A stretch of DNA of 64,000 bases from Mobula hypostoma (Eukaryota), in assembly GCF_963921235.1 (NCBI RefSeq), contig NC_086102.1, forward strand, positions 44,082,001-44,146,000. Direction: 5' to 3'. Positions within the stretch are counted from its first letter, which is position 1; each line of letters begins with the position of its first letter. The notes under the pieces are model-generated. The model was not told the origin of the DNA, did no database searches, and was given only the letters and a program-made list of their open reading frames with translations. The translations under genes and the position numbers were made by a program. This document shows positions 1 to 64,000 of this stretch, piece by piece.

Positions 1-399
1 AGATTGTGCTTCTCTGAAAACATCAATGGTGAGTGCAGTTGATTTTTTTTAAAAAATTCGGCCAAGACTAATGCTGATTATTATTATTATTTTGTGGTGG
101 ATATCCCATAGTCCTTACGTTTCCTGAAAATCCTAAACTATTACATTTACTGCTATTAAGCCTACTGGTTTTGCTTAGACTTCCAAGCAGTGATTCTGTT
201 GATTTTTGTTTTAAATTCATTAGCCGAATTTGGCAGTTTTGGCAGTTGGTCTGTGCAATCAAGTCAATCAAGATTTGAATAGATCAGCAGAAAGCCGTTG
301 ATTAGACAATCAAGATTTGAATAGCTCAGACTCAGCAGAAAGCAGCTGATTGGGCAATCGAAGTCAGGTGACCAAGCATTTTGAAAAGCTCAGATAAAT

Positions 400-3300
400 G
401 GAGGGGTAGCTCAAGTGGAGCAGCCAGCCAGTGAGTGAGTGGGCCAGTGAAGGAGTGGAGCTTTGACTCGAGAGGCTTCCACGAGAAGAGGCGGAGGACA
501 AGCTTGTTCCCAGTTATTCTTTACAATGTCTCCTGAGACGGTAATGTGCCTCTCATGTGAGATGTGGCAGTCTTTGGGGAACTCCTCTCTCCCGCAGAGT
601 CACATCTGCCAGAAGTGCATACGGCTGGGCGATCTGGAAGACCGTGTAAGGAATCTGGAGCAGCACCTGGATGAACTTCGACTCATAAGGGAGAATGAGG
701 CAGTCATAGATGAGAGCTACAGGGAGGTAGTCACACCTAGGCTGTCGGAAGCAGGTCGTTGGGTGACAGTCAGAGGGGGGAAAGCGAAGGTGAGCAGACA
801 GGTAGTGCAGAGCACCACTGTAGCCATTCCCCTGAATAATAAGTTTACCATCCTGGATACTGTTGGTGGGAATGACCGACCAGGTGTGAGCCACGATGGC
901 AGGGCCTCCGGCACTGAGTCTGAGCTGGTGGTGCAGAAGCGTGGGACGGAGAAGAGGAGAGCTGTTGTCATTGGAGATTCTATAGTCAGGGGAGCAGACA
1001 GATTTTGTGGACATGAGGAGGACACTCGCATGGTTTGTTGCCTCCCGGGTGCCAGGGTCCGGGATGTCTCTGACTAGGTGCACGACATCCTGGTACGAGA
1101 GGGAAAGCAACCAGAAGTCGTGATACATGTTGGGACCGATGACATAGGCAGGAAGAGGGATGAGGTCCTGAAGTGTGAGTTTCGGGAAATAGGCAGAAGG
1201 CTAACGAACAGGACCTCAAGGGTGGCATTCTCAGGATTGCTGCTAGGGCTACGTGACAATGATGGTAAGAATTGGAGGAGATGGCAGTTGAATGCATGGC
1301 TGAGGAGTTGGTGCAGGGAGCAGGATTTTAGATTTTTGGATCATTGGGATCTCTTCTGGGGAAGGTGGGACCTGTACAGATTGACTGGGTTACACCTGAA
1401 CTCAAGGGGGAGCAATATCCTAGTGGGTAGGTTCACTGGCATGGTTCGGGAGGGTTTAAACTAATTTGCAAGGGGGATGGGACCCAGAGCGATAGAGTAG
1501 TGGAAGAAGTGCATGGAGTAAAGCCACGTCTAATATATAGAGGGGCTTTGAGGAAAGAGAAGCAGAATAAACGGTGTAAAGGTAGTAAGGTAGAAAGGCT
1601 GAAGTGTGTGTACTTCAATGCAAGAAGCATCAGGAACAAAGGTGATGAATTGAGAGCTTGGATACATACATGGAAGTATGATGTAGTGGCCATTACAGAG
1701 ACTTGGCTGGTACCAGGGCAGGAATGGATTCTCAATATTCCTGGATTTCAGTGCTTTAAAAGGGATAGAGAGGGCAGAAAAAGGAGAGGAGGGGTGGCAT
1801 TACTGGTCAGGGATACTATTATAGCTACAGAAAGGGTGGGTAATGTAGCAGGATCCTCATTTGAGTCAGTATGGGTGGAAGTCAGGAACAGGAAGGGTGC
1901 AGTTACTCTGTTGGGGGTATTCTATAGGCCCCCTGGTAGCAGCAGAGATACAGAGGAGCAGATTGGGAGGCAGATTTTGGAAAGGTGCAAAAATAACAGG
2001 GTTGTTATCATGGACAGGCCAACTAGGGGGAATGCCATACTAGATCTAGTACTAGGTAATGAACCAGGTCAGGTCACAGATCTCTCAGTGGGTGAGCATC
2101 TGGGGGACAGTGACCACCAGTCCTTGGCCTTTAGCATTATCATGGAAAAGGATAGAATCAGAGAAGACAGGAAAAGTTTTAATTGGGGAAGGGCAAATTA
2201 TGAGGCTATAAGGCTAGAACTTGTGGGTGTGAATTGGGATGATGTTTTTGCAGGGAAATGTACTATGGACATGTGGTCGATGTTTAGAGATCTCTTGCAG
2301 GATGTTAGGGATAAATTTGTCCCAGTGAGGAAGATAAAGAATGGTAGGGTGAAGGAACCATGGGTGACAAGTGAGGTGGAAAATCTAGTCAGGTGGAAGA
2401 AGGCAGCATACATGAGGTTCAGGAAGCAGGGATCAGATGGGTCTACTGAGGAATATAGGGAAGCAAGAAAGGAGCTTAAGAAGGGGCTGAGAAGAGCAAG
2501 AAGGGGGCATGAGAAGGTCTTGGCGAGTAGGGTAAAGGAAAACCCCAAGGCATTCTTCAATTATGTGAAGAAGAAAAGGATGACAGGAGTGAAGGTACGA
2601 CCGATTAGAGATAAAGGTGGGAAGATATGCCTGGAGGCTGTGGAAGTGAGCGAGGTCCTCAATGAATACTTCTCTTCGCTATTCACCAATGAGAGGGAAC
2701 TTGATGATGGTGTGGACAATATGAGTGAGGTTGATATTAAGGGAGAGGTGGTGTTGGAGTTGTTAAAATACATCAGGATGGGTAAGTCCCCGGTGGCCTG
2801 ATGGAATATTCCCCAGGCTGCTCCACGAGGCGAGGGAAGAGATTGCTGAGCCTCTGTCTAGGATCTTTATGTCCTTGTTGTCCACGGGAATGGTACCAGA
2901 GGATTGGAGGGAGGCGAAAGTTGTCCCCTTGTTCAAAAAAGGTATTAGGGATAGTCCGGGTAATTATAGACCGGTGAGCCTCACGTCTGTGGTGGGAAAG
3001 CTGCTGGAAAAGATTCTTAGAGATAGGATCTCTGGGTATTTAGAGAATTATGGTCTGATCAGGGACAGTCAGCATGGCTTTGTGAAGGGCAGATCGTGTC
3101 TAACAAGCCTGATAGTTCTTTGAGGAGGTGACCAGGCATATAGATGACGGTAGTGCAGTGGATGTGATCTATGTGGATTTTAGTAAGGAATTTGACAAGG
3201 TTCCACGCGGTAGGCTTATTCAGAAAGTCAAATGGCATGGGATCCAGGGAAGTTTGGCCAGGTGGATTCAGAATTGGCTTGTCTGCAGAAGGCAGAGGGC

Positions 3301-5509
3301 CGTGGTGGAGGGAGTACATGCAGATTGGAGGATTGTGTCTAGTGGTGTCCCACAAGGATCTGGTCTGGGACCTCTACTTTTCGTGATTTTTATTAACGAC
3401 CTGGATGTAGGGGTAGAACGGTGGGTTGGCAAGTTTGCAGATGACACAAAGATTGGTGGTGTTGTAGATAGTGTAGAGGATTGTCAAAGATTGGAGAGAG
3501 ACATTGATAGGATGCAGAAGTGGGCTGAGAAGTGGCAGATGGAGTTCAACCCTGAGAAGTATGAGGTGGTACACTTTGGAAGGACAAACTCCAAGGCAGA
3601 GTACAAAGTAAATGGCAGGATACTTGGTCGTGTGGAGGAGCAGAGGGATCTGGGGGTACATGTCCACAGATCCCTGAAAGTTGCCTCACAGGCAGATAGG
3701 GCAGTTAAGAAAGCTTATGGGGTGTTAGCTTTCATAAGTCGAGGGATAGAGTTTAAGAGTCGCGATATAATGATGCAGCTCTATAAAACTCTGGTTAGGC
3801 CACACTTGGAGTACTGTGTCCAGTTCTGGTCGCCTCACTATAGGAAGGATGTGGAAGCATTGGAAAGGGTACAGAGGAGATTTACCAGGATGCTGCCTGG
3901 TTTAGAGAGTATGCATTATGATCAGAGATTGAAGGAGCTAGGGCTTTACTCTTTGGAGAGAAGGAGGATGAGAGGATGATAGAGGTGTACAAGATAATAA
4001 GAGGAATAGATAAAATGGATAGCCAGCGCCTCTTCCCCAGGGCACCACTGCTCAATACAAGAGGACATGGCTTTCCGCTGAACCGTGTCTACGCCCACCT
4101 GGACAAGCCAGCAAGCACTGTGAGGGTTATGTTTTTTGACTTCTCCAGTGCGTTCAACACCATCCGCCCTGCTCTGCTGGGGGAGAAGCTGACAGCGATG
4201 CAGGTGGATACTTCCCTAGTATCATGGATTCTTGATTACCTGACTGGCAGACCACAGTACGTGTACTTGCAACACTGTGTGTCCGACAGAGTGATCAGCA
4301 GCACTGGGGCTCCACAGGGGACTGTCTTGTCTCCCTTTCTCTTCACCATTCACACCTCAGACTTCAACTACTGCACGGAGTCTTGTCGTCTTCAGAAGTT
4401 TTCGGATGACTCTACCATAGTTTGATGCATCAGCAAGGGAGATGAGGCTGAGAACAGGGCTATGGTAGGAAACTTTGTCACATGGTGTGAGCAGAATTAT
4501 CTGCAGCTTAATGTGAAAAAGACTGAGGAGCTGGTGGTAGACCTGAGGAGAGCTAAGGTAGCAGTGACCCCTGTTTCCATCCAGGGGGTCAGTGTGGACA
4601 TGGTGGAGGTTTACAGATACCTGGGGATACAAATTGACAATAAACTGGACTGGTCAAAGAACACTGAGGGTGTCTACAAGAAGGGCCAGAGCCATCTCTA
4701 TTTCCTGAGGAGACTGAGGTCCTTTAACATCTGCTGTACGATGCTGAGGATGTTCTACGAGTCTGTGGTGGCCAGTGCTATCATGTTTGCTGTTGTGTGC
4801 TGGGGCAGCAGGCTGAGGGTGGCAGACACCAAGAGAACCAACAAACTCATTCGTAAGGCCAGTGATGTTGTGGGGATGGAACTGGACTCTCTCACGGTGG
4901 TGTCTGAAAAGAGGATGCTGTCTAAGTTGCATGCCATCTTGGTCAATGTCTCCCATCCACTACATAATGTACTGGGTGGGCACAGGAGTACATTCAGCCA
5001 GCGACTCATTCCTCCGAGATGCAGCACAGAGCGTCATAGGAAGTCATTACTGCCTGTGACCATCAAACGTTATAACTCCTCCCTTGGGGGGTCAGACATC
5101 CTGAGCCAATAGGCTGGTCCTGGACTTATTTCATAATTTACTGGCATAATTTACATATTACTATTTAACTATATATGGTTCTATTACTAATTATTATTTA
5201 TGGAGCAACTGTAACAAAAAACAATTTCCCCTGGGATTAATAAAGTATGACTATGACTATTTAAGGTAAGGGGTGGGAAGTTCAAGGGGGATATTAGAGG
5301 AAGGTTTTTTACTCAGAGTGTGGTTGGTGCGTGGAATGCACTGCCTGAGTCAGTGGTGGAGGCAAATACACTACTGAAGTTTAAGAGACTACTAGACAGG
5401 TATATGGAGGAATTTAAGGTGGGGCTTATATGGGAGGCAGGGTTTGAGGGTCGGCACAACATTGTGGGCCGAAGGGCCTGTACTGTGCTGTACTATTCTA
5501 TGTTCTATG
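400..5509 (+). mobile_element. Near-full-length decayed CR1 LINE (ORF1 esterase, ORF2 EN+RT), split by a Rex1 insertion at 4075-5260
   Basis: ORF1 526-1464 (Cys-rich N-terminus, VVIGDSIVR SGNH motif, in-frame stop 1075-1077); ORF2 YFNARSIRNK, YRPVSLTS, FADDTK with frameshifts and deletions; 3' end resumes at 5261 and ends in a TTCTATG tail. 5' boundary approximate. Confidence 0.93.
4075..5260 (+). mobile_element. 5'-truncated Rex1/Babar-type LINE nested in CR1
   Basis: FFDFSSAFNTI, GAPQGTVLSPFLF, KFSDDS, YRYLG; AATAAA + (CTATGA)n tail; host reads TRGHGF|KVRG across the insert. Confidence 0.88.
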
Positions 5510-6183
5510 AATTAGTTGAGGTGTTGCATGGTCAGAGTATGATTTCTCCAACTCCTGGTAAAGCCTTGCATCTGTTGTTTGACAGTTTGCCTTTAATAAC
5601 AGTGTATCTTTTGGCATTGTCTGTCTATGTAATGCGAATAGCAGTGGACATTGTGGGTGAGTGTTGTGTTTTTCAGTTGAAAAGCACGCATTTGACGCTG
5701 ATTGCGGGATTGGTGTGTGATTCACATTGTGCGCTGTGAATCGGATGCTCTGTTGGTTTGTTTGTTTGTGCTCTATGTAGCCTGGGTTGTCTCTGATGCT
5801 GTTGACACTGTCACAGTTCACTTCTATATTATATTTATCAAATGCTGTTGCTTGTGAATCAACAGAGGCATTTATAGCAGGCACATAATGCTTGAAACTG
5901 ACTTTTGAACGCCACGCGTCTAGCCTTGCGAATACATACTACCATAGGGTACATGCCTCAGCACCATCACTGAATAACTGAGCCCCACTGTAGCACCAGC
6001 AAGAAAGAATCTCTGGCGCGGCCACTGTACGGAAGCCTGAAGGCGCGCGCGCACACACCGATTCAGGAACAGCTTCTTCCCTGCCATCTGATTTCTAAGT
6101 GGACATTGACCTCATAAACACTTCTTCATTACACACATGAGGCTGTTTAACAAGATAAAATGCTGTTGTGTTACAGAAAAGAT

Positions 6184-7640
6184 ACTGGCATGCGTAGAGG
6201 AATGGCTGGCAGGCAGGAGGCAGCGAGTGGGAATAAAAGAGGCCTTTTCTGAATGTCTACCAGTAACCAGTGGTGTTCCTCAGGGGTCAGTATAACGACT
6301 GCTACTTTTCACATTGTTTGTTAATGATTTGGATAATGGAATTGATGATTTTGTGGCAAAGTTTTCTGATGATAGCTGGAGGAGTAGGTAGTGCTGAGGA
6401 AGCAATGCCATTGCAGCAGGACAGACAAATTGGAAGAATGGGCAAAATAGAGGCAGGTGGAATACAGTGTTGGGAAATGTATGAAAATGCATTTTGGTAA
6501 AAGGAACAATAGTGTGGACTATCATCTAAATGGGGAGAAGGTTCAAACGTCAGAGGTGCAAAGGGACTTAGGAGTCTTCTTGCAAGCACCCCAGAAGGTG
6601 AATTTATAGCTTGGGTCTGTGGTAAAGAAGGCAAATGCAATGTTGGCATTTATTTCAAGGGAAATAGAATATAAAAGCAAGGAGATAATGCTGAGGATTT
6701 ATGAGACACTAGTCAGGCAGCACATGGAATATTGTCAACTGTTCTGGGCCCCATATCTCAGAAAGGAAGTATTGTCATTGGAGAGAGTCCAGAGGAGGTT
6801 CACGAGGATGATTCTGGGAATTTCTCCCTCCCATTCACCTCCCCACTCATCCACGTACACACACAGTCCTCTAATCCCATGATAAGTCATCTCTGCACTC
6901 CAGTGGACTCATGGATTCATATGCACAATAGACCCAAGTTCATATTTTCCTTTATGTGAACCCCCTTCATTTATTACTTTATATTATATTTATAAGAACA
7001 GCATTTTTGGATAGAGGACTAATTTCCTTTCAGTTCCCCAAGCTGGAAGCAAAGCCATAGGAATCAGTCAAAGCCAAAAGAAAGAATCTTTGTCCATTAA
7101 TGGCTTCAACTTATTTTGGACCTCTTGTATAAGAAAGAATGTCCTTGCATTGGAGAGAGTTCAGAGGAGGTTCACAAGAATGATCCTGGGAATTAAAAGG
7201 TTAATATATGAGGTGCCTTTGATTACTTTGGACCTGAATTCGCTAGAGTTTAGAAGAATGTGGGGGGGGGGGTGAAATCTCATTGAAACCTATTGAATAT
7301 TGAAAGGCCCAGATAGGAGTGGACATAGAGAGGATGGTTCCAAGAGTGGGGAGTCTAGGACCAGGGGGCACTGCCTCAGAATACAAGAATATCCCTTTAA
7401 AAGAGAGATAAGGAGTGCTGAATTTGTGGTATTTAGTGCCACAGACAACTGCGGAGGCCAAGTCATTGGGTATATTTAAAGCAGAGGCTGATAGATTCTT
7501 AATTAGTAGGGGTGCCAAAAGTTACAAAGTGAAGGCAGGAGAATGGGTTTGAGAGGGAATATAAATCAGCCTTCATGGAATGGCAGAACTGACTCAATGG
7601 GCTGAATGGCTTAGTTCTCTTTTTATGTCATCTGGTCTTT
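6184..7640 (+). mobile_element. Two old CR1 3' fragments (about 6184-6830 and 7100-7640)
   Basis: KANAMLAFISR, LERVQRRFTRMI motifs and CR1 3' UTR. Confidence 0.8.
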
Positions 7641-7926
7641 GGATTTTCTCAACATCTAAATTGTCATTTCATTTACGAAAGGAACCACTGTGCTTAAATT
7701 AGATATCAGCTATCTCAGGAATCATGACTTGGCTGAAATGCTTTCAACACAGTTTTCTCATTCTGACTCTCTGTAATGCTTCCTGTGTAGTTCATTCTAG
7801 TATAATCTTATTGGTACAAACTGAAGCAGAAATGTTGTAAAAAAAAAAGTTAAGTAGTAGGCAATATTCCTTTTTATGGATACAGCCCTGTAGTGGTAAA
7901 AGTTCTGATTAACTTCTCTATATATT

Positions 7927-8169
7927 CGCAAACAACAGGAATTCTGCAGATGCTGGAAATTCAAGCAACACACATCAAAGTTGCTGGTGAACGCAGAAGG
8001 CCAGGCAGCATCTCTAGGAAGAGGTACAGTCGACGTTTCAGGCCGAGACCCTTCGTCAGGACTAACTGAAGGAAGAGTTAGTAAGAGATTTGAAAGTGGG
8101 ACGGGGAGGGGGCGGTCTCTAGAGATGCTGCCTGGCCTGCTGCGTTCACCATCAACTTTGATGTGTGTT
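7927..8169. mobile_element. Fold-back Penelope pLTR fragment with hammerhead motif
   Basis: ACACACATCAAAGTTG...GCAGCATCTCTAG at the left end, its reverse complement at the right end; minus-strand CTGACGA...GAAACGTC. Confidence 0.8.
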
Positions 8170-8882
8170 TCTCTATATATTGTAAGTTTGGCTTGGAGTT
8201 GGGTAGTAGGAGGGTGGGGTGGTAACTAACTTTATATGATTCTATTATGGGTGCTTTTCCTTAACTTACGAACTGTACATTTGATATGTCTGTTTTGCAC
8301 TGTATAAACCTTTTTTTAAACTTTTTTTTTGCTGCATTGTAAAAACTTTAAAAAATTAATTTTAAAAAATTACGACACAAATACTGAGGAAACATACTAG
8401 CAACATCAAATAACAGGTATATTAAAAGCCTACAAGTTCCACACCTCAGTGAAAGGTAACTGTTTAGTGCTTGGACACTAAAGAATTTTATAGCAGCGTC
8501 AAGCCTTTTCGTCACCCACCACAATAATAGTTCAAAAGGCTGTTAAGATCTAGGAGTAAGAATTCAGTTCAGTGCAATATTTCAGATTTCATATTTCACT
8601 GACATTATCTCAGATATTAATATCTTTGCAGCATTCATCAATATGGCTTCTACAATCAAAGCTGATAATGGCCTGTATTTAAATGCAAGCTACAGAATAT
8701 GCACGAACTGAGTCCGCGTTTCCTGAAGTGGCAGATGTATGTGTACTATAATTCTTGACATATAATGCACATCAGGGATATCAGCTTTGTTTTCCAATGC
8801 ACAACAATGCACATTAATTTTTAAAAATTGCTTCAAGGTCCATTAGTGGGAATCCACTCTTCTACCTTGGCTCGCCCGTAAG

Positions 8883-9413
8883 GTACATGAATTAACACAT
8901 ATGGGCAAAGGGGGTATGATGGGAATAATCGAAAATGAGTGGTATGCGCCAGTATTCCCAGCTTTGGAAGGAAAAATGGTGGTGAACTATATGATTTGTC
9001 AGAGACATAATCCTGAGAAAACACCGTCAGTATCTGCTGCTGCTTGGCCCTCTTCCTAGAAGTAATATGTATATTTCCAAATGGACCTTATGCAGTTATC
9101 CAACTTGTAGAAAGGATGCTGTAAATGTTGCTAAATTTTATTCGAAGAATTTATTCCTAGGTATAGAATGCTTGCGGACATTTCAAGTGACAACGGTGCT
9201 CAATTTACAGGGAAAGTGATACAGGAGTTAGCAAAAACCTTGCAGTGTAAGCATCACTTTGCCTGCCCGTACCACACAGAATCTATGGGGGCAATAGACA
9301 GAGAAAATGGGCCCTAAAAAAACTGTCTGATTAAATTATTTGAAGAAACTGGACCAAACTGGCCAGAGGCAGTTCCACTGGTTCTCATGTCAAAGTGCTG
9401 TACTCCAAACCAC
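8883..9413 (+). mobile_element. Endogenous retrovirus integrase fossil (class I-like)
   Basis: Across frameshifts: VHELTHMGKGGM...EWYAP...YMICQRHNPEK...FQMDLMQL...EFIPRY...ISSDNGAQFTGKV...PYHTESMGAIDRENG...NWPEAVPLVLM, i.e. a decayed HHCC finger and DDE core. Confidence 0.8.
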
Positions 9414-11124
9414 ATTTAGAATATAATACTGTTGGCTCCTTGTCCACCCCAATGGATTTTTTAAAAAATCTATATTCAATGGTAGGCTAGTAATTCTCCT
9501 CTTCATTTGCCAGGTGGAAGAGGATAGAGACAGAGGCTAGTAGGTGATCGATGAAACCAGATAAAGGAACGATGATAGGCAGATGGAACGACATAGGGCA
9601 GCGATGTAAGAGGTAAACAAAGAAAGAGAGGGACTCTGAATGGGAAAGGAAGAGGGCAAAATCAGTTCCCTGAAATTGGGAAGTTCAATATTCATGCTAT
9701 TGGATCGAAGGCTACCCAAGTGGAATTTGAGTTGGTTTGCATTTGGCCTCACTGTAGGAGTGGAGAAGACTGAGAACAACCAGAATGGTGTGGAATGGAA
9801 GTTGAAAGAACGCACAATCAGAAGCTGCAGATGGCTGTTGCAGACAGAGTGCAGGAATTTTGAAAATAGTTGCCTAGTCTACGTTTGATCTTGCCAATAT
9901 AGAGGTCACATTGTGAACACTGATCAGACTAGAGGAGGCACCTGTGAATCTGTCTCACTGGGAAGGGCTGATAAGGTCTCTGGACAGTGGTGAGAGAGGA
10001 TCTTGACAATTTGGAAATATTCTCACAGTGAGGGAAACACTGGAGAAATAATTTTTAAAAACTGCATCCGCTGAACTTATGAAGCAAAAATTGCTGAAGC
10101 ACTCAGCAGGTCAGGGAGCCATCAATTGATCCCTTTTATCACTACGTATTTGTGAAATCCACAAAACAAAATGTTGAATCTTATTCCTCCCTTGCAGCTC
10201 TTTGCATGACAATGACTCAGGACTTTTAACATTCTTTCTGTTTCAGTAAATTTTGAAAAATTCCCAAGAACGTAGCCAAGGACTTCCAGAAGATGGTTTT
10301 CTGGGCTGAAGGTTTTTGCCCAGAAAGTATACCAATGGAACTGGGAAGGCAATGTTGCAACTGTACAAAACAGCTTGTGAGGGAAACCCACAAGGTCAAG
10401 GTTCAATATATGATTATGTCAGTGGACTGACAAGACAGTTGGAGGAAAAAAATCCATGATCAAATCTGTCAACAAACAAAGGCATTCGGTGTTAATAAGT
10501 TACAAACTGATCAATGACATCCAGACTGAAAATGATCCAGTAAGGGCTAAAACTTATCAAGTAAATAAACAATTCCAAGGGTGAAACACAGATGATAGAA
10601 ACTGCACACTGGTGCAATATCTCCAAGGAGTCCATTCTATTGTAAAAACAGAGTTCTTTGCATTCAGGATTGTGAGACTAACTGTCAGAGTCAAAAGGAA
10701 GCTCCTACATCTGGTACAGGGAGAATGGACGAAGTTAGTTCAAAATCGTGTATCAAATTAGTCCCAATCTAAAGGGAATATCCCCACAAACTTGTTCCAG
10801 TAACTGTTGTTAGTAGAGTTAAGCGTTATTACTGAGAATTAGTGTATATAAAGGAGATAAATATAGAAAGTCGGAATACATAGCACACATTCAGTCTCAG
10901 ACACTGTCATTGGAGCTCTGCCAGAAAACATGAGCAACTGGGCAACCAATACTAACCAGATCAAAACATTTCTTTTTCAGTCATTACATTGAGTGGAAAA
11001 ACCAAATCAGGTGACAAAATCTTAGAGGAAAAAAATACTCTCTTCATGATTAATTAGGTTGGTTTAACAGGCATTTCCTCACCCTCATGTATTTGATAAA
11101 GTAGACTCAGGATCACAGTGATTA

Positions 11125-11273
11125 CTACAGAGCAACAGTCCTAACCAGGTTCTGGTATGAGCTACCATGCAGTGCTCCAGAGCATTCCGAATCCTTACTC
11201 GGATTTCCACAACAGGACCAATGTGGATGGCCAGGATGAGTTTTATGTCCATGTCCGCAGCCTTGAAACCCAC
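11125..11273 (-). CDS. TRIM45: TRIM45 coding exon 6 (last, with stop)
   Basis: GGTAG|GT GGG TTT...; GGFQGCGHGHKTHPGHPHWSCCGNPSKDSECSGALHGSSYQNLVRTVAL* (TAG 11127-11125). The six exons total 1695 nt = 564 aa + stop. Confidence 0.95.
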
Positions 11274-12349
11274 CTACCAATCAAAGGCAAAGAGACAGTG
11301 TTGTTAACAGAATAACGCCAGTAAACCTCATGTAAAGCCACGTCAGAAAAACATTTACAGCAATACACGCAAAATGCTGGAGGAACTCAACGGGCCAGGC
11401 AGCATCTATGTAAAGGAAGAAACATTTGAAATTTTTAAAAATCAAGTGCTGCCAGGATAATCAAGGACACGCCCCACCCAGCCAACACACTTTTCGACCC
11501 TCTTCTCTCAGGGAGAAGGCTCAGGAGCTTGAAGACTCGTACGGCCAGATTCGGGAACAGCTTCTTTCCAACTGTGATAAGACTGCTGAACGGATCCTGA
11601 CCTGGATCTGGGCCGTACCCTCCAAATATCTGGACCTGCCTCTCAGTTTTTTTGCGCTATCTGACTTCCCATTTTTCTATTTATGGTTTATAATTTAAAT
11701 TTTTAATATTTACTAATTTTTACTATTTTTAATATTTAATATTTGTAATCCAGGGAGCGGGAAGCGCAGAATCAAATATCACTGTGATGATTGTACGTTC
11801 TAGTATCAATTGTTTGGTGATAATAAAGTATAATCATTTTCATTGTCTTCAAATACATGTTCCATCAAGGACAAAAAAGATTTGGTTCATAAAGTTTCTT
11901 CATGTATAAAATTTCATATAAATATATATTTAACAAATTTACACTTCACATTTTGCCTTGTGGCACCACTTAACACAGGAAAGTCATTTCAAATAATGAG
12001 ATATCCTGTGTCGAAGCACTTGTTTTAGTTCCTTCCCCACCCATCTTGTCAGACTCTTCATTATGTTGAAATCTATGAAGTTCAAAATTTGATGTAAATT
12101 TATTATCGAAGTACATATATGTCACCGTATACAACCATGAAAAAAATCTCTATATTTCTGAATCTGAACTCTGATTTCTGAATAAAATCAGAAAGAAAAA
12201 CCTTCCCTTATTAACCTGTCAATCAGTTCGAACAGAGTCTTCATCCTCACATTCATCGTGTTTCTCTTCCCACAGGTGCGTGACCTGCTGAATGGTTCCA
12301 GCACTTTCTGTTTTTATTTATTAAAGAGAAAAGCATATTGAGTTTCTAA

Positions 12350-13670
12350 GGCAACACACACAAAATGCTGGAGGAAGTCAGCAGGTCAGGCAGCATCCAT
12401 AGAAATGAACAGCCGACATTTTGGGCCAAGACGCTTCCTCAGGACTGGAAAGGAAGCAGGAAGATAACAGAACAAAAAGGGGTGGGGGAGAATAACTAGA
12501 AGGTGATAGGTGAAGCTAGGTGGGTGGGAAAGGTCAAAGGCTGGAGAAGAAGGACTCTGATAGGAGAGAAGAGGGGACGATAAGAGGAAGTGAAGGAGTA
12601 GCACCAAGGGTGGGGGAGGGGCATGTGGGAAGGTTAAGGGAACATGAGAGTAGAGGCAGAAATAGAAGAGGGAAGTGGGGGGGGGGGGATTTTTTTTTTT
12701 AACCAAAGCAGAAATCAATATTCAAGCCATCTGGTTGAAGGCCACCCAGATGGAATATAAGATGTTGTCCCTCCGACCTGAGTGTTGCCTCATTGTGGCA
12801 CAAGAGGAGGCCATGGACCGACATGTTGGAATGGGAATGGGAATCAGAATTAAAATGTTTGGCCACCGTGAATTTCCGCTTTTGCCAGATGGAGTATAGG
12901 TACTTGATAAAGCAATCCCCCAATGGACAACCCCAGCAGATTCACAGGTGAAGCATTACCACCTTGAAGGACTGTTTGGGGCCCTTAATTGAGGTGAGGG
13001 AGGAGGTGAATGGGTAGGTGTAGCACTTAGGCCGCTTGCAGGGTTCGGTGCCAGGAGGGAGATTAGCAGCGAGGCACGAATGGACAAGAGAATCATGGAG
13101 GGAGTGATTCCTGTGGAAAGCAGGGGTGGGTGGGAGAGGAGGTCAAGATGTTGGGTGGTAGGATGCCTTTGGAGATGGCTGCAGTTGTGGAGATTGATGA
13201 GTTGGATGCAGAGGCTAACGGGATGTTAGCGAAGGACAAGAGGAACTCTATCACCGTTAAGGCAGTGGGAAGACGGGGTGAGCGTGAATTTTCGAGAAAT
13301 GGAGGAGGTGTGAGTGAGGACAACATCAATTGTGGAAGAAGGGAAACCCTGCTCCTAGAAGAAGTATAGGTACTTGATAAAGCTCTGATGTTCTGGAAAG
13401 GAAAGTTTCATCCTGGGAATAGATGCAGTTGAGAGGAAGGAACTGAGAAAAGGGAACAGCATTTTTGCAGGAGACAGGGTGGGAAGAGGAATAGTCAAGA
13501 TATTTGTGGAAACTGGTAGGTTTATAAAAGATGTTAGTCAGCAGTTCATCTCCGGAGATGGAGACAGAGAGCTCGAGAAAGGGGAGGAAGATGTCAGAGA
13601 TGGGCCAAGTGAATTTAAGAACAGGGTCGAAGTTGGAGGCAAAGTTGACGAAACTGATGAGTTCAGCATG
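12350..13670 (-). mobile_element. Penelope-like element fragment
   Basis: HFNSDSHSHSNMSVHGLL...EGQHLIFHLGGLQPDGLNIDF; same pLTR as 35.7-36.05 kb. Confidence 0.85.
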
Positions 13671-13879
13671 AATTACTTTTCTATAGATTTGTTAAGTATG
13701 TTTGCAGAAAAAGAATCTCAGGGTTATAAGTGCTGACGTGTGTACTCTGAGGTTTACTTTACAAAGTTGATGAAATTGACAAGCTCAGCATGAATTACTT
13801 TAAACTTGTCCGAAGCACTGAACAAATTCTGCCATAATTTAGATATTAGGGAGGGAAAAACAATATTTGCAGAACAATT

Positions 13880-14160
13880 CCCTCAAAATGCTGGAGGAGC
13901 TCAGCAGGGCAGGCAGCATCTATGAAAAAGATTAAACAGTCACGCTTCAGGCCGAGAACCTTCATCAGGACTGGAAAATTATGAGAAGTCAAGGCACCTT
14001 CTTGCTCTGACTTCTCATCTTTCTTTCCCCTGTCCTAATGAAGGGTCTCGGCCCGAAACATCGACTGTACTCTTTTCCATAGATGCTGCCTAGCCTGTTG
14101 AGTTCCTCCAGCATTCTGTGTGTGTTGCTTGGATTTCTAGCATCTGCAGATTTTCTTGTG
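13880..14160. mobile_element. Palindromic mini-element of two inverted Penelope pLTR halves
   Basis: AATGCTGGAGGAGCTCAGCAG...CTTCATCAGGAC / GTCCTAATGAAGGGTCTCGGCCCGAAAC...GAGTTCCTCCAGCATT. Confidence 0.75.
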
Positions 14161-14309
14161 TTAATATTTGCAGATCACTGTTAAGTTTTGATCCTTCGGC
14201 TTATTTACTCACTATTACACAGCCTCTAAATCTGACAATTAATTGCAAATTATTGCAAAAGAAGTGTTGATGAGGCACTATAAGAGACCAGGCATTTTAT
14301 CAAGCTCAC

Positions 14310-14436
14310 CTGGCATTGTCCCTTTGCAGCCACAATGGACATCCTTTTGTCCACCACTGGAGCAGAATGTGCAGCAGTGGAATATGCCAACATGCTCACG
14401 GAATTTGCCTTCTACCGTTACGGTGAATGGGGAACC
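14310..14436 (-). CDS. TRIM45: TRIM45 coding exon 5
   Basis: TTTTCTAG|GGT TCC CCA...; GSPFTVTVEGKFREHVGIFHCCTFCSSGGQKDVHCGCKGTMP; donor CCAG|GTGAGC; 127 nt. Confidence 0.95.
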
Positions 14437-15368
14437 CTAGAAAACAACAACACTCTATTGAAGTTACATATACCACAAAAAAATATATATTTTTAGGCTG
14501 CAAATACACTTAGTCGCCACTTTAATAGATAGATCCTATACCTAATCAAGTGGCCACTGAGTGTATGTTTGTGGTCTTCTGCAGCTGTAGCTCGTCCATT
14601 TTAAGGTTTAACATGTTGTGCATTCAAAGATGGCCTTCTGCACACCACTGTTTTAAAGCATGGTTATTTGAGTTCCTGTCTTCTTCCTCTCAATCTGAAC
14701 TAGTCTGGTCATTCTCCTCTGACTTCTCTCATTAAAACGACATTTTGACCCACTGAACTGCTACTCACTGGATGCTTATTTGTTTTCTGAACCGTTCTCT
14801 GTAAACTCTAGAGACTGTTGTGCATGAAAACCAGGAGATCAGTAGTTCTGGGATAGTCAGACTTCCCCATCTGGCATCAACAATCATTCCACGGTCAAAG
14901 TCACCTCAATCACATTTGTAGCCCCAACAATGATTCCCCTTTCGTTGTCCCCTTTGCACTCTCAGTCCACAGCAGAGACCCACACTGGAATCAGGTTTAT
15001 CATCAGCTGCATATGTCATGAAATTTGTTTTTTTCCTTTTGCGGCAGCAGTACAATGCGATACATCAAATTACTACAGTACTGTGCAAAGGTCTTAGGCA
15101 CCCTAACTATATACTTCTGCAGGAGTATTCAAATTGTGTTTGCATATGTTGTACAAGCAGGGACATCCTCCAGCTTCAGATGAAATAAAGGCTGTACAAT
15201 CAGAAATCAATGAGGTTGATAAGACTGAGGCAAGTTTTCTATTAATAAGTCTGAAAGTTGTTGACATCAGATGAAATAATTTCTATACTTTAAGGACAAA
15301 GACTACTTTAGTCCGTGTGTTTAATTTCAGGTATGTGTTGTAATAGTGCAGGCATTATCCACTTAAAA

Positions 15369-17013
15369 TACACTTTGTGGCCACTTTATTAGGTACCTCA
15401 TAAAGTGGCCATTGAGTGTATGTTCACTGTCTTCTGCTGCTGTAGCCCATTCGCTTCAAGGTTCAATGTGTTGTGCATTCAGAAATGCTCTTTTGTACAT
15501 TATCATTGTAATGTGTGATTATTTGAGTTACTGTTGCCTTCCTGTCAGCTTGAACCAGTCTGGCCATTCTCCTCTGACAGTTCTCATTAATAAGGAATAT
15601 TCGCCCACAGAGCCGCCACTTGCTGGATGCCTTTTGTTTTTCGCACCATTCTCTGTAAACTCTAGTGATGGGTGTGCATGAAAAGTCCAAAAATAACTCA
15701 GGTAAAGATGGCGCTGGTGAATCAGAGTGAAACTTTACAGGCAGCAAACAAAACCACTAACTATTTTATTCATATTTTACTTCTCATTTTTACTATTCAC
15801 TTTTTCTGGACTACGATCACTGCAGTCCACATCCTGTAGTTTCTCTTCGTAGGACCTGGTGATCTTTGCAGTGTCCTGGGGGATTTGGTGGGCTGGACAC
15901 TCGAGAGTCCAGGTACAATGGTGTCAGCTATTGCTGCAGTGGAACTGGGGTGGGATCGAAGCAGCAAGGCCTGGGACTGAGAGCGAAAAAACAAACTGAT
16001 GCCTGGCCGACATAAGTGCCCAGTGAGATTGGGGCTGACGGTAGAGGTTGACAGCTCCGTTGTTCAGTTCACCGCTCAGTGGGGTTTGCTCGTCTTGGCA
16101 GTGGGCTGACTCTGTAGCTATGGCCTGCAACCATCGGCACTCACCTCAGCGCTGAACTGGCTCTGTGGACGGCTTCTGGACTGGCTTCACTCACCTCAGC
16201 GCTGAACTGGCTCTGTGGACGGCTTCTGGACTGGCTTCACTCACCTCAGCACTGAACTGGCTCTGTGGACGGCTTCTGGACTGGCTTCACTCACCTCAGC
16301 GCTGAACTGGCTCTGTGGACGGCTTCTGGACTGGCTTCACTCACCTCAGCGCTGAACTGGCTCTGTGGACGGCTTCTGGACTGGCTTCACTCACCTCAGC
16401 GCTGAACTGGCTCTGTGGACGGCTTCTGGACTGGCTTCACTCACCTCAGCGCTGAACTGGCTCTGTGGACGGCTTCTGGACTGGCTTCACTCACCTCAGC
16501 TCTGAACTGGCTCTGTGGACGGCTTCTGGACTGGCTTCACTCACCTCAGCGCTGAACTGGCTCTGTGGCTGTGAACTCATTTTTGGAGCTCTGCACTTCA
16601 CATTCTTTGTTATTTGTTTACTTTTTATCATTTGCTCTGTTTACTCTTTTCCTATATATTGGGTGTGTGTGTGTTTTTTTTAAATGGGTTCTACAGTGTT
16701 TCTTTGTTTTGTGGCTGCCTGTAAGATGACAAATCTCAAGGTTATATAACGTATACATTCTTTGATAATAAATGTACTTTGAACTTTGAATTTTTGAGAT
16801 ACTCAAACCATCCCATCTGGCACCAACAATCATTCCATGGTCAAAGTCACTTAGATCACATTTCTTTCCAATTGTGATGTTTTGTGTGAACAACAACTGA
16901 ACCTCTTGACCATGTCTGCATGCTTATATGCACCAAGTTGTTGCCACATGATTGGCTGGCTAGATACTTGCATTAACAAGCATGTGTACCTATGAAAGTG
17001 GTCTCTGAGTGCA
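15369..17013 (-). mobile_element. Internally deleted Tc1/mariner element, interrupted by a LINE-tail-type repeat (about 15700-16790); second partial copy about 14503-14910
   Basis: TIR-like TACACT..GTGGCCACTTTATTAGGTAC; transposase fragments GKKCDLSDFDHGMIVGAR and RVYREWCEKQK...QRRMARLVQADRKATVTQI on either side of the insert. Confidence 0.82.
16138..16568. repeat. 50-bp minisatellite, about 8.6 near-identical copies
   Basis: TCACCTCAGC recurs at 16141, 16191 ... 16541; only single-base variants seen. Confidence 0.97.
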
Positions 17014-18318
17014 AAGTACATTCCGATTACAACAGTGCAGAGAATGATGTAAACAAAAGGGAAAACCATCAAGCTGCTGGTGGAGCTCAGCGGATCAGAC
17101 AGCTGTACAGGGAAATGGATAGTGGATGTTTTTTGTTCCGGGTTCCAGCATCTGTAGTCAACTATGTTTCCCATACGTGAACATAACTGATCTTCAGCAT
17201 GCTGATTACCTGAGTGGATCTGAAACCTTTGGATGTGTCAGAAGTAATACTTTCAATTTTAGTAAATGAATAGGAGATGCAAGGAATTCCAGATGCTGGA
17301 ATTTGGAGAAACACACAATCCGCTGGCAGAACTCGGCATCCACGGGAGGAAAAGACATACTGACATTTCAGATTAAAACCGTGTATTGGAGCTGAGATCG
17401 GAGACGGACGATTGCCATTACAAAGGGATGGGGGGTGATGTTGAGACAGGGGACAAAAGATGATTGCTAAACTGTGGATCAGTGAAGGATGAGAGGTAGA
17501 TGGAGCCAGGTCAGAGAGAGGGATGGGTGGAGTTAAGAGATAGAAGCAGATGGAGCCAGGTGGAGGAAGGGAAGGGTGAAGGCAGAGAGTGCTGCTAGGG
17601 GATAATAAGTGGGAACTGGTGCTGCTATGTGATAGGTAAGGAATGAGATAATAGCAATCAGTGGGAAAGAAACTGATAATGGAACCAGAAGAGGGAAGGA
17701 GGGCCCTGATGAGTTAAATAAGTGAGTGGACTCTGAAGGGGTAAAGGGACTCGTTCACTCAGCTGTTTTTTTTTCTGTAAATTAACATAATGTGTGCAAT
17801 CTGCTCTGAGCAGCTTTACACAAGAACAACTTTTGGAACAATCTGAAACAGGCCAGGAAATTAATGCCTGGAAGGATAAAATGCAGGATACATTTAGACA
17901 GAGGTTCCAAGATATTTCATGTTATTTAGTTTTGCAGAAATAAAAAAAAAACTAGCTTCTTTTCATGATGAGAGAAGCACCTTTTTCTTGGAGGAAGGAG
18001 AAGTCTAGCTTCCTTTTTTTTAAAAAGAACACCCACTTCAGTGAAAGAGTGATTTTGAGGACAGGATCTAGTTCAGAATAACACTACTGTAAATTCCAAT
18101 GTCCAGCTTACATTATTACACTGTAGTCAGTGGAAAAACTTTGGATGTGTACATAATGTGATGGTCAGGAGCAAGAAGGCATCTCATTTTCAGATAGAGA
18201 GAAACATTAATACTTAGTCCGTTTTCAAATCCATTCCACAAAAGCAGAATGCAAGCTGTTTTATGCAACATCAAGATAATTTGAAACCTTTATATCACTT
18301 ATACCAGTCTTGACCCAC

Positions 18319-18430
18319 CTGTACATGCTGTCCATTTACACAGACCCACGCCACATACGAGCCTGACATCTGAGGTGTATATATAATTCGATAAGTTCCA
18401 TCATGATTATCTTGCAGTGTTGTTTTGATA
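18319..18430 (-). CDS. TRIM45: TRIM45 coding exon 4 (filamin-type repeat)
   Basis: CCACAG|T ATC AAA...; IKTTLQDNHDGTYRIIYTPQMSGSYVAWVCVNGQHVQ; donor CAG|GTGGGT; 112 nt. Not in the ORF track. Confidence 0.94.
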
Positions 18431-19290
18431 CTGTGGATTGAAATAATAGATGACCGGCATATTCAGAGTAAATACTTTCAGTGAAGCAATGGAGTACTGT
18501 TGAGGTGTCCCTCTTTCCAAACCAGAGATGAAAATGCTGATTCTGATGCAAGCGGATACAAGAATTAGTACAAATACTGTCAAATTTTCAGTGAAAGGAT
18601 ATAAAGAAATCTTAGTCATAGAGTAATACAGTATGGAATTAGGCCCTGCAGAAAGATGCTCACAGGTTCGAAGAACTGTCTTAAAGTATTGGAGGCAATG
18701 TTTCATTTTTCATCAATCCTTACTGGAAATGAGTGGCAAGGTATTTGAGAGTTAACTATAATGGTGAGTTTGAAGTCATACATTGGCCGAACTAGGTGGG
18801 AACAAAGTGACAATGGCAGGGACGATTACAATGTTTAAAAGCTATTTGGACACTTAGATGGATAGGAGAGGTTTTGAGAGATATGGGTCAAATATAGGCA
18901 AATGGAATTAGTGTAGATAGGGAGTTAGGTTGGGATGGAAAAGTTGAGCTAAAGGGTTTGTGAACAACTCTATGATGGGATTCTTCTCCTGAAGAACAGT
19001 AGAGAACCAGATGGGGTTTGCACTCATCTCCATCATTATTAACGCCTAACTTTTTTTTTCAAATCCCAAATTATTAACTGAATATTAACTGCTACCATAG
19101 TGGTACGGGTCTAGCAAGTTAACTATTGCAAATATAAAAATCAGAATCAAATTAACCTAATTTATATTTGGGAATGGAAGTTACATTAATTAACTACTCA
19201 CCCAAGTTTAAACTGCTTAAAATAGCAAGACACCTACAGTATATTAGAGATGAATTTACCTTCCTGCTCACTTTCTTGCAAGTTACCCAC

Positions 19291-19420
19291 CATTCTTTTT
19301 TATTCTTATTGAAGATGCTCACTCGAATAGATTCACTTCCCCTTCCCATCTTCTGGCCCGATTGGTCATTGCAGACTAGTGTGAAAGTACTTGGCTGGTC
19401 TTGTTGAGCCACATGGAGAC
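19291..19420 (-). CDS. TRIM45: TRIM45 coding exon 3 (filamin-type repeat, N-part)
   Basis: TTCAG|GT CTC CAT...; GLHVAQQDQPSTFTLVCNDQSGQKMGRGSESIRVSIFNKNKKE; donor TG|GTGGGT; 130 nt, phases 1/2 fit both neighbours. Confidence 0.93.
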
Positions 19421-20301
19421 CTGAACGACAGCAAATTGGACACGAGTTACCCAACTTGAAAGCAACGCCCAACCTTAAACCACTTATTCTTACTACTTAA
19501 ACAATGAGAAATCTGCATTTCATTAGTGTAATTTAATGCTCAGTGTGAAGCAAATTTGATCCAAGCCATTAAACACAGCCCACACTTCTCTCTGGGACGT
19601 GCTGTGATCTGTACAGTGTCAGTACGCAGCCCAGTGAAAACCAGAAGCTTCCTCTTGCAAGTCAAAGGACACTAAAAAGTAAGTTAAAAGGCGGCTAACA
19701 ATTCTTCTGAAAGACAAAAATAATCTCTATTTCTGCTTTCCCACACAGGGAACTCGTGTTCGTAAACAGCACCACTTATTCTGCTCCGTTTAATTTTGCA
19801 CCTTAACACCGAGATGAACCGACAGCACAGGAGACTGTCCCACACTTGTCCAGTAGGGACATACCCAGCTTCTGCTCCACCACAATAAATAGCAAATTGA
19901 AATGACGGGCTGCAATGTGCAAGAGTTCAATTCAACATTTAAAACCTTCTCCCAAGCCCTCACATTTAACGGCCACAAAGCAGTCACCATACTGGATGGA
20001 ATGAGTGCACTGTGACCCAGAAATGAGCAGATATCTCAACTCATATATTATAATCTCTAACTAGGGCACACAATTTCTGAAGTCCCACTTAACTTGAGGA
20101 TGGAAGAAATAAGTAAGGAAGTTTATGGCTTCAAAAAGCTGGAGTGCTAATTACCTTGAACACAGGTGTAAAAATCTGTCAATTTTGATATCAAATGAGA
20201 AACAATCTCATTAATCTCATGAGATCTCATTAACCTCAGTCACTTAATGGTTTTACAGGAATTAATTCAGGATAAGACTGACATTAATTCTGGATACATA
20301 G

Positions 20302-21511
20302 TGTCATGTGTGACGCCAAGCAGAGCTACCAGACGGATGATCCTAATGAGAGAGATAACGGAAGACAATGGAGAAACATTCATTACAACATTTTGAGGTT
20401 TATTTGTCTGGCACGGAAACCACTGATAATTTACACTGATCACAATCCATTAGTGTTTTTGGCCACAATGAAGGATAAAAACAAACGCTTATTAAGTTGG
20501 AGCCTGGTATTACAGGAATTTGATATTAAGATAAAACATAAAAGGAACTGACAATGTGATTGCTGATTGTCTATCAAGGTGTTAAAACTTAAAGTTCTCT
20601 GTATTAGCTGAATAGCTGATGACTACCTGTATATTAGGGGGCATCTTATAATGTGCATTCATGCCCATAATTTTTACCCCAGTAAAAATCCTTTTAAGGG
20701 TGGTGGTGTCATGTGTGACGCCAAGCAGAGCTACCGGACAGATGATGCTAATGAGAGAGATAACGGAAGACAATGGAGAAACATTAAAAATGCTAATAAG
20801 AGAGAAGAGAGAAGATTAACGTGAAAGAAACACAATTCAGATATTGACAGACCGTTTGCCTTGAACCTGAACTGTTTGAAGTTTGATGGACAGGTGATAC
20901 CCCAGCAGGGGGATAAAAAGAGCAGGTTTGCTAAGGCACGACACGCCACGAGACCCTGGAAAGAGCAGTGTGCCCCCACAAGTTGGTGGCAGTTTGGAGG
21001 ACCGGTTCGCGGGAATTGGTCAGAGGCTCACATGGTGTAAAGGTACGATCGGTGGGAACCTGGGGTGTGTGTCTGCCCCTGCCTGGGTGCTGGGTTCACC
21101 GCGGAAGAACGATCATATCCGGAACGGAGGGGTCACAGTCGGTGACCACAGCGGGATCAGAAGACATCAAAAGGTCTGCCCGAAACCAACTGCATCTCTC
21201 TCTCTCTCTCCCCCCCCAACGGTACAACAACAGCGATTACTTCGAACTGCACTAAACTGAACTGAACTCTGTTTCACTTAAGACTGATCATTTTACCCCT
21301 AGACTGCGATAGAGCTTGGTTGATTCCTATTACCCTATTTCTGTGTATATGTGGGTATTATCATTGCTAACCTGTTACATTTATATCCTTGCGATTAGTG
21401 TACTGTATTAATGATGTCTTTAATAAAACTTTATTAGTTCCTAGTAATCACAGACTCCAACAAGCGTTCCATTTCTGCTGGTTTGGCAACCCAGTTACGG
21501 GGTACGTAACA
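20302..21511 (+). mobile_element. Deleted Gypsy-type LTR retrotransposon (truncated 5' LTR, RNase H tail, PPT, full 3' LTR 20707-21511)
   Basis: TGTCATGTGTGACGCC at 20302 and 20707; IYTDHNPLVFL...RLLSWSLVLQEFD; LTR ends GTAACA; 4-bp TSD ATAG. Confidence 0.88.
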
Positions 21512-21698
21512 ATAGTAAGTATATTCAGTGGAACAATAGCAATAAGCTTTCACTGAAAATAAACTTTCCAACATTACAGAATAATGGACTTAAATAGTAG
21601 AGAGGGAATGACATGCAGAAGGAGGTTGAAGGGCTCGCAGGACCTAGAAGTGAACAGGAAACACGTAGAGCAAGTAAGCCCATCAAGAAGGGTGTATG

Positions 21699-22016
21699 AG
21701 GGCCGGCCGGTGGTGCAATGACATCGGCGTCAGACCCAAGAGCAGAGGTTTCCGGGTTCGAAACCAGTCGGGCCTGCTCCCGAGTACGCTTTCCATCCGT
21801 GCTGGGTTGAGTGTCGAGATCGCAACTCGACCTCGTAAAGATAAAGGGAAAATACTGCGAAATGGCTGTGTGAGGAGTGGCGCGCCACACGGTCTCGCAC
21901 TCTCGCTCGCTCCATGCCTTGTAAAAAGCCATGAAAAAGACATCATCACGGACGCACACACATGCACAGACTCGCACACACGCAGGCACACGCCAAAAAA
22001 AAATAAAGAAAGATAA
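21699..22016 (+). mobile_element. tRNA-derived SINE with 14-bp TSD
   Basis: A-box-like TGGTGCAATGAC, B-box GGTTCGAAACC, A-rich tail; TSD AAGAAGGGTGTATG at 21685-21698 and 22017-22030. Confidence 0.85.
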
Positions 22017-23039
22017 AAGAAGGGTGTATGCAGGATGGTATAGTCAACATTTCAGGCCAAAACCCTTCAGCAGGACAGAAGGGTTCTGCTGAAGGATTTC
22101 GGCCCGAAACGTCGACTGTACTCTTTTCCTAGATGCTACTCGGACTGCTGAGTTGCTCCAGCATTTTGTGCGTGTAGATCAGGATTTTTTAAACACTGAC
22201 GTATGGAATGAAATCTGTTGTTTTGCAGCAGCAGCACAATGCAAGGAATAAGGTTTAATATAAATACACGGTGTAAAAGACAAATTACAAGGTAGTGTTC
22301 ATAGACTGCTCAGAGACCTGACAGTAGTAGTGGAAAGAGGGCACATTCTGAAGGGTGAAGGTCTTTAATAATGGATGCCACATTCTTGAGGCATCACCTA
22401 CTGAAGACGTCCTTGATGGCAGGGTAGGTTGTGACTGTGATGGAACTTCCTGAGTCTGCAACCCTCTGCAGACTTTTGCAGTCCTTTGGACTGGAGACTC
22501 CATACCAGGCTGTGTTGCAACCATTCAGAATGCTCTCTACTGACAGGAGAAGGGGCAAAGGTGGGTTACTGGCTTCTTAAAACCAGTCGTTTCAGGCAGA
22601 TGTGGCTTGTCAGCCGTGGTTGGCAGCTCATCTAGAAGAAAAACTCTGATCTCGAATCTCCGCTGTCTTGCGGCTCTACCCACTTATGGGGAAGGCTTCG
22701 GGAGTAGACCCAGAGAGAAAAATCCAGACCTGGAGTTCCTAAGGCAGCCCTACTAGTTAAATACTGACTGGCAACTCGTGTGATGCTGCGGGTACCAAGC
22801 TGAATCAGTCTCTGCCATTCCTTTGGGTTCATCCAATGCATGGAGAAGGGGAGCTTGCAACATGGGCAACAGCTTGCTCTCCATATCGTACGGCCCAGGC
22901 CTGCATATCTACTTCAGCTAGGACGCAATGTCCATGGTCAACTCTGACAGACGAAGGCCTCAGTCACCAAATCACCTCAATCTCCTAATGAAGTAGAGCT
23001 GCTGGAATGCCTTCTTTGTGATTGTTGGACCCAGGATAC

Positions 23040-25960
23040 ACCCTCCAAAATGTTGAACCCCAGTAACTTGAAGCTGCTCACTCTTTCCACCACTGACCCT
23101 CAGTGAGGACTAGTGTGTGTTCTCCCAACTTCTCCTTACTGAAATACACAATCAAACCCTTGGTCCTGTTGATCCTATGTGCAAGATTGTTGTTGTTACA
23201 GCACTCAATGGGCTGATTAATTTCACTCCTATACGCCTCCTCATCACCATCTGAGATTCTGCTAACAACAGTGGCGTCATCAATTTATTGATGGTGTTTG
23301 AGCTGTGCCTAGCCACACAGTCATGAGTGTAGGGAAAGTAGAGCTTTGCACGTGCCTGGGTTGATTGACAGTGAGGATTTATTATAACCTGCAGTGACTG
23401 TGGTCTCCCAATAAGGAAGTCGAGGGAGGTAGTGAGGCCCAGGTTTTGAAGCTCATTGATTAGTATTGGGGAGATGATGGTGTTGAACGCTGAGGCATAA
23501 TCAATAAGCAACAGCCTGATGTATGTTTTGCTGTTGTCTAGCTGCTCTGAAGTCAAGTGCAGCGCTAGTGAGTCTGTGTCCATTATACAGTACATCTTGT
23601 TGTGGCTGCAAGCAAATTGCAGCAGGTCAGACAAGAGTCAATTCCAACCAAGACCAACTCCCAAAGTATTTCATCACAAAATCGATGTGAGAGCTACCAG
23701 GCAAAGGTCATTTGGGTAGCTCACCTTGTTCTTCCTGGGCTCTGGTGTGCTTGATGCCCTTTTTAAAGCAGGTGGGAATCTCGGACTACAGCAGTGAGCG
23801 GCTGAGGATATCTGAAGTTGTTTGAATATTCCGGACATCCGGTCAGCACAGATTTTCAGTTCCCTGCATTTCGCCCTCTTGAAGGAAGTTCTAACATCAG
23901 GCTCTGAGACAGAGAACACAGTTGCCAGAGGCTGTGGCGATTCATATTTTGATAGTGTTATTCTATTTACAAAGCATGCATAAAGGTTGTAGAGGAGTGA
24001 AGCATCATTGCCATTTATGCAGTTAGGTTTCGCCTTATAGGAAGTAATAGCATGCAAACCCTGCCATCGCTGCTGAATCTCTAACTGTTTCTATAACTTC
24101 ACAGAGTTGCCTTCTTGCTCTCACTATGGCCTTCAGTGGGCCATACCTGTACATCTTGTAGGGTCTGGATCACTGGCCTTGAGCACCACAGATCTGGCTC
24201 TGAGTAGACTGTGAATCTTCTGGCTCATCCAAAGCGTCGGGTTTTAATGCTCAGTCTGTTATTGAAGGCATACACTCATCCACACAGGTCTTGATATCAT
24301 ATTCATACAGATCCAAAGTTCAAAGTAATTGTATTATCAAAGTATGTATACGTTACCATATACTACCTTGAGATTAACTTTCTTGCAAGCCTTTACAGGA
24401 AAAACAGAAATACAATAGAATTTTATGAAGAACTATGCATGAACAAAGAATGACATACCAATGTGCAGAAGGCAAGCTATGCAAATATCATAATACTGAG
24501 AATGTGAGTTGTAAAGGCTCCTTGTAAGTAAGTCTATAGATCGTAGAATCAGTTCAGACTAGTAGTGAATGAAGTTATTCACACCAGTTCGGGAGCCTGA
24601 TGGTTGAAGGGTAATAACTGTTCTGAACCTGATGGTGTGTGACCCAAGACATCTGTACCTCCTGTCTGATGGTAGCAGTGAGGAGAGGGTATGGCCTGAA
24701 TGGCGGGGGTCCTTTGGTGATGACTGCTACTCTCTTATGATAGTGCACAATGTAAATGTACTCAGTGGTGGGGAGGGCGTTGCCTGTGATTGACTAGGCT
24801 GTATCCACCATTGTTCCATTCCTGCTCATTAGTGTTTTCATTCCAGGTCATGATGCAACCAGTTAGGAAACTCTCCACCGTGTATCTATCGAAGTTTATC
24901 AAAGTTTTTGGTGACAAGTCGAATATACGCAAACTTCTAAAACAATCTAGAGGTGTTCTCATGCCTTCTTTGTGATGACAGTTAGGTGCTGGTCCCAGGA
25001 CAGATCCTCTGATATGCTAAACACAAAATACTCTGCAGATGCTGGGGTCAAAGCAACATTCACAACACACTGGAGGAACTCAGCAGGTCGGGCAGCATCC
25101 GTGGAAACGATCAGTCAACGTTTCGGGCCAGAACCCTTTGTCAAGCTACCGACCCTTTATCTCTCTTCCCCTGTTGAGGATTGGCTCATAGAGGACCTCC
25201 AGCTTCTTCCTCCCAGAGTCAATAATCAACTTCTTGGTTTTGCTGGCGTTGAGTGAGAAGTTATTGTGGCACCACTCAACCAGATTTTCAATTTCCCTCC
25301 CATACGCCAATTCGTCACCACCTTTGATTCAGCCAACAACAGTGGTGCTGTCACCAAACTCAAATACGGCAGCCAAAGATGAATCCCTGAATATGGTCCA
25401 GTCCACCAATTCAAACCAGTCATGTAAATGCTCCTCCACCTCCCTTGACCATCCTCACCACCAGTGCTGCAGTCTCAGTCTCTGCTTAAATGCTGAGAGT
25501 AGAAGTACAGCCAGGTGATCAGACTTGCCACAAAGTGTGAGCACAGTAAATGCTCTCGACACTGCTGCAACAGCGACTGAATGCGTTGGCTCCACTGGTC
25601 CCATCGGTGGCATGCTGGTGGTAGTTTGTCAGAGAATTCTTCAAGCTGGTCTGATTGAAGTACCCATGGTGATCAAGAAGGCATCTGGGTGCGCTGTCTT
25701 GTGACTGCTGATCACGGTCCTCAGTTCCTCTAGTGCCAACTTGACATCAACCAGGAGAGGAATGTACGTCGTTACCAGAATGACGGAGGAGATACAATGG
25801 ACAACAGGTTGGGGAAGCAGGACTGAAACAGAACTGCCACGCTTGTGCAACACGATGAATTAATCATGATGCAAATGGCTTTAACTCAAGCTGCTGTCCA
25901 GTCCATCCAGTAGATGGTGAAGCCCTCTGTGTCTGGAGTGCTGGGGATGAGCTATGGCTC
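23040..25960 (-). mobile_element. Mosaic of decayed Rex1/RTE-like LINE fragments
   Basis: LIDYASAFNTI, NDLCLVALTS, KELIIDF-like segments, AHPDAFLI; many stops and frameshifts; boundaries approximate. Confidence 0.7.
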
Positions 25961-26059
25961 TGTGAAGCAGAGTACACAATCGTTCCTAACTCCCTCTGCT
26001 AATGCAATCTTGTTCTGAGGTCTTCAATTTTATCTTCCAGGGACAGTACATTAGACGGG

Positions 26060-27245
26060 AGGATGATAGGAAGGAGGAAAGTGGATCTTTGGGGCCTGCA
26101 TTTCGGTCCTGCCCAGCTGCCACATTTCCTGAGACAATGGAGAGGTTCGTTGATGTGGATAGAGAATTGGTTGGCAGACAGGAAGCAAAGAGTGGGAATA
26201 AATGGGACCTTTTCAGAACGGCAGGCAGTGACTAGTGGGGTACCGCAAGGCTCAGTGCTGGGACCCCAGTTGTTTACAATATATATTAATGACTTAGACA
26301 AGGGAATTAAATGCAGCATCTCCAAGTTTGCGGATGACACGAAGCTGGGCGGCAGTGTTAGCTGTGAGGAGGATGCTAACAGGATGCAGGGTGACTTGGA
26401 TAGATTAAGTGAGTGGGCAAATTCATGGCAGATACAATTTAATGTGGATGAATGTGAGGTTATCCACTTTGGTGGCAAAAACAAGAAAATTGATTATTAT
26501 CTGAATGGTGGCCGATTAGGAAAAGGGGAGGTGCAATGAGACCTGGGTGTCATTATACACCAGTCATTGAAAGTGGGCATGCAGGTACAGCAGGCGGTGA
26601 AAAAGGCGAATGGTATGCTGGCATTCATAGCAAGAGGATTCAAGTACAGGAGCAGGGAGGTACTACCGCAGTTGTACAAGGCCTTGGTGAGACCACGCCT
26701 AGAGTATTGTGTGCAATTTTGGTCCCCTAATCTGAGGAAAGACATTCTTGCCATAGAGGGAGTACAAAGAAGGTTCACCAGATTGATTCCTGGGATGGCA
26801 GGACTTTCATATGATGAAAGACTGGATCGGCTAGGCTTATACTCGTTGGAATTTAGAAGATTGGGGGGGGGATCTTAATGAAACGTATAAAATCCTAAAG
26901 GGACTGGACAGGCTAGATGCAGGAAGATTGTTCCCGATGTTGGGGAAGTCCAGAACGAGGGGTCACAGTTTGAGGATAAAGGGGAAGCCTTTTAGGACCG
27001 AGATTAGGAAAAACTTCTTCACACAGAGAGTGGTGAATCTGTGGAATTCTCTGCCACAGGAAACAGTTGAGGCCAGTTCATTGGCTATATTTAAGAGGGA
27101 GTTAGATATGGCCCTTATAGCTAAAGGGATCAGGGGTATGGAGAGAAGGCAGGTACAGGGTTCTGAGTCGGATGATCAGCCATGATCATACTGAATGGCG
27201 GTGCAGGCTCGAAGGGCCAAATGGCCTACTCCACCTATTTTCTAT
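26060..27245 (+). mobile_element. 5'-truncated CR1 (RT C-terminus + 3' UTR)
   Basis: GVPQGSVLGPQLFTIYIND, KFADDTKLGG, RPRLEYCVQFW, TRGHSL. Confidence 0.9.
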
Positions 27246-29070
27246 TTTTTTATGTTGAACTTCCAGCTGCTGCATTCACTCCCTGGGTGGTCTGCAGACA
27301 TGAACCTGCCAGATCTGAAATTCACTAGTTCTTTAAAACGACTCCAAACAATGGTACTCACTGCAGTCTCTGAGGCTGCAGATTTCAGCTGTGGTAAAGT
27401 GGGAATACTTGACGACTCCCTTGGGAGCTGCACACAAAAAGTCACTACTCTTTGGAGTCCCGCCGAAGGGTTTCGGCCTGATACATCGACTATACTCTTT
27501 TCATAGATGCTGCCTGGCCTGCTGAGTTCTCCAGCATTTTGTGTGTGGTGCACCATTTTTCAGACCCTTCTTAGCAATATTAAAAAGCTTTTAACTTCTT
27601 CCAAGATTGGCCTTTAGGCAAGCTTTCAGTACGGTAACATAAAGACAGTCAGTGATCAGAGATGTTTGAGAAGTACATACTGGCACTATGGAATAAATCT
27701 GGAAACTTTTTTCTTCACATAGCACTACAACTCTAATGAAGAACCACCAATAAATGATAAGGACAAACTCCTGGAGATATTCAGTTCTGGATTTAGCTGT
27801 GTGGGGGCGGTGGGGGGGGGGTTTAAAATCAGACACAATAAAATAAACATTTTCCAGCAAACGTTTGAACCATGACCTTATCATAACCAACAACCTGCTT
27901 TGTAACAGGGACACTCCTGCTGCAGCCAGTGAAACCTGCTAGATTATGTCGTTGTCTTATTGAGACTACAATTGATTGAAATGTCACATTGATGTCTACA
28001 TTGCCTCCAGCAATACAGATATGATAAGAACATAAAATGTGGAAACAAGAGGCCATTTGGCTCTTTATACTTGTTCTGCCATTCAATGAGATCGTGGTTG
28101 ATCTTTTACCTCAATGTTACTAACCTGCACCAACGCAATATCCCTCGATTTCCTTACTATCCAAATATCACTCTATCTTGATAACTGAGCCTCCACAACC
28201 AGAAAGTTTCACATTTTGGTGAATAAATTTCTTTTCATCCTTGTCTTGAATGTGAAACCTCTTATTTTGAGACTGTGACCCCCACCCCCACCCCCCCCAG
28301 CTCTAAACACTCCAATCAGGGAACATCAACAATATCTCCTCTGCCAAATCACCTTCAGAACCTGGTCAGACCACATTTGGAGCACTGTAAGCAGTTTTGG
28401 GGCCCCATATCTAGGAAAGGATGTGCTGGCATTGGAAAGGATTGAGAAGATGTTTACAAGAATTATCCTAGGAATGAAAGAGATAACATATGAAAAGCAT
28501 TTGATGGTTCTGGACCTGTACTCACTGGAGTTTAGAAGAATGGGCAGGTGGGGGGAAACTCACTGAAATCTAACAAATATTGAAAGGCCTGGATAGAGTG
28601 GATGTGGAGAGGATGTTTCCAAAGAGGGAGTCTAGGATCACAGGCACAGCCTCAGAATAGAAAGAAGTCCCTTTAGAACGGAGATGAGGAGGAATTTAGC
28701 TAGATGGAGGTGAATCAGAGGAATTTATTGTCACAGGCGGCTGTGTCAAGTCATTGGGCGTATTTAAAATGGAGGTTGGTAAGTTCGTGATTAGTAATGG
28801 CACCAAAGATTACGGGGAGAAGGCAGGAGAATGTGGTTGAGAGGGAAGATAGATCAGCCATGATTAAATGTGGAGCATTCTCAATGGGCCAGATGGCCTA
28901 ATTTTGCTTCTATGTCTTAAATGCTTCCTCTAAACTCAACATTATATAAGTGTAGTCTGTATAATCTCTTCTGATATGATCAATCCATTATCATTATCAT
29001 CAAAAAAAAAACAGCTGACAGATTTTAAAGTGATACAAGTGCTGTTAAATACTCTGTCCTTGTCTCTTAC

Positions 29071-29807
29071 CTTCACCCTGAAGGATGCACTTGGTGGGAT
29101 CAATGGTTTTTGTGGTAATGATCCCAAACACCTCAAATCCATCACACTGGCCAGCTCTCTCTTGTGAATGGAACTGAATCCAGTCATCCTCTCCGGGCGG
29201 AGTGCTGTAACTAATCTCATTCAGTTGCTTCAACCTGTTGACTACTACACACTCGGTTAACAAGATTTCCCCAGGAGAGCCATTCGTCAACAAGCTCTCT
29301 GTAAAGTCTACCCCAGTCTTGACATCTGCCAGGATTTGTTCCAACTGGATCTGATGTAGATTGAGCGAGTTCTCCTTCTGCATTTTCAGTTCTTCCAGCT
29401 CTTTCAAAAGCCTGTTCCGATGTTTCTCCAGTGCCTTGATGTAGTCCTCTGTAAAACTATTAATTTCTTCTGTTATATTGCTCAACTGCTCTTTTAGAAT
29501 CAGTCTAGAGTTGTGAATTTTTTGTATGTTCTCCTGTAGAACACCAATACGTGGCTGTGTTTTTTTCAGAAGCTGCTTGATTGACTTGCCGTGTTCGTTA
29601 ATGACATTGGTGATAAAGTCACAGTTGTGGTCTTGATGACCCACAATACAACAGTCTCTGCAGACCAGACAATCGCACGTCTCACAAAACAACCTCAGTT
29701 CCTCTGAAGGATGAGCAGAGCACATGATGGATTGTACAATTCTCCCAGTTCCACCTTGCAGGTCCTTCAGTGCCACCAAGTTATGACTAGCAGTCGCTCT
29801 CTGCCTC
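29071..29807 (-). CDS. TRIM45: TRIM45 coding exon 2 (B-box 2, coiled coil)
   Basis: Acceptor TTTCCGCAG|G; RRQRATASHNLVALKDL...CSAHPSEELRLFCETCDCLVCRDC...DPTKCILQGE; donor GAAG|GTAAG (phase 1); 737 nt. Confidence 0.97.
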
Positions 29808-30775
29808 CTGCGGAAAGAATTAGTTTTAAAACACTTCCGGACCAACTAACTACATTTTTAATAAGATTGATATCATCTTAAAATTACAATACTTCATCAG
29901 ATGGAAATAATTGAAAACTTTCAAATAACGATGAGCCAGAGTACAGGAAGGAGATAAGGAGCCTAGTTACATAGAGTCATAACAATCTTCCCCTCAATGA
30001 CAACAAAAGACCTGGGCACTGATTTCGCTAATAATCTGTACTGGTCTAAACACGTAGACAGCAGGGCCAAGTGCCTCTATTTCCTTCTGAGGCTAAATAA
30101 TCTGACATAACCACTTTGACCCTCACTAATTTGTAGAGATGCACTTTAGAAAGCATCCTATCAGGATGCGCCACAGTTTAACATGACAGCTGCTCTCCTT
30201 TAGACTGCAAGAAACTGCAGACACAACTCAGCAAATCACAGAAACCAACTTCCGGCCCAGGGATTTATCTGCACTTCTCACTGCCTCCGTAAAGCAGTCA
30301 AAGGCCCCAACCCACACTGCACATCCTCTCTTCTCCCCCTCCCAACAGTCAGAAGATACAAAGCAGCGCCACCAGGCTCAGGGACGGCTTCCATCCCGCT
30401 GCTAATGGTCCCCAAGTTATGATAAGATGGATTCATATCCTCCTTACCTCATAACCCACTTCGTTATAACCTTATTGTCCCATCTGCTGTTCACTGTAAC
30501 ATTACATTCTGCATTCTTGTTTCCTCTGACCACCTCAATGCATGTCATGCAAAATAGGTTTTTCACAGTTCCTCAGTAACAAACCAATTTACCAAACAGG
30601 TTGCTTCCTATCATTTAACTGGATGGTACCCAAACATTAAACTTTATAATGAAGAGACATCCATTCCAATACCTTTCCTCTAAGTTTACAAACTATTCTG
30701 TCTATACAAAAAACTATTGGAAGATGAATGCTAGGTGAGTGAACAAAATGCAAACACCAATTCAAATAGGCTTAC

Positions 30776-31215
30776 CTGTGAGCTTTAGAGCAAAAATCGC
30801 AGAGGACTGCTGAGCAAACTTGACACCTTCTTTCAGCTTCTCCGTCATTACAAAGGTCACAGACTAACTTGTGGTCGAGTCTCTTCAAACGCTCTAGTAA
30901 AACCTCGTTTTGGATCAGGTGGTTAGTGGTCAGCCCTTGCATTCCTGCCGTGGGCACATACACCTCGAAATCGCAGGCTGGGCACAGGATGCAAACCCTC
31001 GATCCTGACCTGACCTCTCTCCCTGTCTGCGGAACACAGAACTGCTCCAGGCCACTTAAGCAGTCCAAGCAGAAGGTGTGCAGGCAAGGCAGGAGCTTGG
31101 GATTCGAGTAAAAGCTTCTACAAACCAAACATTTTGTCCTGCAACTCCTTGGAGATTCTGAACTCAAGGGTGGTGCAACAGCCTTGCTCTCCAATTCTTT
31201 CTGTCTCACTGACAT
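30776..31215 (-). CDS. TRIM45: TRIM45 coding exon 1 (RING finger, B-box 1)
   Basis: ATG at 31215; MSVRQK...CLVCRSFYSNPKLLPCLHTFCLDC...CPAC...VCDLCNDGEAERRCQVCSAVLCDFCSKAH matches the vertebrate TRIM45 N-terminus as I recall it; phase-2 donor CACAG|GTAAG; acceptor TTTTTGTAG at 31237 implies an upstream non-coding exon. Confidence 0.96.
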
Positions 31216-31619
31216 TTTCACGGAGGTTTTTCAAATCTACAAAAATCAAAATTCAAGTTGCTAAGATCTCAGCACACCAAAAACGCAACGTTAAACTATA
31301 ATAATCACTACAATTAATCGTTTAGATCTTATTTCTTCACTTGGCCTACTTCAGATCAGAATCAGTGTTATTAATTGACCCAGATTCACGAAAGTGTTTC
31401 GGCTTTGAAACGAACCATCTGCTTCCCTCTACAATACCCAATGAAGAATATTAGAATTCTAGAATTTACTCCGTCCAGAAAAATCTCATTCACTTTTTCT
31501 TGTAGATTCTGCTGTGGGCAATTATAAGAATCAAATGTAGCCGAATAAGTACAACGTCTATAAATCACTATTGTTGAAAGTTAAAATAGTAGACAGAGAT
31601 CTGTTATGGTATAACCTAC

Positions 31620-32400
31620 TCCATCAAAATGTACCCGCCGTTCTTCCCAACACTCAATGTAAATCACATTCCCTTGTCTGCGTACGTTCCCAACATTCAC
31701 TCCACCACATCCCTCAAACCCGGTAACTTCCCGTGACTTTTCCGACTGGATTTTCTCGCTGTGTATTGTTCAGCTGCCCGGGATATAGTCGAATGACAGA
31801 GTGAACACCGAGACCCGCCCGCCTGCACTGAAGTTTCTCACTCCAAGAGGTTTCTCACAAAAAGATCGCAAACTATTCCAAACTCGTAACATTCAAACGT
31901 GATTGACGGCCCAACAGACCAACTAGCAACGCACATATGCAGTTACAGGCACCAATCAGAAATAGGGAGCGGGAGAAAGATTTATCGCCTGGAGGTTTTT
32001 TGTTCGCTCTGCAATGAAAGGTTCCTCCCAACTACGGCGCAAGTTGGTGCTGCCGTTGTAGGTCTGGAGGACCAGTGTCCGGGGACGCAGAACTGAATCA
32101 ACTCCGTTAACAAAACATCGTTGTTAGCAGAAACCCGAAACACAGGAAAAAAATCAACTGCAAAACAAAAATAGGAAATGCAATTAAGTCCAATAATTGA
32201 ACCGTGTATCAGTTGGGAGCTCCCACCCAGTCTAGTCAATTGCACAGAGAGACAACACCTGAAAATTTGGACGCATCATGCTCCTTCGGTTACCAGGGAC
32301 GGAATTGTGTGCTGTCCGAGGTACTTGACTTTGGGTCAAAATGATGGTTCGGGATTGTTTGTAGATTCCGTAGAATCCTACAAACAGTAAAGTTAAATGT
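31620..32400. promoter_or_regulatory. Probable TRIM45 promoter / non-coding first exon region (CpG-rich unique DNA)
   Basis: Non-repetitive, visibly CpG-enriched, GC-box-like CCCGCCC near 31815; lies upstream of the splice acceptor at 31237. Confidence 0.55.
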
Positions 32401-34251
32401 CAGACAGCAAAAGTCGCCTGGATCCATCCAGAGCTGTGCCCCCCGTGTATCTTATGACAAGGCTATTTTTGTCTTCATTGCCGCACAGAAGTCTCAGGTG
32501 GCAGAGATCTGGTCGCTTCCTCGATAAATGCCGTAGACAAGTTCTTATGAAAAGTCTAGTAGCAGCTTGTTCCTGTTAGGGTGAGAGGTGCACATACCAA
32601 TTTCAAAGAACTCTGGCTGACAAAAGATTTTGAGACTCTGTCAAGGAAGAGGAATGAAGTATACATCACGTTTAGGCAGCTGGGTACGAATATATCCCTT
32701 GATGAATAGAAAAGTGTAAGACCAGATTTAAGAGAGAAGTTATTAAGGCAAAAAGAGTGTATGAGATAGATTTAGCAGGCAGGATTAAAGATAATCCGAA
32801 TACGTATTTTACTTAAATTAACAGTAAAAGAGTGACTGGTGTGAGACTCTGTATTCTTAAAGACCATCATGGCTGCCTATGTGTGGAGCTATAGAAGATG
32901 GCTGAGAACTTTAATATCTGTTTCTCCTTGGTGTTTACTAAGGAGGATATCATTGATGCCAAATGAATTAAGGTAATAAATAGTATTTAGATCATTTGCA
33001 TATTATAAGGAAGGCAGTATTTGCAGCCTTGAAGAGCATTAATGTGGAGAAATCCCCAGAGCCTAACTAATTGCACTCACAAACCTTATGGAAGGCCAGG
33101 GAAGAAATCATGAAGGCCTTTGTGGAGATATTTGCTGTGGAGATAATGGCAAAGTTCCAAAAGAGTAGAGTGAATGGTTCAAGAATAGTGGCAAGGACAG
33201 TCCAGGGCATTAAAGGCTGGAGAGCCTGATTAAGTTGTGGGGAAACTACTGGAGGAAAATCTGAGGGACAACATAACTTGGATAGTGAAGACCTGACCAA
33301 GAGAAGTTAGCATAGCTTTGTGCAGTTTTGGGAGTTGGTGGTCATATCTAGGGAACTTTGAATTTTATTGAAGAGATAACTAAAGGGAAAGATGAAGATA
33401 TGACCATGGATGTTGTCTACATGGACTTTAGTAAGATCCCTCTGAGCAGGTGGATTTGGAAGGTTAGGTTGAATGGGATCCATTTAGAGCTAGCCAGATG
33501 GATTCAGAATTTGCTCATTGATAGAAAGCAGACAGTGATAGTCAAAGGTGGATTCTAGTGGGTTGCCTCAGGAGACCTCGGTGATTCATCGTTTATAGGT
33601 CAATAGGTACATTTAATGTCAGAGAAATATATACAATATACCCACTGAAATTCTTTTTATTCGCAAACATCCACGAAAACAGAAGAGTGCCCCAAAGAAT
33701 GAATGATAATTAAAATGTTAGAACCCCAAAGCTCCTCAGCTCCCCCCTACCATGCACAAGCAACAGCAAGGCAATGATTCCACCCCCCCGCCCCCCACCA
33801 TCACCACCAGCAAAAGGTATCAGCGCCCTCCACCAAGCACCTAAGTATGCAGGCAAAGCATCAATAAAGACACAGGCTTGCAGTACCTCAAAGACTACTC
33901 ATTCACCCAGTTATTTGACATACCACAGGCTCTCTCTCTCCCTAATAAAGGAAAAAGAGGTGTCCCCGTTTCACAGCGAGAGGGGAGATGTAACAAACAA
34001 CTCACTGATTTACAATGTTAGAAGTCTGTTGTGTCACTTTTTCCGAGCTCTGCGCCCAGAGAGTCGGTCCCAGAAAGGCACAGCTCTTTGAACACACAAC
34101 TCTCATTATGTAAATGATTTGAATATAAACATACATACATTATTAGCGAATTTGCTGATATATTACATTAGATCCATTTCTGACACCCCTCTGCCCTTCT
34201 CAATCTCTCTGTCTCCATCTCTGGAGACAAACTGTCTATCGATATCTTTTA

Positions 34252-36056
34252 AACGCAAACAACAGGAATTCTGCAGATGCTGGAAATTCAAGCAACACAC
34301 ATCAAAGTTGCTGGTGAACGCAGCAGGCCAAGCAGCATCTATAGGAAGAGGCGCAGTCGACGTTTCAGGCTGAGACCCTTCGTCAGGACTAACTGAAGGA
34401 AGAGTGAGTAAGGGATTTGAAAGCTGGAGGGGGACGGGGAGATGCAAAATGATAGGAGAAGACAGGAGGGGGAGGGATAGAGCCGAGAGCTGGACAGGTG
34501 ATAGGCAAAAGGGGATACGAGAGGATCATGGGACAGGAGGTCCGGGAAGAAAGACGGGGGGGGGTGACCCAGAGGATGGGCAAGAGGTATATTCAGAGGG
34601 ACAGAGGGAGAAAAAGGAGAGTGAGAGAAAGAATGTGTGCATAAAAAGGAGTAACAGCTGGGGTACGAGGGGGAGGTGGGGCCTAGCGGAAGTTAGAGAA
34701 GTCAATGTTCATGCCATCAGGTTGGAGGCTACCCAGACGGAATATAAGGTGTTGTTCCTCCAACCTGAGTGTGGCTTCATCTTTACAGTAGAGGAGGCCG
34801 TGGATAGACATGTCAGAATGGGAATGGGATGTGGAATTAAAATGTGTGGCCACTGGGAGATCCTGCTTTCTCTGGCGGACAGAGCGTAGATGTTCAGCAA
34901 AGCGGTCTCCCAGTGGACAAGGGAGATGTCTTCATTTTTTAAAGAAAGGGGCTTCCCTTCCTCCACTATCAACTCTGCTCTTAAACGCATCTCCCCCATT
35001 TCACGTACATCTGCTCTCACTCCATCCTCCCACCACCCCACTAGGAATAGGGTTCCCCTGGTCCTCACCTACCACCCCACCAGCCTCCGGGTCCAACATA
35101 TTATTCTCCGTAACTTCCGCCACCTCCAACGGGATCCCACCACTAAGCACATCTTTCCCTCCCCCCCCCCTGCATTCCGCAGGGATCGCTCCCTACACAA
35201 CTCCCTTGTCCATTCGTCCCCCCCATCCCTCCCCACTGATCTCCCTCCTGGCACTTATCCGTGTAAGCGGAACAAGTGCTACACATGCCCTTACACTTCC
35301 TCCCTTACCACCATTCAGGGCCCCAAACAGTCCTTCCAGGTGAGGCATCACTTCACCTGTGAGTCGACTGGGGTGATATACTGCGTCCGGTGCTCCCGAT
35401 GTGGCCTTTTATATATTGGTGAGACCCGACGCAGACTGGGAGACCGCTTTGCTGAACATCTACGCTCTGTCCGCCAGAGAAAGCAGGATCTCCCAGTGGC
35501 CACACATTTTAATTCCACATCCCATTCCCATTCTGACATGTCTATCCACGGCCTCCTCTACTGTAAAGATGAAGCCACACTCAGGTTGGAGGAACAACAC
35601 CTTATATTCCGTCTGGGTAGCCTCCAACCTGATGGCATGAACATTGACTTCTCTAACTTCCGCTAGGCCCCACCTCCCCCTCGCACCCCATCTGTTACTC
35701 ATTTTTATGCACACATTCTTTCTCTCACTCTCCTTTTTCTCCCTCTGTCCCTCTGAATATACCTCTTGCCCATCCTCTGGGTCACCCCCCCCCGTCTTTC
35801 TTCCCGGACCTCATGTCCCATGATCCTCTCGTATCCCCTTTTGCCTATCACCTGTCCAGCTCTCAGCTCTATCCCTCCCCCTCCTGTCTTCTCCTATCAT
35901 TTTGCATCTCCCCCTCCCCCTCCAGCTTTCAAATCCCTTACTCACTCTTCCTTCAGTTAGTCCTGACGAAGGGTCTCGGCCTGAAACGTCGACTGCGCCT
36001 CTTCCTATAGATGCTGCTTGGCCTGCTGCATTCACCAGCAACTTTGATGTGTGTTG
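34252..36056 (+). mobile_element. Young Penelope-like element with GIY-YIG endonuclease, inverted pLTR arms and 14-bp TSD
   Basis: ORF 34890-35666 with VIYCVRCSRCGLLYIGET...HLRSV...HFN; 34293-34914 is the reverse complement of 35435-36056; TSD ATCGATATCTTTTA at 34238-34251 and 36057-36070. Confidence 0.93.
35957..35994 (+). ncRNA. Minimal type I hammerhead ribozyme motif in Penelope pLTR
   Basis: AGTC-CTGACGA-(short stem II)-GAAAC-GTC-GACT: catalytic core, predicted GUC cleavage triplet, stem I AGTC/GACT; inverted copy near 34355-34392. Confidence 0.78.
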
Positions 36057-38318
36057 ATCGATATCTTTTATAAATCTAGCAACGCCCACAGCTATTTTGA
36101 CTATACTTCTTCCCACCATGCCTCCTGTAAAAAAAAATTCCCTTTTATCAGTTCCTTCTTTTCTGCTGTATCTGCTCCTCGGATGAGTCTCTCCTTTCCA
36201 GAACATCAAAGATGTCCTCCTTCTTCAAAGAATGTGGTTTCCCTTCCTTCACTATTGATGCTGCCCTCACAAACATCTCCTCTACTAACAGGACATTTGC
36301 CCTCACCCCATCTTCCTGCTGCCTTAACAAAGATAGAGCTGCTGTTGTCTTCACCTACCATCCCATGAGCCTCAACATACAACACATCATTCTCCACAAC
36401 TTCCACGATTTTCAATGGGATCCTACTACCTCCCACTGACTCTCTGCTTTCTGCAGGGATTGCTCCCTTTATGATTCCCTTGACCATTTATTCCTCTCCA
36501 CTAATCTCCCTCCGGACACTATTCCCTGCAAGCAAAAGAAGTACTGCACCTCCCCATTCACCTCCTCCCTCTCTCCATTCAGGGCCCCAAATGGTCTTTC
36601 TGGGTGAGGCAACACTTCAGCAGTGAATCTGTTGAAGTGGTCAACTGTATCCATTGCTCCCAATATGGCCTCCTCTACAATGATGAGAACCAACGTAGGT
36701 TAGAGAACCACTTTCTTGAGCACTGTCACTCCATTCATAACGAGCAAGGTTTCTCGGTAATTAATCATTTTAATTCCAGTCCCCATTCCCATTCCAATAT
36801 GTTGACTAATACCTCCTCCACTGCCACAATAAGGTCAGTCTCAGGTTGGATGAGCAGCAGATCATATTGCATCTGGTTAGCTTTATCTCGAAGGCATAAA
36901 CTTCAATTTTTCTAACTTGTAATTTTTTCCGGACCAGCTTGCCTCCACTCACCACTCTGCCTCCCCTTTTACCTCTTCCTGTCTCCTCACTTGCCTATCA
37001 TCTTCCCCTGGTGCCACTCATAAGACCATAAGACGTAGGAGCAGGATAAGGCCATTCAGCCCATTGAGTCAACTCTGCCATTCATCATCATCATGCTGAT
37101 CCTTTTTTCCCCTCCTCAGCCCCACTTCCTGGCCTTCTCCCCGTAACCTTTGATGTAGTCCTATCGAGAACCTATCAATCTCTGCCTTAAATACACCCAA
37201 CGACCACAGCTGCCACTGGTAACACATTCCACAAATTCACCACCCTCTGGCTGAAGAAGTGTCTCCACATCTCTGTTTTAATTGGACATCCTTTCTCCTA
37301 GACCCCCCCCACCGCCCCCACCTTGGGAAACATCCTTTTCACATCTACTCTACCTAGGCCTTTCAGCATTCAAAAGGCTTCAATGAGATCCCCCTTCATC
37401 CTTCTAAATTCCAGCGAATACAGACCCAGAGCTATCAAACGTTCCTCATGTGTTAACCCTTACATTCCCAGAATCATCCACGTGAACCTCCTGTGAAACC
37501 TCTCCAACGCCAGCACATCTTTTCTTAGATGAGGGGCCCAAAACTGCTCACAATACTCAAGGTGAGGCTTCACCAGTGCCTTATAAAGCCTCAGCATCAT
37601 GTCCCTGCTCTTGTATTCTGGACCTCTTGAAATTAATGCTGACATTGCATTTGCCTTCCCTCATCACTGACCCTCTCTTATACCACTGTAATTTCCTTTA
37701 CTCCACTGAAATACCCTATGTCAGACTTTACTTTCTCCCATCAAACTTCAAGTTGAACTTAATCATATTGTGATCACTGTCTCCAGAGGGTTCTTTTACC
37801 TTAAGCTTGCTAGTTGCCTCTGGTTCATTACATAACACCCAACCTATTATAGTTGATCCCCTTGTAGGCTCAATGACAAACTGCTCTAAGAAGCCATCTC
37901 TTCAGCATTCAAGAAACTCAGTCTCTTGAGATCCACTCCCGACGTGATTTTCCCAATTGACCATCATCCTTCCCTTTCTCCCTTGGTCCACTCTCATCTC
38001 CTATTGGATTCCTTCTTCTCCAGCCCTTTACCTTTGCCACCTATCACCTCCCAGCTTCTTACTTCATCTCCCCCTTCCCCAATAACCTGGCTTCACCTAT
38101 CACTTTTTAGCTTTTAATCCTTCCCCTCTCTCCACCACCTTATTCTGAATTATTTTCCCTTCCTTTCCAGTTCTGATAAAGGCTCTCGACCCAAAACATC
38201 GATCATTTTCATTTCCACAGATGCTGCCTGACCTGCTGAGTTCCAGCATTTTGTAGGTGCTACTTTGGATTTCTAGCATCTGCAGAATCTCTTGTGTTTC
38301 TACTACATTAGCATTATT

Positions 38319-39900
38319 GTTGAGACTGAGGAGGCTGGTGTAGGGGGCAGGGCTTCAGATTCTTGGATAATTGGGATCTTTTCTGGGGGAAGTATGACCT
38401 GTTCAAAAAGGACAGCTTACACCTGAACCCAAAGGGGACCAATATCCTGGCGGGAAAGTTTAATAGAGCTGTTAGGGAGGGTTTAAACTAATTTGGCAGG
38501 GGAATGGGAACCAGAATGATAGAGCGGAGGAAGGGGAAAACAGAAATAAATCTGAGATAGTGAGCAGTAAAGATGTCAGGAAAGACAGGCAGGTGATGGG
38601 GCAAATTTGTAGCCATTGGGATGAGTTGCAGTGCAATAAAGTTGCAGTGAAATCAAAGCAAAAAGTATCAAATACTGGTCTTAAGGTGTTGTACTTAAAT
38701 GCACGCAGCATAAGGAATAAGGTGGATGATCTTGTTGTACAGCTACAGATTGGCAGGTATGATATTGTGGCCATCACTGAGACCTGGCTAAAGGATGCAT
38801 GTCTCCGGGAGCTGAACGTCCAAGGATACACGGTGTATCGGAAGGATAGGCAGGTAGGCAGAGGGGGAGGCGTGGCTTTATTGGTAAGAAATGATATTAA
38901 ATCATTAGAAAGAGGTGATATAGGATCGGATGGTGCAGAATCTTTATGGGTTGAGCTAAGAAATAGCAGGGGTAAAAGGACCCTGATGGCAGTTATTTAT
39001 AGGCCTCCAAACAGCTGCAGGGATGTGGACTACAAATTACAACTGGAAATAGAAAAGGCTTGTGAGAAGGGCAGTGTTATGATCATTGTGGGGGATTTTA
39101 ACATGCGAGTAAATTGGGAAAATCAGGTCAGCACTGGATCTCAAGAGAGAGAATTTGTTGAATGTCTGTGAGATGGCTTTTTAGAACAGCTTGTTGTTGA
39201 GCCTACTAGGGGATCGGCTGTACTGGATTGGGTATTGCGTAATGAACCGGAGGTGATTGGAGAGATTGAGGTGAAGGAACCCTTAGGAGGCAGTGATCAT
39301 AACATGATTGAGTTCACTGTGAAATTAGAAAAAGAGAAGCCGAAATCTGATATGTCGGTATTTCAGTGGAGTAAAGGAAATTACAGTGGCATGAGAGAGG
39401 AACTGGCCAAGGTTGACTGGAAAGAGACACTGGCGGGAAAGACTCACTACCCTCTCACTAACAAAATCCCTTCTCATCTCTGTTCTAAAGAGGCTTTTCC
39501 CTCCAGTCCTAGACTCTCCCACAACAAGGAAACATCCTCTCCCCATCCAGTCTATCTGGGCCATTCAATGAGATCCCCCCTCATTCTTCCAAACTCAGGT
39601 GAGTGCCGTCCCAGAGCCTTTCATTCCCAGACACATTCTTGTGAACCTACTCCAATGCCAACATCAACTTTCTTAAATAAAGGGCCCAAAGTTGCTGACA
39701 ATACTCCAAGTGAGGTCTGACCAATGCCTTAGATAGCCTCAGCATTACATCCTTGATCTTATATTCTAGTCCTCTTGAAATGAATGCTAACATTGCGTTT
39801 GCTTCCCTTTCCATCCACAAACTCAATCTGCAAGTTAACCATTAGGGAATCCTGCATGGGACTCCCAAGACACTTACATCTCTGATTTCCCAATTTTCTT
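38319..39900. mobile_element. CR1 fragments (plus: ORF1 end + endonuclease to about 39442; minus: RT 3' part)
   Basis: VLYLNARSIRNK, ITETWL, GGSDHNMIEF; strand switch near 39443. Confidence 0.85.
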
Positions 39901-39924
39901 CCAGTTTATAAAAAATATCATATG

Positions 39925-42900
39925 CTGTGGCAGTAAAGAAAGTTGATAGAGAGCAAAGGATAAGTAAAGAAAAGATTGGAACGATGGGGAGTCAGCACAT
40001 TCTGTGTTCTTCAACTATGGTTCCTTCAGACATGGTGTTGATGACTAAAGAGTCTTTTTTGGCATTTGTTGTTGATGTACTGGTCGGGGCTAAAACTACA
40101 ACCAAGAGGTCGGATATGATAAAAGTAGTTGTTGAAGCTGCAGAGAGATTCCCTGGTATGAAACAGGTTTTACCGGAAAAATTACATGAGTATATGACAG
40201 ACAAATAATCACTGAATACTTCCCAGCTGTCGGGGTCAGAGAGTACGGAGGAGCTTTATGTGGATGAAAATGCCAATAATTAGAATTTGGATGTTTTTAA
40301 TATTACAATGGAATGCAAGAAGTTTAATTGCAAATGGTCAAGAATTAAAAAGATTTGTTGGAACTTTTAAAGACAAGCTTGATTTGATCTGTGTACAGGA
40401 GACATGGTTAAAGCCTCATCCAGGGATCACAAAATCTAAATATGATAGTTTGAGAGCTGACAGAACAGGTAAATCTGGTGGAGGGTGTGCAACTTTCATA
40501 AAAACAGGACTTCAGTTTAGAAGACTTGATTTTAAATCTCACCTTGAAATGATGGCTGTGGAGGCTTGGCGCTCTCGTGGTCAAACAACTTTGATTAACG
40601 CTTATAATCCATGTAATATGATGATGTTATCAGATTGTGATGAAATTATGAATAAGGTAAGATCCCCAGTAATCTGGGTTGGAGATTTCAATGCCCATAA
40701 TCCTATATGGGGTAGTGAAAGTTAAGATAGTAATGGAGCGGTAGTAGAGGAGTTTCTAGACAAATTCAACATGGTATTTCTAAATGACGGAAGGCCTACA
40801 AGATTTAATATTATAAAGAATACTTGTAGTCACTTAGACTTATCAATCTCTTCCTCAAACTTAGCCAGGATCAGGGAATGGGATGTTATGGACAGATACA
40901 CACTAGGAAGTGATCACTATCCTATATTATGTAGATTTGGTAGAAATTTGATAGTAGAAGTTGAGGAGAGGGCTGCTTGGTATAACTTTTCTTTGGCCCA
41001 TTGGGATTAGTACCAGGAGAAAGCTGTGGATATCATAGAAGAGATTGATAGCGAGGGCTCCATAGACGATTGGAATGAATCCCTCTGTTCTATACTTCAT
41101 AAAGTTGCTCAGTTGACTATTCCACTACGGAATGTTCCTAAGGCTCGAGCATTCGTTCCATGGTAGAATAAAAATTGTGATATATAAACCCATATAAACT
41201 ATCTAACAATTACAGCATGGATACAGGCCATCTCGGCCCTTCTAGTCCGTGCCGAACTCTTACACACACCTAGTTCCACCGACCTGCACTCAGCCCATAA
41301 CCCTCAATTCCTTTCCTGTCCATATAGCTATCCAATTTAACTTTAAATGACAACATCAAACCTGCCTCAACCACTTCTGCTGGATGCTCATTCCACACAG
41401 CTACCACTCTCTGAGAAAAGAAGTTCCCCCTCAAGTTACCCCTAAACTTTTGCCCTTTACTCTCAACTTATGTCCTCTTGTTGGAATCTCCCCCACTCTC
41501 AATGGAAAAAGCCTATCCATGTCAACTCTATCTATCCCCTTCAAGTCCCCCCTCAACCTTCTACGTTCCAAAGAATAAAGACCCAACTTGTTCAACCTTT
41601 CTCTGTAACTTAGGTGATGAAACCCAGGTAACGTTCTGGTAAATCTTCTACATACTCTCTCTATTTTGTTGACATGTTTCCTACAACTCGGTGACCAAAA
41701 TTGTACACAATACTCCAAATTTGGCCTCACCAATGCCTTGCACAATTTCAACATTACATCCCAACTCCCATACTCAACACTCTAATTTATAAAGGCCAGC
41801 ATTCCAAAAGCTTTCTTCACCACCCTATCTACATGAGATTCCGCCTTCAGGGAACTATGCACCATTATTCCTAGATCTCTCTGTTCTACTGCATTCTTCA
41901 ATGCCCTACCATTTACCATGTATGTCCTATTTCGATTAGTCCTACCAAAACGTAGCATCTCACATTTATCAGCATTAAACTCCATCTGCCATCTTTTAGC
42001 CCATTCTTCTAACTGGCCTAAATCTCTCTGCAAGCTTTGAAATCCTATTTCATTATCCACAACTCCACCAATCTTAGTATCATCTGCATACTTACTCATC
42101 CAATTTACCACCCCATCATCCAGATCATTAATGTATATGACAAATAACACTGGACCCAGTACAGATCCATGAGGCACACCATTAGTCACTGGCCTCCAAT
42201 CTGACAAACAGTTATCCACCACTACTCTCTGGCGTCTCTTATCCAGCCACTGCTGAATCCATTTTACTACTTCAATACTTATACCTAACGATTGAACCTT
42301 CCTAACCAACCTTCCGTGTGGGACCTTGTCAAAGGCCTTACTGCAGTCCATATAGTCAACATCCACCGCTTTACCCTTGTCAACTTTCCTAGTAACCTCT
42401 TCAAAAAATTCAATAAGATTTGTCAAACATGACCTTTCCCGCACAAATCCATGTTGACTGTTCCTAATCTGACCCCGTCTATCTAGATAATTATATATAC
42501 CATCTCTAAGAATACTCTCCAGCAATTTACCCACCACTGACGTCAAACTCACAGGCCGATAATTGCTAGGCTTACTATTAGACCCCCTTTTTAAACAATG
42601 GAGCAACATGAGCAATATGCCAATCCTCCAGTACCATCCCCGTTTCTAATGACATTTGAAATATTTCTGTCAGAGCCCCTGCTATTTCCACACTAACTTC
42701 CCTCAAGGTCCTAGGGAATATCCTGTCAGGACCCGGAGACTTATTCTTTAGTATTCCTTAAAAGCTCCAGTACTTCCTCTTCTTTAATCATCATAGTTTC
42801 CATAAATTCCCTACCTGTTTCCCCTGTCTTACACAATTCAATATCCTTCTCCTTAGTGAATACCGAAGAAAAGAGATTGTTCAGAATCTCCCCCATCTCT

Positions 42901-43920
42901 TTTGGCTCCACACATAGCTGTCCACTCTGATTCTCTAAGGGACCAATTTTATCCCTCACTATCCTTTTGCTATTAATATAACGGTAGAAACCCTTGGGAT
43001 TAATTTTCACCTTACTTGCCAAAGCAACCTCGTATCTTCTTCTAGCTTTTCTAATTTCTTTCTTAAGATTCTTTAAGAAATAGCAGTAAGAAACAGAAAT
43101 AGAGCTTACAGGAAATTAAGAAAGTACCCAGTGTTAGATAATGTTATGGAATATAAAAAGGAAAGAGCAGTAGCAAGGAGAGTAATTAAAAATGCAAAGG
43201 GGGATAGTTGGAGAAGATTTTGTGGAAGCCTGGGCCCTGAGGCACCTATAAAGCAGCTATGGACAATCAATCACAGAATGTCAGGGATATATAGAAACCC
43301 ATCTATCCCAGCTTTGCTGGAAGGAGATGTTGAAGCTGTAACCAATAAGGAAAAGGCTGATATGTTTGTAGAGGTGTTCCAAGCGTTACACAGTTCTGGA
43401 GAGCCAGGTGATTTGAGAAAGGAAATTATGTTAAAGGAAAGTTGGAAAGTGGACAGGAGTTTGAATGATAATAGCTCCATAAACTTGTTTTACTACCTTC
43501 AGGAATTGCAGGAAGCAATCCAATCAGGTTCAAACACTTCTCCTGGTAGGGATGGACTGTGTTATGAATTGCTTAAGCATTTAGATGATTCTGTATTAAT
43601 AGAAATGCTAGCTTTGTTTAATTCAGTGTGGAAAGAAGGAAAATTGCCAGTAGAATGGAAGCATGCAGTGGTAGTTCCAGTTTTAAAGCCAGGTAAAGAC
43701 GCGTCTAATCCTAGTTTGCATCAGCCTATAGCTTTAACATCAGTGCTTTGTAAAACTATGGAACGAATGATCCCTAACAGACTTGTTTATTTTTTAGAAA
43801 ATAAGGGACATTTTGCTGCCTATCAAAATGGTTTTAGAACTGGAAGATCAACAATGGAATCTGTTGCTCTTTTAGATCATGATATTTAAAAAGCGTTTCA
43901 AAATAGAGAAGTAATGGTAA
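39925..43920 (+). mobile_element. Nimb/I-clade-like LINE fragment split by a minus-strand CR1
   Basis: ORF1 tail (KVVVEAAERF), ORF2 ILQWNARSL, GDFNAHNPIWG, LNDGRPTR, GSDHYPI, SPGRDG, WKHAVVVPVLKPGKD; reading continues across the insert (KNCDI|AVRNRNRAY). Clade assignment is from motif recall. Confidence 0.75.
41183..43078 (-). mobile_element. 5'-truncated CR1 nested in the Nimb-like LINE
   Basis: ORF 41782-42615: NYRPVSLTS, KAFDKVPH, YADDTK; CR1 3' UTR toward 41190. Confidence 0.9.
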
Positions 43921-43928
43921 TGATACGA

Positions 43929-45066
43929 ACTAGGCTTGGGTTCTTCGAGGCAAGGACATGACGAGGCTTGGGTTTTTCGAGGCGAGGACATGACGAGGCT
44001 TGGGTTCTTCGAGGCGAGGACATGTCGAGGCTTGGGTTCTTCAAGGCGAGGACATGACGAGGCTTGGGTTCTTCGAGGTGAGGACATGACGAGGCTTGGG
44101 TTCGGACTCCAAGCCAGAGACTGGACAAGGACCCAGAACCTTGGTCTTGACTCGGGCTCGGACTCCGGAACTAGGCGAAGACATGACGTGGTTTTGGGAG
44201 ATAGGACTAGGCAAGGCTACAGGACAGATCGAGAGACTCCTGGGCGGGACAAGGCAACTCCAGGACAGGACGACAGAAAACTCGGAACCTTGGACTTGGG
44301 ACGACAGGAATGCAGAACACAGAGCCTTTGGTCTTGGGGAGTGCGGAAACACGGAGCCTTGGTCTTGGGGAGCGCATGAACACAGGGACGGGGAACACAG
44401 AGCCAGGACCCCTCCTTAGGAACAGGACGTAGGGCCAGGACTCATACACAGAATACTGAACATGACGAGATTGTTTGCATCACTAGGTAGAGGCAAACGG
44501 CCAGACCTACCTGGCAAAGGCGTGGACACAGAGACGGTTCCCAACACTAGGTAGCAGCAAATGGCCAGACCTACCTAGCGAAGGCATGGACACAGAGATA
44601 GTTCCAACTCAACGATAGACAGTTCCTTATCTTGACACTGCAAGGCTCTGGTCTCACTCCAGTGGTTGAACTCGACAAGGTTGTGGGCAAGGCTCCAGAC
44701 ACAGGTTGCAGGCAAGGCTCCAGAAGGAAGGGGAAGGGGAAGGGAAGGGAACAGTCCAGCCTCAGGGTAACAGCAAAGATGGCCTGGCTTACCTAATGGA
44801 GTCAAGGACAGGAAGGGACAGATCCAACTGCAGGGTAACAGCAAAGACAGCCTGACTTACCCCACAGAGGCGAGGACAGGATACTGACAAGACAAACCAG
44901 CAACCACACTTGAACCCAGGGCCACTTATATTCCCAACCCAAGATGAGCATCAGGTGCCTATGATTGAGCCCAACTGAAACAAGGGACAGCCGGAAAACC
45001 CAGATTCCGGAGTCCACCGACCAGACCGTAAACTGGAACGTGGACTTCATGGACTGGACCATGACA
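43929..45066. mobile_element. Partial LTR-type element with internal 32-bp tandem repeat (43933-44103)
   Basis: Homologous to 58570-59675, ends CATGACA; unit GAGGCGAGGACATGACGAGGCTTGGGTTCTTC about 5.4 times. Confidence 0.75.
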
Positions 45067-48057
45067 ATATCCACTCCCATCTCTTTTTTTACTCTTTACA
45101 TATCTGAAAATCTTTAACATCCTCTTTTATATGATTGGCTAGCTTACCTTCATATTTCATCTTTTCTCTCCTTATGGCTTTTTCGTTGCCTTCTGTTGGT
45201 TTTTAAAAGCTTCACAATCCACTAACAATCCCACTAAATTTTGCTCTATTATATGCCCTCTCTTTTTGTTTTTATGCTGTCTTTGACTTTGCTTGTCAGC
45301 CATGCTCGGCTCATCCTCTCTTCACAACACTATTTCATCTTTGGAATGTATCTGTCCTGTGCTTTCCACATTGCTCCCAGAAACTCTATTCATTGTTGTT
45401 CTGCTGTCATCCCTGCTGGTGTCCCCTTCCAATCAACTGTGGCCTGCTCCTTTCTCATGCCTCTGTAATTCCCTTTACTCCACTGTCATACTGACACATT
45501 TGATTTTATCGTCTCCTTCTGCAGATTGAATTCTCTCATTTATGATCACTGCTTCCTAAGAGTTTCTTTATCTTAAGCTCCCTCATCAAATCTGGTTTAT
45601 TACACAACAGCTAATTGTGAATTGCCTTTTCACCTATGGGCTCAACCACAAGTTGCTCTAAAAAGCAATCTCATAGGCATTCTACAAATTCCCTTTCTTG
45701 GGATCTGGCACCAACATGTAGCCACAGAATCACTTTTCCTTTCCCCTACTATTGAGTCTCCTATCACTACTGCTCTGCCCAACTTTACCCTTCCCCGCTA
45801 GCCTCAGAGCTGGCCTCACTGTTGCCGCTGTACCCTGGTAGGTCACTCCTAGTCCCAGCGGTATCCAAGGGGTTTACTTGTCATTGGGGGGAGGTGGGAA
45901 TGGCCACAGGGGAAACCCTGCACTGACTAATTTCTCCCTTTACTTCTGGTGGTCTCCCATCTACTATCTGAAGCCTGTACACCTGTGTACATCCAGCTCT
46001 AGTTCCATTTCCTTGACCTTGTCAGTCAGCAGCTGAAGTTGAATGCACTTCCTGCAGATGTAGTGACCAGCAAGAGTGTCAGGTACCCTGAAAGCCCACA
46101 TCTCTCAGCAGCAGCATTCCACTGCTTAAACTACTATCCTGCCTACACTTGTTATACCTCTGACTGTTCATACTTAAGCTCTAGCCTCTGTCTGTTCTCA
46201 CCTAAGCCTGTTGAGCCAAAGTCTAACACTGTTCGGTCACACAATGGTCACTCAGCTTACACCCCACTTCTCTTTATTGGCCCCTGCCGAGTGCCTAAAG
46301 GATTGCGAAGATAGCATCTCTCCAAATAGTTCCAAATGTTCCCAAGCTCCTTTTAAATCTTACATAGCCGAACCAACCAACGATTCTCACAATGATTGCA
46401 GCCTGTCGAAAATACCAAAAGATCTCAAGCTCCTCGCCAACAGCCTCTCGCTTGGCCTCTGGAATTCCAAGAATCAAGTTTATTTATGATGTCGACATTG
46501 AAATATACAGTGAAATGCATCATTTCCGTTAACAACCAACACACCCGAGAGCGTGCTGGAAGCAGTCCACACTTGTTGCCACATATTCCGGTATAAAATA
46601 GCATGCCCACAATGTTGTCAGTTTGATTGCCTGCTCCACTCTCTAAAAATTCACAAGTTTCTGTTTGCTACTAATCTTTGTTCTAAAACAGCATCACAGT
46701 TAACTGCCTCAGACCTGCATATTTGAAATGGCTAAGTTAATTTGTCCACCACAGCTGACGTTTGTATTCAACCACGTTTATTTTGTGTTAGGGCTTGCCT
46801 GCTCCAGCCTGTCACCCTTTATGGCATAGCTTGTTTTGTTTTCCACTTATTGGTAAAAAAAAATTATCCTGGAAACAATTTTACCAAAATTCAGATGTTT
46901 AAATCAAGGAATTTTTAAAGGCAATATATGAATGTTTTATATATTTTGGCTCAGTTACCCTTTCTCATAAACCAACTTGTATTTCCCGTTTAGTTTAGTC
47001 ATGCTGAATTTGCTGAATTACAAGCTCATATTTCACTGGTCACTTATCCTTCAGTCTGATTAATTAACAAGATAACGGGAGGTCCAGGTGGGGAGCTCTT
47101 TGCCTTTTGGCTGACAGAAAGAGATCCGTCCAACCGTTTTGGATGTGGCAAATTCATTAATGTGACGTGGCGAAATTCATAGTAAGCTAAACGTCAAGCC
47201 TTATCCGTAACATTGAACATAAAATTGAACTGAGCTGCATGTGTTGATTGTAGAAAAAGGTTACATATATGTGAGAGGCAATTTGGGTCAGGAAACGATC
47301 TCGAATCACCTGGCTCTGAGTCTCTGGTGGACGAACATACTTGATGACCCAGATATTTAATTATTTTTTCATTGTGTTACTTTCCTTGCACTTGTCTGCT
47401 TTCTCTGTGACTGTGACACTGTTCTGCATTCTGTTTTCCTTTTAACTATCTCAGCGTAATTATGCAGGGAAGAATCCGGCTGGCTGGCACACAGTACAAA
47501 AACTTTTCGATGTATTTCAGTACGCATGGCAATAATATACCCAAAGCAACAAGTTGTTTTGCTGGCGAAGGGTCTCGGCCTGAAACGTCGACTGCACCTC
47601 TTCCTAGAGATGCTGCCTGGCCTGCTGTGTTCACCAGCAACTTTGATGTGTGTTGCATGAATTTCCAGCATCTGCAGAATTCCTCGTGTTTAAGTTGTAT
47701 TGCTGGTGGCATTCGCTGTCTGTTAGGTGCTAAGGCAGTGGAATTTTGTGCACTTTCGCTGTTGTTTCGTGGTCCACTTCCCAGGACAGGGGAAATAAAA
47801 GCATTCCGATCCAAATATGATGTAGGCAAGGTAATTACGAAGCCACTTTCTAAGTAAAACAAAGGAAGCTTACTGCTGATATTGATTTTATGTATGTTTT
47901 GAAACACTACATTAAGCGAACCGTTCTTTATTGCCAATGGAATAAAAGGAAGTTCTGGTTCCTTCTCATGGACAGTTCACGCCTTCACCGCTGCTGTCTT
48001 CTACTCCAGTTTTCCTTCCATAATTTGCAGTCTTGTTGCTGATGGCGGTCATCGCAG

Positions 48058-48337
48058 GGCTCGCTGTCAGTCTAAAAATTGTCAAGTCCCCTACGGTTTT
48101 GACCCTTCTTCGAGGGCAAACAGCTCGAATCATTTGCCCCTGCGAATTGAGGAGGAGCCGGAGGATCGGGCGGGAATGGTCTCGGTCGCCAGGCGGTTCC
48201 GGGATTGGCAGCTGGAAATTCTTGAAGACAGGCATTCAGCAGCCTGAGGGCTCGCTGGTCATTCAGGATTTTTCACAGAGGGTGGTGGGCACATGGCTTC
48301 GCCACGTCTAGGTTGGGTTTTCCTTTTGTGACCCGAG
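48058..48337 (+). pseudogene. Degenerate paralogous V exon (VJ-C1 family pseudogene)
   Basis: GLAVSLKIVKSPTVLTLLRGQTARIIC...W...GSWKFLKTG...PEGSLVIQ aligns with the 60.3-kb V exon; second Cys and J motif lost, stop at 48309-48311; upstream intron and downstream 49.2-49.62 kb are also paralogous. Confidence 0.85.
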
Positions 48338-48519
48338 GTAATTAGATAAACCAACACCCAAACAAACCCCTGTACGGGGAAGATTTAAAAAAGTGCTGCT
48401 GATACAACAGCTCCACGACTTCGGTGGGCGGCAGGGTCGATCATGCAGATTTCCAAAAGTTCACTGAAAGAGAGGCGGTTAAAATGCAACACTCCGACCG
48501 CTTTTGCAACGCCAACAAG

Positions 48520-49173
48520 ATCTCTGAGGATCTAAGCTGGCCCAACATATTGATGTAGTTATAAACAAGGCAAGTCAGCGGCTATACTTCATTAGGAGTT
48601 TGAAGAGATTTGGCATGTTAACAAATACACTCAAAAATTTCTATAGTTGTATCATGGAGAGCATTCTGACAGGCTGCATCACTGTCTGGTATGGAGGGGC
48701 TACTGCAAAGGACCGAAAGAAGCTGCAGAGGGTTGTAGATCTAGTCAGCTCCATCTTGGGTACTAGCCTACAAAGTACCCAGGACATCTTCAAGGAGCGG
48801 TGTCTCAGAAAGGCAGCGCACATTATCAAGGACCTCCAGCACCCAGGGCATGCCCTTTTCTCACTGTTACCATCAGGTAGGAGGTACAGAAGCCTGAAGG
48901 CACACACTCAGCGATTCAGGAACAGCTTCTTCCCCTCTGCCATTCGATTTCTAAATGGTCATTGAATCTTTGGATGCTACCTCACTTCTTTTAATATACA
49001 GTATTTCTGTTTTTGCACATGTTTTTTTAAAATCTATTCAATATACATATACTGTAATTGATTTACTTGTTTATATATATATATATTTAGATTATGTATT
49101 GCATTGAACTGCTGCTGCTAAGTTAACAAATTTCACGTCACATGCCGGTGATAATAAACCTGATTCTGATTCT
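48520..49173 (+). mobile_element. Rex1-like LINE 3' fragment inside the V pseudogene's downstream intron
   Basis: ESILTGCITVWYG, HPGHALFSLLPSGRRYRS; AATAAA + (GATTCT)n tail. Confidence 0.85.
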
Positions 49174-50794
49174 GAAATCTGTTAAATACCAGCGGGATTG
49201 GTAATGGGGAATCGAAACCGTGAAACGTCCTTGTTGGGACACACTGCCAGTGTAATTTGCATCTTGTGACGAAAGTGTGCGTGGTCGAAAGGAGATGAAA
49301 AATAGAACTAGGAAGTGCTGGAAATTCTCAGCAGGTCAGGTCGCAAATGCGGAGAGAGAAGCAGTTAAAGTTTCATATTGAAAACCCTTCGTCAGAACAC
49401 TGACCTGAAACTTTAAGTCTGTTTCTCTGCTGTTTCAGATTTTAATTCCAGATCTCCGGTAACTGCCTTTGTTTATTCTCACTCGCTGTAAAACTTCGAA
49501 TTCATTACTTTCCCGGGCTGTATTTTATTTCTCTTCCTGCCGGCATACATCTTGAGACACAAACTAATCAATTCAGTTTACATCGTTTCCTTTGTATCCG
49601 TGCACCGTCTTCAGTTGTGTCCACACGTGGAAGTGGAGAGCATATTTCTTAAGTGTCGGGGTATCCAGACTAGAGGGCACAGCCTCAAAATTGAGGAACA
49701 ACCCTTTAGAACAGTGGTAAGGAGGAATTCTTTTAACCAGAGGGTAGTAAATCTATGGAATGCTCTGCCACAGACTGCGGTGGAGGTCAAGTCCATGCGT
49801 ATACTTAAAGCAGAGGGGGAGGGGGAAAGTCGACTCAGACCATGAGAGGCCTGTGTCGGGCATTTTCATGCCTTACAAGGCGCAGACTGGAAGTTGATCA
49901 TTTCCTGATCGGCCAGGGCATCAAAGGATGTGACAAGAAGGCAGGTGTATGGGGTTGAGTGGGATCTGGGATCAGCCATGATGGAATGGTGGAGCAGACT
50001 CAATGGGCTGAATGGCCTAATTCTGATCCTATGTCTTATGGTCTTATGGATCTAATTACTGAAATGGCAGCTGAGGAGCACTTTGGGTCCTGTGGAACTT
50101 TAATGTCCATTTCTCCTCTGTGTTTACTAAGAAGAATATCATGGATTCCAGGGAAATGAATTTAAAAAGTAATGAATCTTGGATCATTTGCTTATTATGA
50201 GGGAGGAGGTATTTGTAGTCTTCAAGTGCATTAAGGTGGGCCTGAATAAGGGCATCCCCAGACCTTATGGGAGCCCCAGTGAAGATATCACAAAACCCCT
50301 GTTTGCTTTGTTGTTAGCTATTGTCAAAGTTCCAGAAGACTGGGGGGTAGAGGGTTCAAGAATGGTAACGAAGATTGGCCAGGGGACTACACACTGGTGA
50401 ACTTGATTAAACTGTACAGAAGTTATTGGAGTGTCTTCTGTAGGTCAAGTTCCACAATCACTTATGTAGATAGTCATGACCTGACCAGGAATGGTCAGCA
50501 TGGATTTGTGCATGGGAGGAAATAACTGAGGAAGCTTTGGAGTTTTTCCCAAAGAGGTAACTAAGGGAATAGATGAAGGTAGGATAATGAATGTTGTCTA
50601 TACATTTACATGACAAGGTCCTGCATGGCAGGATTATGTCGGAGGTTAGGTTGCATAATATTCATGGAGAGGTAGTGAGGTGGATTCAGAATTGGTTTGA
50701 TGATAGGAAGCAGATGGTGTTAGTTGAAGGACCTTTGTTATTCATTATTTATTTAAATGATATAAATGTACATGCATGATCAATAAGTTTGCTG

Positions 50795-52320
50795 GTTTAT
50801 CCATTGACATACGGGCCCAATGCACTACCTTGAACTGTATCAAGGAATGGTGGGCACAAATTGATGAGTTATTAACAAAATGAAAAATTTTGCTCCAATG
50901 ATTGTCTGAAAATGACTCTTGAAATTCTAATTCCCAAGCACGTTTAATTTTATCGTTAGATATCATTCGAAAATTCAATAACCATTTATAAATTATAGCT
51001 ATCAACCCTTTTTGAAGTGGTTTAAGCTGAAAGAGAGCATCTGTCATTAGGTGGATAAGCAGAAGGGTAATTTGGCAGCAAACCACGTAAAAAAATTCCT
51101 AATTTGTAAATAGCTAAAAAAGTGTACATTAGATAAGTCATATTTATTCACTAACTGAGAAAAAGACATTAAACAATCCCCTAAAAACAAATCTGACAAA
51201 GTTATTATTCCCTTGGTTTTCCAAATAAAAAAGGCTTTATCCAAAATTGATTGTTTAAAAGAGAGTGAAATGGATATTACTAGAAAGAACAAAATTATTT
51301 AACTCAAAAAATCTACAAAACTGAAACCAAATTCTTAATGTATGTTTAATAATGGGATTAAAGTCTTGACTACTAAACTTAGAAAACAAAAAGGGAAGAG
51401 GAGCTCCCAGTAAAGAGGCCAAAGAGAACCCCTTCACCGAGTTTTCCTCCAAATCCAAACACGAAGGACATTCATGTATGTCTGAGTAATGAATCCAAAA
51501 GGTAATATATCAAATATTAATTGCCCAATAATACATTCTAGCACATATTTTTTCCAACATCAGTCCTATCTGTGACAGATGTAATATTGAGGTGGCCACT
51601 TCAACTCATATGTTTGGTCTTGCATAAAGCTAGATAATTTTTGGAGAGATGTTTTTAAAACGCTATCAAACGTCTTGGATCTGGACCTACAACCTAATTT
51701 ACTTACGGCAATCTTTGGGATTATCCCATCGGAAGCAGGAAATATTCCTGTTTCCGCTCAATGTATGATAGCCTTTTCAACTTTATTGGCTCAGAGAGCC
51801 ATTTTATTGAAATGGAAGGATTCTAATATCCCTACTGTCTTTTATTGGCTTTCCTCCATTATGTCTTATTTAAGTTCAGAGAAAATAAGTTGGATATTTG
51901 ATACATCCTTTAAATTTGAGCAAATCTGGTGACCTTTTATTCAATATTTTCATTTGATTTGATTTTTTACTCTTCCAGTTATTTATTTTTCGAAGTTCTA
52001 GATTTGATCAGAAAGTCTCTCCTTTTTTTTGGTCATATCCTCAGAATGGACTGCCCAGTCACCTTTTCCCCCCTCCTTTTTTCATATAGTGTCTTTTTTC
52101 TTTTCTCTTTTAAAATCAAAGCTTTTTTTCTCTTTATGAACTAATAAGAGAATTAGCTGTCTTTTATTATATACTACATAGCTTAACACTATGTATGATT
52201 TTGATAATGTTTATTTCACTTTCTGTTTGTATTGTTATTGATATATGTATTTGAGATAATTCTCCTCTTGTTCGTTTGTATATATGGTCTTTTTAAATCA
52301 ATAAAGAGATTGATTAAAAA
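50795..52320 (+). mobile_element. L1-clade LINE with 5' inversion (twin priming), inserted in a CR1 fragment
   Basis: About 50795-51540 reads as L1 ORF2 on the minus strand up to MSMDKP; the plus strand continues AHIF...SPICDRC...HM; A tail; TSD AAGTTTGCTG at 50785-50794 and 52321-52330. Confidence 0.85.
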
Positions 52321-52735
52321 AAGTTTGCTGATATATTAACTTGGGGGTCTTGTTGACAGTGAAGTTCATTACAATGAATAGCAAAGAGATCTTGATTAGT
52401 TAGGGAGATAGGCTGAGGAATGGCAAATAGATTTCAACTTAGTGTGAGGTGATGCATTTTGAACAGTCAAAGCAGAGTAGGATTTATACAGTGAATGGCA
52501 GGGCACAGATGAGTGTTGTGGAACAGAGGGAACTGAAAGTACAAGAATACAGTTTGCAGGAAGTGGCTGCACAACTGTAGCAAAGAGGGTGTTTAGCATG
52601 CTGGACTATGTCATTCAAGGCAGTCAATTTGGGAGTGGATACACTATATTGCATTTACACAAGACATTGGTGAAGCCGCACTTGGAGAATTGTGTATAGT
52701 TTGCATCACTCTGTTATATGAAATATATTATCAAG

Positions 52736-53567
52736 TGTTACGTACCCCGTAACTGGGTTGCCAAACCAGCAGAAATGGATCACTCAGTTGGAGTCTGGAG
52801 TACTAGAACTAAGGAAGTTTTATTAAAGGAACAAGCAACACAGTAATCGAAAGGATAATAAATGCAACAGTTCAGCGATGATAAACACACATGTGCACAG
52901 AATTAAGATAACAGCATCAATCAAGCTCTATCGTTGTCTAGGGGTAAATGACCAAATTTCAAAGTGACTCAAAGTTCAGTCCAGTTTAGTAGTTCAGTTT
53001 GCAGTAATCGTTGCCATGGTGATGGACAACGTGGGGGAAGAGAGAGAGGGAACAGGAACAACTGATCATTCAGACACGGCTTCACTCACAGACCGGCGAG
53101 ATGGCTCACAAGCAGCTTTTGGGCGGGTCCTTGGTGATGTCACCTGAGGTCACCGACTGTGACCCCTCCTCCAGATGCGGTCGATCCTCTGCAGTGAACC
53201 CGGCACCCAAGCGAGGGCGGACACACACCGGGTTCCCGCTGATCGTACCTTTCCACCCTGGCCGTTGTCTGGTACTTTCCACCGACTCGTGAGAAGCGTA
53301 CCGCTTCCAGGGTCTCGTTACCTCGGGTGGCATGTGTGTCATGCCTTAGCGAACCGGTCCCTTTTTATCCCCCTGCTGGGGTATCGCCTGTCCATCACTT
53401 CAAACAGTTCAAGGTTCAAAGGGGGGAGCCGCTCCAGACAGCTCTCTCTCCCCCGTCCCGTTCCTTATCTCTCCTTCCCCTGAGGGCAGGTGGCAGGCCA
53501 CTTGCTGATGTCACTAATGCTAACCCAGGCCAGCAAACATCTTAATTTTATGTGTATTCTCGTCACA
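52736..53567 (-). mobile_element. Solo LTR (Gypsy-type, related to 20707-21511 and 63511-64000)
   Basis: TGTTACG...CGTCACA termini, 4-bp TSD CAAG. Confidence 0.9.
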
Positions 53568-53689
53568 CAAGCTGGAGAGGGTGTAGAGGCATCCTGAACA
53601 GAACACTTTTGTTGTTGTTCCACTTGGCTCCAGCATTGCAGAAATGAAATCATTCTGAGGCAGATGTGATAAAGTTAAAGTTTTTACAA

Positions 53690-53916
53690 AACAAGTTTCT
53701 AAGTAAAACAAAACATAACAACTATGTGTGATCAATATTTATGTCAAATTGCTGGTATTAATTTTATATACATTTTGAAATACTACATTAAGTGAATTGC
53801 TCTTTATTTTCAATGGAATAAACCTTTATGCAGATTAAAACAGATATTCTGTCTCCTCCTGTGTAATTCACACATTCACCCTGTTGACTTCCATTCCAGT
53901 TTTCTTTCCATAATTT
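53690..53916 (+). pseudogene. Remnant (upstream region, leader donor, part of intron 1) of a third paralog
   Basis: Colinear with 47850-48030 (e.g. TTTTGAAAyACTACATTAAGyGAA, CCAGTTTTCyTTCCATAATTT); GTAATTCA donor at 53863 like the intact leader; cut off before V by a repeat. Confidence 0.7.
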
Positions 53917-54454
53917 CAAAGTTCAAAGTAAATCTATTATCTAATTATATATGTGTCACCTTATAGTACCCTGAGGTTCAATTTCCTGCAGGCATTCACA
54001 GTAAATACAAAGAAATAGAATCAATGGAAAACTGCACACAATAAAAATGGACAAACAATCAATGTGGAAAGGATGACAACTCAATCAAATAAAACAAAAT
54101 AATAATAAATAAACAAGTAATAACACTGAGGGAATTTAAAGTTGATGACCTGCTTCACCTCTGATTCCCTGATGAGCACTGGCTCATATACATCCATTTT
54201 CCTACTCCTATAATGAATAATCAGCTCTTTGGTTTTGCTGACATTGAGTGAGGGGTTGCTGTTGTTGTGGTACCACTCAACCAGATTTCCAATCTCCCTC
54301 CTATATGCTGATTCATCACCACCTTTGATTCGGCCAACAACTGCGGTGTCTTCAGCAAGCTTAAATATGGCATTGGAGCTGTACTTAGCCTCACAATGAT
54401 TAATTTTGAGGGGATGATAGTATTGATGCCAAACTGTAGTCAATGAAGGGCATC

Positions 54455-56765
54455 CTGATTTCACTGTCTAGATGTCCCTGCACCTCCCGGTTCTACCTCC
54501 TACCCAAGATCCACCAACCTGACTGTCCAGGTAGACCCATTGTTTCTGCCTGCTCCTGCCCCACAGAACTCCTGTCTACATACTTTGACTGTTTTATCCC
54601 CCTTGTTTCAGTCCCTTCCTACCTACACCCGTGACACTTCACATGCTCTCGATCTTTTCAGTGACTTTTAAGTTTCCTGGTCCCAATCTTCTCATTTTCA
54701 TGATGGAGATTTAATCCCTATACACTTCTATCCATCAGGAGGGCCTTAAAGCTCTTTCTGGACACCAGACCCAACCAGTTCCCCTCCAACACCACTCCAG
54801 ACATCCCACCCTGCAAAAACTCATTTCAGGGAGGTAGCACCACCAATTTGCGGGAGACTCCTGGAACTTCCAGGAGAGGTGGGATGTCTGCAATGGAGTA
54901 GCTCCTTAGCAGATAGCCAGCTAGTTTAAATAATGTTAGCTATGCTAATGAATGAATGACACCTGTTAAACTCACCTCAGCATGTCTTTTACAGTCTTAA
55001 CCCACCATGGGCAATAGAAAAGTCACTGTTGCAAACAGTGCAGCGAGCAACACTGTCGTTACTTTTGACCCCTATTAGGCAGGGCGCTGCTCTCTCTCAA
55101 GCGCGTGCTTGCTCTCTCTCTCTCTCTCTCTCTCGTGGTCGCTCTCGCACTTTCTCTCGTGGTCGCTCTTGTGTGCTCTCTCACTCGCAAAAAAATTGAT
55201 TTCCGGGACATTGTATATAATTTGCAGGCATCAGGGAGCCACTATTAATATGCGAGAGACTCCCAGAACTTCTGGGAGAGTTGGGATGTCTGCCACTCTC
55301 GGCTGTCTGGTGGAACTGGCCCTCACCCTCAACCATTTCTCCTTTGGCTCCTCCCACTTCTTTCAAACTCAAGGTGTAGCCATGGGCACTTGCATGGATC
55401 CCAGCTATGCCTGCCTTTTTGACGGCTATGTGGAACAGTCTATGTTCCAAGCCTACACCAGCAGTGCTCCCGACTCTTCCTAAGCTACGATGACAACCGC
55501 ATTGGTGCAGCTTCCTGCACCCAAGCTGAGCTTGTCAATTTCCTTAACTTTGCCTCTAACTTCCACCCTCTTGCTGCTGTCTGGACTATACCTCTTTCCA
55601 ACCTGCCATTCCCCTTTCTCAGTTCTTCCTTCTCTGCATCAGAGTGAGGCTTTTCATTCCAGAACTAATGAGAAGTCCTCTTCCTCCAAGAAAAAGGCTT
55701 TCCTTCCTCCACCATCAACACTGCCCTCACAGGCATCTCTTCCATTTTGCACACATTTGCCCTCAACCCATCCTCCCTTCACCACACCAGGGATAGTGTT
55801 CCTCTTGTCCTCACCTACCACCCCACCAGCCTCCGCGTCAGCACATAATCCTCCGAAACTTCTGCAATCACCAACAGGATCCCACCACCAAGCCCATCTT
55901 TACCTCCCCTCTACTTTCTACAGGATCACTCTCTATGTGACTCTCTTGTCCACTCGTCCCTACTCACTGATCTCCCTCCTGGCACTTATCCTTGCAAGCA
56001 GAACAAGTGCTACACCTGCCCTTACAACTCCTCCCACGCTATCATTCAGGGCCCAAACAGTCCTTCCAAGTGAGGCGACCCTTCACCGGCGAGTCTGTTG
56101 GGGTCATTTGCTGTATCTGGTGCTCCTGGTGTGGCCTCCTGTATATCAGTGAGACCTGACATAGATTGGGAGGCCGCTTCGTTGAGCATCTTTACTCTGT
56201 TTGCCACAAAAAGCAAGATTTCCTGGTGGCCACCCATTTCAATTCTACTTCCCATTTCCATTCTGACATGTCAGTCCATGGCCTCCTCCACTGCCGGCAC
56301 GAGGCCACATGCAGGTTGGAGGAGAAACACCTTGTATTCAGTCTGGGTAGCCTCCAAACCAATGGCATGAATATTGATTTCTCAAACCTCCTGTAATTGC
56401 CCCTCCCCTTCACCATTCCCCATTCCTGACTTCCTCTCACACCTTCTCTTATTGCTTTCCCATCACCTCCCCCTTCCCCATCTTCCATGGCCTTCTGTCC
56501 TCTCCAATCAGATTCTCCCTTCTCCAGCCCTTTATCTCTTTCCCCAGTCAATTTCCCAGCTCTTTACTTCACCCCCTCACCCTCTTCCAGTTTCACCTAT
56601 CACCTACCACCCAATACTTCTTCCTCCCTTCCACCACCACCTTCTTATAATGACTTCTCCCCTTTCCTTTCCAGTCCCGATGAAGGGTCTCGGCCCAAAA
56701 CATCGACTGTTTACTTTCTTCCATATATGCTGCCTGGCCTGCTGAGTTCCTCCAGTGTTTTGTTC
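54455..56765 (+). mobile_element. Decayed Penelope-like element (RT, GIY-YIG, pLTR)
   Basis: [40 protein letters not shown]...EEKHLVF; degenerate hammerhead near 56676-56710. Confidence 0.85.
54798..55292. mobile_element. MITE with CAGACATCCCA TIRs and 6-bp TSD, nested in Penelope
   Basis: Left CAGACATCCCA at 54798, right TGGGATGTCTG ending 55292; CCACTC on both flanks. Confidence 0.8.
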
Positions 56766-57479
56766 CAGTTTCTGTGGAAGGGAATAAACAATCAATGTTT
56801 TAGGATACACTATGAGCCTTGCAGTACTGAGTACTCTGGTGGTCCACCCACCTTACCTTGTCTTAGGCTTTATGCTGCACTCTTGACTATGGGTGGGATG
56901 TAGTTTAGCTGGAAAAGATGCGGAGATTCACAGCACGTTATTGGGATTGGTGGGCCTGGATAATAAGGAAAGACTGGATAGACTGCGGCATTTTTCCCCT
57001 TGTAGAGCAGCGGGCTGTGGGTTGACCTCGTAGAAGTATTTAAAATTACAAGGGAAAGGTGAAAGATCCGTCAGTCGTTTCTTTCCACAGTAGGGGAGTC
57101 TAAAACTAGAGGGCATAGATTTAAGGTGAGTGGGGGAAGATTTACAGGAGAATGCAGGAGGTGGCTTTGGCTCGTTTCAACATGAGCAGATTTTTCACAC
57201 AGGATGTGGTGGATATACGGTACTAGATGAAGTAGTAAAGGTGAGTATAATTACAATTTTTTTAGAAGACAATTCTACGAATATATAGTGAGGAAAGGTT
57301 TAGCATGAAGCAGGCCAAATACAGGCAAATGGGACTAGCTCAGGTAGGCAGCTGGTCGGCATGGACGAGCTAGGCCCAACAGCCTGTTTTTATGCTGTAA
57401 GACTGACTCCGGGGTGGTGTCGGGAGGAAGGGCGTGAAAATGAATGGAGCTGAAGATGATGGGGTCACTTTCAGAGAAA

Positions 57480-58005
57480 AGGCAGGTGCTGGGTCACTGT
57501 GTGAGACCAGCTGCACAGAGGTGTGACCTTGAGCAGAACTTGAAAGTAATTTGACTGTTGCTTGCATGACTGAGGTTCACTGACACCCCGTCCACCTGTC
57601 TATTCAGGAGCCTGTGTACCATGCTTACAAGAAATGTGAGAGGTTGCGGCCCCGCTTTGAGTTTCTCAAGGGGCTGCTGCTGAGTTCTGGTGGGCTTGAT
57701 CCTGGGCCTGGCCAAGATGGCCATTCACGGGTCTAGGCGGCGGAAAGTGGAGGGCGCTGCCCGAGTCGACTGCCTGCCCCTTGTCCAAAGGATAAGTTCG
57801 TGCCTGGTTGTCCTTGGAGAAGGAACACTCGGTCGCAATGGGTACAGTGGGGGGACTTCCGGGAGCAGTGACCCCCTCTGGGGGTATAGACTGTTTCATA
57901 TTTTAATATTTTAATCTGAGTATATGTTCTGTCTTGTAGGCATTGGATGTCCATACCTTGCATATATGTGATATAAATAAACTTGTATAGGTTTGTAAAA
58001 AAAAA
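57480..58005 (+). mobile_element. Tx1-type LINE 3' end
   Basis: LLVGLILGLAKMAIH...DCLPL; AATAAA + poly-A. Family assignment is from motif recall. Confidence 0.7.
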
Positions 58006-58060
58006 CAGCCATGCATTCAGTTAAACTTCCAGTCAGTCTGTTGCCGATGTGACACATTAA

Positions 58061-60079
58061 GGCTACGTCCACACTAGACCGGATAAATCTGTAACCGAAG
58101 CTTTTTCTCTTTGTTTTGACCCTCCTTCCACACTGAAATGGCGTTTTCCTACCCCGAAAATGAAGATTTTCTACAACGCCCTCCAGCGTGTATAAATTTG
58201 AAAATGCCGATTGTGCAGAGCAGTGTGGACGGGGTAAACGGATATTTTAAAAAACACTGTCACGACGTGCCGGAACAGATAGTGGCGGCAGCGCGGCATT
58301 TCATTGCTTTCTTGAACGCAACTCCCTACACGACCTAACAATTTCAGAACAGAGGGCAACGAGACTGAAGCCAGAAGAGTTAGAAATGTACTTACCAAAT
58401 ACTTTGACCCATAGCTTACTGAATAAATAAGTATACTCACTTTGCCCTGTTTTCTGTCCTTGCTTGTATGAAGGCGGTTTACCTATTTATGCAAGTTCTT
58501 CTCCAACAATAGATGTGTAACAGCCTAATGTAACATTGTATGGAAATACAAGATAACACTGATTCAGACTGTCATAGGGAGCGTGTGGGAGCGGACCCAA
58601 ATGCAAGACACAGACACTGACGTACTAGAAACAGGACTAGGACTAGAGTTAAGCAAGCAAGGGAAGTGAGGAAGAAAGGGCACTGGACATTGACACAGGC
58701 CCTGGATGAGAATAGGATGCAGGGCCTGGGCTTGGACATGGACAAGAAACACAGAACCCACACAAGGAAATAGGAGCAAGGAGCCTGGACTAGTGACACA
58801 GAACTCTGGAACCAGAGCCTGGACAAGGACCCAGAACCTCGGTCTTGCTTGGGACTCGGAACCGGAACCCGGGTCTGGGCTAGGACTCAGGACTCAGATC
58901 TTGGCAAGGACAGGATGTTGCTACAGAACAGGACGTGAAACCCCAGCACAGGATGAGGGAACCCCAGCACCAAGCTGGGCAAGGCACGTGGACAGAATGA
59001 GAACACAAAGCCTTGACTTGGTCAAGGGAGGACAGGAGCGCACAACCTCGGTTGAGGGAGGACAGGAACATGGAACACAGAGCCAGGACCCCTCCTTGGA
59101 AACAGGATGTAGGGCTGGGACTCATACACAGAACACAGAGATAGATCTCTACTCAAAGTAGCGGCAGACAGCCGGACCTACCCAGCAGAGGTGAGGGCAC
59201 AAAGAGACAGTTCCCAACACTAGGTAGTAGCAGACAGCCGGACCTACCTAATGAAGGCGTGGACACAGGGACAGTTCAAAACAACTATAGAAGTTCCTTA
59301 TCTTGCTCCAGCAGTTGAACTTGACAGCAGTGCAGGCGAAGGTTGCAGGTGAGGGTTACAGGCGAGGCAGGGCTTCAGCAGAGACAGGGCAAGGCAAGGC
59401 TTCAGACACTGGTTGCAGGGCGAGGTTTCAGGAGGAAGAGGCCAAGAAGGGATTCAGACGTGGTTGGGGGGAGGGTTTGACGGGAACAATCCAGCAACCA
59501 AGCCCTTGTCTCCCGAGGTCTTTATGTTTCTGCCCAAACGAGAATCAGGTGTCTTAATTAGAGCACCTAACAGAAACAATGGAAAACAGGACAACCTGGA
59601 ATATGTATCGACGGACCGGACCGGACCGGACCGGACCGTGAACTGGAATGCGGACTTACGGACCGGACCATGACACAGACATGTTTTATACATTTAACAA
59701 GGTGCTTTATTAATGCAACAGAGTTAGTGAGTTTTTCAATGTTCGTCGTCAGCCGGGTCATACTGTCCGTGAACTCCCTGTCGGTTGCCTCCATATGCTC
59801 CAGTATTTGTTGTTTTTTAGTTTTAAGTCCTCCTGCGCGAGAGCCAACAGCAATTCCTTTTAAGTTTTTCTAGTCTTTAACTGGTCAAACGCGCACCAAG
59901 TATACCGTTTCCTCTTCGCTTGGTTTCTGTGTGTCCTGCACATACCCAGTAGGAGGAGATTCGCCCAAATATCCGTCTAATGTGGACAGAGATTATTGAA
60001 AAACGATTGGTGTGGATGCCTATCGTTTTTACGCGAAACCGGCGTTTTCAAAATTATCCGGTCTAGTGAGGACGTTGCC
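58061..60079. mobile_element. PIF/Harbinger-type non-autonomous element
   Basis: TIR GGCTACGTCCACACTAGACCGGATAAAT versus AATTATCCGGTCTAGTGAGGACGTTGCC; TAA on both flanks (58058-58060, 60080-60082). Confidence 0.87.
58570..59675. mobile_element. Solo LTR nested in the Harbinger element
   Basis: TGTCA...TGACA termini, 5-bp TSD CAGAC; (GGACC)n run near 59612. Confidence 0.87.
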
Positions 60080-60156
60080 TAAGCTAAAACTGCCACAAAC
60101 TCGCAGCGATTTATCAGAGCTGGGTGATTCCTGTCCCGACGCTTCCTTCACCCAAC

Positions 60157-60205
60157 ATGTCACTACTCGGAAACTTACTGTACACGCTCTGGCTGTTTCT
60201 TCCGG
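60157..60205 (+). CDS. Leader exon of VJ-C1 IgSF gene
   Basis: CCCAAC ATG; MSLLGNLLYTLWLFLP + G|GTAATT phase-1 donor; a 93-nt intron joins it in frame to GPAVA, completing a hydrophobic signal peptide. Confidence 0.85.
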
Positions 60206-60298
60206 GTAATTCAAGCGCTCTCTCCGTTTGACATTTATTCTCGTTGCCTTCTCATAATTTTGAATCTTTTTGCTAATTGCGATAATTTTCTGTTCTAG

Positions 60299-60631
60299 GG
60301 CCCGCTGTTGCTCTGAAAGTGAACCAGACACCTTCAGCTCTGACCCTTCTCCGAGGACAGACAGCTCGGATCGGCTGTTCCCTGTTATCCGGGGACGAGC
60401 GGGTGGATTCGGTGAGATATTTTTGGACGCGGACACCAGACAAACCTGTACACGGGTCCAGTAATTTCTTGAAAAATGGCACTCGGATTTCTCTGTCCAG
60501 GTCTGAAGGCTGGCTGGTCATTCGCGAGGTGACTATGGATGACTCTGACACCTACCATTGCTCAGCGCTGAGAATGGGTTCGGGCCCCTGGAAAACATAT
60601 TTTGGAATCGGAACAGAAGTAACCATCCGAG
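60299..60631 (+). CDS. Germline-joined VJ-type Ig domain exon (non-rearranging antigen-receptor-like)
   Basis: Acceptor TTTTCTGTTCTAG|GG; B-strand Cys (RIGC), C-strand Trp (YFW), DSDTYHC, J-like FGIGTEVTI in the same exon; donor CGAG|GTACAG; 333 nt, phase 1-1, no stops. Confidence 0.93.
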
Positions 60632-61233
60632 GTACAGTACGTATGAAATGAAACCAGTAAACACTGGAAATACTCAGCAGACTGGGCAAAGTGTGAAGCG
60701 AGGGAACTGGGGCCAAAGTCTCAGACCAATGGCCGAGCTGGAAAACGAGTCTTTAGGTCCCTTTCCCCAAACGCGCCCTGACCTGCTGAAGGAATCTTGT
60801 CTTCGCGGCGTTTGGTTTGTGTTTTGCTTCTGACCCAAAGTAACCGGATTAGCAACACCGAAACAATCTCCCGCATGGGGAAGAGAGAAGACTTGTCGCT
60901 GAATACATCAGCGCCACATCCCAAAAATTCAGTGGTAGAGAGGCGGGTAAAGGACCGACAAGAAATCGGTTAAACACTAGGGGGATTGGTAATGGCGATC
61001 GGAACCGCGAAACTTCCTTGTTGGGACACACTGCCAGTATATTGTGTATCCTGTGACCAATGTGTGCCTGGTCGAACGGAGCTGAAAAATAAAACTAGAA
61101 AGAGCTGGAAACACTCAGCAGGTCGCAAATGCGGAGAGGGAAACAGAGTTAACGTTTGGTATTGAAGACCTTTCGTCAGAACTCTTCTACTCTCCGACCT
61201 GACCTGCTGAATATTTGTTGGTTCTCTATACCT

Positions 61234-61366
61234 AGGTCTGAAGGCTGGCTGGTTATTCGCGAAGTAACTGCGGATGACTCTGACACTTAGCATTGCTCCG
61301 TTTTGTGAATGGATTCGAACTCCTGGAAAACATAGTTTGGGAGCGGAACAATAGTAAACATCCAAG
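61234..61366 (+). pseudogene. Duplicated 3' half of the VJ exon, decayed
   Basis: RSEGWLVIREVTADDSDT*HCSVL*MDSNSWKT*FGSGTIVNIQ, colinear with 60499-60631; three in-frame stops; donor CAAG|GTAAGT kept. Confidence 0.88.
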
Positions 61367-61998
61367 GTAAGTATGAAATGAAACCAGTAAAGGATGGGAT
61401 TGCTCGGCAGGCGAGGCAAGCGAGGGAACTGGAGCCAACGTCTCAGACCAATGGCCGAGCTGGAAGAAGATTCCTTTCTCCAAACGCGCCCTGACCTGCT
61501 GAAGGAATCCTTTGCTTCTGAACCGTGAAACGTCCAACAAGGAACGCACTAGGCAGCGTAATTGTAACTGTAACTGGCCGGGGTGTGCCTGGAAGAAAGA
61601 AACGGAAAGATAAAACCAGGACATGATGGAAACACTCGGGGCCCGTTGCTGATGAGAAACAAACGTTTGGTTTGAAGAACCTTCGTCAGAACTCTTCGAC
61701 CTGAGACCTTACGTCTGTTTCTCTTCCCAAAGTTGCGACCTTACCTGTTGGATATTTCCAGTGGTTACTGTTTTTAATTTTAGATTTTCACTTGCTGTAA
61801 TATTTCGAATTCGATCCGTTCCCGGGCTGTATTTTGTTTCTCTTCCTGACGGTGCATTTCGAGACTCAAAATAATCAACTCGATTCACATTGTTACCTTT
61901 GTATCGTGCACCGTCTTCAGTTGTGTCCACTCTTGCTGTCTGTATCAGTCTGGGTTACAGTAAAATTCACAATGTGTTAATTCTCCCGTTCTGTGCAG

Positions 61999-62292
61999 CG
62001 AAGCCTGACGTCTCCCTCTCTCTGGATCCCAAGAACGAAGCCGCTGGGATTCAAACCCTGACTTGTGTGGCGGCGGGATTTTTCCCGAAAGATCTGAGTA
62101 TTTCTTGGGCTGTAACGGGAGATGTCTCGTATGAAACAAAGGCGGGTCCGCTGTGGGTAAGCGAGGACCTTACCTACAGCCTGAGCTCCCGGCTGCGGGT
62201 GAACGACTCTCGGCGGGAGTCAGTTCCCGTCGCCACCTGCCTGGTTCGTCACGTTACAGGGAATGTGAGGACAAGTTTCACTTTCAACCGAG
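61999..62292 (+). CDS. C1-set Ig constant domain exon of the same gene
   Basis: Acceptor TTCTGTGCAG|CG; LTCVAAGFFPKDLSISW, TYSLSSRL, TCLVRH are C1-set hallmarks; donor CGAG|GTAGGT; 294 nt, phase 1-1, in frame with the VJ exon. Confidence 0.93.
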
Positions 62293-63510
62293 GTAGGTGG
62301 TTTACACAGGGAGTAAATCTCACAACCTGCTTCACCCAATTACGGGTGAAATTGGAAGTAAATTTTGTAAATTTATACAAACCATGGGGTGAACGCAATT
62401 CGTTAATCTGAAAAGTAAAAGTGTGGGTAACGCCCTCAATATCTACAGTCTTTTATTGCAAAATCATTTATTTCAATATACTGAATTGATTTAAAAAAAC
62501 TGGCGCTGTAATGTTATGGTAAAACAGGCAGAAGATACAGACAGGTTAAATAGAATAATTACAAGAGCGCAGGGTTCCAGTTAGGTAGATTATCGGACGA
62601 AGACGATCATTTTTATTAGAAAATGGAAGGCCAACGATATGAAAAAAATGTTAACGATTAATTAAGAATTGTCCACTCATAAAGCAATGAAAGGAGTTAG
62701 GACGGTTGCAGTAAGTCCGGACTCGGAGTTGCTGGAGCTGATTTGGAGGCAATTCCATGCAGCAGAACCAAGGCAGGGCGAAGTCGAGGAAGGATCCGAG
62801 GCGAGCTTCGATCGATTTAAGAGCCGAACTGAATCGGAAAGGTCGTGCACTCCGTGATTTGTACGATTTAAGCATCGGGCCAGTTTGAATTAGTTTGTGT
62901 GTGGGGGTCGGAAGCGAGGGGCGGGTCACCTCGGCTCAATACTCCGCGGGGTTTGCTGGTATCTGCGTGGCACGGAGGCGGTGGCCTGCAGTTCAGTGGT
63001 CTTCTGGATCGTCTGCAATGATGCCTGGCTTTGTAAACTTCAGTTCTCAGTGGTGTTCCCTTGCCTTTATTTTTTGCATTTTTTTTTCTCTCTCCCTGTA
63101 CACGAGATGTTTGACGGTCTTACTTTGTTTCTAATGGGTTCTGTTGGGGTTCTCTGCCTGTAAGGAGACGATTCTTAAGCTTGTATAAAGTATACATACT
63201 TTGAACTTTGAACAGGTATACCACTTTAGATACAATTGGCGTGGTTGACCGAGAAGAGGAAAGCCACCGTGGAAAACGAGTCAGTGGGTGTAAAAATAGG
63301 ATGATTTGGCAGGCAAAGGCGTGGCTGAGGAACTGGTGCAGGGGACAGGGGTTCAGATTCATGCATCATTGGGATCTCTTCTGTGGAAGGTACAAACTGT
63401 ACCCGAGGGGCTCCGATATCCTTGGGGGCAGGTTTGCTAGATTTGTTCGGGAGGTAGAAAAAGATCTAGTGTTATCACTGTATATATAACAAAGCTCTCG
63501 CTCTAAGTAA

Positions 63511-64000
63511 TGTTACGAGAATACACATAAAATTAAGATGTTTGCTGGCCTGGGCTAGCATCAGTGGCATCAGCAGTTGGTCTGCCACCTGCCCTCAGGG
63601 GAAGGAGAGATAAGGAACAATGGAGCAGCGTCTGGAGATGTGTAATGAAGGGATGTGGGAGGAAGAGCTGTCTGGAGCGGCTCCCCGCTTTGAGCCCTGA
63701 ACTGTTTGAAGTGATGGACAGGCGATACCCCAGCAGGGGGATAAAAAGGGACAGGTTCGCTAAGACAGACACACACGCCACCCGAGGTAACGAGACCCTG
63801 GAAGCGGTGCGCTTCTCACGAGTGGGTGAGAAGTCCCAGACAACGACAAGGGTGGAAAGGTACGATCAGCGGGAACCCGGTGTGTGTCCGCCCTTGCCTG
63901 GGTGCCGGGTTCACTGCAGAGGATCGACCGCATCTGGAGGAGGGGTCACAGTCGGTGACCTCAGGTGACATCACCAAGGACCCGCCCAAAAGCTGTTTGT
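63511..64000 (+). mobile_element. LTR, cut by the window end
   Basis: Starts TGTTACGAGAATACAC; near reverse complement of 53100-53567. Confidence 0.85.

Follow-up and report, generated by a model that had tools for sequence, protein, structure and literature searches.

A probable SIRP-type VJ-C1 receptor gene lies head-to-head with TRIM45 in the devil ray Mobula hypostoma

Analysis of a 64,000-nucleotide stretch of Mobula hypostoma DNA (hereafter the window, with positions counted from its first letter) leads us to conclude, with considerable confidence, that it is the devil ray counterpart of the human 1p13 block, comprising TRIM45 together with a divergently oriented, non-rearranging Ig-superfamily receptor gene, probably of the SIRP type. 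Comparison with other cartilaginous fish showed that a gene of this VJ-C1 lineage has stood beside TRIM45 since before the chimaera/ray split, and that the devil ray gene lies on that side of TRIM45 which faces TTF2 and does not occupy the position of VTCN1.

The TRIM45 gene of the window was assigned exon by exon, largely by tblastn with P0164, the RefSeq TRIM45 of Mobula hypostoma, and with P0012, a bird TRIM45:

11125..11274, minus strand: last coding exon with stop codon (tblastn, P0164 residues 516-564, 100% identity)
14308..14436, minus strand: exon 5, C-terminal part of the filamin repeat (P0164 residues 474-516, 100%; also matched by bird P0012)
18319..18426, minus strand: exon 4, filamin repeat (P0164 residues 438-473, 100% identity)
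19284..19421, minus strand: exon 3, start of the filamin repeat, boundaries approximate (tblastn with P0164 and P0012)
29054..29809, minus strand: exon 2, B-box 2 and coiled coil (Pfam zf-B_box, E 1.7e-7; P0164 residues 147-398, 98%)
30775..31215, minus strand: coding part of exon 1, RING and B-box 1 (Pfam RING families; P0164 residues 1-147, 100%)

These six coding exons span 11125-31215, with the stop codon at 11125, where the feature described in the initial annotation begins. Identity to P0164 was 98-100% wherever the match stayed inside an exon; Pfam placed the RING and B-box domains in the two large exons, bird and ray TRIM45 both matched the exons for the filamin repeat and the C-terminus, and the close homologues across vertebrates are all named TRIM45. 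As judged by domain content and sequence, the minus-strand gene is the TRIM45 orthologue.

On the plus strand, the window harbors the first three exons of a VJ-C1 gene, with the anchor and tail lying beyond base 64000:

60157..60205, plus strand: leader exon (MSLLGNLLYTLWLFLP, phase-1 donor G|gtaatt; sequence read, with a match to the N-terminus of Hypanus P0050)
60299..60629, plus strand: VJ exon, comprising the end of the leader and a V-set domain whose J-like G strand, YFGIGTEVTIR, is joined in the germline (Pfam V-set, E 6.9e-9)
61999..62292, plus strand: C1-set exon (AKPDVSL...TFNR) with phase-1 acceptor and donor (Pfam C1-set, E 8.9e-11; sequence read)

The leader and VJ exons are separated by an intron of 93 bp and the J-C intron measures ~1.4 kb; the VJ exon, which ends in FGIGTEVTIR, is in phase 1 at both ends, as are all junctions of the leader, VJ and C1 exons. 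The gene accordingly has a split leader and a single, non-rearranging VJ exon, with one C1 exon visible before it runs on past the end of the window. Its V domain is 82% identical to that of Hypanus P0013, and its C1 exon is 71-79% identical to the C1 of ray homologues.

Besides P0013 and P0050 from Hypanus, the relatives of this gene comprise P0014, P0051 and P0052 from Pristis, P0015 from Scyliorhinus, P0016 from Narcine and a caecilian protein, with RefSeq names of the SIRP-beta-1-like or PTPNS1-like kind. Full-length relatives from other rays, a shark and the caecilian all continue into a membrane anchor and a cytoplasmic tail, the latter being either long with ITIM/ITSM-type tyrosines or short, with a basic residue in the anchor. 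By sequence motif, ITIM/ITSM are found in P0015 (LHYAPV, TEYAVL, VQYSAV and TIYASL), P0050 and P0051, whereas the anchor of P0052 (VIVRHFIIVV) carries Arg and His; the Pristis pair P0051 and P0052 are 97% identical in their ectodomains but differ in anchors and tails. Two C1 domains are present in Hypanus P0050 and one in the Pristis, Scyliorhinus, Narcine and caecilian proteins. Because only four representative clusters among 1.8 billion proteins come close to its V domain, the lineage is a distinct small subfamily; the caecilian protein, which is clearly nearer to this family than to any solved Ig, TCR, SIRP or UrIg2 chain, extends it beyond cartilaginous fish.

We surmise that the VJ-C1 product acts at the cell surface as a SIRP-type receptor with a ligand-binding V domain. 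The inhibitory form may recruit SH2 phosphatases, and the activating form, through its charged anchor residue, may engage an ITAM adaptor for signaling; the copy adjacent to TRIM45 is probably the activating form, with its anchor exon lying beyond the window. Both the intactness and the signaling type of the Mobula gene rest on the Pristis orthologue.

The interval separating the two genes, and the J-C intron itself, contain the following:

31216..47990, no strand: spacer with transposon remains, namely Penelope-like GIY-YIG, LINE endonuclease/reverse transcriptase and low-complexity repeats (ORF list, Pfam, self-comparison)
47991..49626, plus strand: dead VJ-C1 paralogue (tblastn, 37-40% identity to family V domains; DNA alignment)
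61204..61383, plus strand: half-V pseudo-exon with three stop codons, in the J-C intron (tblastn, 63% identity over 60 aa; translation)

The initial annotation had described TRIM45 on the minus strand and VJ-C1 copies on the plus strand as divergent, with no other gene in between. Exon coordinates agree with that orientation, placing the 5' ends 29 kb apart, and no host gene was recognized in the spacer by ORF list, Pfam scan and self-comparison, all sizeable ORFs there being transposon-derived (reverse transcriptase, AP endonuclease, GIY-YIG) or of low complexity. What had been called a cluster, however, comprises a single intact gene, the dead paralogue and the half-V pseudo-exon. The V exon of the dead paralogue has decayed through deletions (1, 5 and 12 nt) that together disrupt the frame, with loss of the F-strand Cys and the J motif and insertion of a retroelement at ~48350-49150; it gave no Pfam hit and has no C1 exon, as the remnant of its J-C intron stops earlier (49216-49624 is 71% identical to 61521-61930 in self-comparison). 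The half-V pseudo-exon belongs to a ~0.9-kb tandem duplication, with 60489-60796 being 79% identical to 61222-61509.

The three-exon unit with its C1-type domain raises the question of how the gene relates to UrIg and UrIg2, the non-rearranging elasmobranch VJ-C1 genes that likewise combine C1-type domains with a split leader and a single VJ exon (PMC12227049). Sharing these hallmarks, the ray gene might be a third ohnologue of the UrIg/UrIg2 lineage, i.e., a remnant of the antigen-receptor precursor that the chromosome-1 MHC paralogon has kept, and the initial annotation, which tied the locus to MHC paralogons, had leaned in this direction. In addition, UrIg2 was near the top of the PDB matches of the C1 exon alone and had the highest summed PDB score with the family profile. 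That score, however, is a sum over three C domains, and the best single UrIg2 stretch reached 66.9 bits vs. 85.5 bits for SIRP-alpha, which is the best contiguous V-C1 match among solved structures and shares the AKP start of C1; with the V domain alone, VNAR, TCR V-alpha and VL were best, above SIRP. Moreover, the relatives, membrane-anchored with one or two C1 domains and with either ITIM tails or a charged residue in the anchor, are built differently from the multi-C homodimers UrIg and UrIg2. We therefore regard this ohnologue as unlikely, and the wording "antigen-receptor precursor" as overstated for a gene with membrane receptors as its relatives and SIRP-alpha as the nearest solved protein.

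Evidence that the pairing with TRIM45 is old came from other genomes. In Pristis pectinata (L006/L008), TRIM45 on the minus strand is followed, head-to-head, by the VJ-C1 gene on the plus strand and then by a minus-strand SNF2 ATPase gene of 1195 aa carrying motif VI NPALEEQASDRIYRVGQ; this last gene looks like TTF2 as judged by size, motif VI and C-terminal sequence rather than by a named match. In Callorhinchus milii (L007), unannotated leader, VJ and C1 exons, all open, lie on the opposite strand to TRIM45, 4.9 kb head-to-head with it. As the pairing is found in sawfish and chimaera alike, its age is at least that of the cartilaginous fish, and a recent translocation, the outcome that the initial annotation had named as fatal to its view, is thereby contradicted. 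A recent chance arrival beside TRIM45, in the devil ray lineage, of a gene from a large and dispersed receptor family would be compatible with a spacer rich in young transposons and with the dead copy close by, but is very improbable in view of the orthologue-like identities in these two species and the small size of the subfamily. Pairwise identities (82, 72, 52 and 45%) mostly track the species tree, Narcine (50%) being the exception. The catshark relative is on the chromosome of TRIM45 at a distance of >10 kb, and the caecilian relative is on the same scaffold as TRIM45. In Hypanus, TRIM45 (XP_059824343-45) and the VJ-C1 gene (XP_059824346-47) have consecutive RefSeq accessions on the same chromosome; because a B7-like gene, encoding a V-set and a butyrophilin-type C domain, lies 8.7 kb upstream on the same strand, this relative may flank TRIM45 on the side of VTCN1, which would make it a paralogue instead of the orthologue. 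We surmise that the head-to-head arrangement reflects retained synteny and not a shared promoter, since the spacer consists of 29 kb of transposons in the ray and is about 5 kb long in the chimaera.

These data support the proposal of a syntenic 1p13-type block, given the Pristis order of TRIM45, VJ-C1 and TTF2-like SNF2 gene. To our knowledge, going by the established human annotation, mammals appear to be without such a gene here. The human order is PTGFRN-CD101-TTF2-TRIM45-VTCN1 (PMC11565109), in agreement with the placement of TRIM45 between TTF2 and VTCN1 in the initial annotation; its statement that the ray gene lies where human has VTCN1 was in error, however, as the gene falls in the TRIM45-TTF2 interval, as in Pristis. 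Taken together, what had been observed in the window is confirmed in part, and the interpretation given to it is partly supported.

Since VTCN1 (B7-H4) is likewise a V-plus-C membrane protein and its gene neighbors TRIM45 in human and chicken (PMC11565109, PMC12934296), with a quail gene model even fusing TRIM45 to VTCN1, one could ask if the VJ-C1 gene is simply its ray orthologue. This reading is scarcely credible: the VTCN1 part of the quail model, searched against the window, did not reach significance (best E 0.44), the C domain of the ray gene is C1-set and not the butyrophilin-type C2-set_3 of VTCN1, no B7 proteins were among the best sequence matches of the V domain, C1 domain and family profile, and no relation beyond the Ig fold was detectable between the two sequences. 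A separate B7-like gene adjoins the Hypanus relative, and rays thus appear to possess a B7-H4-like gene of their own; we surmise that the devil ray has kept VTCN1 on the other side of TRIM45, opposite to the VJ-C1 gene.

Equally implausible is a germline-joined light-chain cluster like the lambda chains of cartilaginous fish, for although the layout (leader, VJ, roughly 1.4-kb intron, C1), the light chains as top structural matches and the C exon end SFTFNR, which resembles the kappa C-terminus, would fit, the C1 exon closes with a phase-1 splice donor and not with the stop codon of a light chain, frameworks 2 and 3 are unlike those of light chains, and all full-length relatives run into an anchor and tail.

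With a SIRP-type receptor gene as our preferred reading, the new part is its conserved position beside TRIM45; we found no mention of TRIM45 linkage of a VJ-C1 gene in the searchable papers. It adds a SIRP-like VJ-C1 lineage, predating the ray/chimaera divergence, to a block with B7-H4, IGSF3 and CD101. We also entertain, tentatively and with some doubt, the possibility that a SIRP-like VJ-C1 gene lay in the TRIM45-TTF2 interval by B7-H4 in the jawed-vertebrate ancestor and was ancestral to the 20p13-type SIRPs of tetrapods, the locus having been kept in cartilaginous fish and on the chromosome of TRIM45 in the caecilian, and lost or moved in amniotes. If this holds true, non-rearranging VJ-C1 genes would occur in three MHC-paralogous regions, i.e., chromosome 6 (UrIg), 9/14 (UrIg2) and 1, and the VJ-C1 unit would be older than both genome duplications. 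In current models, which rest on the map positions of UrIg and UrIg2 (PMC12227049, PMC10751288), the antigen-receptor precursor lay on the common ancestor of the MHC paralogons of chromosomes 6 and 9/14. The TRIM45 linkage offers a concrete anchor for the origins of SIRP-type receptors that can be checked in public genomes, and a means to test whether the VJ-C1 unit precedes the genome duplications. SIRPs, the classic VJ-C1 receptors of mammals, stand outside that UrIg/UrIg2 framework.

Among known systems, the fold of the gene, a two-domain V plus C1 unit, resembles Ig light chains, SIRPs, tapasin-related protein and B7-H6. PRARP (2019), which PMC10751288 cites as MHC-linked, is reported to be a similarly non-rearranging member of the Ig superfamily whose V domain is of the joined VJ type and which is missing in mammals. 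The map position of UrIg is in the MHC class III region and that of UrIg2 in the Ig/TCR complex, and both are disulfide-linked homodimers with four to eleven C domains (PMC12227049); in contrast, the ray gene adjoins TRIM45, its family has one or two C1 domains and, in the relatives, signaling tails, and per-domain similarity to UrIg2 is weaker than to SIRP-alpha. From the SIRP family (SIRP-alpha, -beta and -gamma) the ray family differs in that most members have one C1 domain where SIRP has two, sequence identity with SIRP-alpha reaches only about 20-25%, and the ray gene is in the TRIM45/TTF2 (1p13-type) block, not in the SIRP block (human 20p13). As in SIRP, a single exon encodes its V domain together with the joined J-like strand, C1-set domain(s) come next, the J-C junction reads GxGTxLxV and then AKP, and, as seen in the relatives, inhibitory forms with ITIMs are paired with activating forms with a charged anchor, their ectodomains being nearly identical.

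The window is vertebrate DNA from the lesser devil ray, carrying many retroelements, and its minus-strand gene is TRIM45. Six exons on this strand were matched by the Mobula hypostoma RefSeq protein for TRIM45 (P0164, XP_062905931), at 98-100% identity wherever the alignment stays inside exon bounds; RING and B-box domains were recognized by Pfam, the filamin and C-terminal exons were matched by bird TRIM45, and hundreds of homologues bear the name TRIM45. The coordinate at which the initial annotation had begun its finding is the TRIM45 stop codon. On the plus strand, the leader, VJ and C1 exons of a non-rearranging Ig-superfamily receptor gene (VJ-C1) point away from TRIM45, as had been stated from the sequence.

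Exons and introns of TRIM45 (as matched by P0164) and of the VJ-C1 gene
31215-30775, minus strand, TRIM45 exon 1
29809-29054, minus strand, TRIM45 exon 2
about 19421-19284, minus strand, TRIM45 exon 3
18426-18319, minus strand, TRIM45 exon 4
14436-14308, minus strand, TRIM45 exon 5
11274-11128, minus strand, TRIM45 exon 6
60157-60205, plus strand, VJ-C1 leader exon, MSLLGNLLYTLWLFLP, donor G|gtaatt
93 bp, plus strand, VJ-C1 leader-V intron
60299-60629, plus strand, VJ-C1 V exon, running uninterrupted into the J-like strand YFGIGTEVTIR
1.37 kb, plus strand, VJ-C1 J-C intron
61999-62292, plus strand, VJ-C1 C1-set exon, with a splice donor at its end

All junctions of the VJ-C1 gene are in phase 1, and its layout of split leader, VJ and C1 is that of antigen-receptor genes. 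A splice donor closes the C1 exon, and no exon 3' of it is recognizable up to the window end, so the gene is cut off by the window. One TRIM45 intron harbors a near-perfect (99%) tandem repeat at 16138-16568, with copy offsets in multiples of 50 bp.

The 29 kb between TRIM45 exon 1 and the VJ-C1 leader exon bear out the view that no other gene lies in between: every sizeable ORF of this spacer codes either for low-complexity repeat or for a transposon-derived enzyme (reverse transcriptase, AP endonuclease, Penelope-type GIY-YIG nuclease), and a VTCN1 protein query found no match in it. Within the window, inverted copies at 34293-34914 and 35435-36056 (98.7% identical) lie on either side of a Penelope-like element with its GIY-YIG nuclease ORF at 34890-35666, and a relative, 79% identical, is found at 55688-56391. 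The cluster of VJ-C1 copies proposed in the initial annotation reduces to one gene with decayed pieces. In the copy at 48 kb, the leader intron is alignable, as are two thirds of the V exon; there are deletions of 1, 5 and 12 nt, neither the second cysteine nor the J motif survives, a retroelement has inserted, and the copy ends inside a remnant of the J-C intron. Three stop codons interrupt the piece at 61204-61383, a half-V pseudo-exon within the J-C intron of the VJ-C1 gene. Neither is a gene. Repeat blocks at 43936-44419 and 58706-59305 are ~70% alike, with frames for Gly/Arg/Thr-rich repeats that are open in several phases; as one block lies upstream of each VJ copy, they hint that both copies arose when a segment of about 12-14 kb was duplicated.

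The pairing with TRIM45 recurs in other cartilaginous fish. In the sawfish Pristis pectinata, TRIM45 is head-to-head with P0052 (L008:18449-25425), a 260-aa V-set/C1-set gene, with a gap of 5.3 kb by annotation and about 14 kb between TRIM45 and the VJ exon. The next gene after P0052 is tail-to-tail with it and has a 1195-aa product, the last exons of which contain SNF2 motif VI (NPALEEQASDRIYRVGQ, found by pattern) and end in FVCEGTIEDKIFELQEKKK...LFGV. Its terminal exon yielded nothing decisive against Pfam and PDB; an atlas search with this exon points to a helicase C-terminal region. From the protein size, SNF2 motif VI and the C-terminal sequence, we take this gene, which no search named, to be TTF2. 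In the chimaera Callorhinchus milii, annotation places no gene upstream of TRIM45, and we found there an unannotated, apparently intact gene start (L007:3777-5088; MU249835.1, about 12.227 Mb), 4.9 kb upstream of TRIM45, with exons that share 42-50% identity with their ray and shark counterparts.

VJ-C1 exons at the Callorhinchus locus
L007:5088-5058, strand opposite TRIM45, split leader, open
L007:4881-4552, strand opposite TRIM45, VJ exon
L007:4076-3777, strand opposite TRIM45, C1 exon

No exons for anchor or tail turned up in the 3.7 kb of sequence at this locus. A second VJ-type V exon (L007:23114-23482; ...VYHCGV...SRGTRLFVTG), with one in-frame stop and only 25-28% identity to the VJ-C1 family, lies 3.4 kb 3' of the chimaera TRIM45 on the same strand.

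For Hypanus, the RefSeq accessions of TRIM45 and the VJ-C1 gene are consecutive, and both genes are on one chromosome with >10 kb between them; in the catshark Scyliorhinus, the relative is on the chromosome of TRIM45, with no gene within 10 kb of either. Accession adjacency, used here as a stand-in for map position, holds for Pristis TRIM45 and P0052 and is unreliable in general, because the near-identical Pristis gene P0051 is numbered about 560 away. The bird Urocolius showed no Ig exon in the only ~6 kb available upstream of TRIM45 exon 1 (L001), and four short metagenome contigs with a TRIM45 exon (L002-L005) gave no VJ or C1 match. The proposal that this is a syntenic block is thus borne out by the same head-to-head pairing in Pristis and Callorhinchus, which also leads us to reject a recent translocation.

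The human order is PTGFRN-CD101-TTF2-TRIM45-VTCN1 (PMC11565109), and in chicken VTCN1 is no more than about 72 kb from TRIM45 (PMC12934296). In a gene model of the quail Callipepla squamata (P0089), the part of TRIM45 between B-box and filamin is fused with a complete VTCN1 (4gos, E 7e-49); the fusion implies that, in a bird, VTCN1 follows the 3' end of TRIM45 and that both share a strand. Human TRIM45 is convergent with TTF2, and the quail TRIM45/VTCN1 orientation differs from the human one; TRIM45 would then be inverted in mammals relative to ray and quail. The initial annotation had placed the VJ-C1 gene where human has VTCN1, which is the wrong side of TRIM45: in Pristis, the gene lies between TRIM45 and the TTF2-like gene, and comparison of this order with the human one indicates an extra gene in the TRIM45-TTF2 interval rather than one in VTCN1's place. 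The upstream neighbor of Hypanus P0050, on the same strand and ending 8.7 kb away, encodes 237 aa and combines a V-set with a butyrophilin-type C domain, as VTCN1 does; hence the Hypanus relative may lie on TRIM45's B7 side.

With the VJ exon of the window as query, an exhaustive search returned only four close representative clusters.

Close relatives of the window VJ exon
Hypanus sabinus, V identity 82%, E 1e-49
Pristis pectinata, V identity 69%, E 6e-30
Scyliorhinus canicula, V identity 50%, E 1e-19
Narcine bancroftii, V identity 48%, E 1e-18

The first three are named 'signal-regulatory protein beta-1-like' or 'tyrosine-protein phosphatase non-receptor type substrate 1-like' in RefSeq, and that of Narcine 'uncharacterized'. 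Ectodomain identity to the Mobula gene declines with phylogenetic distance, from 82% (Hypanus) through 72% (Pristis) and 52% (Scyliorhinus) to 45% (Callorhinchus), with Narcine (50%) as an outlier. Full-length relatives start with a signal peptide and VJ, have a single C1 domain (Hypanus has two) and a membrane anchor, and end in an ITIM/ITSM-type tyrosine tail or, in P0052, in a short tail, the anchor of this protein containing Arg-His. The ectodomains of P0051, with an ITIM/ITSM tail, and P0052, the Arg-His form beside TRIM45, are 97% identical with opposite signaling ends, a pattern that, at the sequence level, is the signature of paired receptors; the two look like a gene-converted activating/inhibitory pair. 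Upstream of the Pristis VJ exon, a partial V-like piece (L008:16918-17109), 60% identical to residues 34-98, echoes the half-V pseudo-exon of the devil ray.

Among solved structures, the best contiguous match of the family profile was SIRP-alpha (85.5 bits over V and C1), a stretch that takes in the GxGTxLxV-AKP junction common to both. A multi-C protein of the UrIg type is disfavored for this gene, as UrIg2 reached only 66.9 bits in its best single stretch and topped the summed ranking because its three C domains add up. The V exon alone favored VNAR, TCR V-alpha and VL, and the predicted model, a V and C1 pair, resembles light chains, SIRPs, tapasin-related protein and B7-H6; fold searches with it did not tell V-C1 families apart, and the low TM scores arise because the inter-domain angle differs. 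A light chain is rejected since the gene runs on past C1, as is a B7 protein or VTCN1 orthologue, given a C domain of the C1-set and absent VTCN1 similarity. We therefore favor reading the VJ-C1 gene as a SIRP-like Ig-superfamily receptor of a paired-receptor lineage.

A caecilian protein (P0049, Rhinatrema bivittatum XP_029433897), with V, C1, anchor and four tail tyrosines (ITIM), matched the window V exon weakly. For its ectodomain, comparison with the genes of cartilaginous fish gave 73-110 bits, highest for the chimaera gene, vs. at most 63 bits against PDB (SIRP-alpha 55, UrIg2 63 summed, light chains included). These scores set it clearly nearer to the family of cartilaginous fish than to light chains, UrIg2 or SIRP-alpha, and it is probably a tetrapod member of the VJ-C1 family; a word-indexed search with P0049 matched only itself. 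P0049 and caecilian TRIM45 share an 81-Mb scaffold, with accession numbers 85 apart, and are not within 10 kb of each other. In a genome of about 5 Gb, sharing this scaffold by chance would have a probability of roughly 1-2% for a single comparison, and we regard the sharing as suggestive only.

The link to an antigen-receptor precursor that the initial annotation had drawn is not supported, the sequences pointing instead to a SIRP-like paired-receptor lineage. Neither PMC12227049 nor PMC10751288 mentions TRIM45, VTCN1 or SIRP, the supplements of PMC10751288 do not mention the genes at issue here, and no description of a TRIM45-linked VJ-C1 gene was found in the searchable literature, a scope outside which the primary PRARP paper falls. 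What is new and checkable is the conserved place of the VJ-C1 gene in a 1p13-type block. In the published model, antigen receptors derive from a chromosome 6/9 ancestor, UrIg being located in MHC class III and UrIg2 in the Ig/TCR complex (PMC12227049, PMC10751288); our finding adds the deep conservation of the VJ-C1 locus and a probable tetrapod member.

Follow-up and report, generated by a model that had tools for sequence, protein, structure and literature searches.

Organization of the receptor gene and its transcripts

The window, that is the whole 64,000-nucleotide stretch analysed here, belongs to Mobula hypostoma chromosome OY992597.1. Its forward strand carries the 5′ part (leader, VJ and C1) of a spliced and probably functional receptor gene. 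The leader exon (60157..60205) comprises the ATG start, 16 codons and one further nucleotide, and is followed by a phase-1 GT donor at position 60206. An earlier note on this DNA had extended the exon to 60206; its end is corrected here to 60205 whereas the other exon positions stand. The leader intron is short (93 nt, 60206..60298, GT...AG) and has the same layout in the orthologs of Hypanus, Scyliorhinus and M. birostris. A split leader of this kind is typical of antigen-receptor-type V genes. The single VJ exon (60299..60631) encodes the end of the leader and a V-set domain with its own J strand, FGIGTEVTIR, the FGxGT motif lying within the V exon as had been claimed. It is separated by a 1367-nt intron (60632..61998), which is spliced out in transcripts, from the C1-set exon (61999..62292), which is in phase 1 at both ends. 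Every junction between leader, VJ and C1 exons falls in phase 1 and has a GT donor and an AG acceptor. The three exons join into 225 stop-free codons, as had been proposed; the spliced product is 676 nt long and reads as quoted in that proposal. Pfam recognized a V-set domain (36.3 bits, E 6.9e-9) and a C1-set domain (44.2 bits, E 2.4e-11) in the product.

The transmembrane and cytoplasmic exons had been reported as absent from the window, and they were indeed mapped beyond its end. The last positions of the window (62293..64000, forward strand) are the first 1.7 kb of a 17.2-kb intron, and the next exon, encoding an Arg-bearing transmembrane (TM) helix, lies about 15.7 kb past the window end. 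These exons were located on L003, a sequence that extends past the window and whose positions 1-13844 are identical to window positions 50157-64000. The TM exon occupies L003 29503-29595 and the last exon L003 ~33603-33649. Overall, the frame is open across five exons over 23.6 kb, with canonical splice sites.

The region from 59000 to 63000 was scanned for recombination signal sequences (RSS). No CACAGTG or CACTGTG heptamer was found, in agreement with the earlier note. One weak heptamer-12-nonamer look-alike was detected as compared to 0.57 expected from shuffled sequences, which is chance level. Upstream of the leader, no Ig-type octamer was found, the nearest ATGCAAAT being at position 49255. 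The picture of a V gene joined in the germ line did not hold, in that there is no sign that the V was ever split. Diversity of this gene would have to be germline only.

Splicing was visible in the contigs of three sequencing runs (X2, X3 and X4), in which position 60631 is joined to position 61999 (GT..AG, 1367 nt skipped). One spliced contig has 74 and 122 letters on either side of the joint, the C1 side showing no listed mismatches. A contig from the same species spans 60304-60631 with 0 differences, and coverage in the same-species runs is confined to the exons of the gene. RNA depth is low (2-8) and the runs are labelled only 'RNA?', one of them 'probably DNA'; the spliced contig, however, is not derivable from genomic DNA.

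The RefSeq model XP_062906795.1 (270 aa), whose N-terminus is the leader exon, is 100% identical to all 225 residues of the L-VJ-C1 product. Its name, "T cell receptor beta chain MC.7.G5-like", is misleading. The gene had been suspected to be either unannotated or hidden under an antigen-receptor label. The second supposition was right, the orthologs being called Ig kappa-like or SIRP beta-like, and the first was not, a gene model being available. Overall, the expectation of an intact, non-rearranging and spliced L-VJ-C1 gene in a cartilaginous fish was borne out.

Genomic context

The receptor gene is flanked by TRIM45 and by a TTF2-like gene (GRF+SNF2+Helicase_C) in Mobula, and likewise in Pristis. 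Three 5′ exons of TRIM45, encoding the RING, the B-box/coiled-coil and one more segment, lie on the reverse strand of the window (27991..31215). They were identified by the Pfam B-box and by a best PDB match to TRIM45 (61 bits), and show 83-85% amino acid identity to the RING+B-box+Filamin gene that flanks the orthologous receptor of Pristis. A linkage to the MHC, first guessed from the B-box open reading frame, was dropped once this frame proved to be TRIM45. The order TTF2-like gene, activating receptor gene, TRIM45, inhibitory receptor gene (see below) is the same in Pristis. Human 1p13.1 is part of an MHC-paralogous region. The locus studied here is its counterpart, the human order on chromosome 1 being CD101-TTF2-TRIM45-VTCN1 (PMC11565109).

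Two remnants lie near the gene, both on the forward strand. About 12 kb upstream, positions 46271..49626 hold a decayed tandem copy of the 5′ part of the receptor, with a V-like remnant (48039-48296, 38% amino acid identity). This copy is interrupted by a repeat and has no C1 exon. Within the V-C1 intron, positions 61222..61509 correspond to a dead pseudo-exon, in which the final ~140 nt of the V exon and the start of the intron are duplicated with approximately 85% identity. It contains in-frame stops (tblastn match 61225-61371), is skipped by the spliced contigs and is missing at the loci of Hypanus and M. birostris.

Activating and inhibitory forms

The earlier note had guessed that exons for a charged TM helix or for ITIM/ITSM motifs would follow downstream. 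Both kinds were found, an Arg-bearing TM in the window gene and an ITIM/ITSM tail in a paralog. The TM Arg is at the same position in the activating forms of three batoids, Mobula, Hemitrygon and Pristis (proteins P0061, which is the product of the window gene, P0060 and P0048). The tail of the window gene product is about 15 residues long, without recognizable signalling motif. In sequence terms, Arg TM and short tail mark it as an activating-type receptor. Activating forms were seen only in batoids.

The inhibitory paralog is encoded in the same genome on the reverse strand at 43.995-44.020 Mb, about 122 kb away, across TRIM45. Its ectodomain is 85% identical to that of the window gene. Its C1 exon is tandemly duplicated, giving two C1 domains, its TM is uncharged and its tail carries an ITIM (LxYAxV) and an ITSM (TEYAxL). 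These two motifs are carried by proteins P0071, P0051 and P0046, and the tyrosine motifs of the inhibitory forms are invariant across 10 species. Shark tails have four xxYAxx tyrosine motifs. One C1 domain is present in the window gene and in all shark members, and two in the ray inhibitory genes, where the second arose by recent tandem duplication of the exon (dS 0.04-0.05).

We searched for the activating TM exon inside the inhibitory-gene loci and did not find it. The two forms are therefore separate genes rather than splice variants. Activating and inhibitory ectodomains group by lineage, with 99.5% identity in Pristis, 92% in Hemitrygon and 85% in Mobula. Despite this clustering, the activating TM exon is common to all three lineages.

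A receptor family in sharks and rays

Relatives of the window gene were found in at least 16 sharks and rays, under machine-given names such as SIRP-beta-like, PTPNS1-like and Ig-kappa-like. The layout of a single-exon VJ with TM and ITIM-bearing tail has been kept at a single syntenic site, TTF2-TRIM45, in species ranging from Heptranchias to Mobula. Word-indexed protein searches, whether started from a catshark ortholog or from a profile of 10 family sequences, retrieved no proteins other than members of the family. In the literature searched on PRARP, VJ-C1 or SIRP in cartilaginous fish, we found no description of this shark-and-ray family.

The nearest relative outside elasmobranchs is a caecilian protein, P0038, with a V-C1-TM-4xITIM organization. 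It matched the family with a blastp E of 2.6e-24 and an hhalign E of 8.5e-24 over 195 columns, and its exon plan is the same, including the 39-aa TM exon. No solved structure is as close to P0038 (at most 63 bits) as the shark-and-ray family. A word-indexed protein search with P0038 returned only P0038 itself, and no exon of TRIM45 or TTF2 turned up less than 10 kb from its gene.

Similarity to known V and C1 domains

When the V-C1 unit was compared as a collinear profile to the PDB, SIRP-alpha scored best (73.2 bits), ahead of UrIg2 (60.1 bits) and Ig-lambda (50.3 bits). With the V-only profile, the best matches were TCR V-alpha, VNAR and VL (39-41 bits, aligned through the J strand) and no SIRP V appeared in the top 60. 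Judging from these score rankings, similarity to antigen-receptor V domains is modest and no isotype stands out. The C1 exon matched Ig CH3, UrIg2 and SIRP-alpha d2/d3.

AlphaFold reached a pLDDT of 54 with a 12-sequence alignment and of 87 with a 22-sequence alignment. The latter model shows two beta-sandwich domains. Searching Swiss-Prot with this predicted model, Foldseek ranked human SIRP-alpha first (~25% identity), followed by B7-H6, SIRP-beta-1 and Ig-kappa, and searching the PDB it ranked Fab light chains on top. In these searches, the predicted fold was not separated from V-C1 modules in general, its neighbours being Fab light chains, SIRP, B7-H6 and TAPBPL.

A robust grouping with SIRP had been put forward as an outcome that would speak against a receptor of pre-RAG type. 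Among solved structures, V-C1 architecture and signalling logic are nearest to SIRP-alpha, but this grouping lacks robustness, the V domain by itself lying nearer to TCR, IgNAR and IgL V domains. Since the V taken by itself is closer to TCR V-alpha, VNAR and VL, 'SIRP-like' is best read as describing architecture, not as proven ancestry.

Proposed function and alternative assignments

We propose, with a probability of about 80%, that the window gene is the activating member of a set of paired receptors, made of a germline, never-split VJ, a C1 and an Arg-bearing TM, and accompanied by an inhibitory twin. Its product would be a type-I membrane receptor composed of a V domain that includes its J strand, a single C1-set domain, a TM helix with Arg and a short tail. 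If the gene works as SIRP-beta/SIRP-alpha and other paired receptors do, its V domain may bind a putative ligand and the TM Arg would recruit an ITAM adaptor of the FcR-gamma, DAP12 or CD3-zeta type, leading to activation. The inhibitory partner would recruit SHP-type phosphatases and thereby cause inhibition. Gene conversion probably keeps both ectodomains alike.

The same mechanism would apply if this cartilaginous-fish family, instead of standing apart as a SIRP-like family, were orthologous to PRARP, since only the family assignment differs. Fu et al. (2019) reportedly described PRARP as a non-rearranging V-C1-TM-ITIM family of birds, reptiles, amphibians and bony fish, with a VJ-type V, a C1 except in birds, a TM and a tail bearing ITIMs, and are not known to have reported a cartilaginous-fish member. 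The inhibitory members of the shark-and-ray family match this L-VJ-C1-TM-ITIM architecture. In addition, the nearest non-elasmobranch relative, caecilian P0038, is a candidate PRARP-like protein with the same exon plan. On the other hand, PRARP has been called a VJ gene 'in the MHC' (PMC10751288) as opposed to the TTF2-TRIM45 location of the family, and neither TRIM45 nor TTF2 exons occur up to 10 kb from the P0038 gene. We consider orthology with PRARP plausible, though less likely than not.

True orthology with the tetrapod SIRP-alpha/beta genes, as the RefSeq names of relatives would have it, appears quite unlikely. SIRP-alpha is the best collinear V-C1 match in the PDB (73 bits), with a shared ...GTEL.V(R/Q)AKP... 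domain boundary, and the top Swiss-Prot structural match of the predicted model. A SIRP-type logic is also found in the family, with ITIM-bearing and charged-TM forms paired and four xxYAxx motifs in shark tails. However, there is one C1 and not two, the second C1 of rays being a recent tandem copy. Furthermore, SIRP V domains fall outside the top 60 of the V-only profile and identity to SIRP-alpha is only ~25%. The human SIRP cluster is at 20p13, whereas the family resides at the 1p13.1-like TTF2-TRIM45 site and not in a 20p13-like SIRP cluster.

We give little credit to the view that the window copy is a decaying duplicate, with low transcription and no selection, the inhibitory paralog alone being functional. 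Comparison of the window gene with inhibitory paralogs gave dN/dS values of 0.7-0.8 in V and 0.8-1.9 in C1, from small counts. Such high values fit fast immune-gene evolution but also relaxed constraint. The copy also has the longest terminal branch in its clade and a low RNA depth, and is accompanied by the dead copy 12 kb upstream and the dead pseudo-exon in its intron. In contrast, its frame has remained open over five exons and 23.6 kb, its transcripts are correctly spliced, the canonical Ig residues and the TM Arg are all kept, and Hemitrygon and Pristis have likewise conserved the activating TM.

Cartilaginous fish often have Ig genes that are joined in the germ line. The window gene could descend from a rearranging IgL/TCR cluster, RAG-joined in the germ line and later fitted with a new 3′ end. 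The V-only matches to TCR V-alpha, VNAR and VL through the J strand, the Fab light chains at the top of the PDB search and labels such as 'TCR beta chain-like' and 'Ig kappa-like' go in this direction. Nevertheless, this reading, which was already disfavoured, is very improbable. Indeed, neither RSS nor remnant is present in 59000-63000, the VJ-TM-ITIM layout is shared by species from Heptranchias to Mobula at a site with no Ig/TCR locus in the flanks sampled, and SIRP-alpha outscores Ig-lambda as a match to the V-C1 unit, the antigen-receptor V scores being modest and favouring no isotype.

Finally, membership in the non-rearranging elasmobranch family UrIg/UrIg2, which has the same split leader and single VJ exon followed by C1-type domains and whose UrIg2 (9dmx) is the second-best PDB match of the V-C1 profile (60 bits, first unit), is scarcely credible and was rejected. 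In architecture, the secreted UrIg has three C domains and UrIg2 has 9-11 (PMC12227049), as against one or two C1 followed by a TM, and the UrIg2 alignment spans only FR3-J and C1. The UrIg2 accessions published for catshark and sawfish are not those of the family. The locations differ as well: UrIg lies in the MHC class III region and UrIg2 in the IgH/TCR-alpha-delta complex, not at TTF2-TRIM45.

Implications

Attempts to reconstruct the origin of antibodies and TCRs draw mainly on non-rearranging VJ-C1 genes, and for each of SIRP, PRARP, UrIg and UrIg2 a relationship to the precursor has been proposed; UrIg and UrIg2, in particular, are discussed as relatives of the pre-RAG receptor. To this material, the family adds conservation in sharks and rays, a membrane-bound inhibitory/activating pair and a TTF2-TRIM45 address that can be inspected in every vertebrate genome. 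It also shows that names such as 'TCR beta chain MC.7.G5-like', 'Ig heavy chain Mem5-like' and 'Ig kappa light chain-like' in elasmobranch RefSeq entries mask one coherent receptor family.

A broader and rather doubtful idea is that the elasmobranch pair and the caecilian V-C1-TM-ITIM gene represent an ancient, gnathostome-wide lineage of membrane-bound, signalling, never-rearranged VJ-C1 receptors, kept in the 1p13-like MHC-paralogous region beside TRIM45, TTF2 and VTCN1, with a V closer to those of TCR-alpha/delta, IgNAR and IgL than to any other non-rearranging V. If true, this lineage would provide a living model of the cell-surface receptor before RAG split its V exon. UrIg and UrIg2, being secreted or built of many domains, offer no such model. 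Two questions become testable: whether bony-vertebrate PRARP or SIRP descended from the TTF2-TRIM45 locus, and whether paired-receptor signalling arose before or after RAG-based diversification.

Comparison with known receptor systems

The rearranging chains (TCR alpha/delta, IgNAR, IgL) have in common with the window gene an end-to-end V alignment including FGxGT, the V-C1 module and the leader intron, and TCR chains also share a basic TM residue. In contrast, the window gene has no RSS, separate J segment or position in an Ig/TCR locus, possesses an ITIM-bearing twin and lacks, between C1 and TM, a stalk cysteine for chain pairing. UrIg and UrIg2 (Flajnik et al. 2023; Sci Adv 2025, PMC12227049; 9dmx) have no ITIM/activating pair, and their V is weakly related to that of the window gene. 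PRARP is reportedly ITIM-tailed, whereas the window gene itself is the activating variant with a charged TM.

The SIRP family (SIRP-alpha/PTPNS1, inhibitory, and SIRP-beta, activating; 2wng, 4i2x) shares a split leader and a single V exon with a J-like G strand followed by a C1-set domain, with nearly the same domain boundary (...GTE..V.AKP...). As in the shark-and-ray family, inhibitory genes are paired with activating genes, the latter having a basic TM residue and a short tail, and the ectodomains are near-identical. The basic residue is Lys in the SIRP-beta TM, as compared to Arg near the outer end of the helix in the window gene.

The gene and its existing model

The receptor gene lies on the forward strand and, as determined by sequence reading and scripted splicing, consists of a leader exon at 60157-60205, a VJ exon at 60299-60631 and a C1 exon at 61999-62292. 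The earlier note had located all three exons but made the leader one base too long; its end is at 60205. All exon junctions are in phase 1, with GT donors and AG acceptors. The spliced exons (676 nt) give 225 stop-free codons, encoding a peptide identical to the one previously read. Pfam searches on this product returned a V-set domain (36.3 bits, E 6.9e-9) and a C1-set domain (44.2 bits, E 2.4e-11). In the V domain, the framework is canonical (Cys-Trp-Cys) and is accompanied by a YxC motif and the J strand FGIGTEVTI; the C1 domain carries the C1 signature CxVxH.

The region 59000-63000 was scanned for recombination signals (RSS). Neither of the heptamers CACAGTG and CACTGTG was found there, and a single weak heptamer-12-nonamer look-alike was observed, as compared to 0.57 expected from shuffling. 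Therefore, the gene has no RSS in this region, as had been claimed. The V-C1 intron contains a duplicate derived from the V exon (61222-61509, forward strand), 85% identical to the 3′-terminal ~140 nt of the V exon and the start of the intron. This duplicate has three in-frame stops, is skipped by the spliced contigs and is absent from the sampled inhibitory-gene loci of Hypanus and M. birostris.

An HMMER search with the V domain against 1.8 billion cluster representatives retrieved only four close clusters (84, 69, 52 and 50% identity), all remaining matches having an E value of 4e-14 or weaker. The clusters and the sequences in them are shark and ray RefSeq models. Their machine-given names include 'signal-regulatory protein beta-1-like', 'tyrosine-protein phosphatase non-receptor type substrate 1-like', 'immunoglobulin kappa light chain-like', 'Ig heavy chain Mem5-like' and 'T cell receptor beta chain MC.7.G5-like'. 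Among them, the Mobula hypostoma model XP_062906795.1 (270 aa) agrees with all 225 spliced residues (100% identity), and its locus (GCA_963921235.1, OY992597.1) matches the window letter for letter from 50157 onward. Thus, the gene was already modelled, under a misleading name; the earlier note had suggested that it may be unannotated or labelled Ig lambda-like, and it is in fact annotated, under a misleading antigen-receptor name. No description of this elasmobranch receptor family was found in the searchable literature. The TM and cytoplasmic exons, which the earlier note had not found in the window, could both be mapped beyond its end. In the coordinates of the XP_062906795.1 locus (L003, positions 1-13844 of which are 50157-64000 of the window), the TM exon is at 29503-29595, which puts it about 15.7 kb beyond the end of the window, and a short last exon is at ~33603-33649, also outside the window. 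Overall, the reading of this stretch as a non-rearranging VJ-C1 receptor gene was essentially right.

Transcription

Contigs from four public runs (X1-X4) were placed on positions 58101-64000. Three runs (X2, X3 and X4) each have a contig in which 60631 is followed directly by 61999, the 1367 nt between them, bordered by GT..AG, being left out. The X4 junction contig extends over 74 letters of the V side and 122 letters of the C1 side, the latter with no listed mismatches. In X1, a 328-letter contig without any difference stops precisely at the V-exon donor. In the two same-species runs, the exons of the gene are covered, with mostly nil coverage over the V-C1 intron. The depth of these contigs is low (2-8) and the tissues of the runs are given only as codes. 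Another X4 contig, at 62143-62317 (9 differences in 175 letters), continues past the C1 donor for 25 nt of intron sequence and may represent either unspliced read-through or a transcript from a paralog. Very high summed contig depth was seen in the RNA runs on repeats at 59677-60070 and 63420-64000, with sums in the thousands at 59.7-60.1 kb and as high as about 50,000 at 63.6-64.0 kb.

A probable activating gene and its inhibitory partner

Elasmobranchs have a conserved inhibitory/activating receptor pair at TTF2-TRIM45, and the window gene is one of its two members. Past C1, its protein has 45 residues comprising a TM helix with an arginine, followed by a ~15-residue tail devoid of tyrosine motifs. 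In its counterparts from Hemitrygon and Pristis, this helix (LIP.I.R..II.VG.SLLLL) recurs, with the arginine at the identical position. Because a basic TM residue pairs, as an established rule, with an acidic residue of ITAM adaptors, we infer that the gene encodes an activating-type receptor. In the rest of the family, the TM is a different one without charge, and the ~100-residue tail contains two invariant motifs, LxYAxV (ITIM-type) and (T/S)EYAxL (ITSM-type), as well as further tyrosines. The inhibitory gene of M. hypostoma, XP_062908587.1 (469 aa), is on the same chromosome (43,995,210-44,020,307, reverse strand), ~122 kb from the window gene. The sampled inhibitory-gene loci (Hypanus and Scyliorhinus) lack the activating TM exon, so the two forms are separate genes rather than isoforms. 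In two predicted isoform X2 proteins, from Heterodontus (P0055) and Heptranchias (P0056), the TM exon is skipped and C1 is joined straight to the cytoplasmic exons; these could represent a soluble form or a modelling artefact.

In ray inhibitory genes, the C1 exon is duplicated in tandem (Hypanus locus L001, 11299-12649; M. birostris locus L005, 11311-12494), giving V-C1-C1 with a dS of 0.04-0.05 between copies. Only one C1 is present in the window gene and in every shark gene. The ectodomain tree agrees with the species tree; in it, the activating form of a lineage groups with the inhibitory form of that lineage, with identities between partners of 99.5% in Pristis, 92% in Hemitrygon and 85% in Mobula. 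Gene conversion between partners is the simplest reading of these sequences, because ectodomains cluster by lineage although the activating TM exon is common to the Pristis, Hemitrygon and Mobula lineages. Comparison of the partners gives high dN/dS ratios, 0.7-0.8 for V and 0.8-1.9 for C1 (small counts).

The locus

On the reverse strand, the window contains 5′ exons of TRIM45 (27991-31215), which comprise the RING exon (30775-31215), the B-box/coiled-coil exon (29051-29845) and one more (~27991-28110). The best PDB match of the B-box/coiled-coil exon is human TRIM45 (61 bits), and the window TRIM exon is 83-85% identical to a Pristis RING + B-box + Filamin gene. This architecture is that of TRIM45, and the Pristis gene lies directly upstream of the orthologous activating receptor. 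Downstream of the receptor, tail to tail, Mobula and Pristis have a gene of about 1180-1195 residues, the last exon of which is 96% identical between the two. The Mobula gene combines GRF zinc-ribbon, SNF2 and Helicase_C domains, a combination that is not known from genes other than TTF2. In both rays, the inhibitory gene lies beyond TRIM45, on the side opposite to the activating gene; in Hypanus, it is preceded by a V-set/C2-set gene. Human chromosome 1 has the order PTGFRN-CD101-TTF2-TRIM45-VTCN1 (PMC11565109). Based on the TTF2-TRIM45 order and on the TRIM45 exons, the window and the receptor family belong to the block equivalent to human 1p13.1 (CD101-TTF2-TRIM45-VTCN1). This locus is distinct from the MHC, from the IgH/TCR complex and from the SIRP cluster, which in human is on 20p13.

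A decayed tandem copy of the receptor 5′ region is found at 46271-49626 (forward strand). It retains a V-like remnant (48039-48296, 38% amino acid identity) and a copy of the V-C intron (49189-49624), has a repeat insertion at ~48.5-49.2 kb and no C1 exon. In Hypanus, the gene upstream of the inhibitory receptor has a last exon to which 46483-46590 of this copy also corresponds, so the duplicated stretch may stem from the inhibitory-gene side. Transposon debris (1500-5739, 38560-44379 and 34890-35666) comprises LINE-type endonuclease/reverse-transcriptase ORFs (Exo_endo_phos, RVT_1) and a GIY-YIG ORF that is possibly Penelope-like.

Comparison with known receptors

UrIg/UrIg2 was considered first, because the UrIg2 structure 9dmx is among the PDB matches to the C1 domain, and was ruled out: UrIg is secreted with three C domains, UrIg2 has 9-11 C domains, their chromosomal locations differ from that of the window gene, and the accessions of this family differ from those published for catshark and sawfish UrIg2 (PMC12227049).

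The V-C1 ectodomain family profile was then scored against the PDB, per unit. SIRP-alpha d1-d2 aligned at 73.2 bits over a single collinear stretch (profile 3-201), sharing the boundary GTEL.V.AKP with the family's V-C1 unit, whereas UrIg2 (60.1 bits) and Ig-lambda (50.3 bits, profile 65-198) aligned over FR3-J plus C1 only. With the V-only profile, the top ranks were TCR V-alpha (40.7 bits), VNAR (38.8), VL (38.8) and V-delta; CD8-beta reached ~31 bits and SIRP V was not in the top 60 matches. A confident AlphaFold model of the ectodomain (pLDDT 87, pTM 0.79) had human SIRP-alpha as its first Swiss-Prot neighbour, followed by B7-H6, SIRP-beta-1, Ig-kappa and TAPBPL, and Fab light chains as its first PDB neighbours. 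Atlas language-model neighbours were clusters named 'Ig kappa-like', PTPNS1 and B7-H6. Because SIRP-alpha is best for the V-C1 unit, antigen-receptor V domains are best for V alone and structural neighbours are mixed, it is fair to state that the gene has no robust membership in any solved family. By analogy, it would be fair to describe it as working like a SIRP-type paired receptor with an antigen-receptor-type V domain.

Beyond the elasmobranchs, the closest relative is P0038, a V-C1-TM protein of a caecilian with four tyrosine motifs (blastp E 2.6e-24, hhalign E 8.5e-24). It has the exon plan of the family, including the 39-aa TM exon, and is nearer to this family than to any PDB entry. 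PRARP genes of amphibians have this kind of architecture, V-C1-TM with tyrosine motifs, and the caecilian protein may be one of them. The main value of the window gene lies in its clean syntenic address and in the paired design of its signalling; through these, its relation to SIRP, to PRARP and to the antigen-receptor precursor can be tested.
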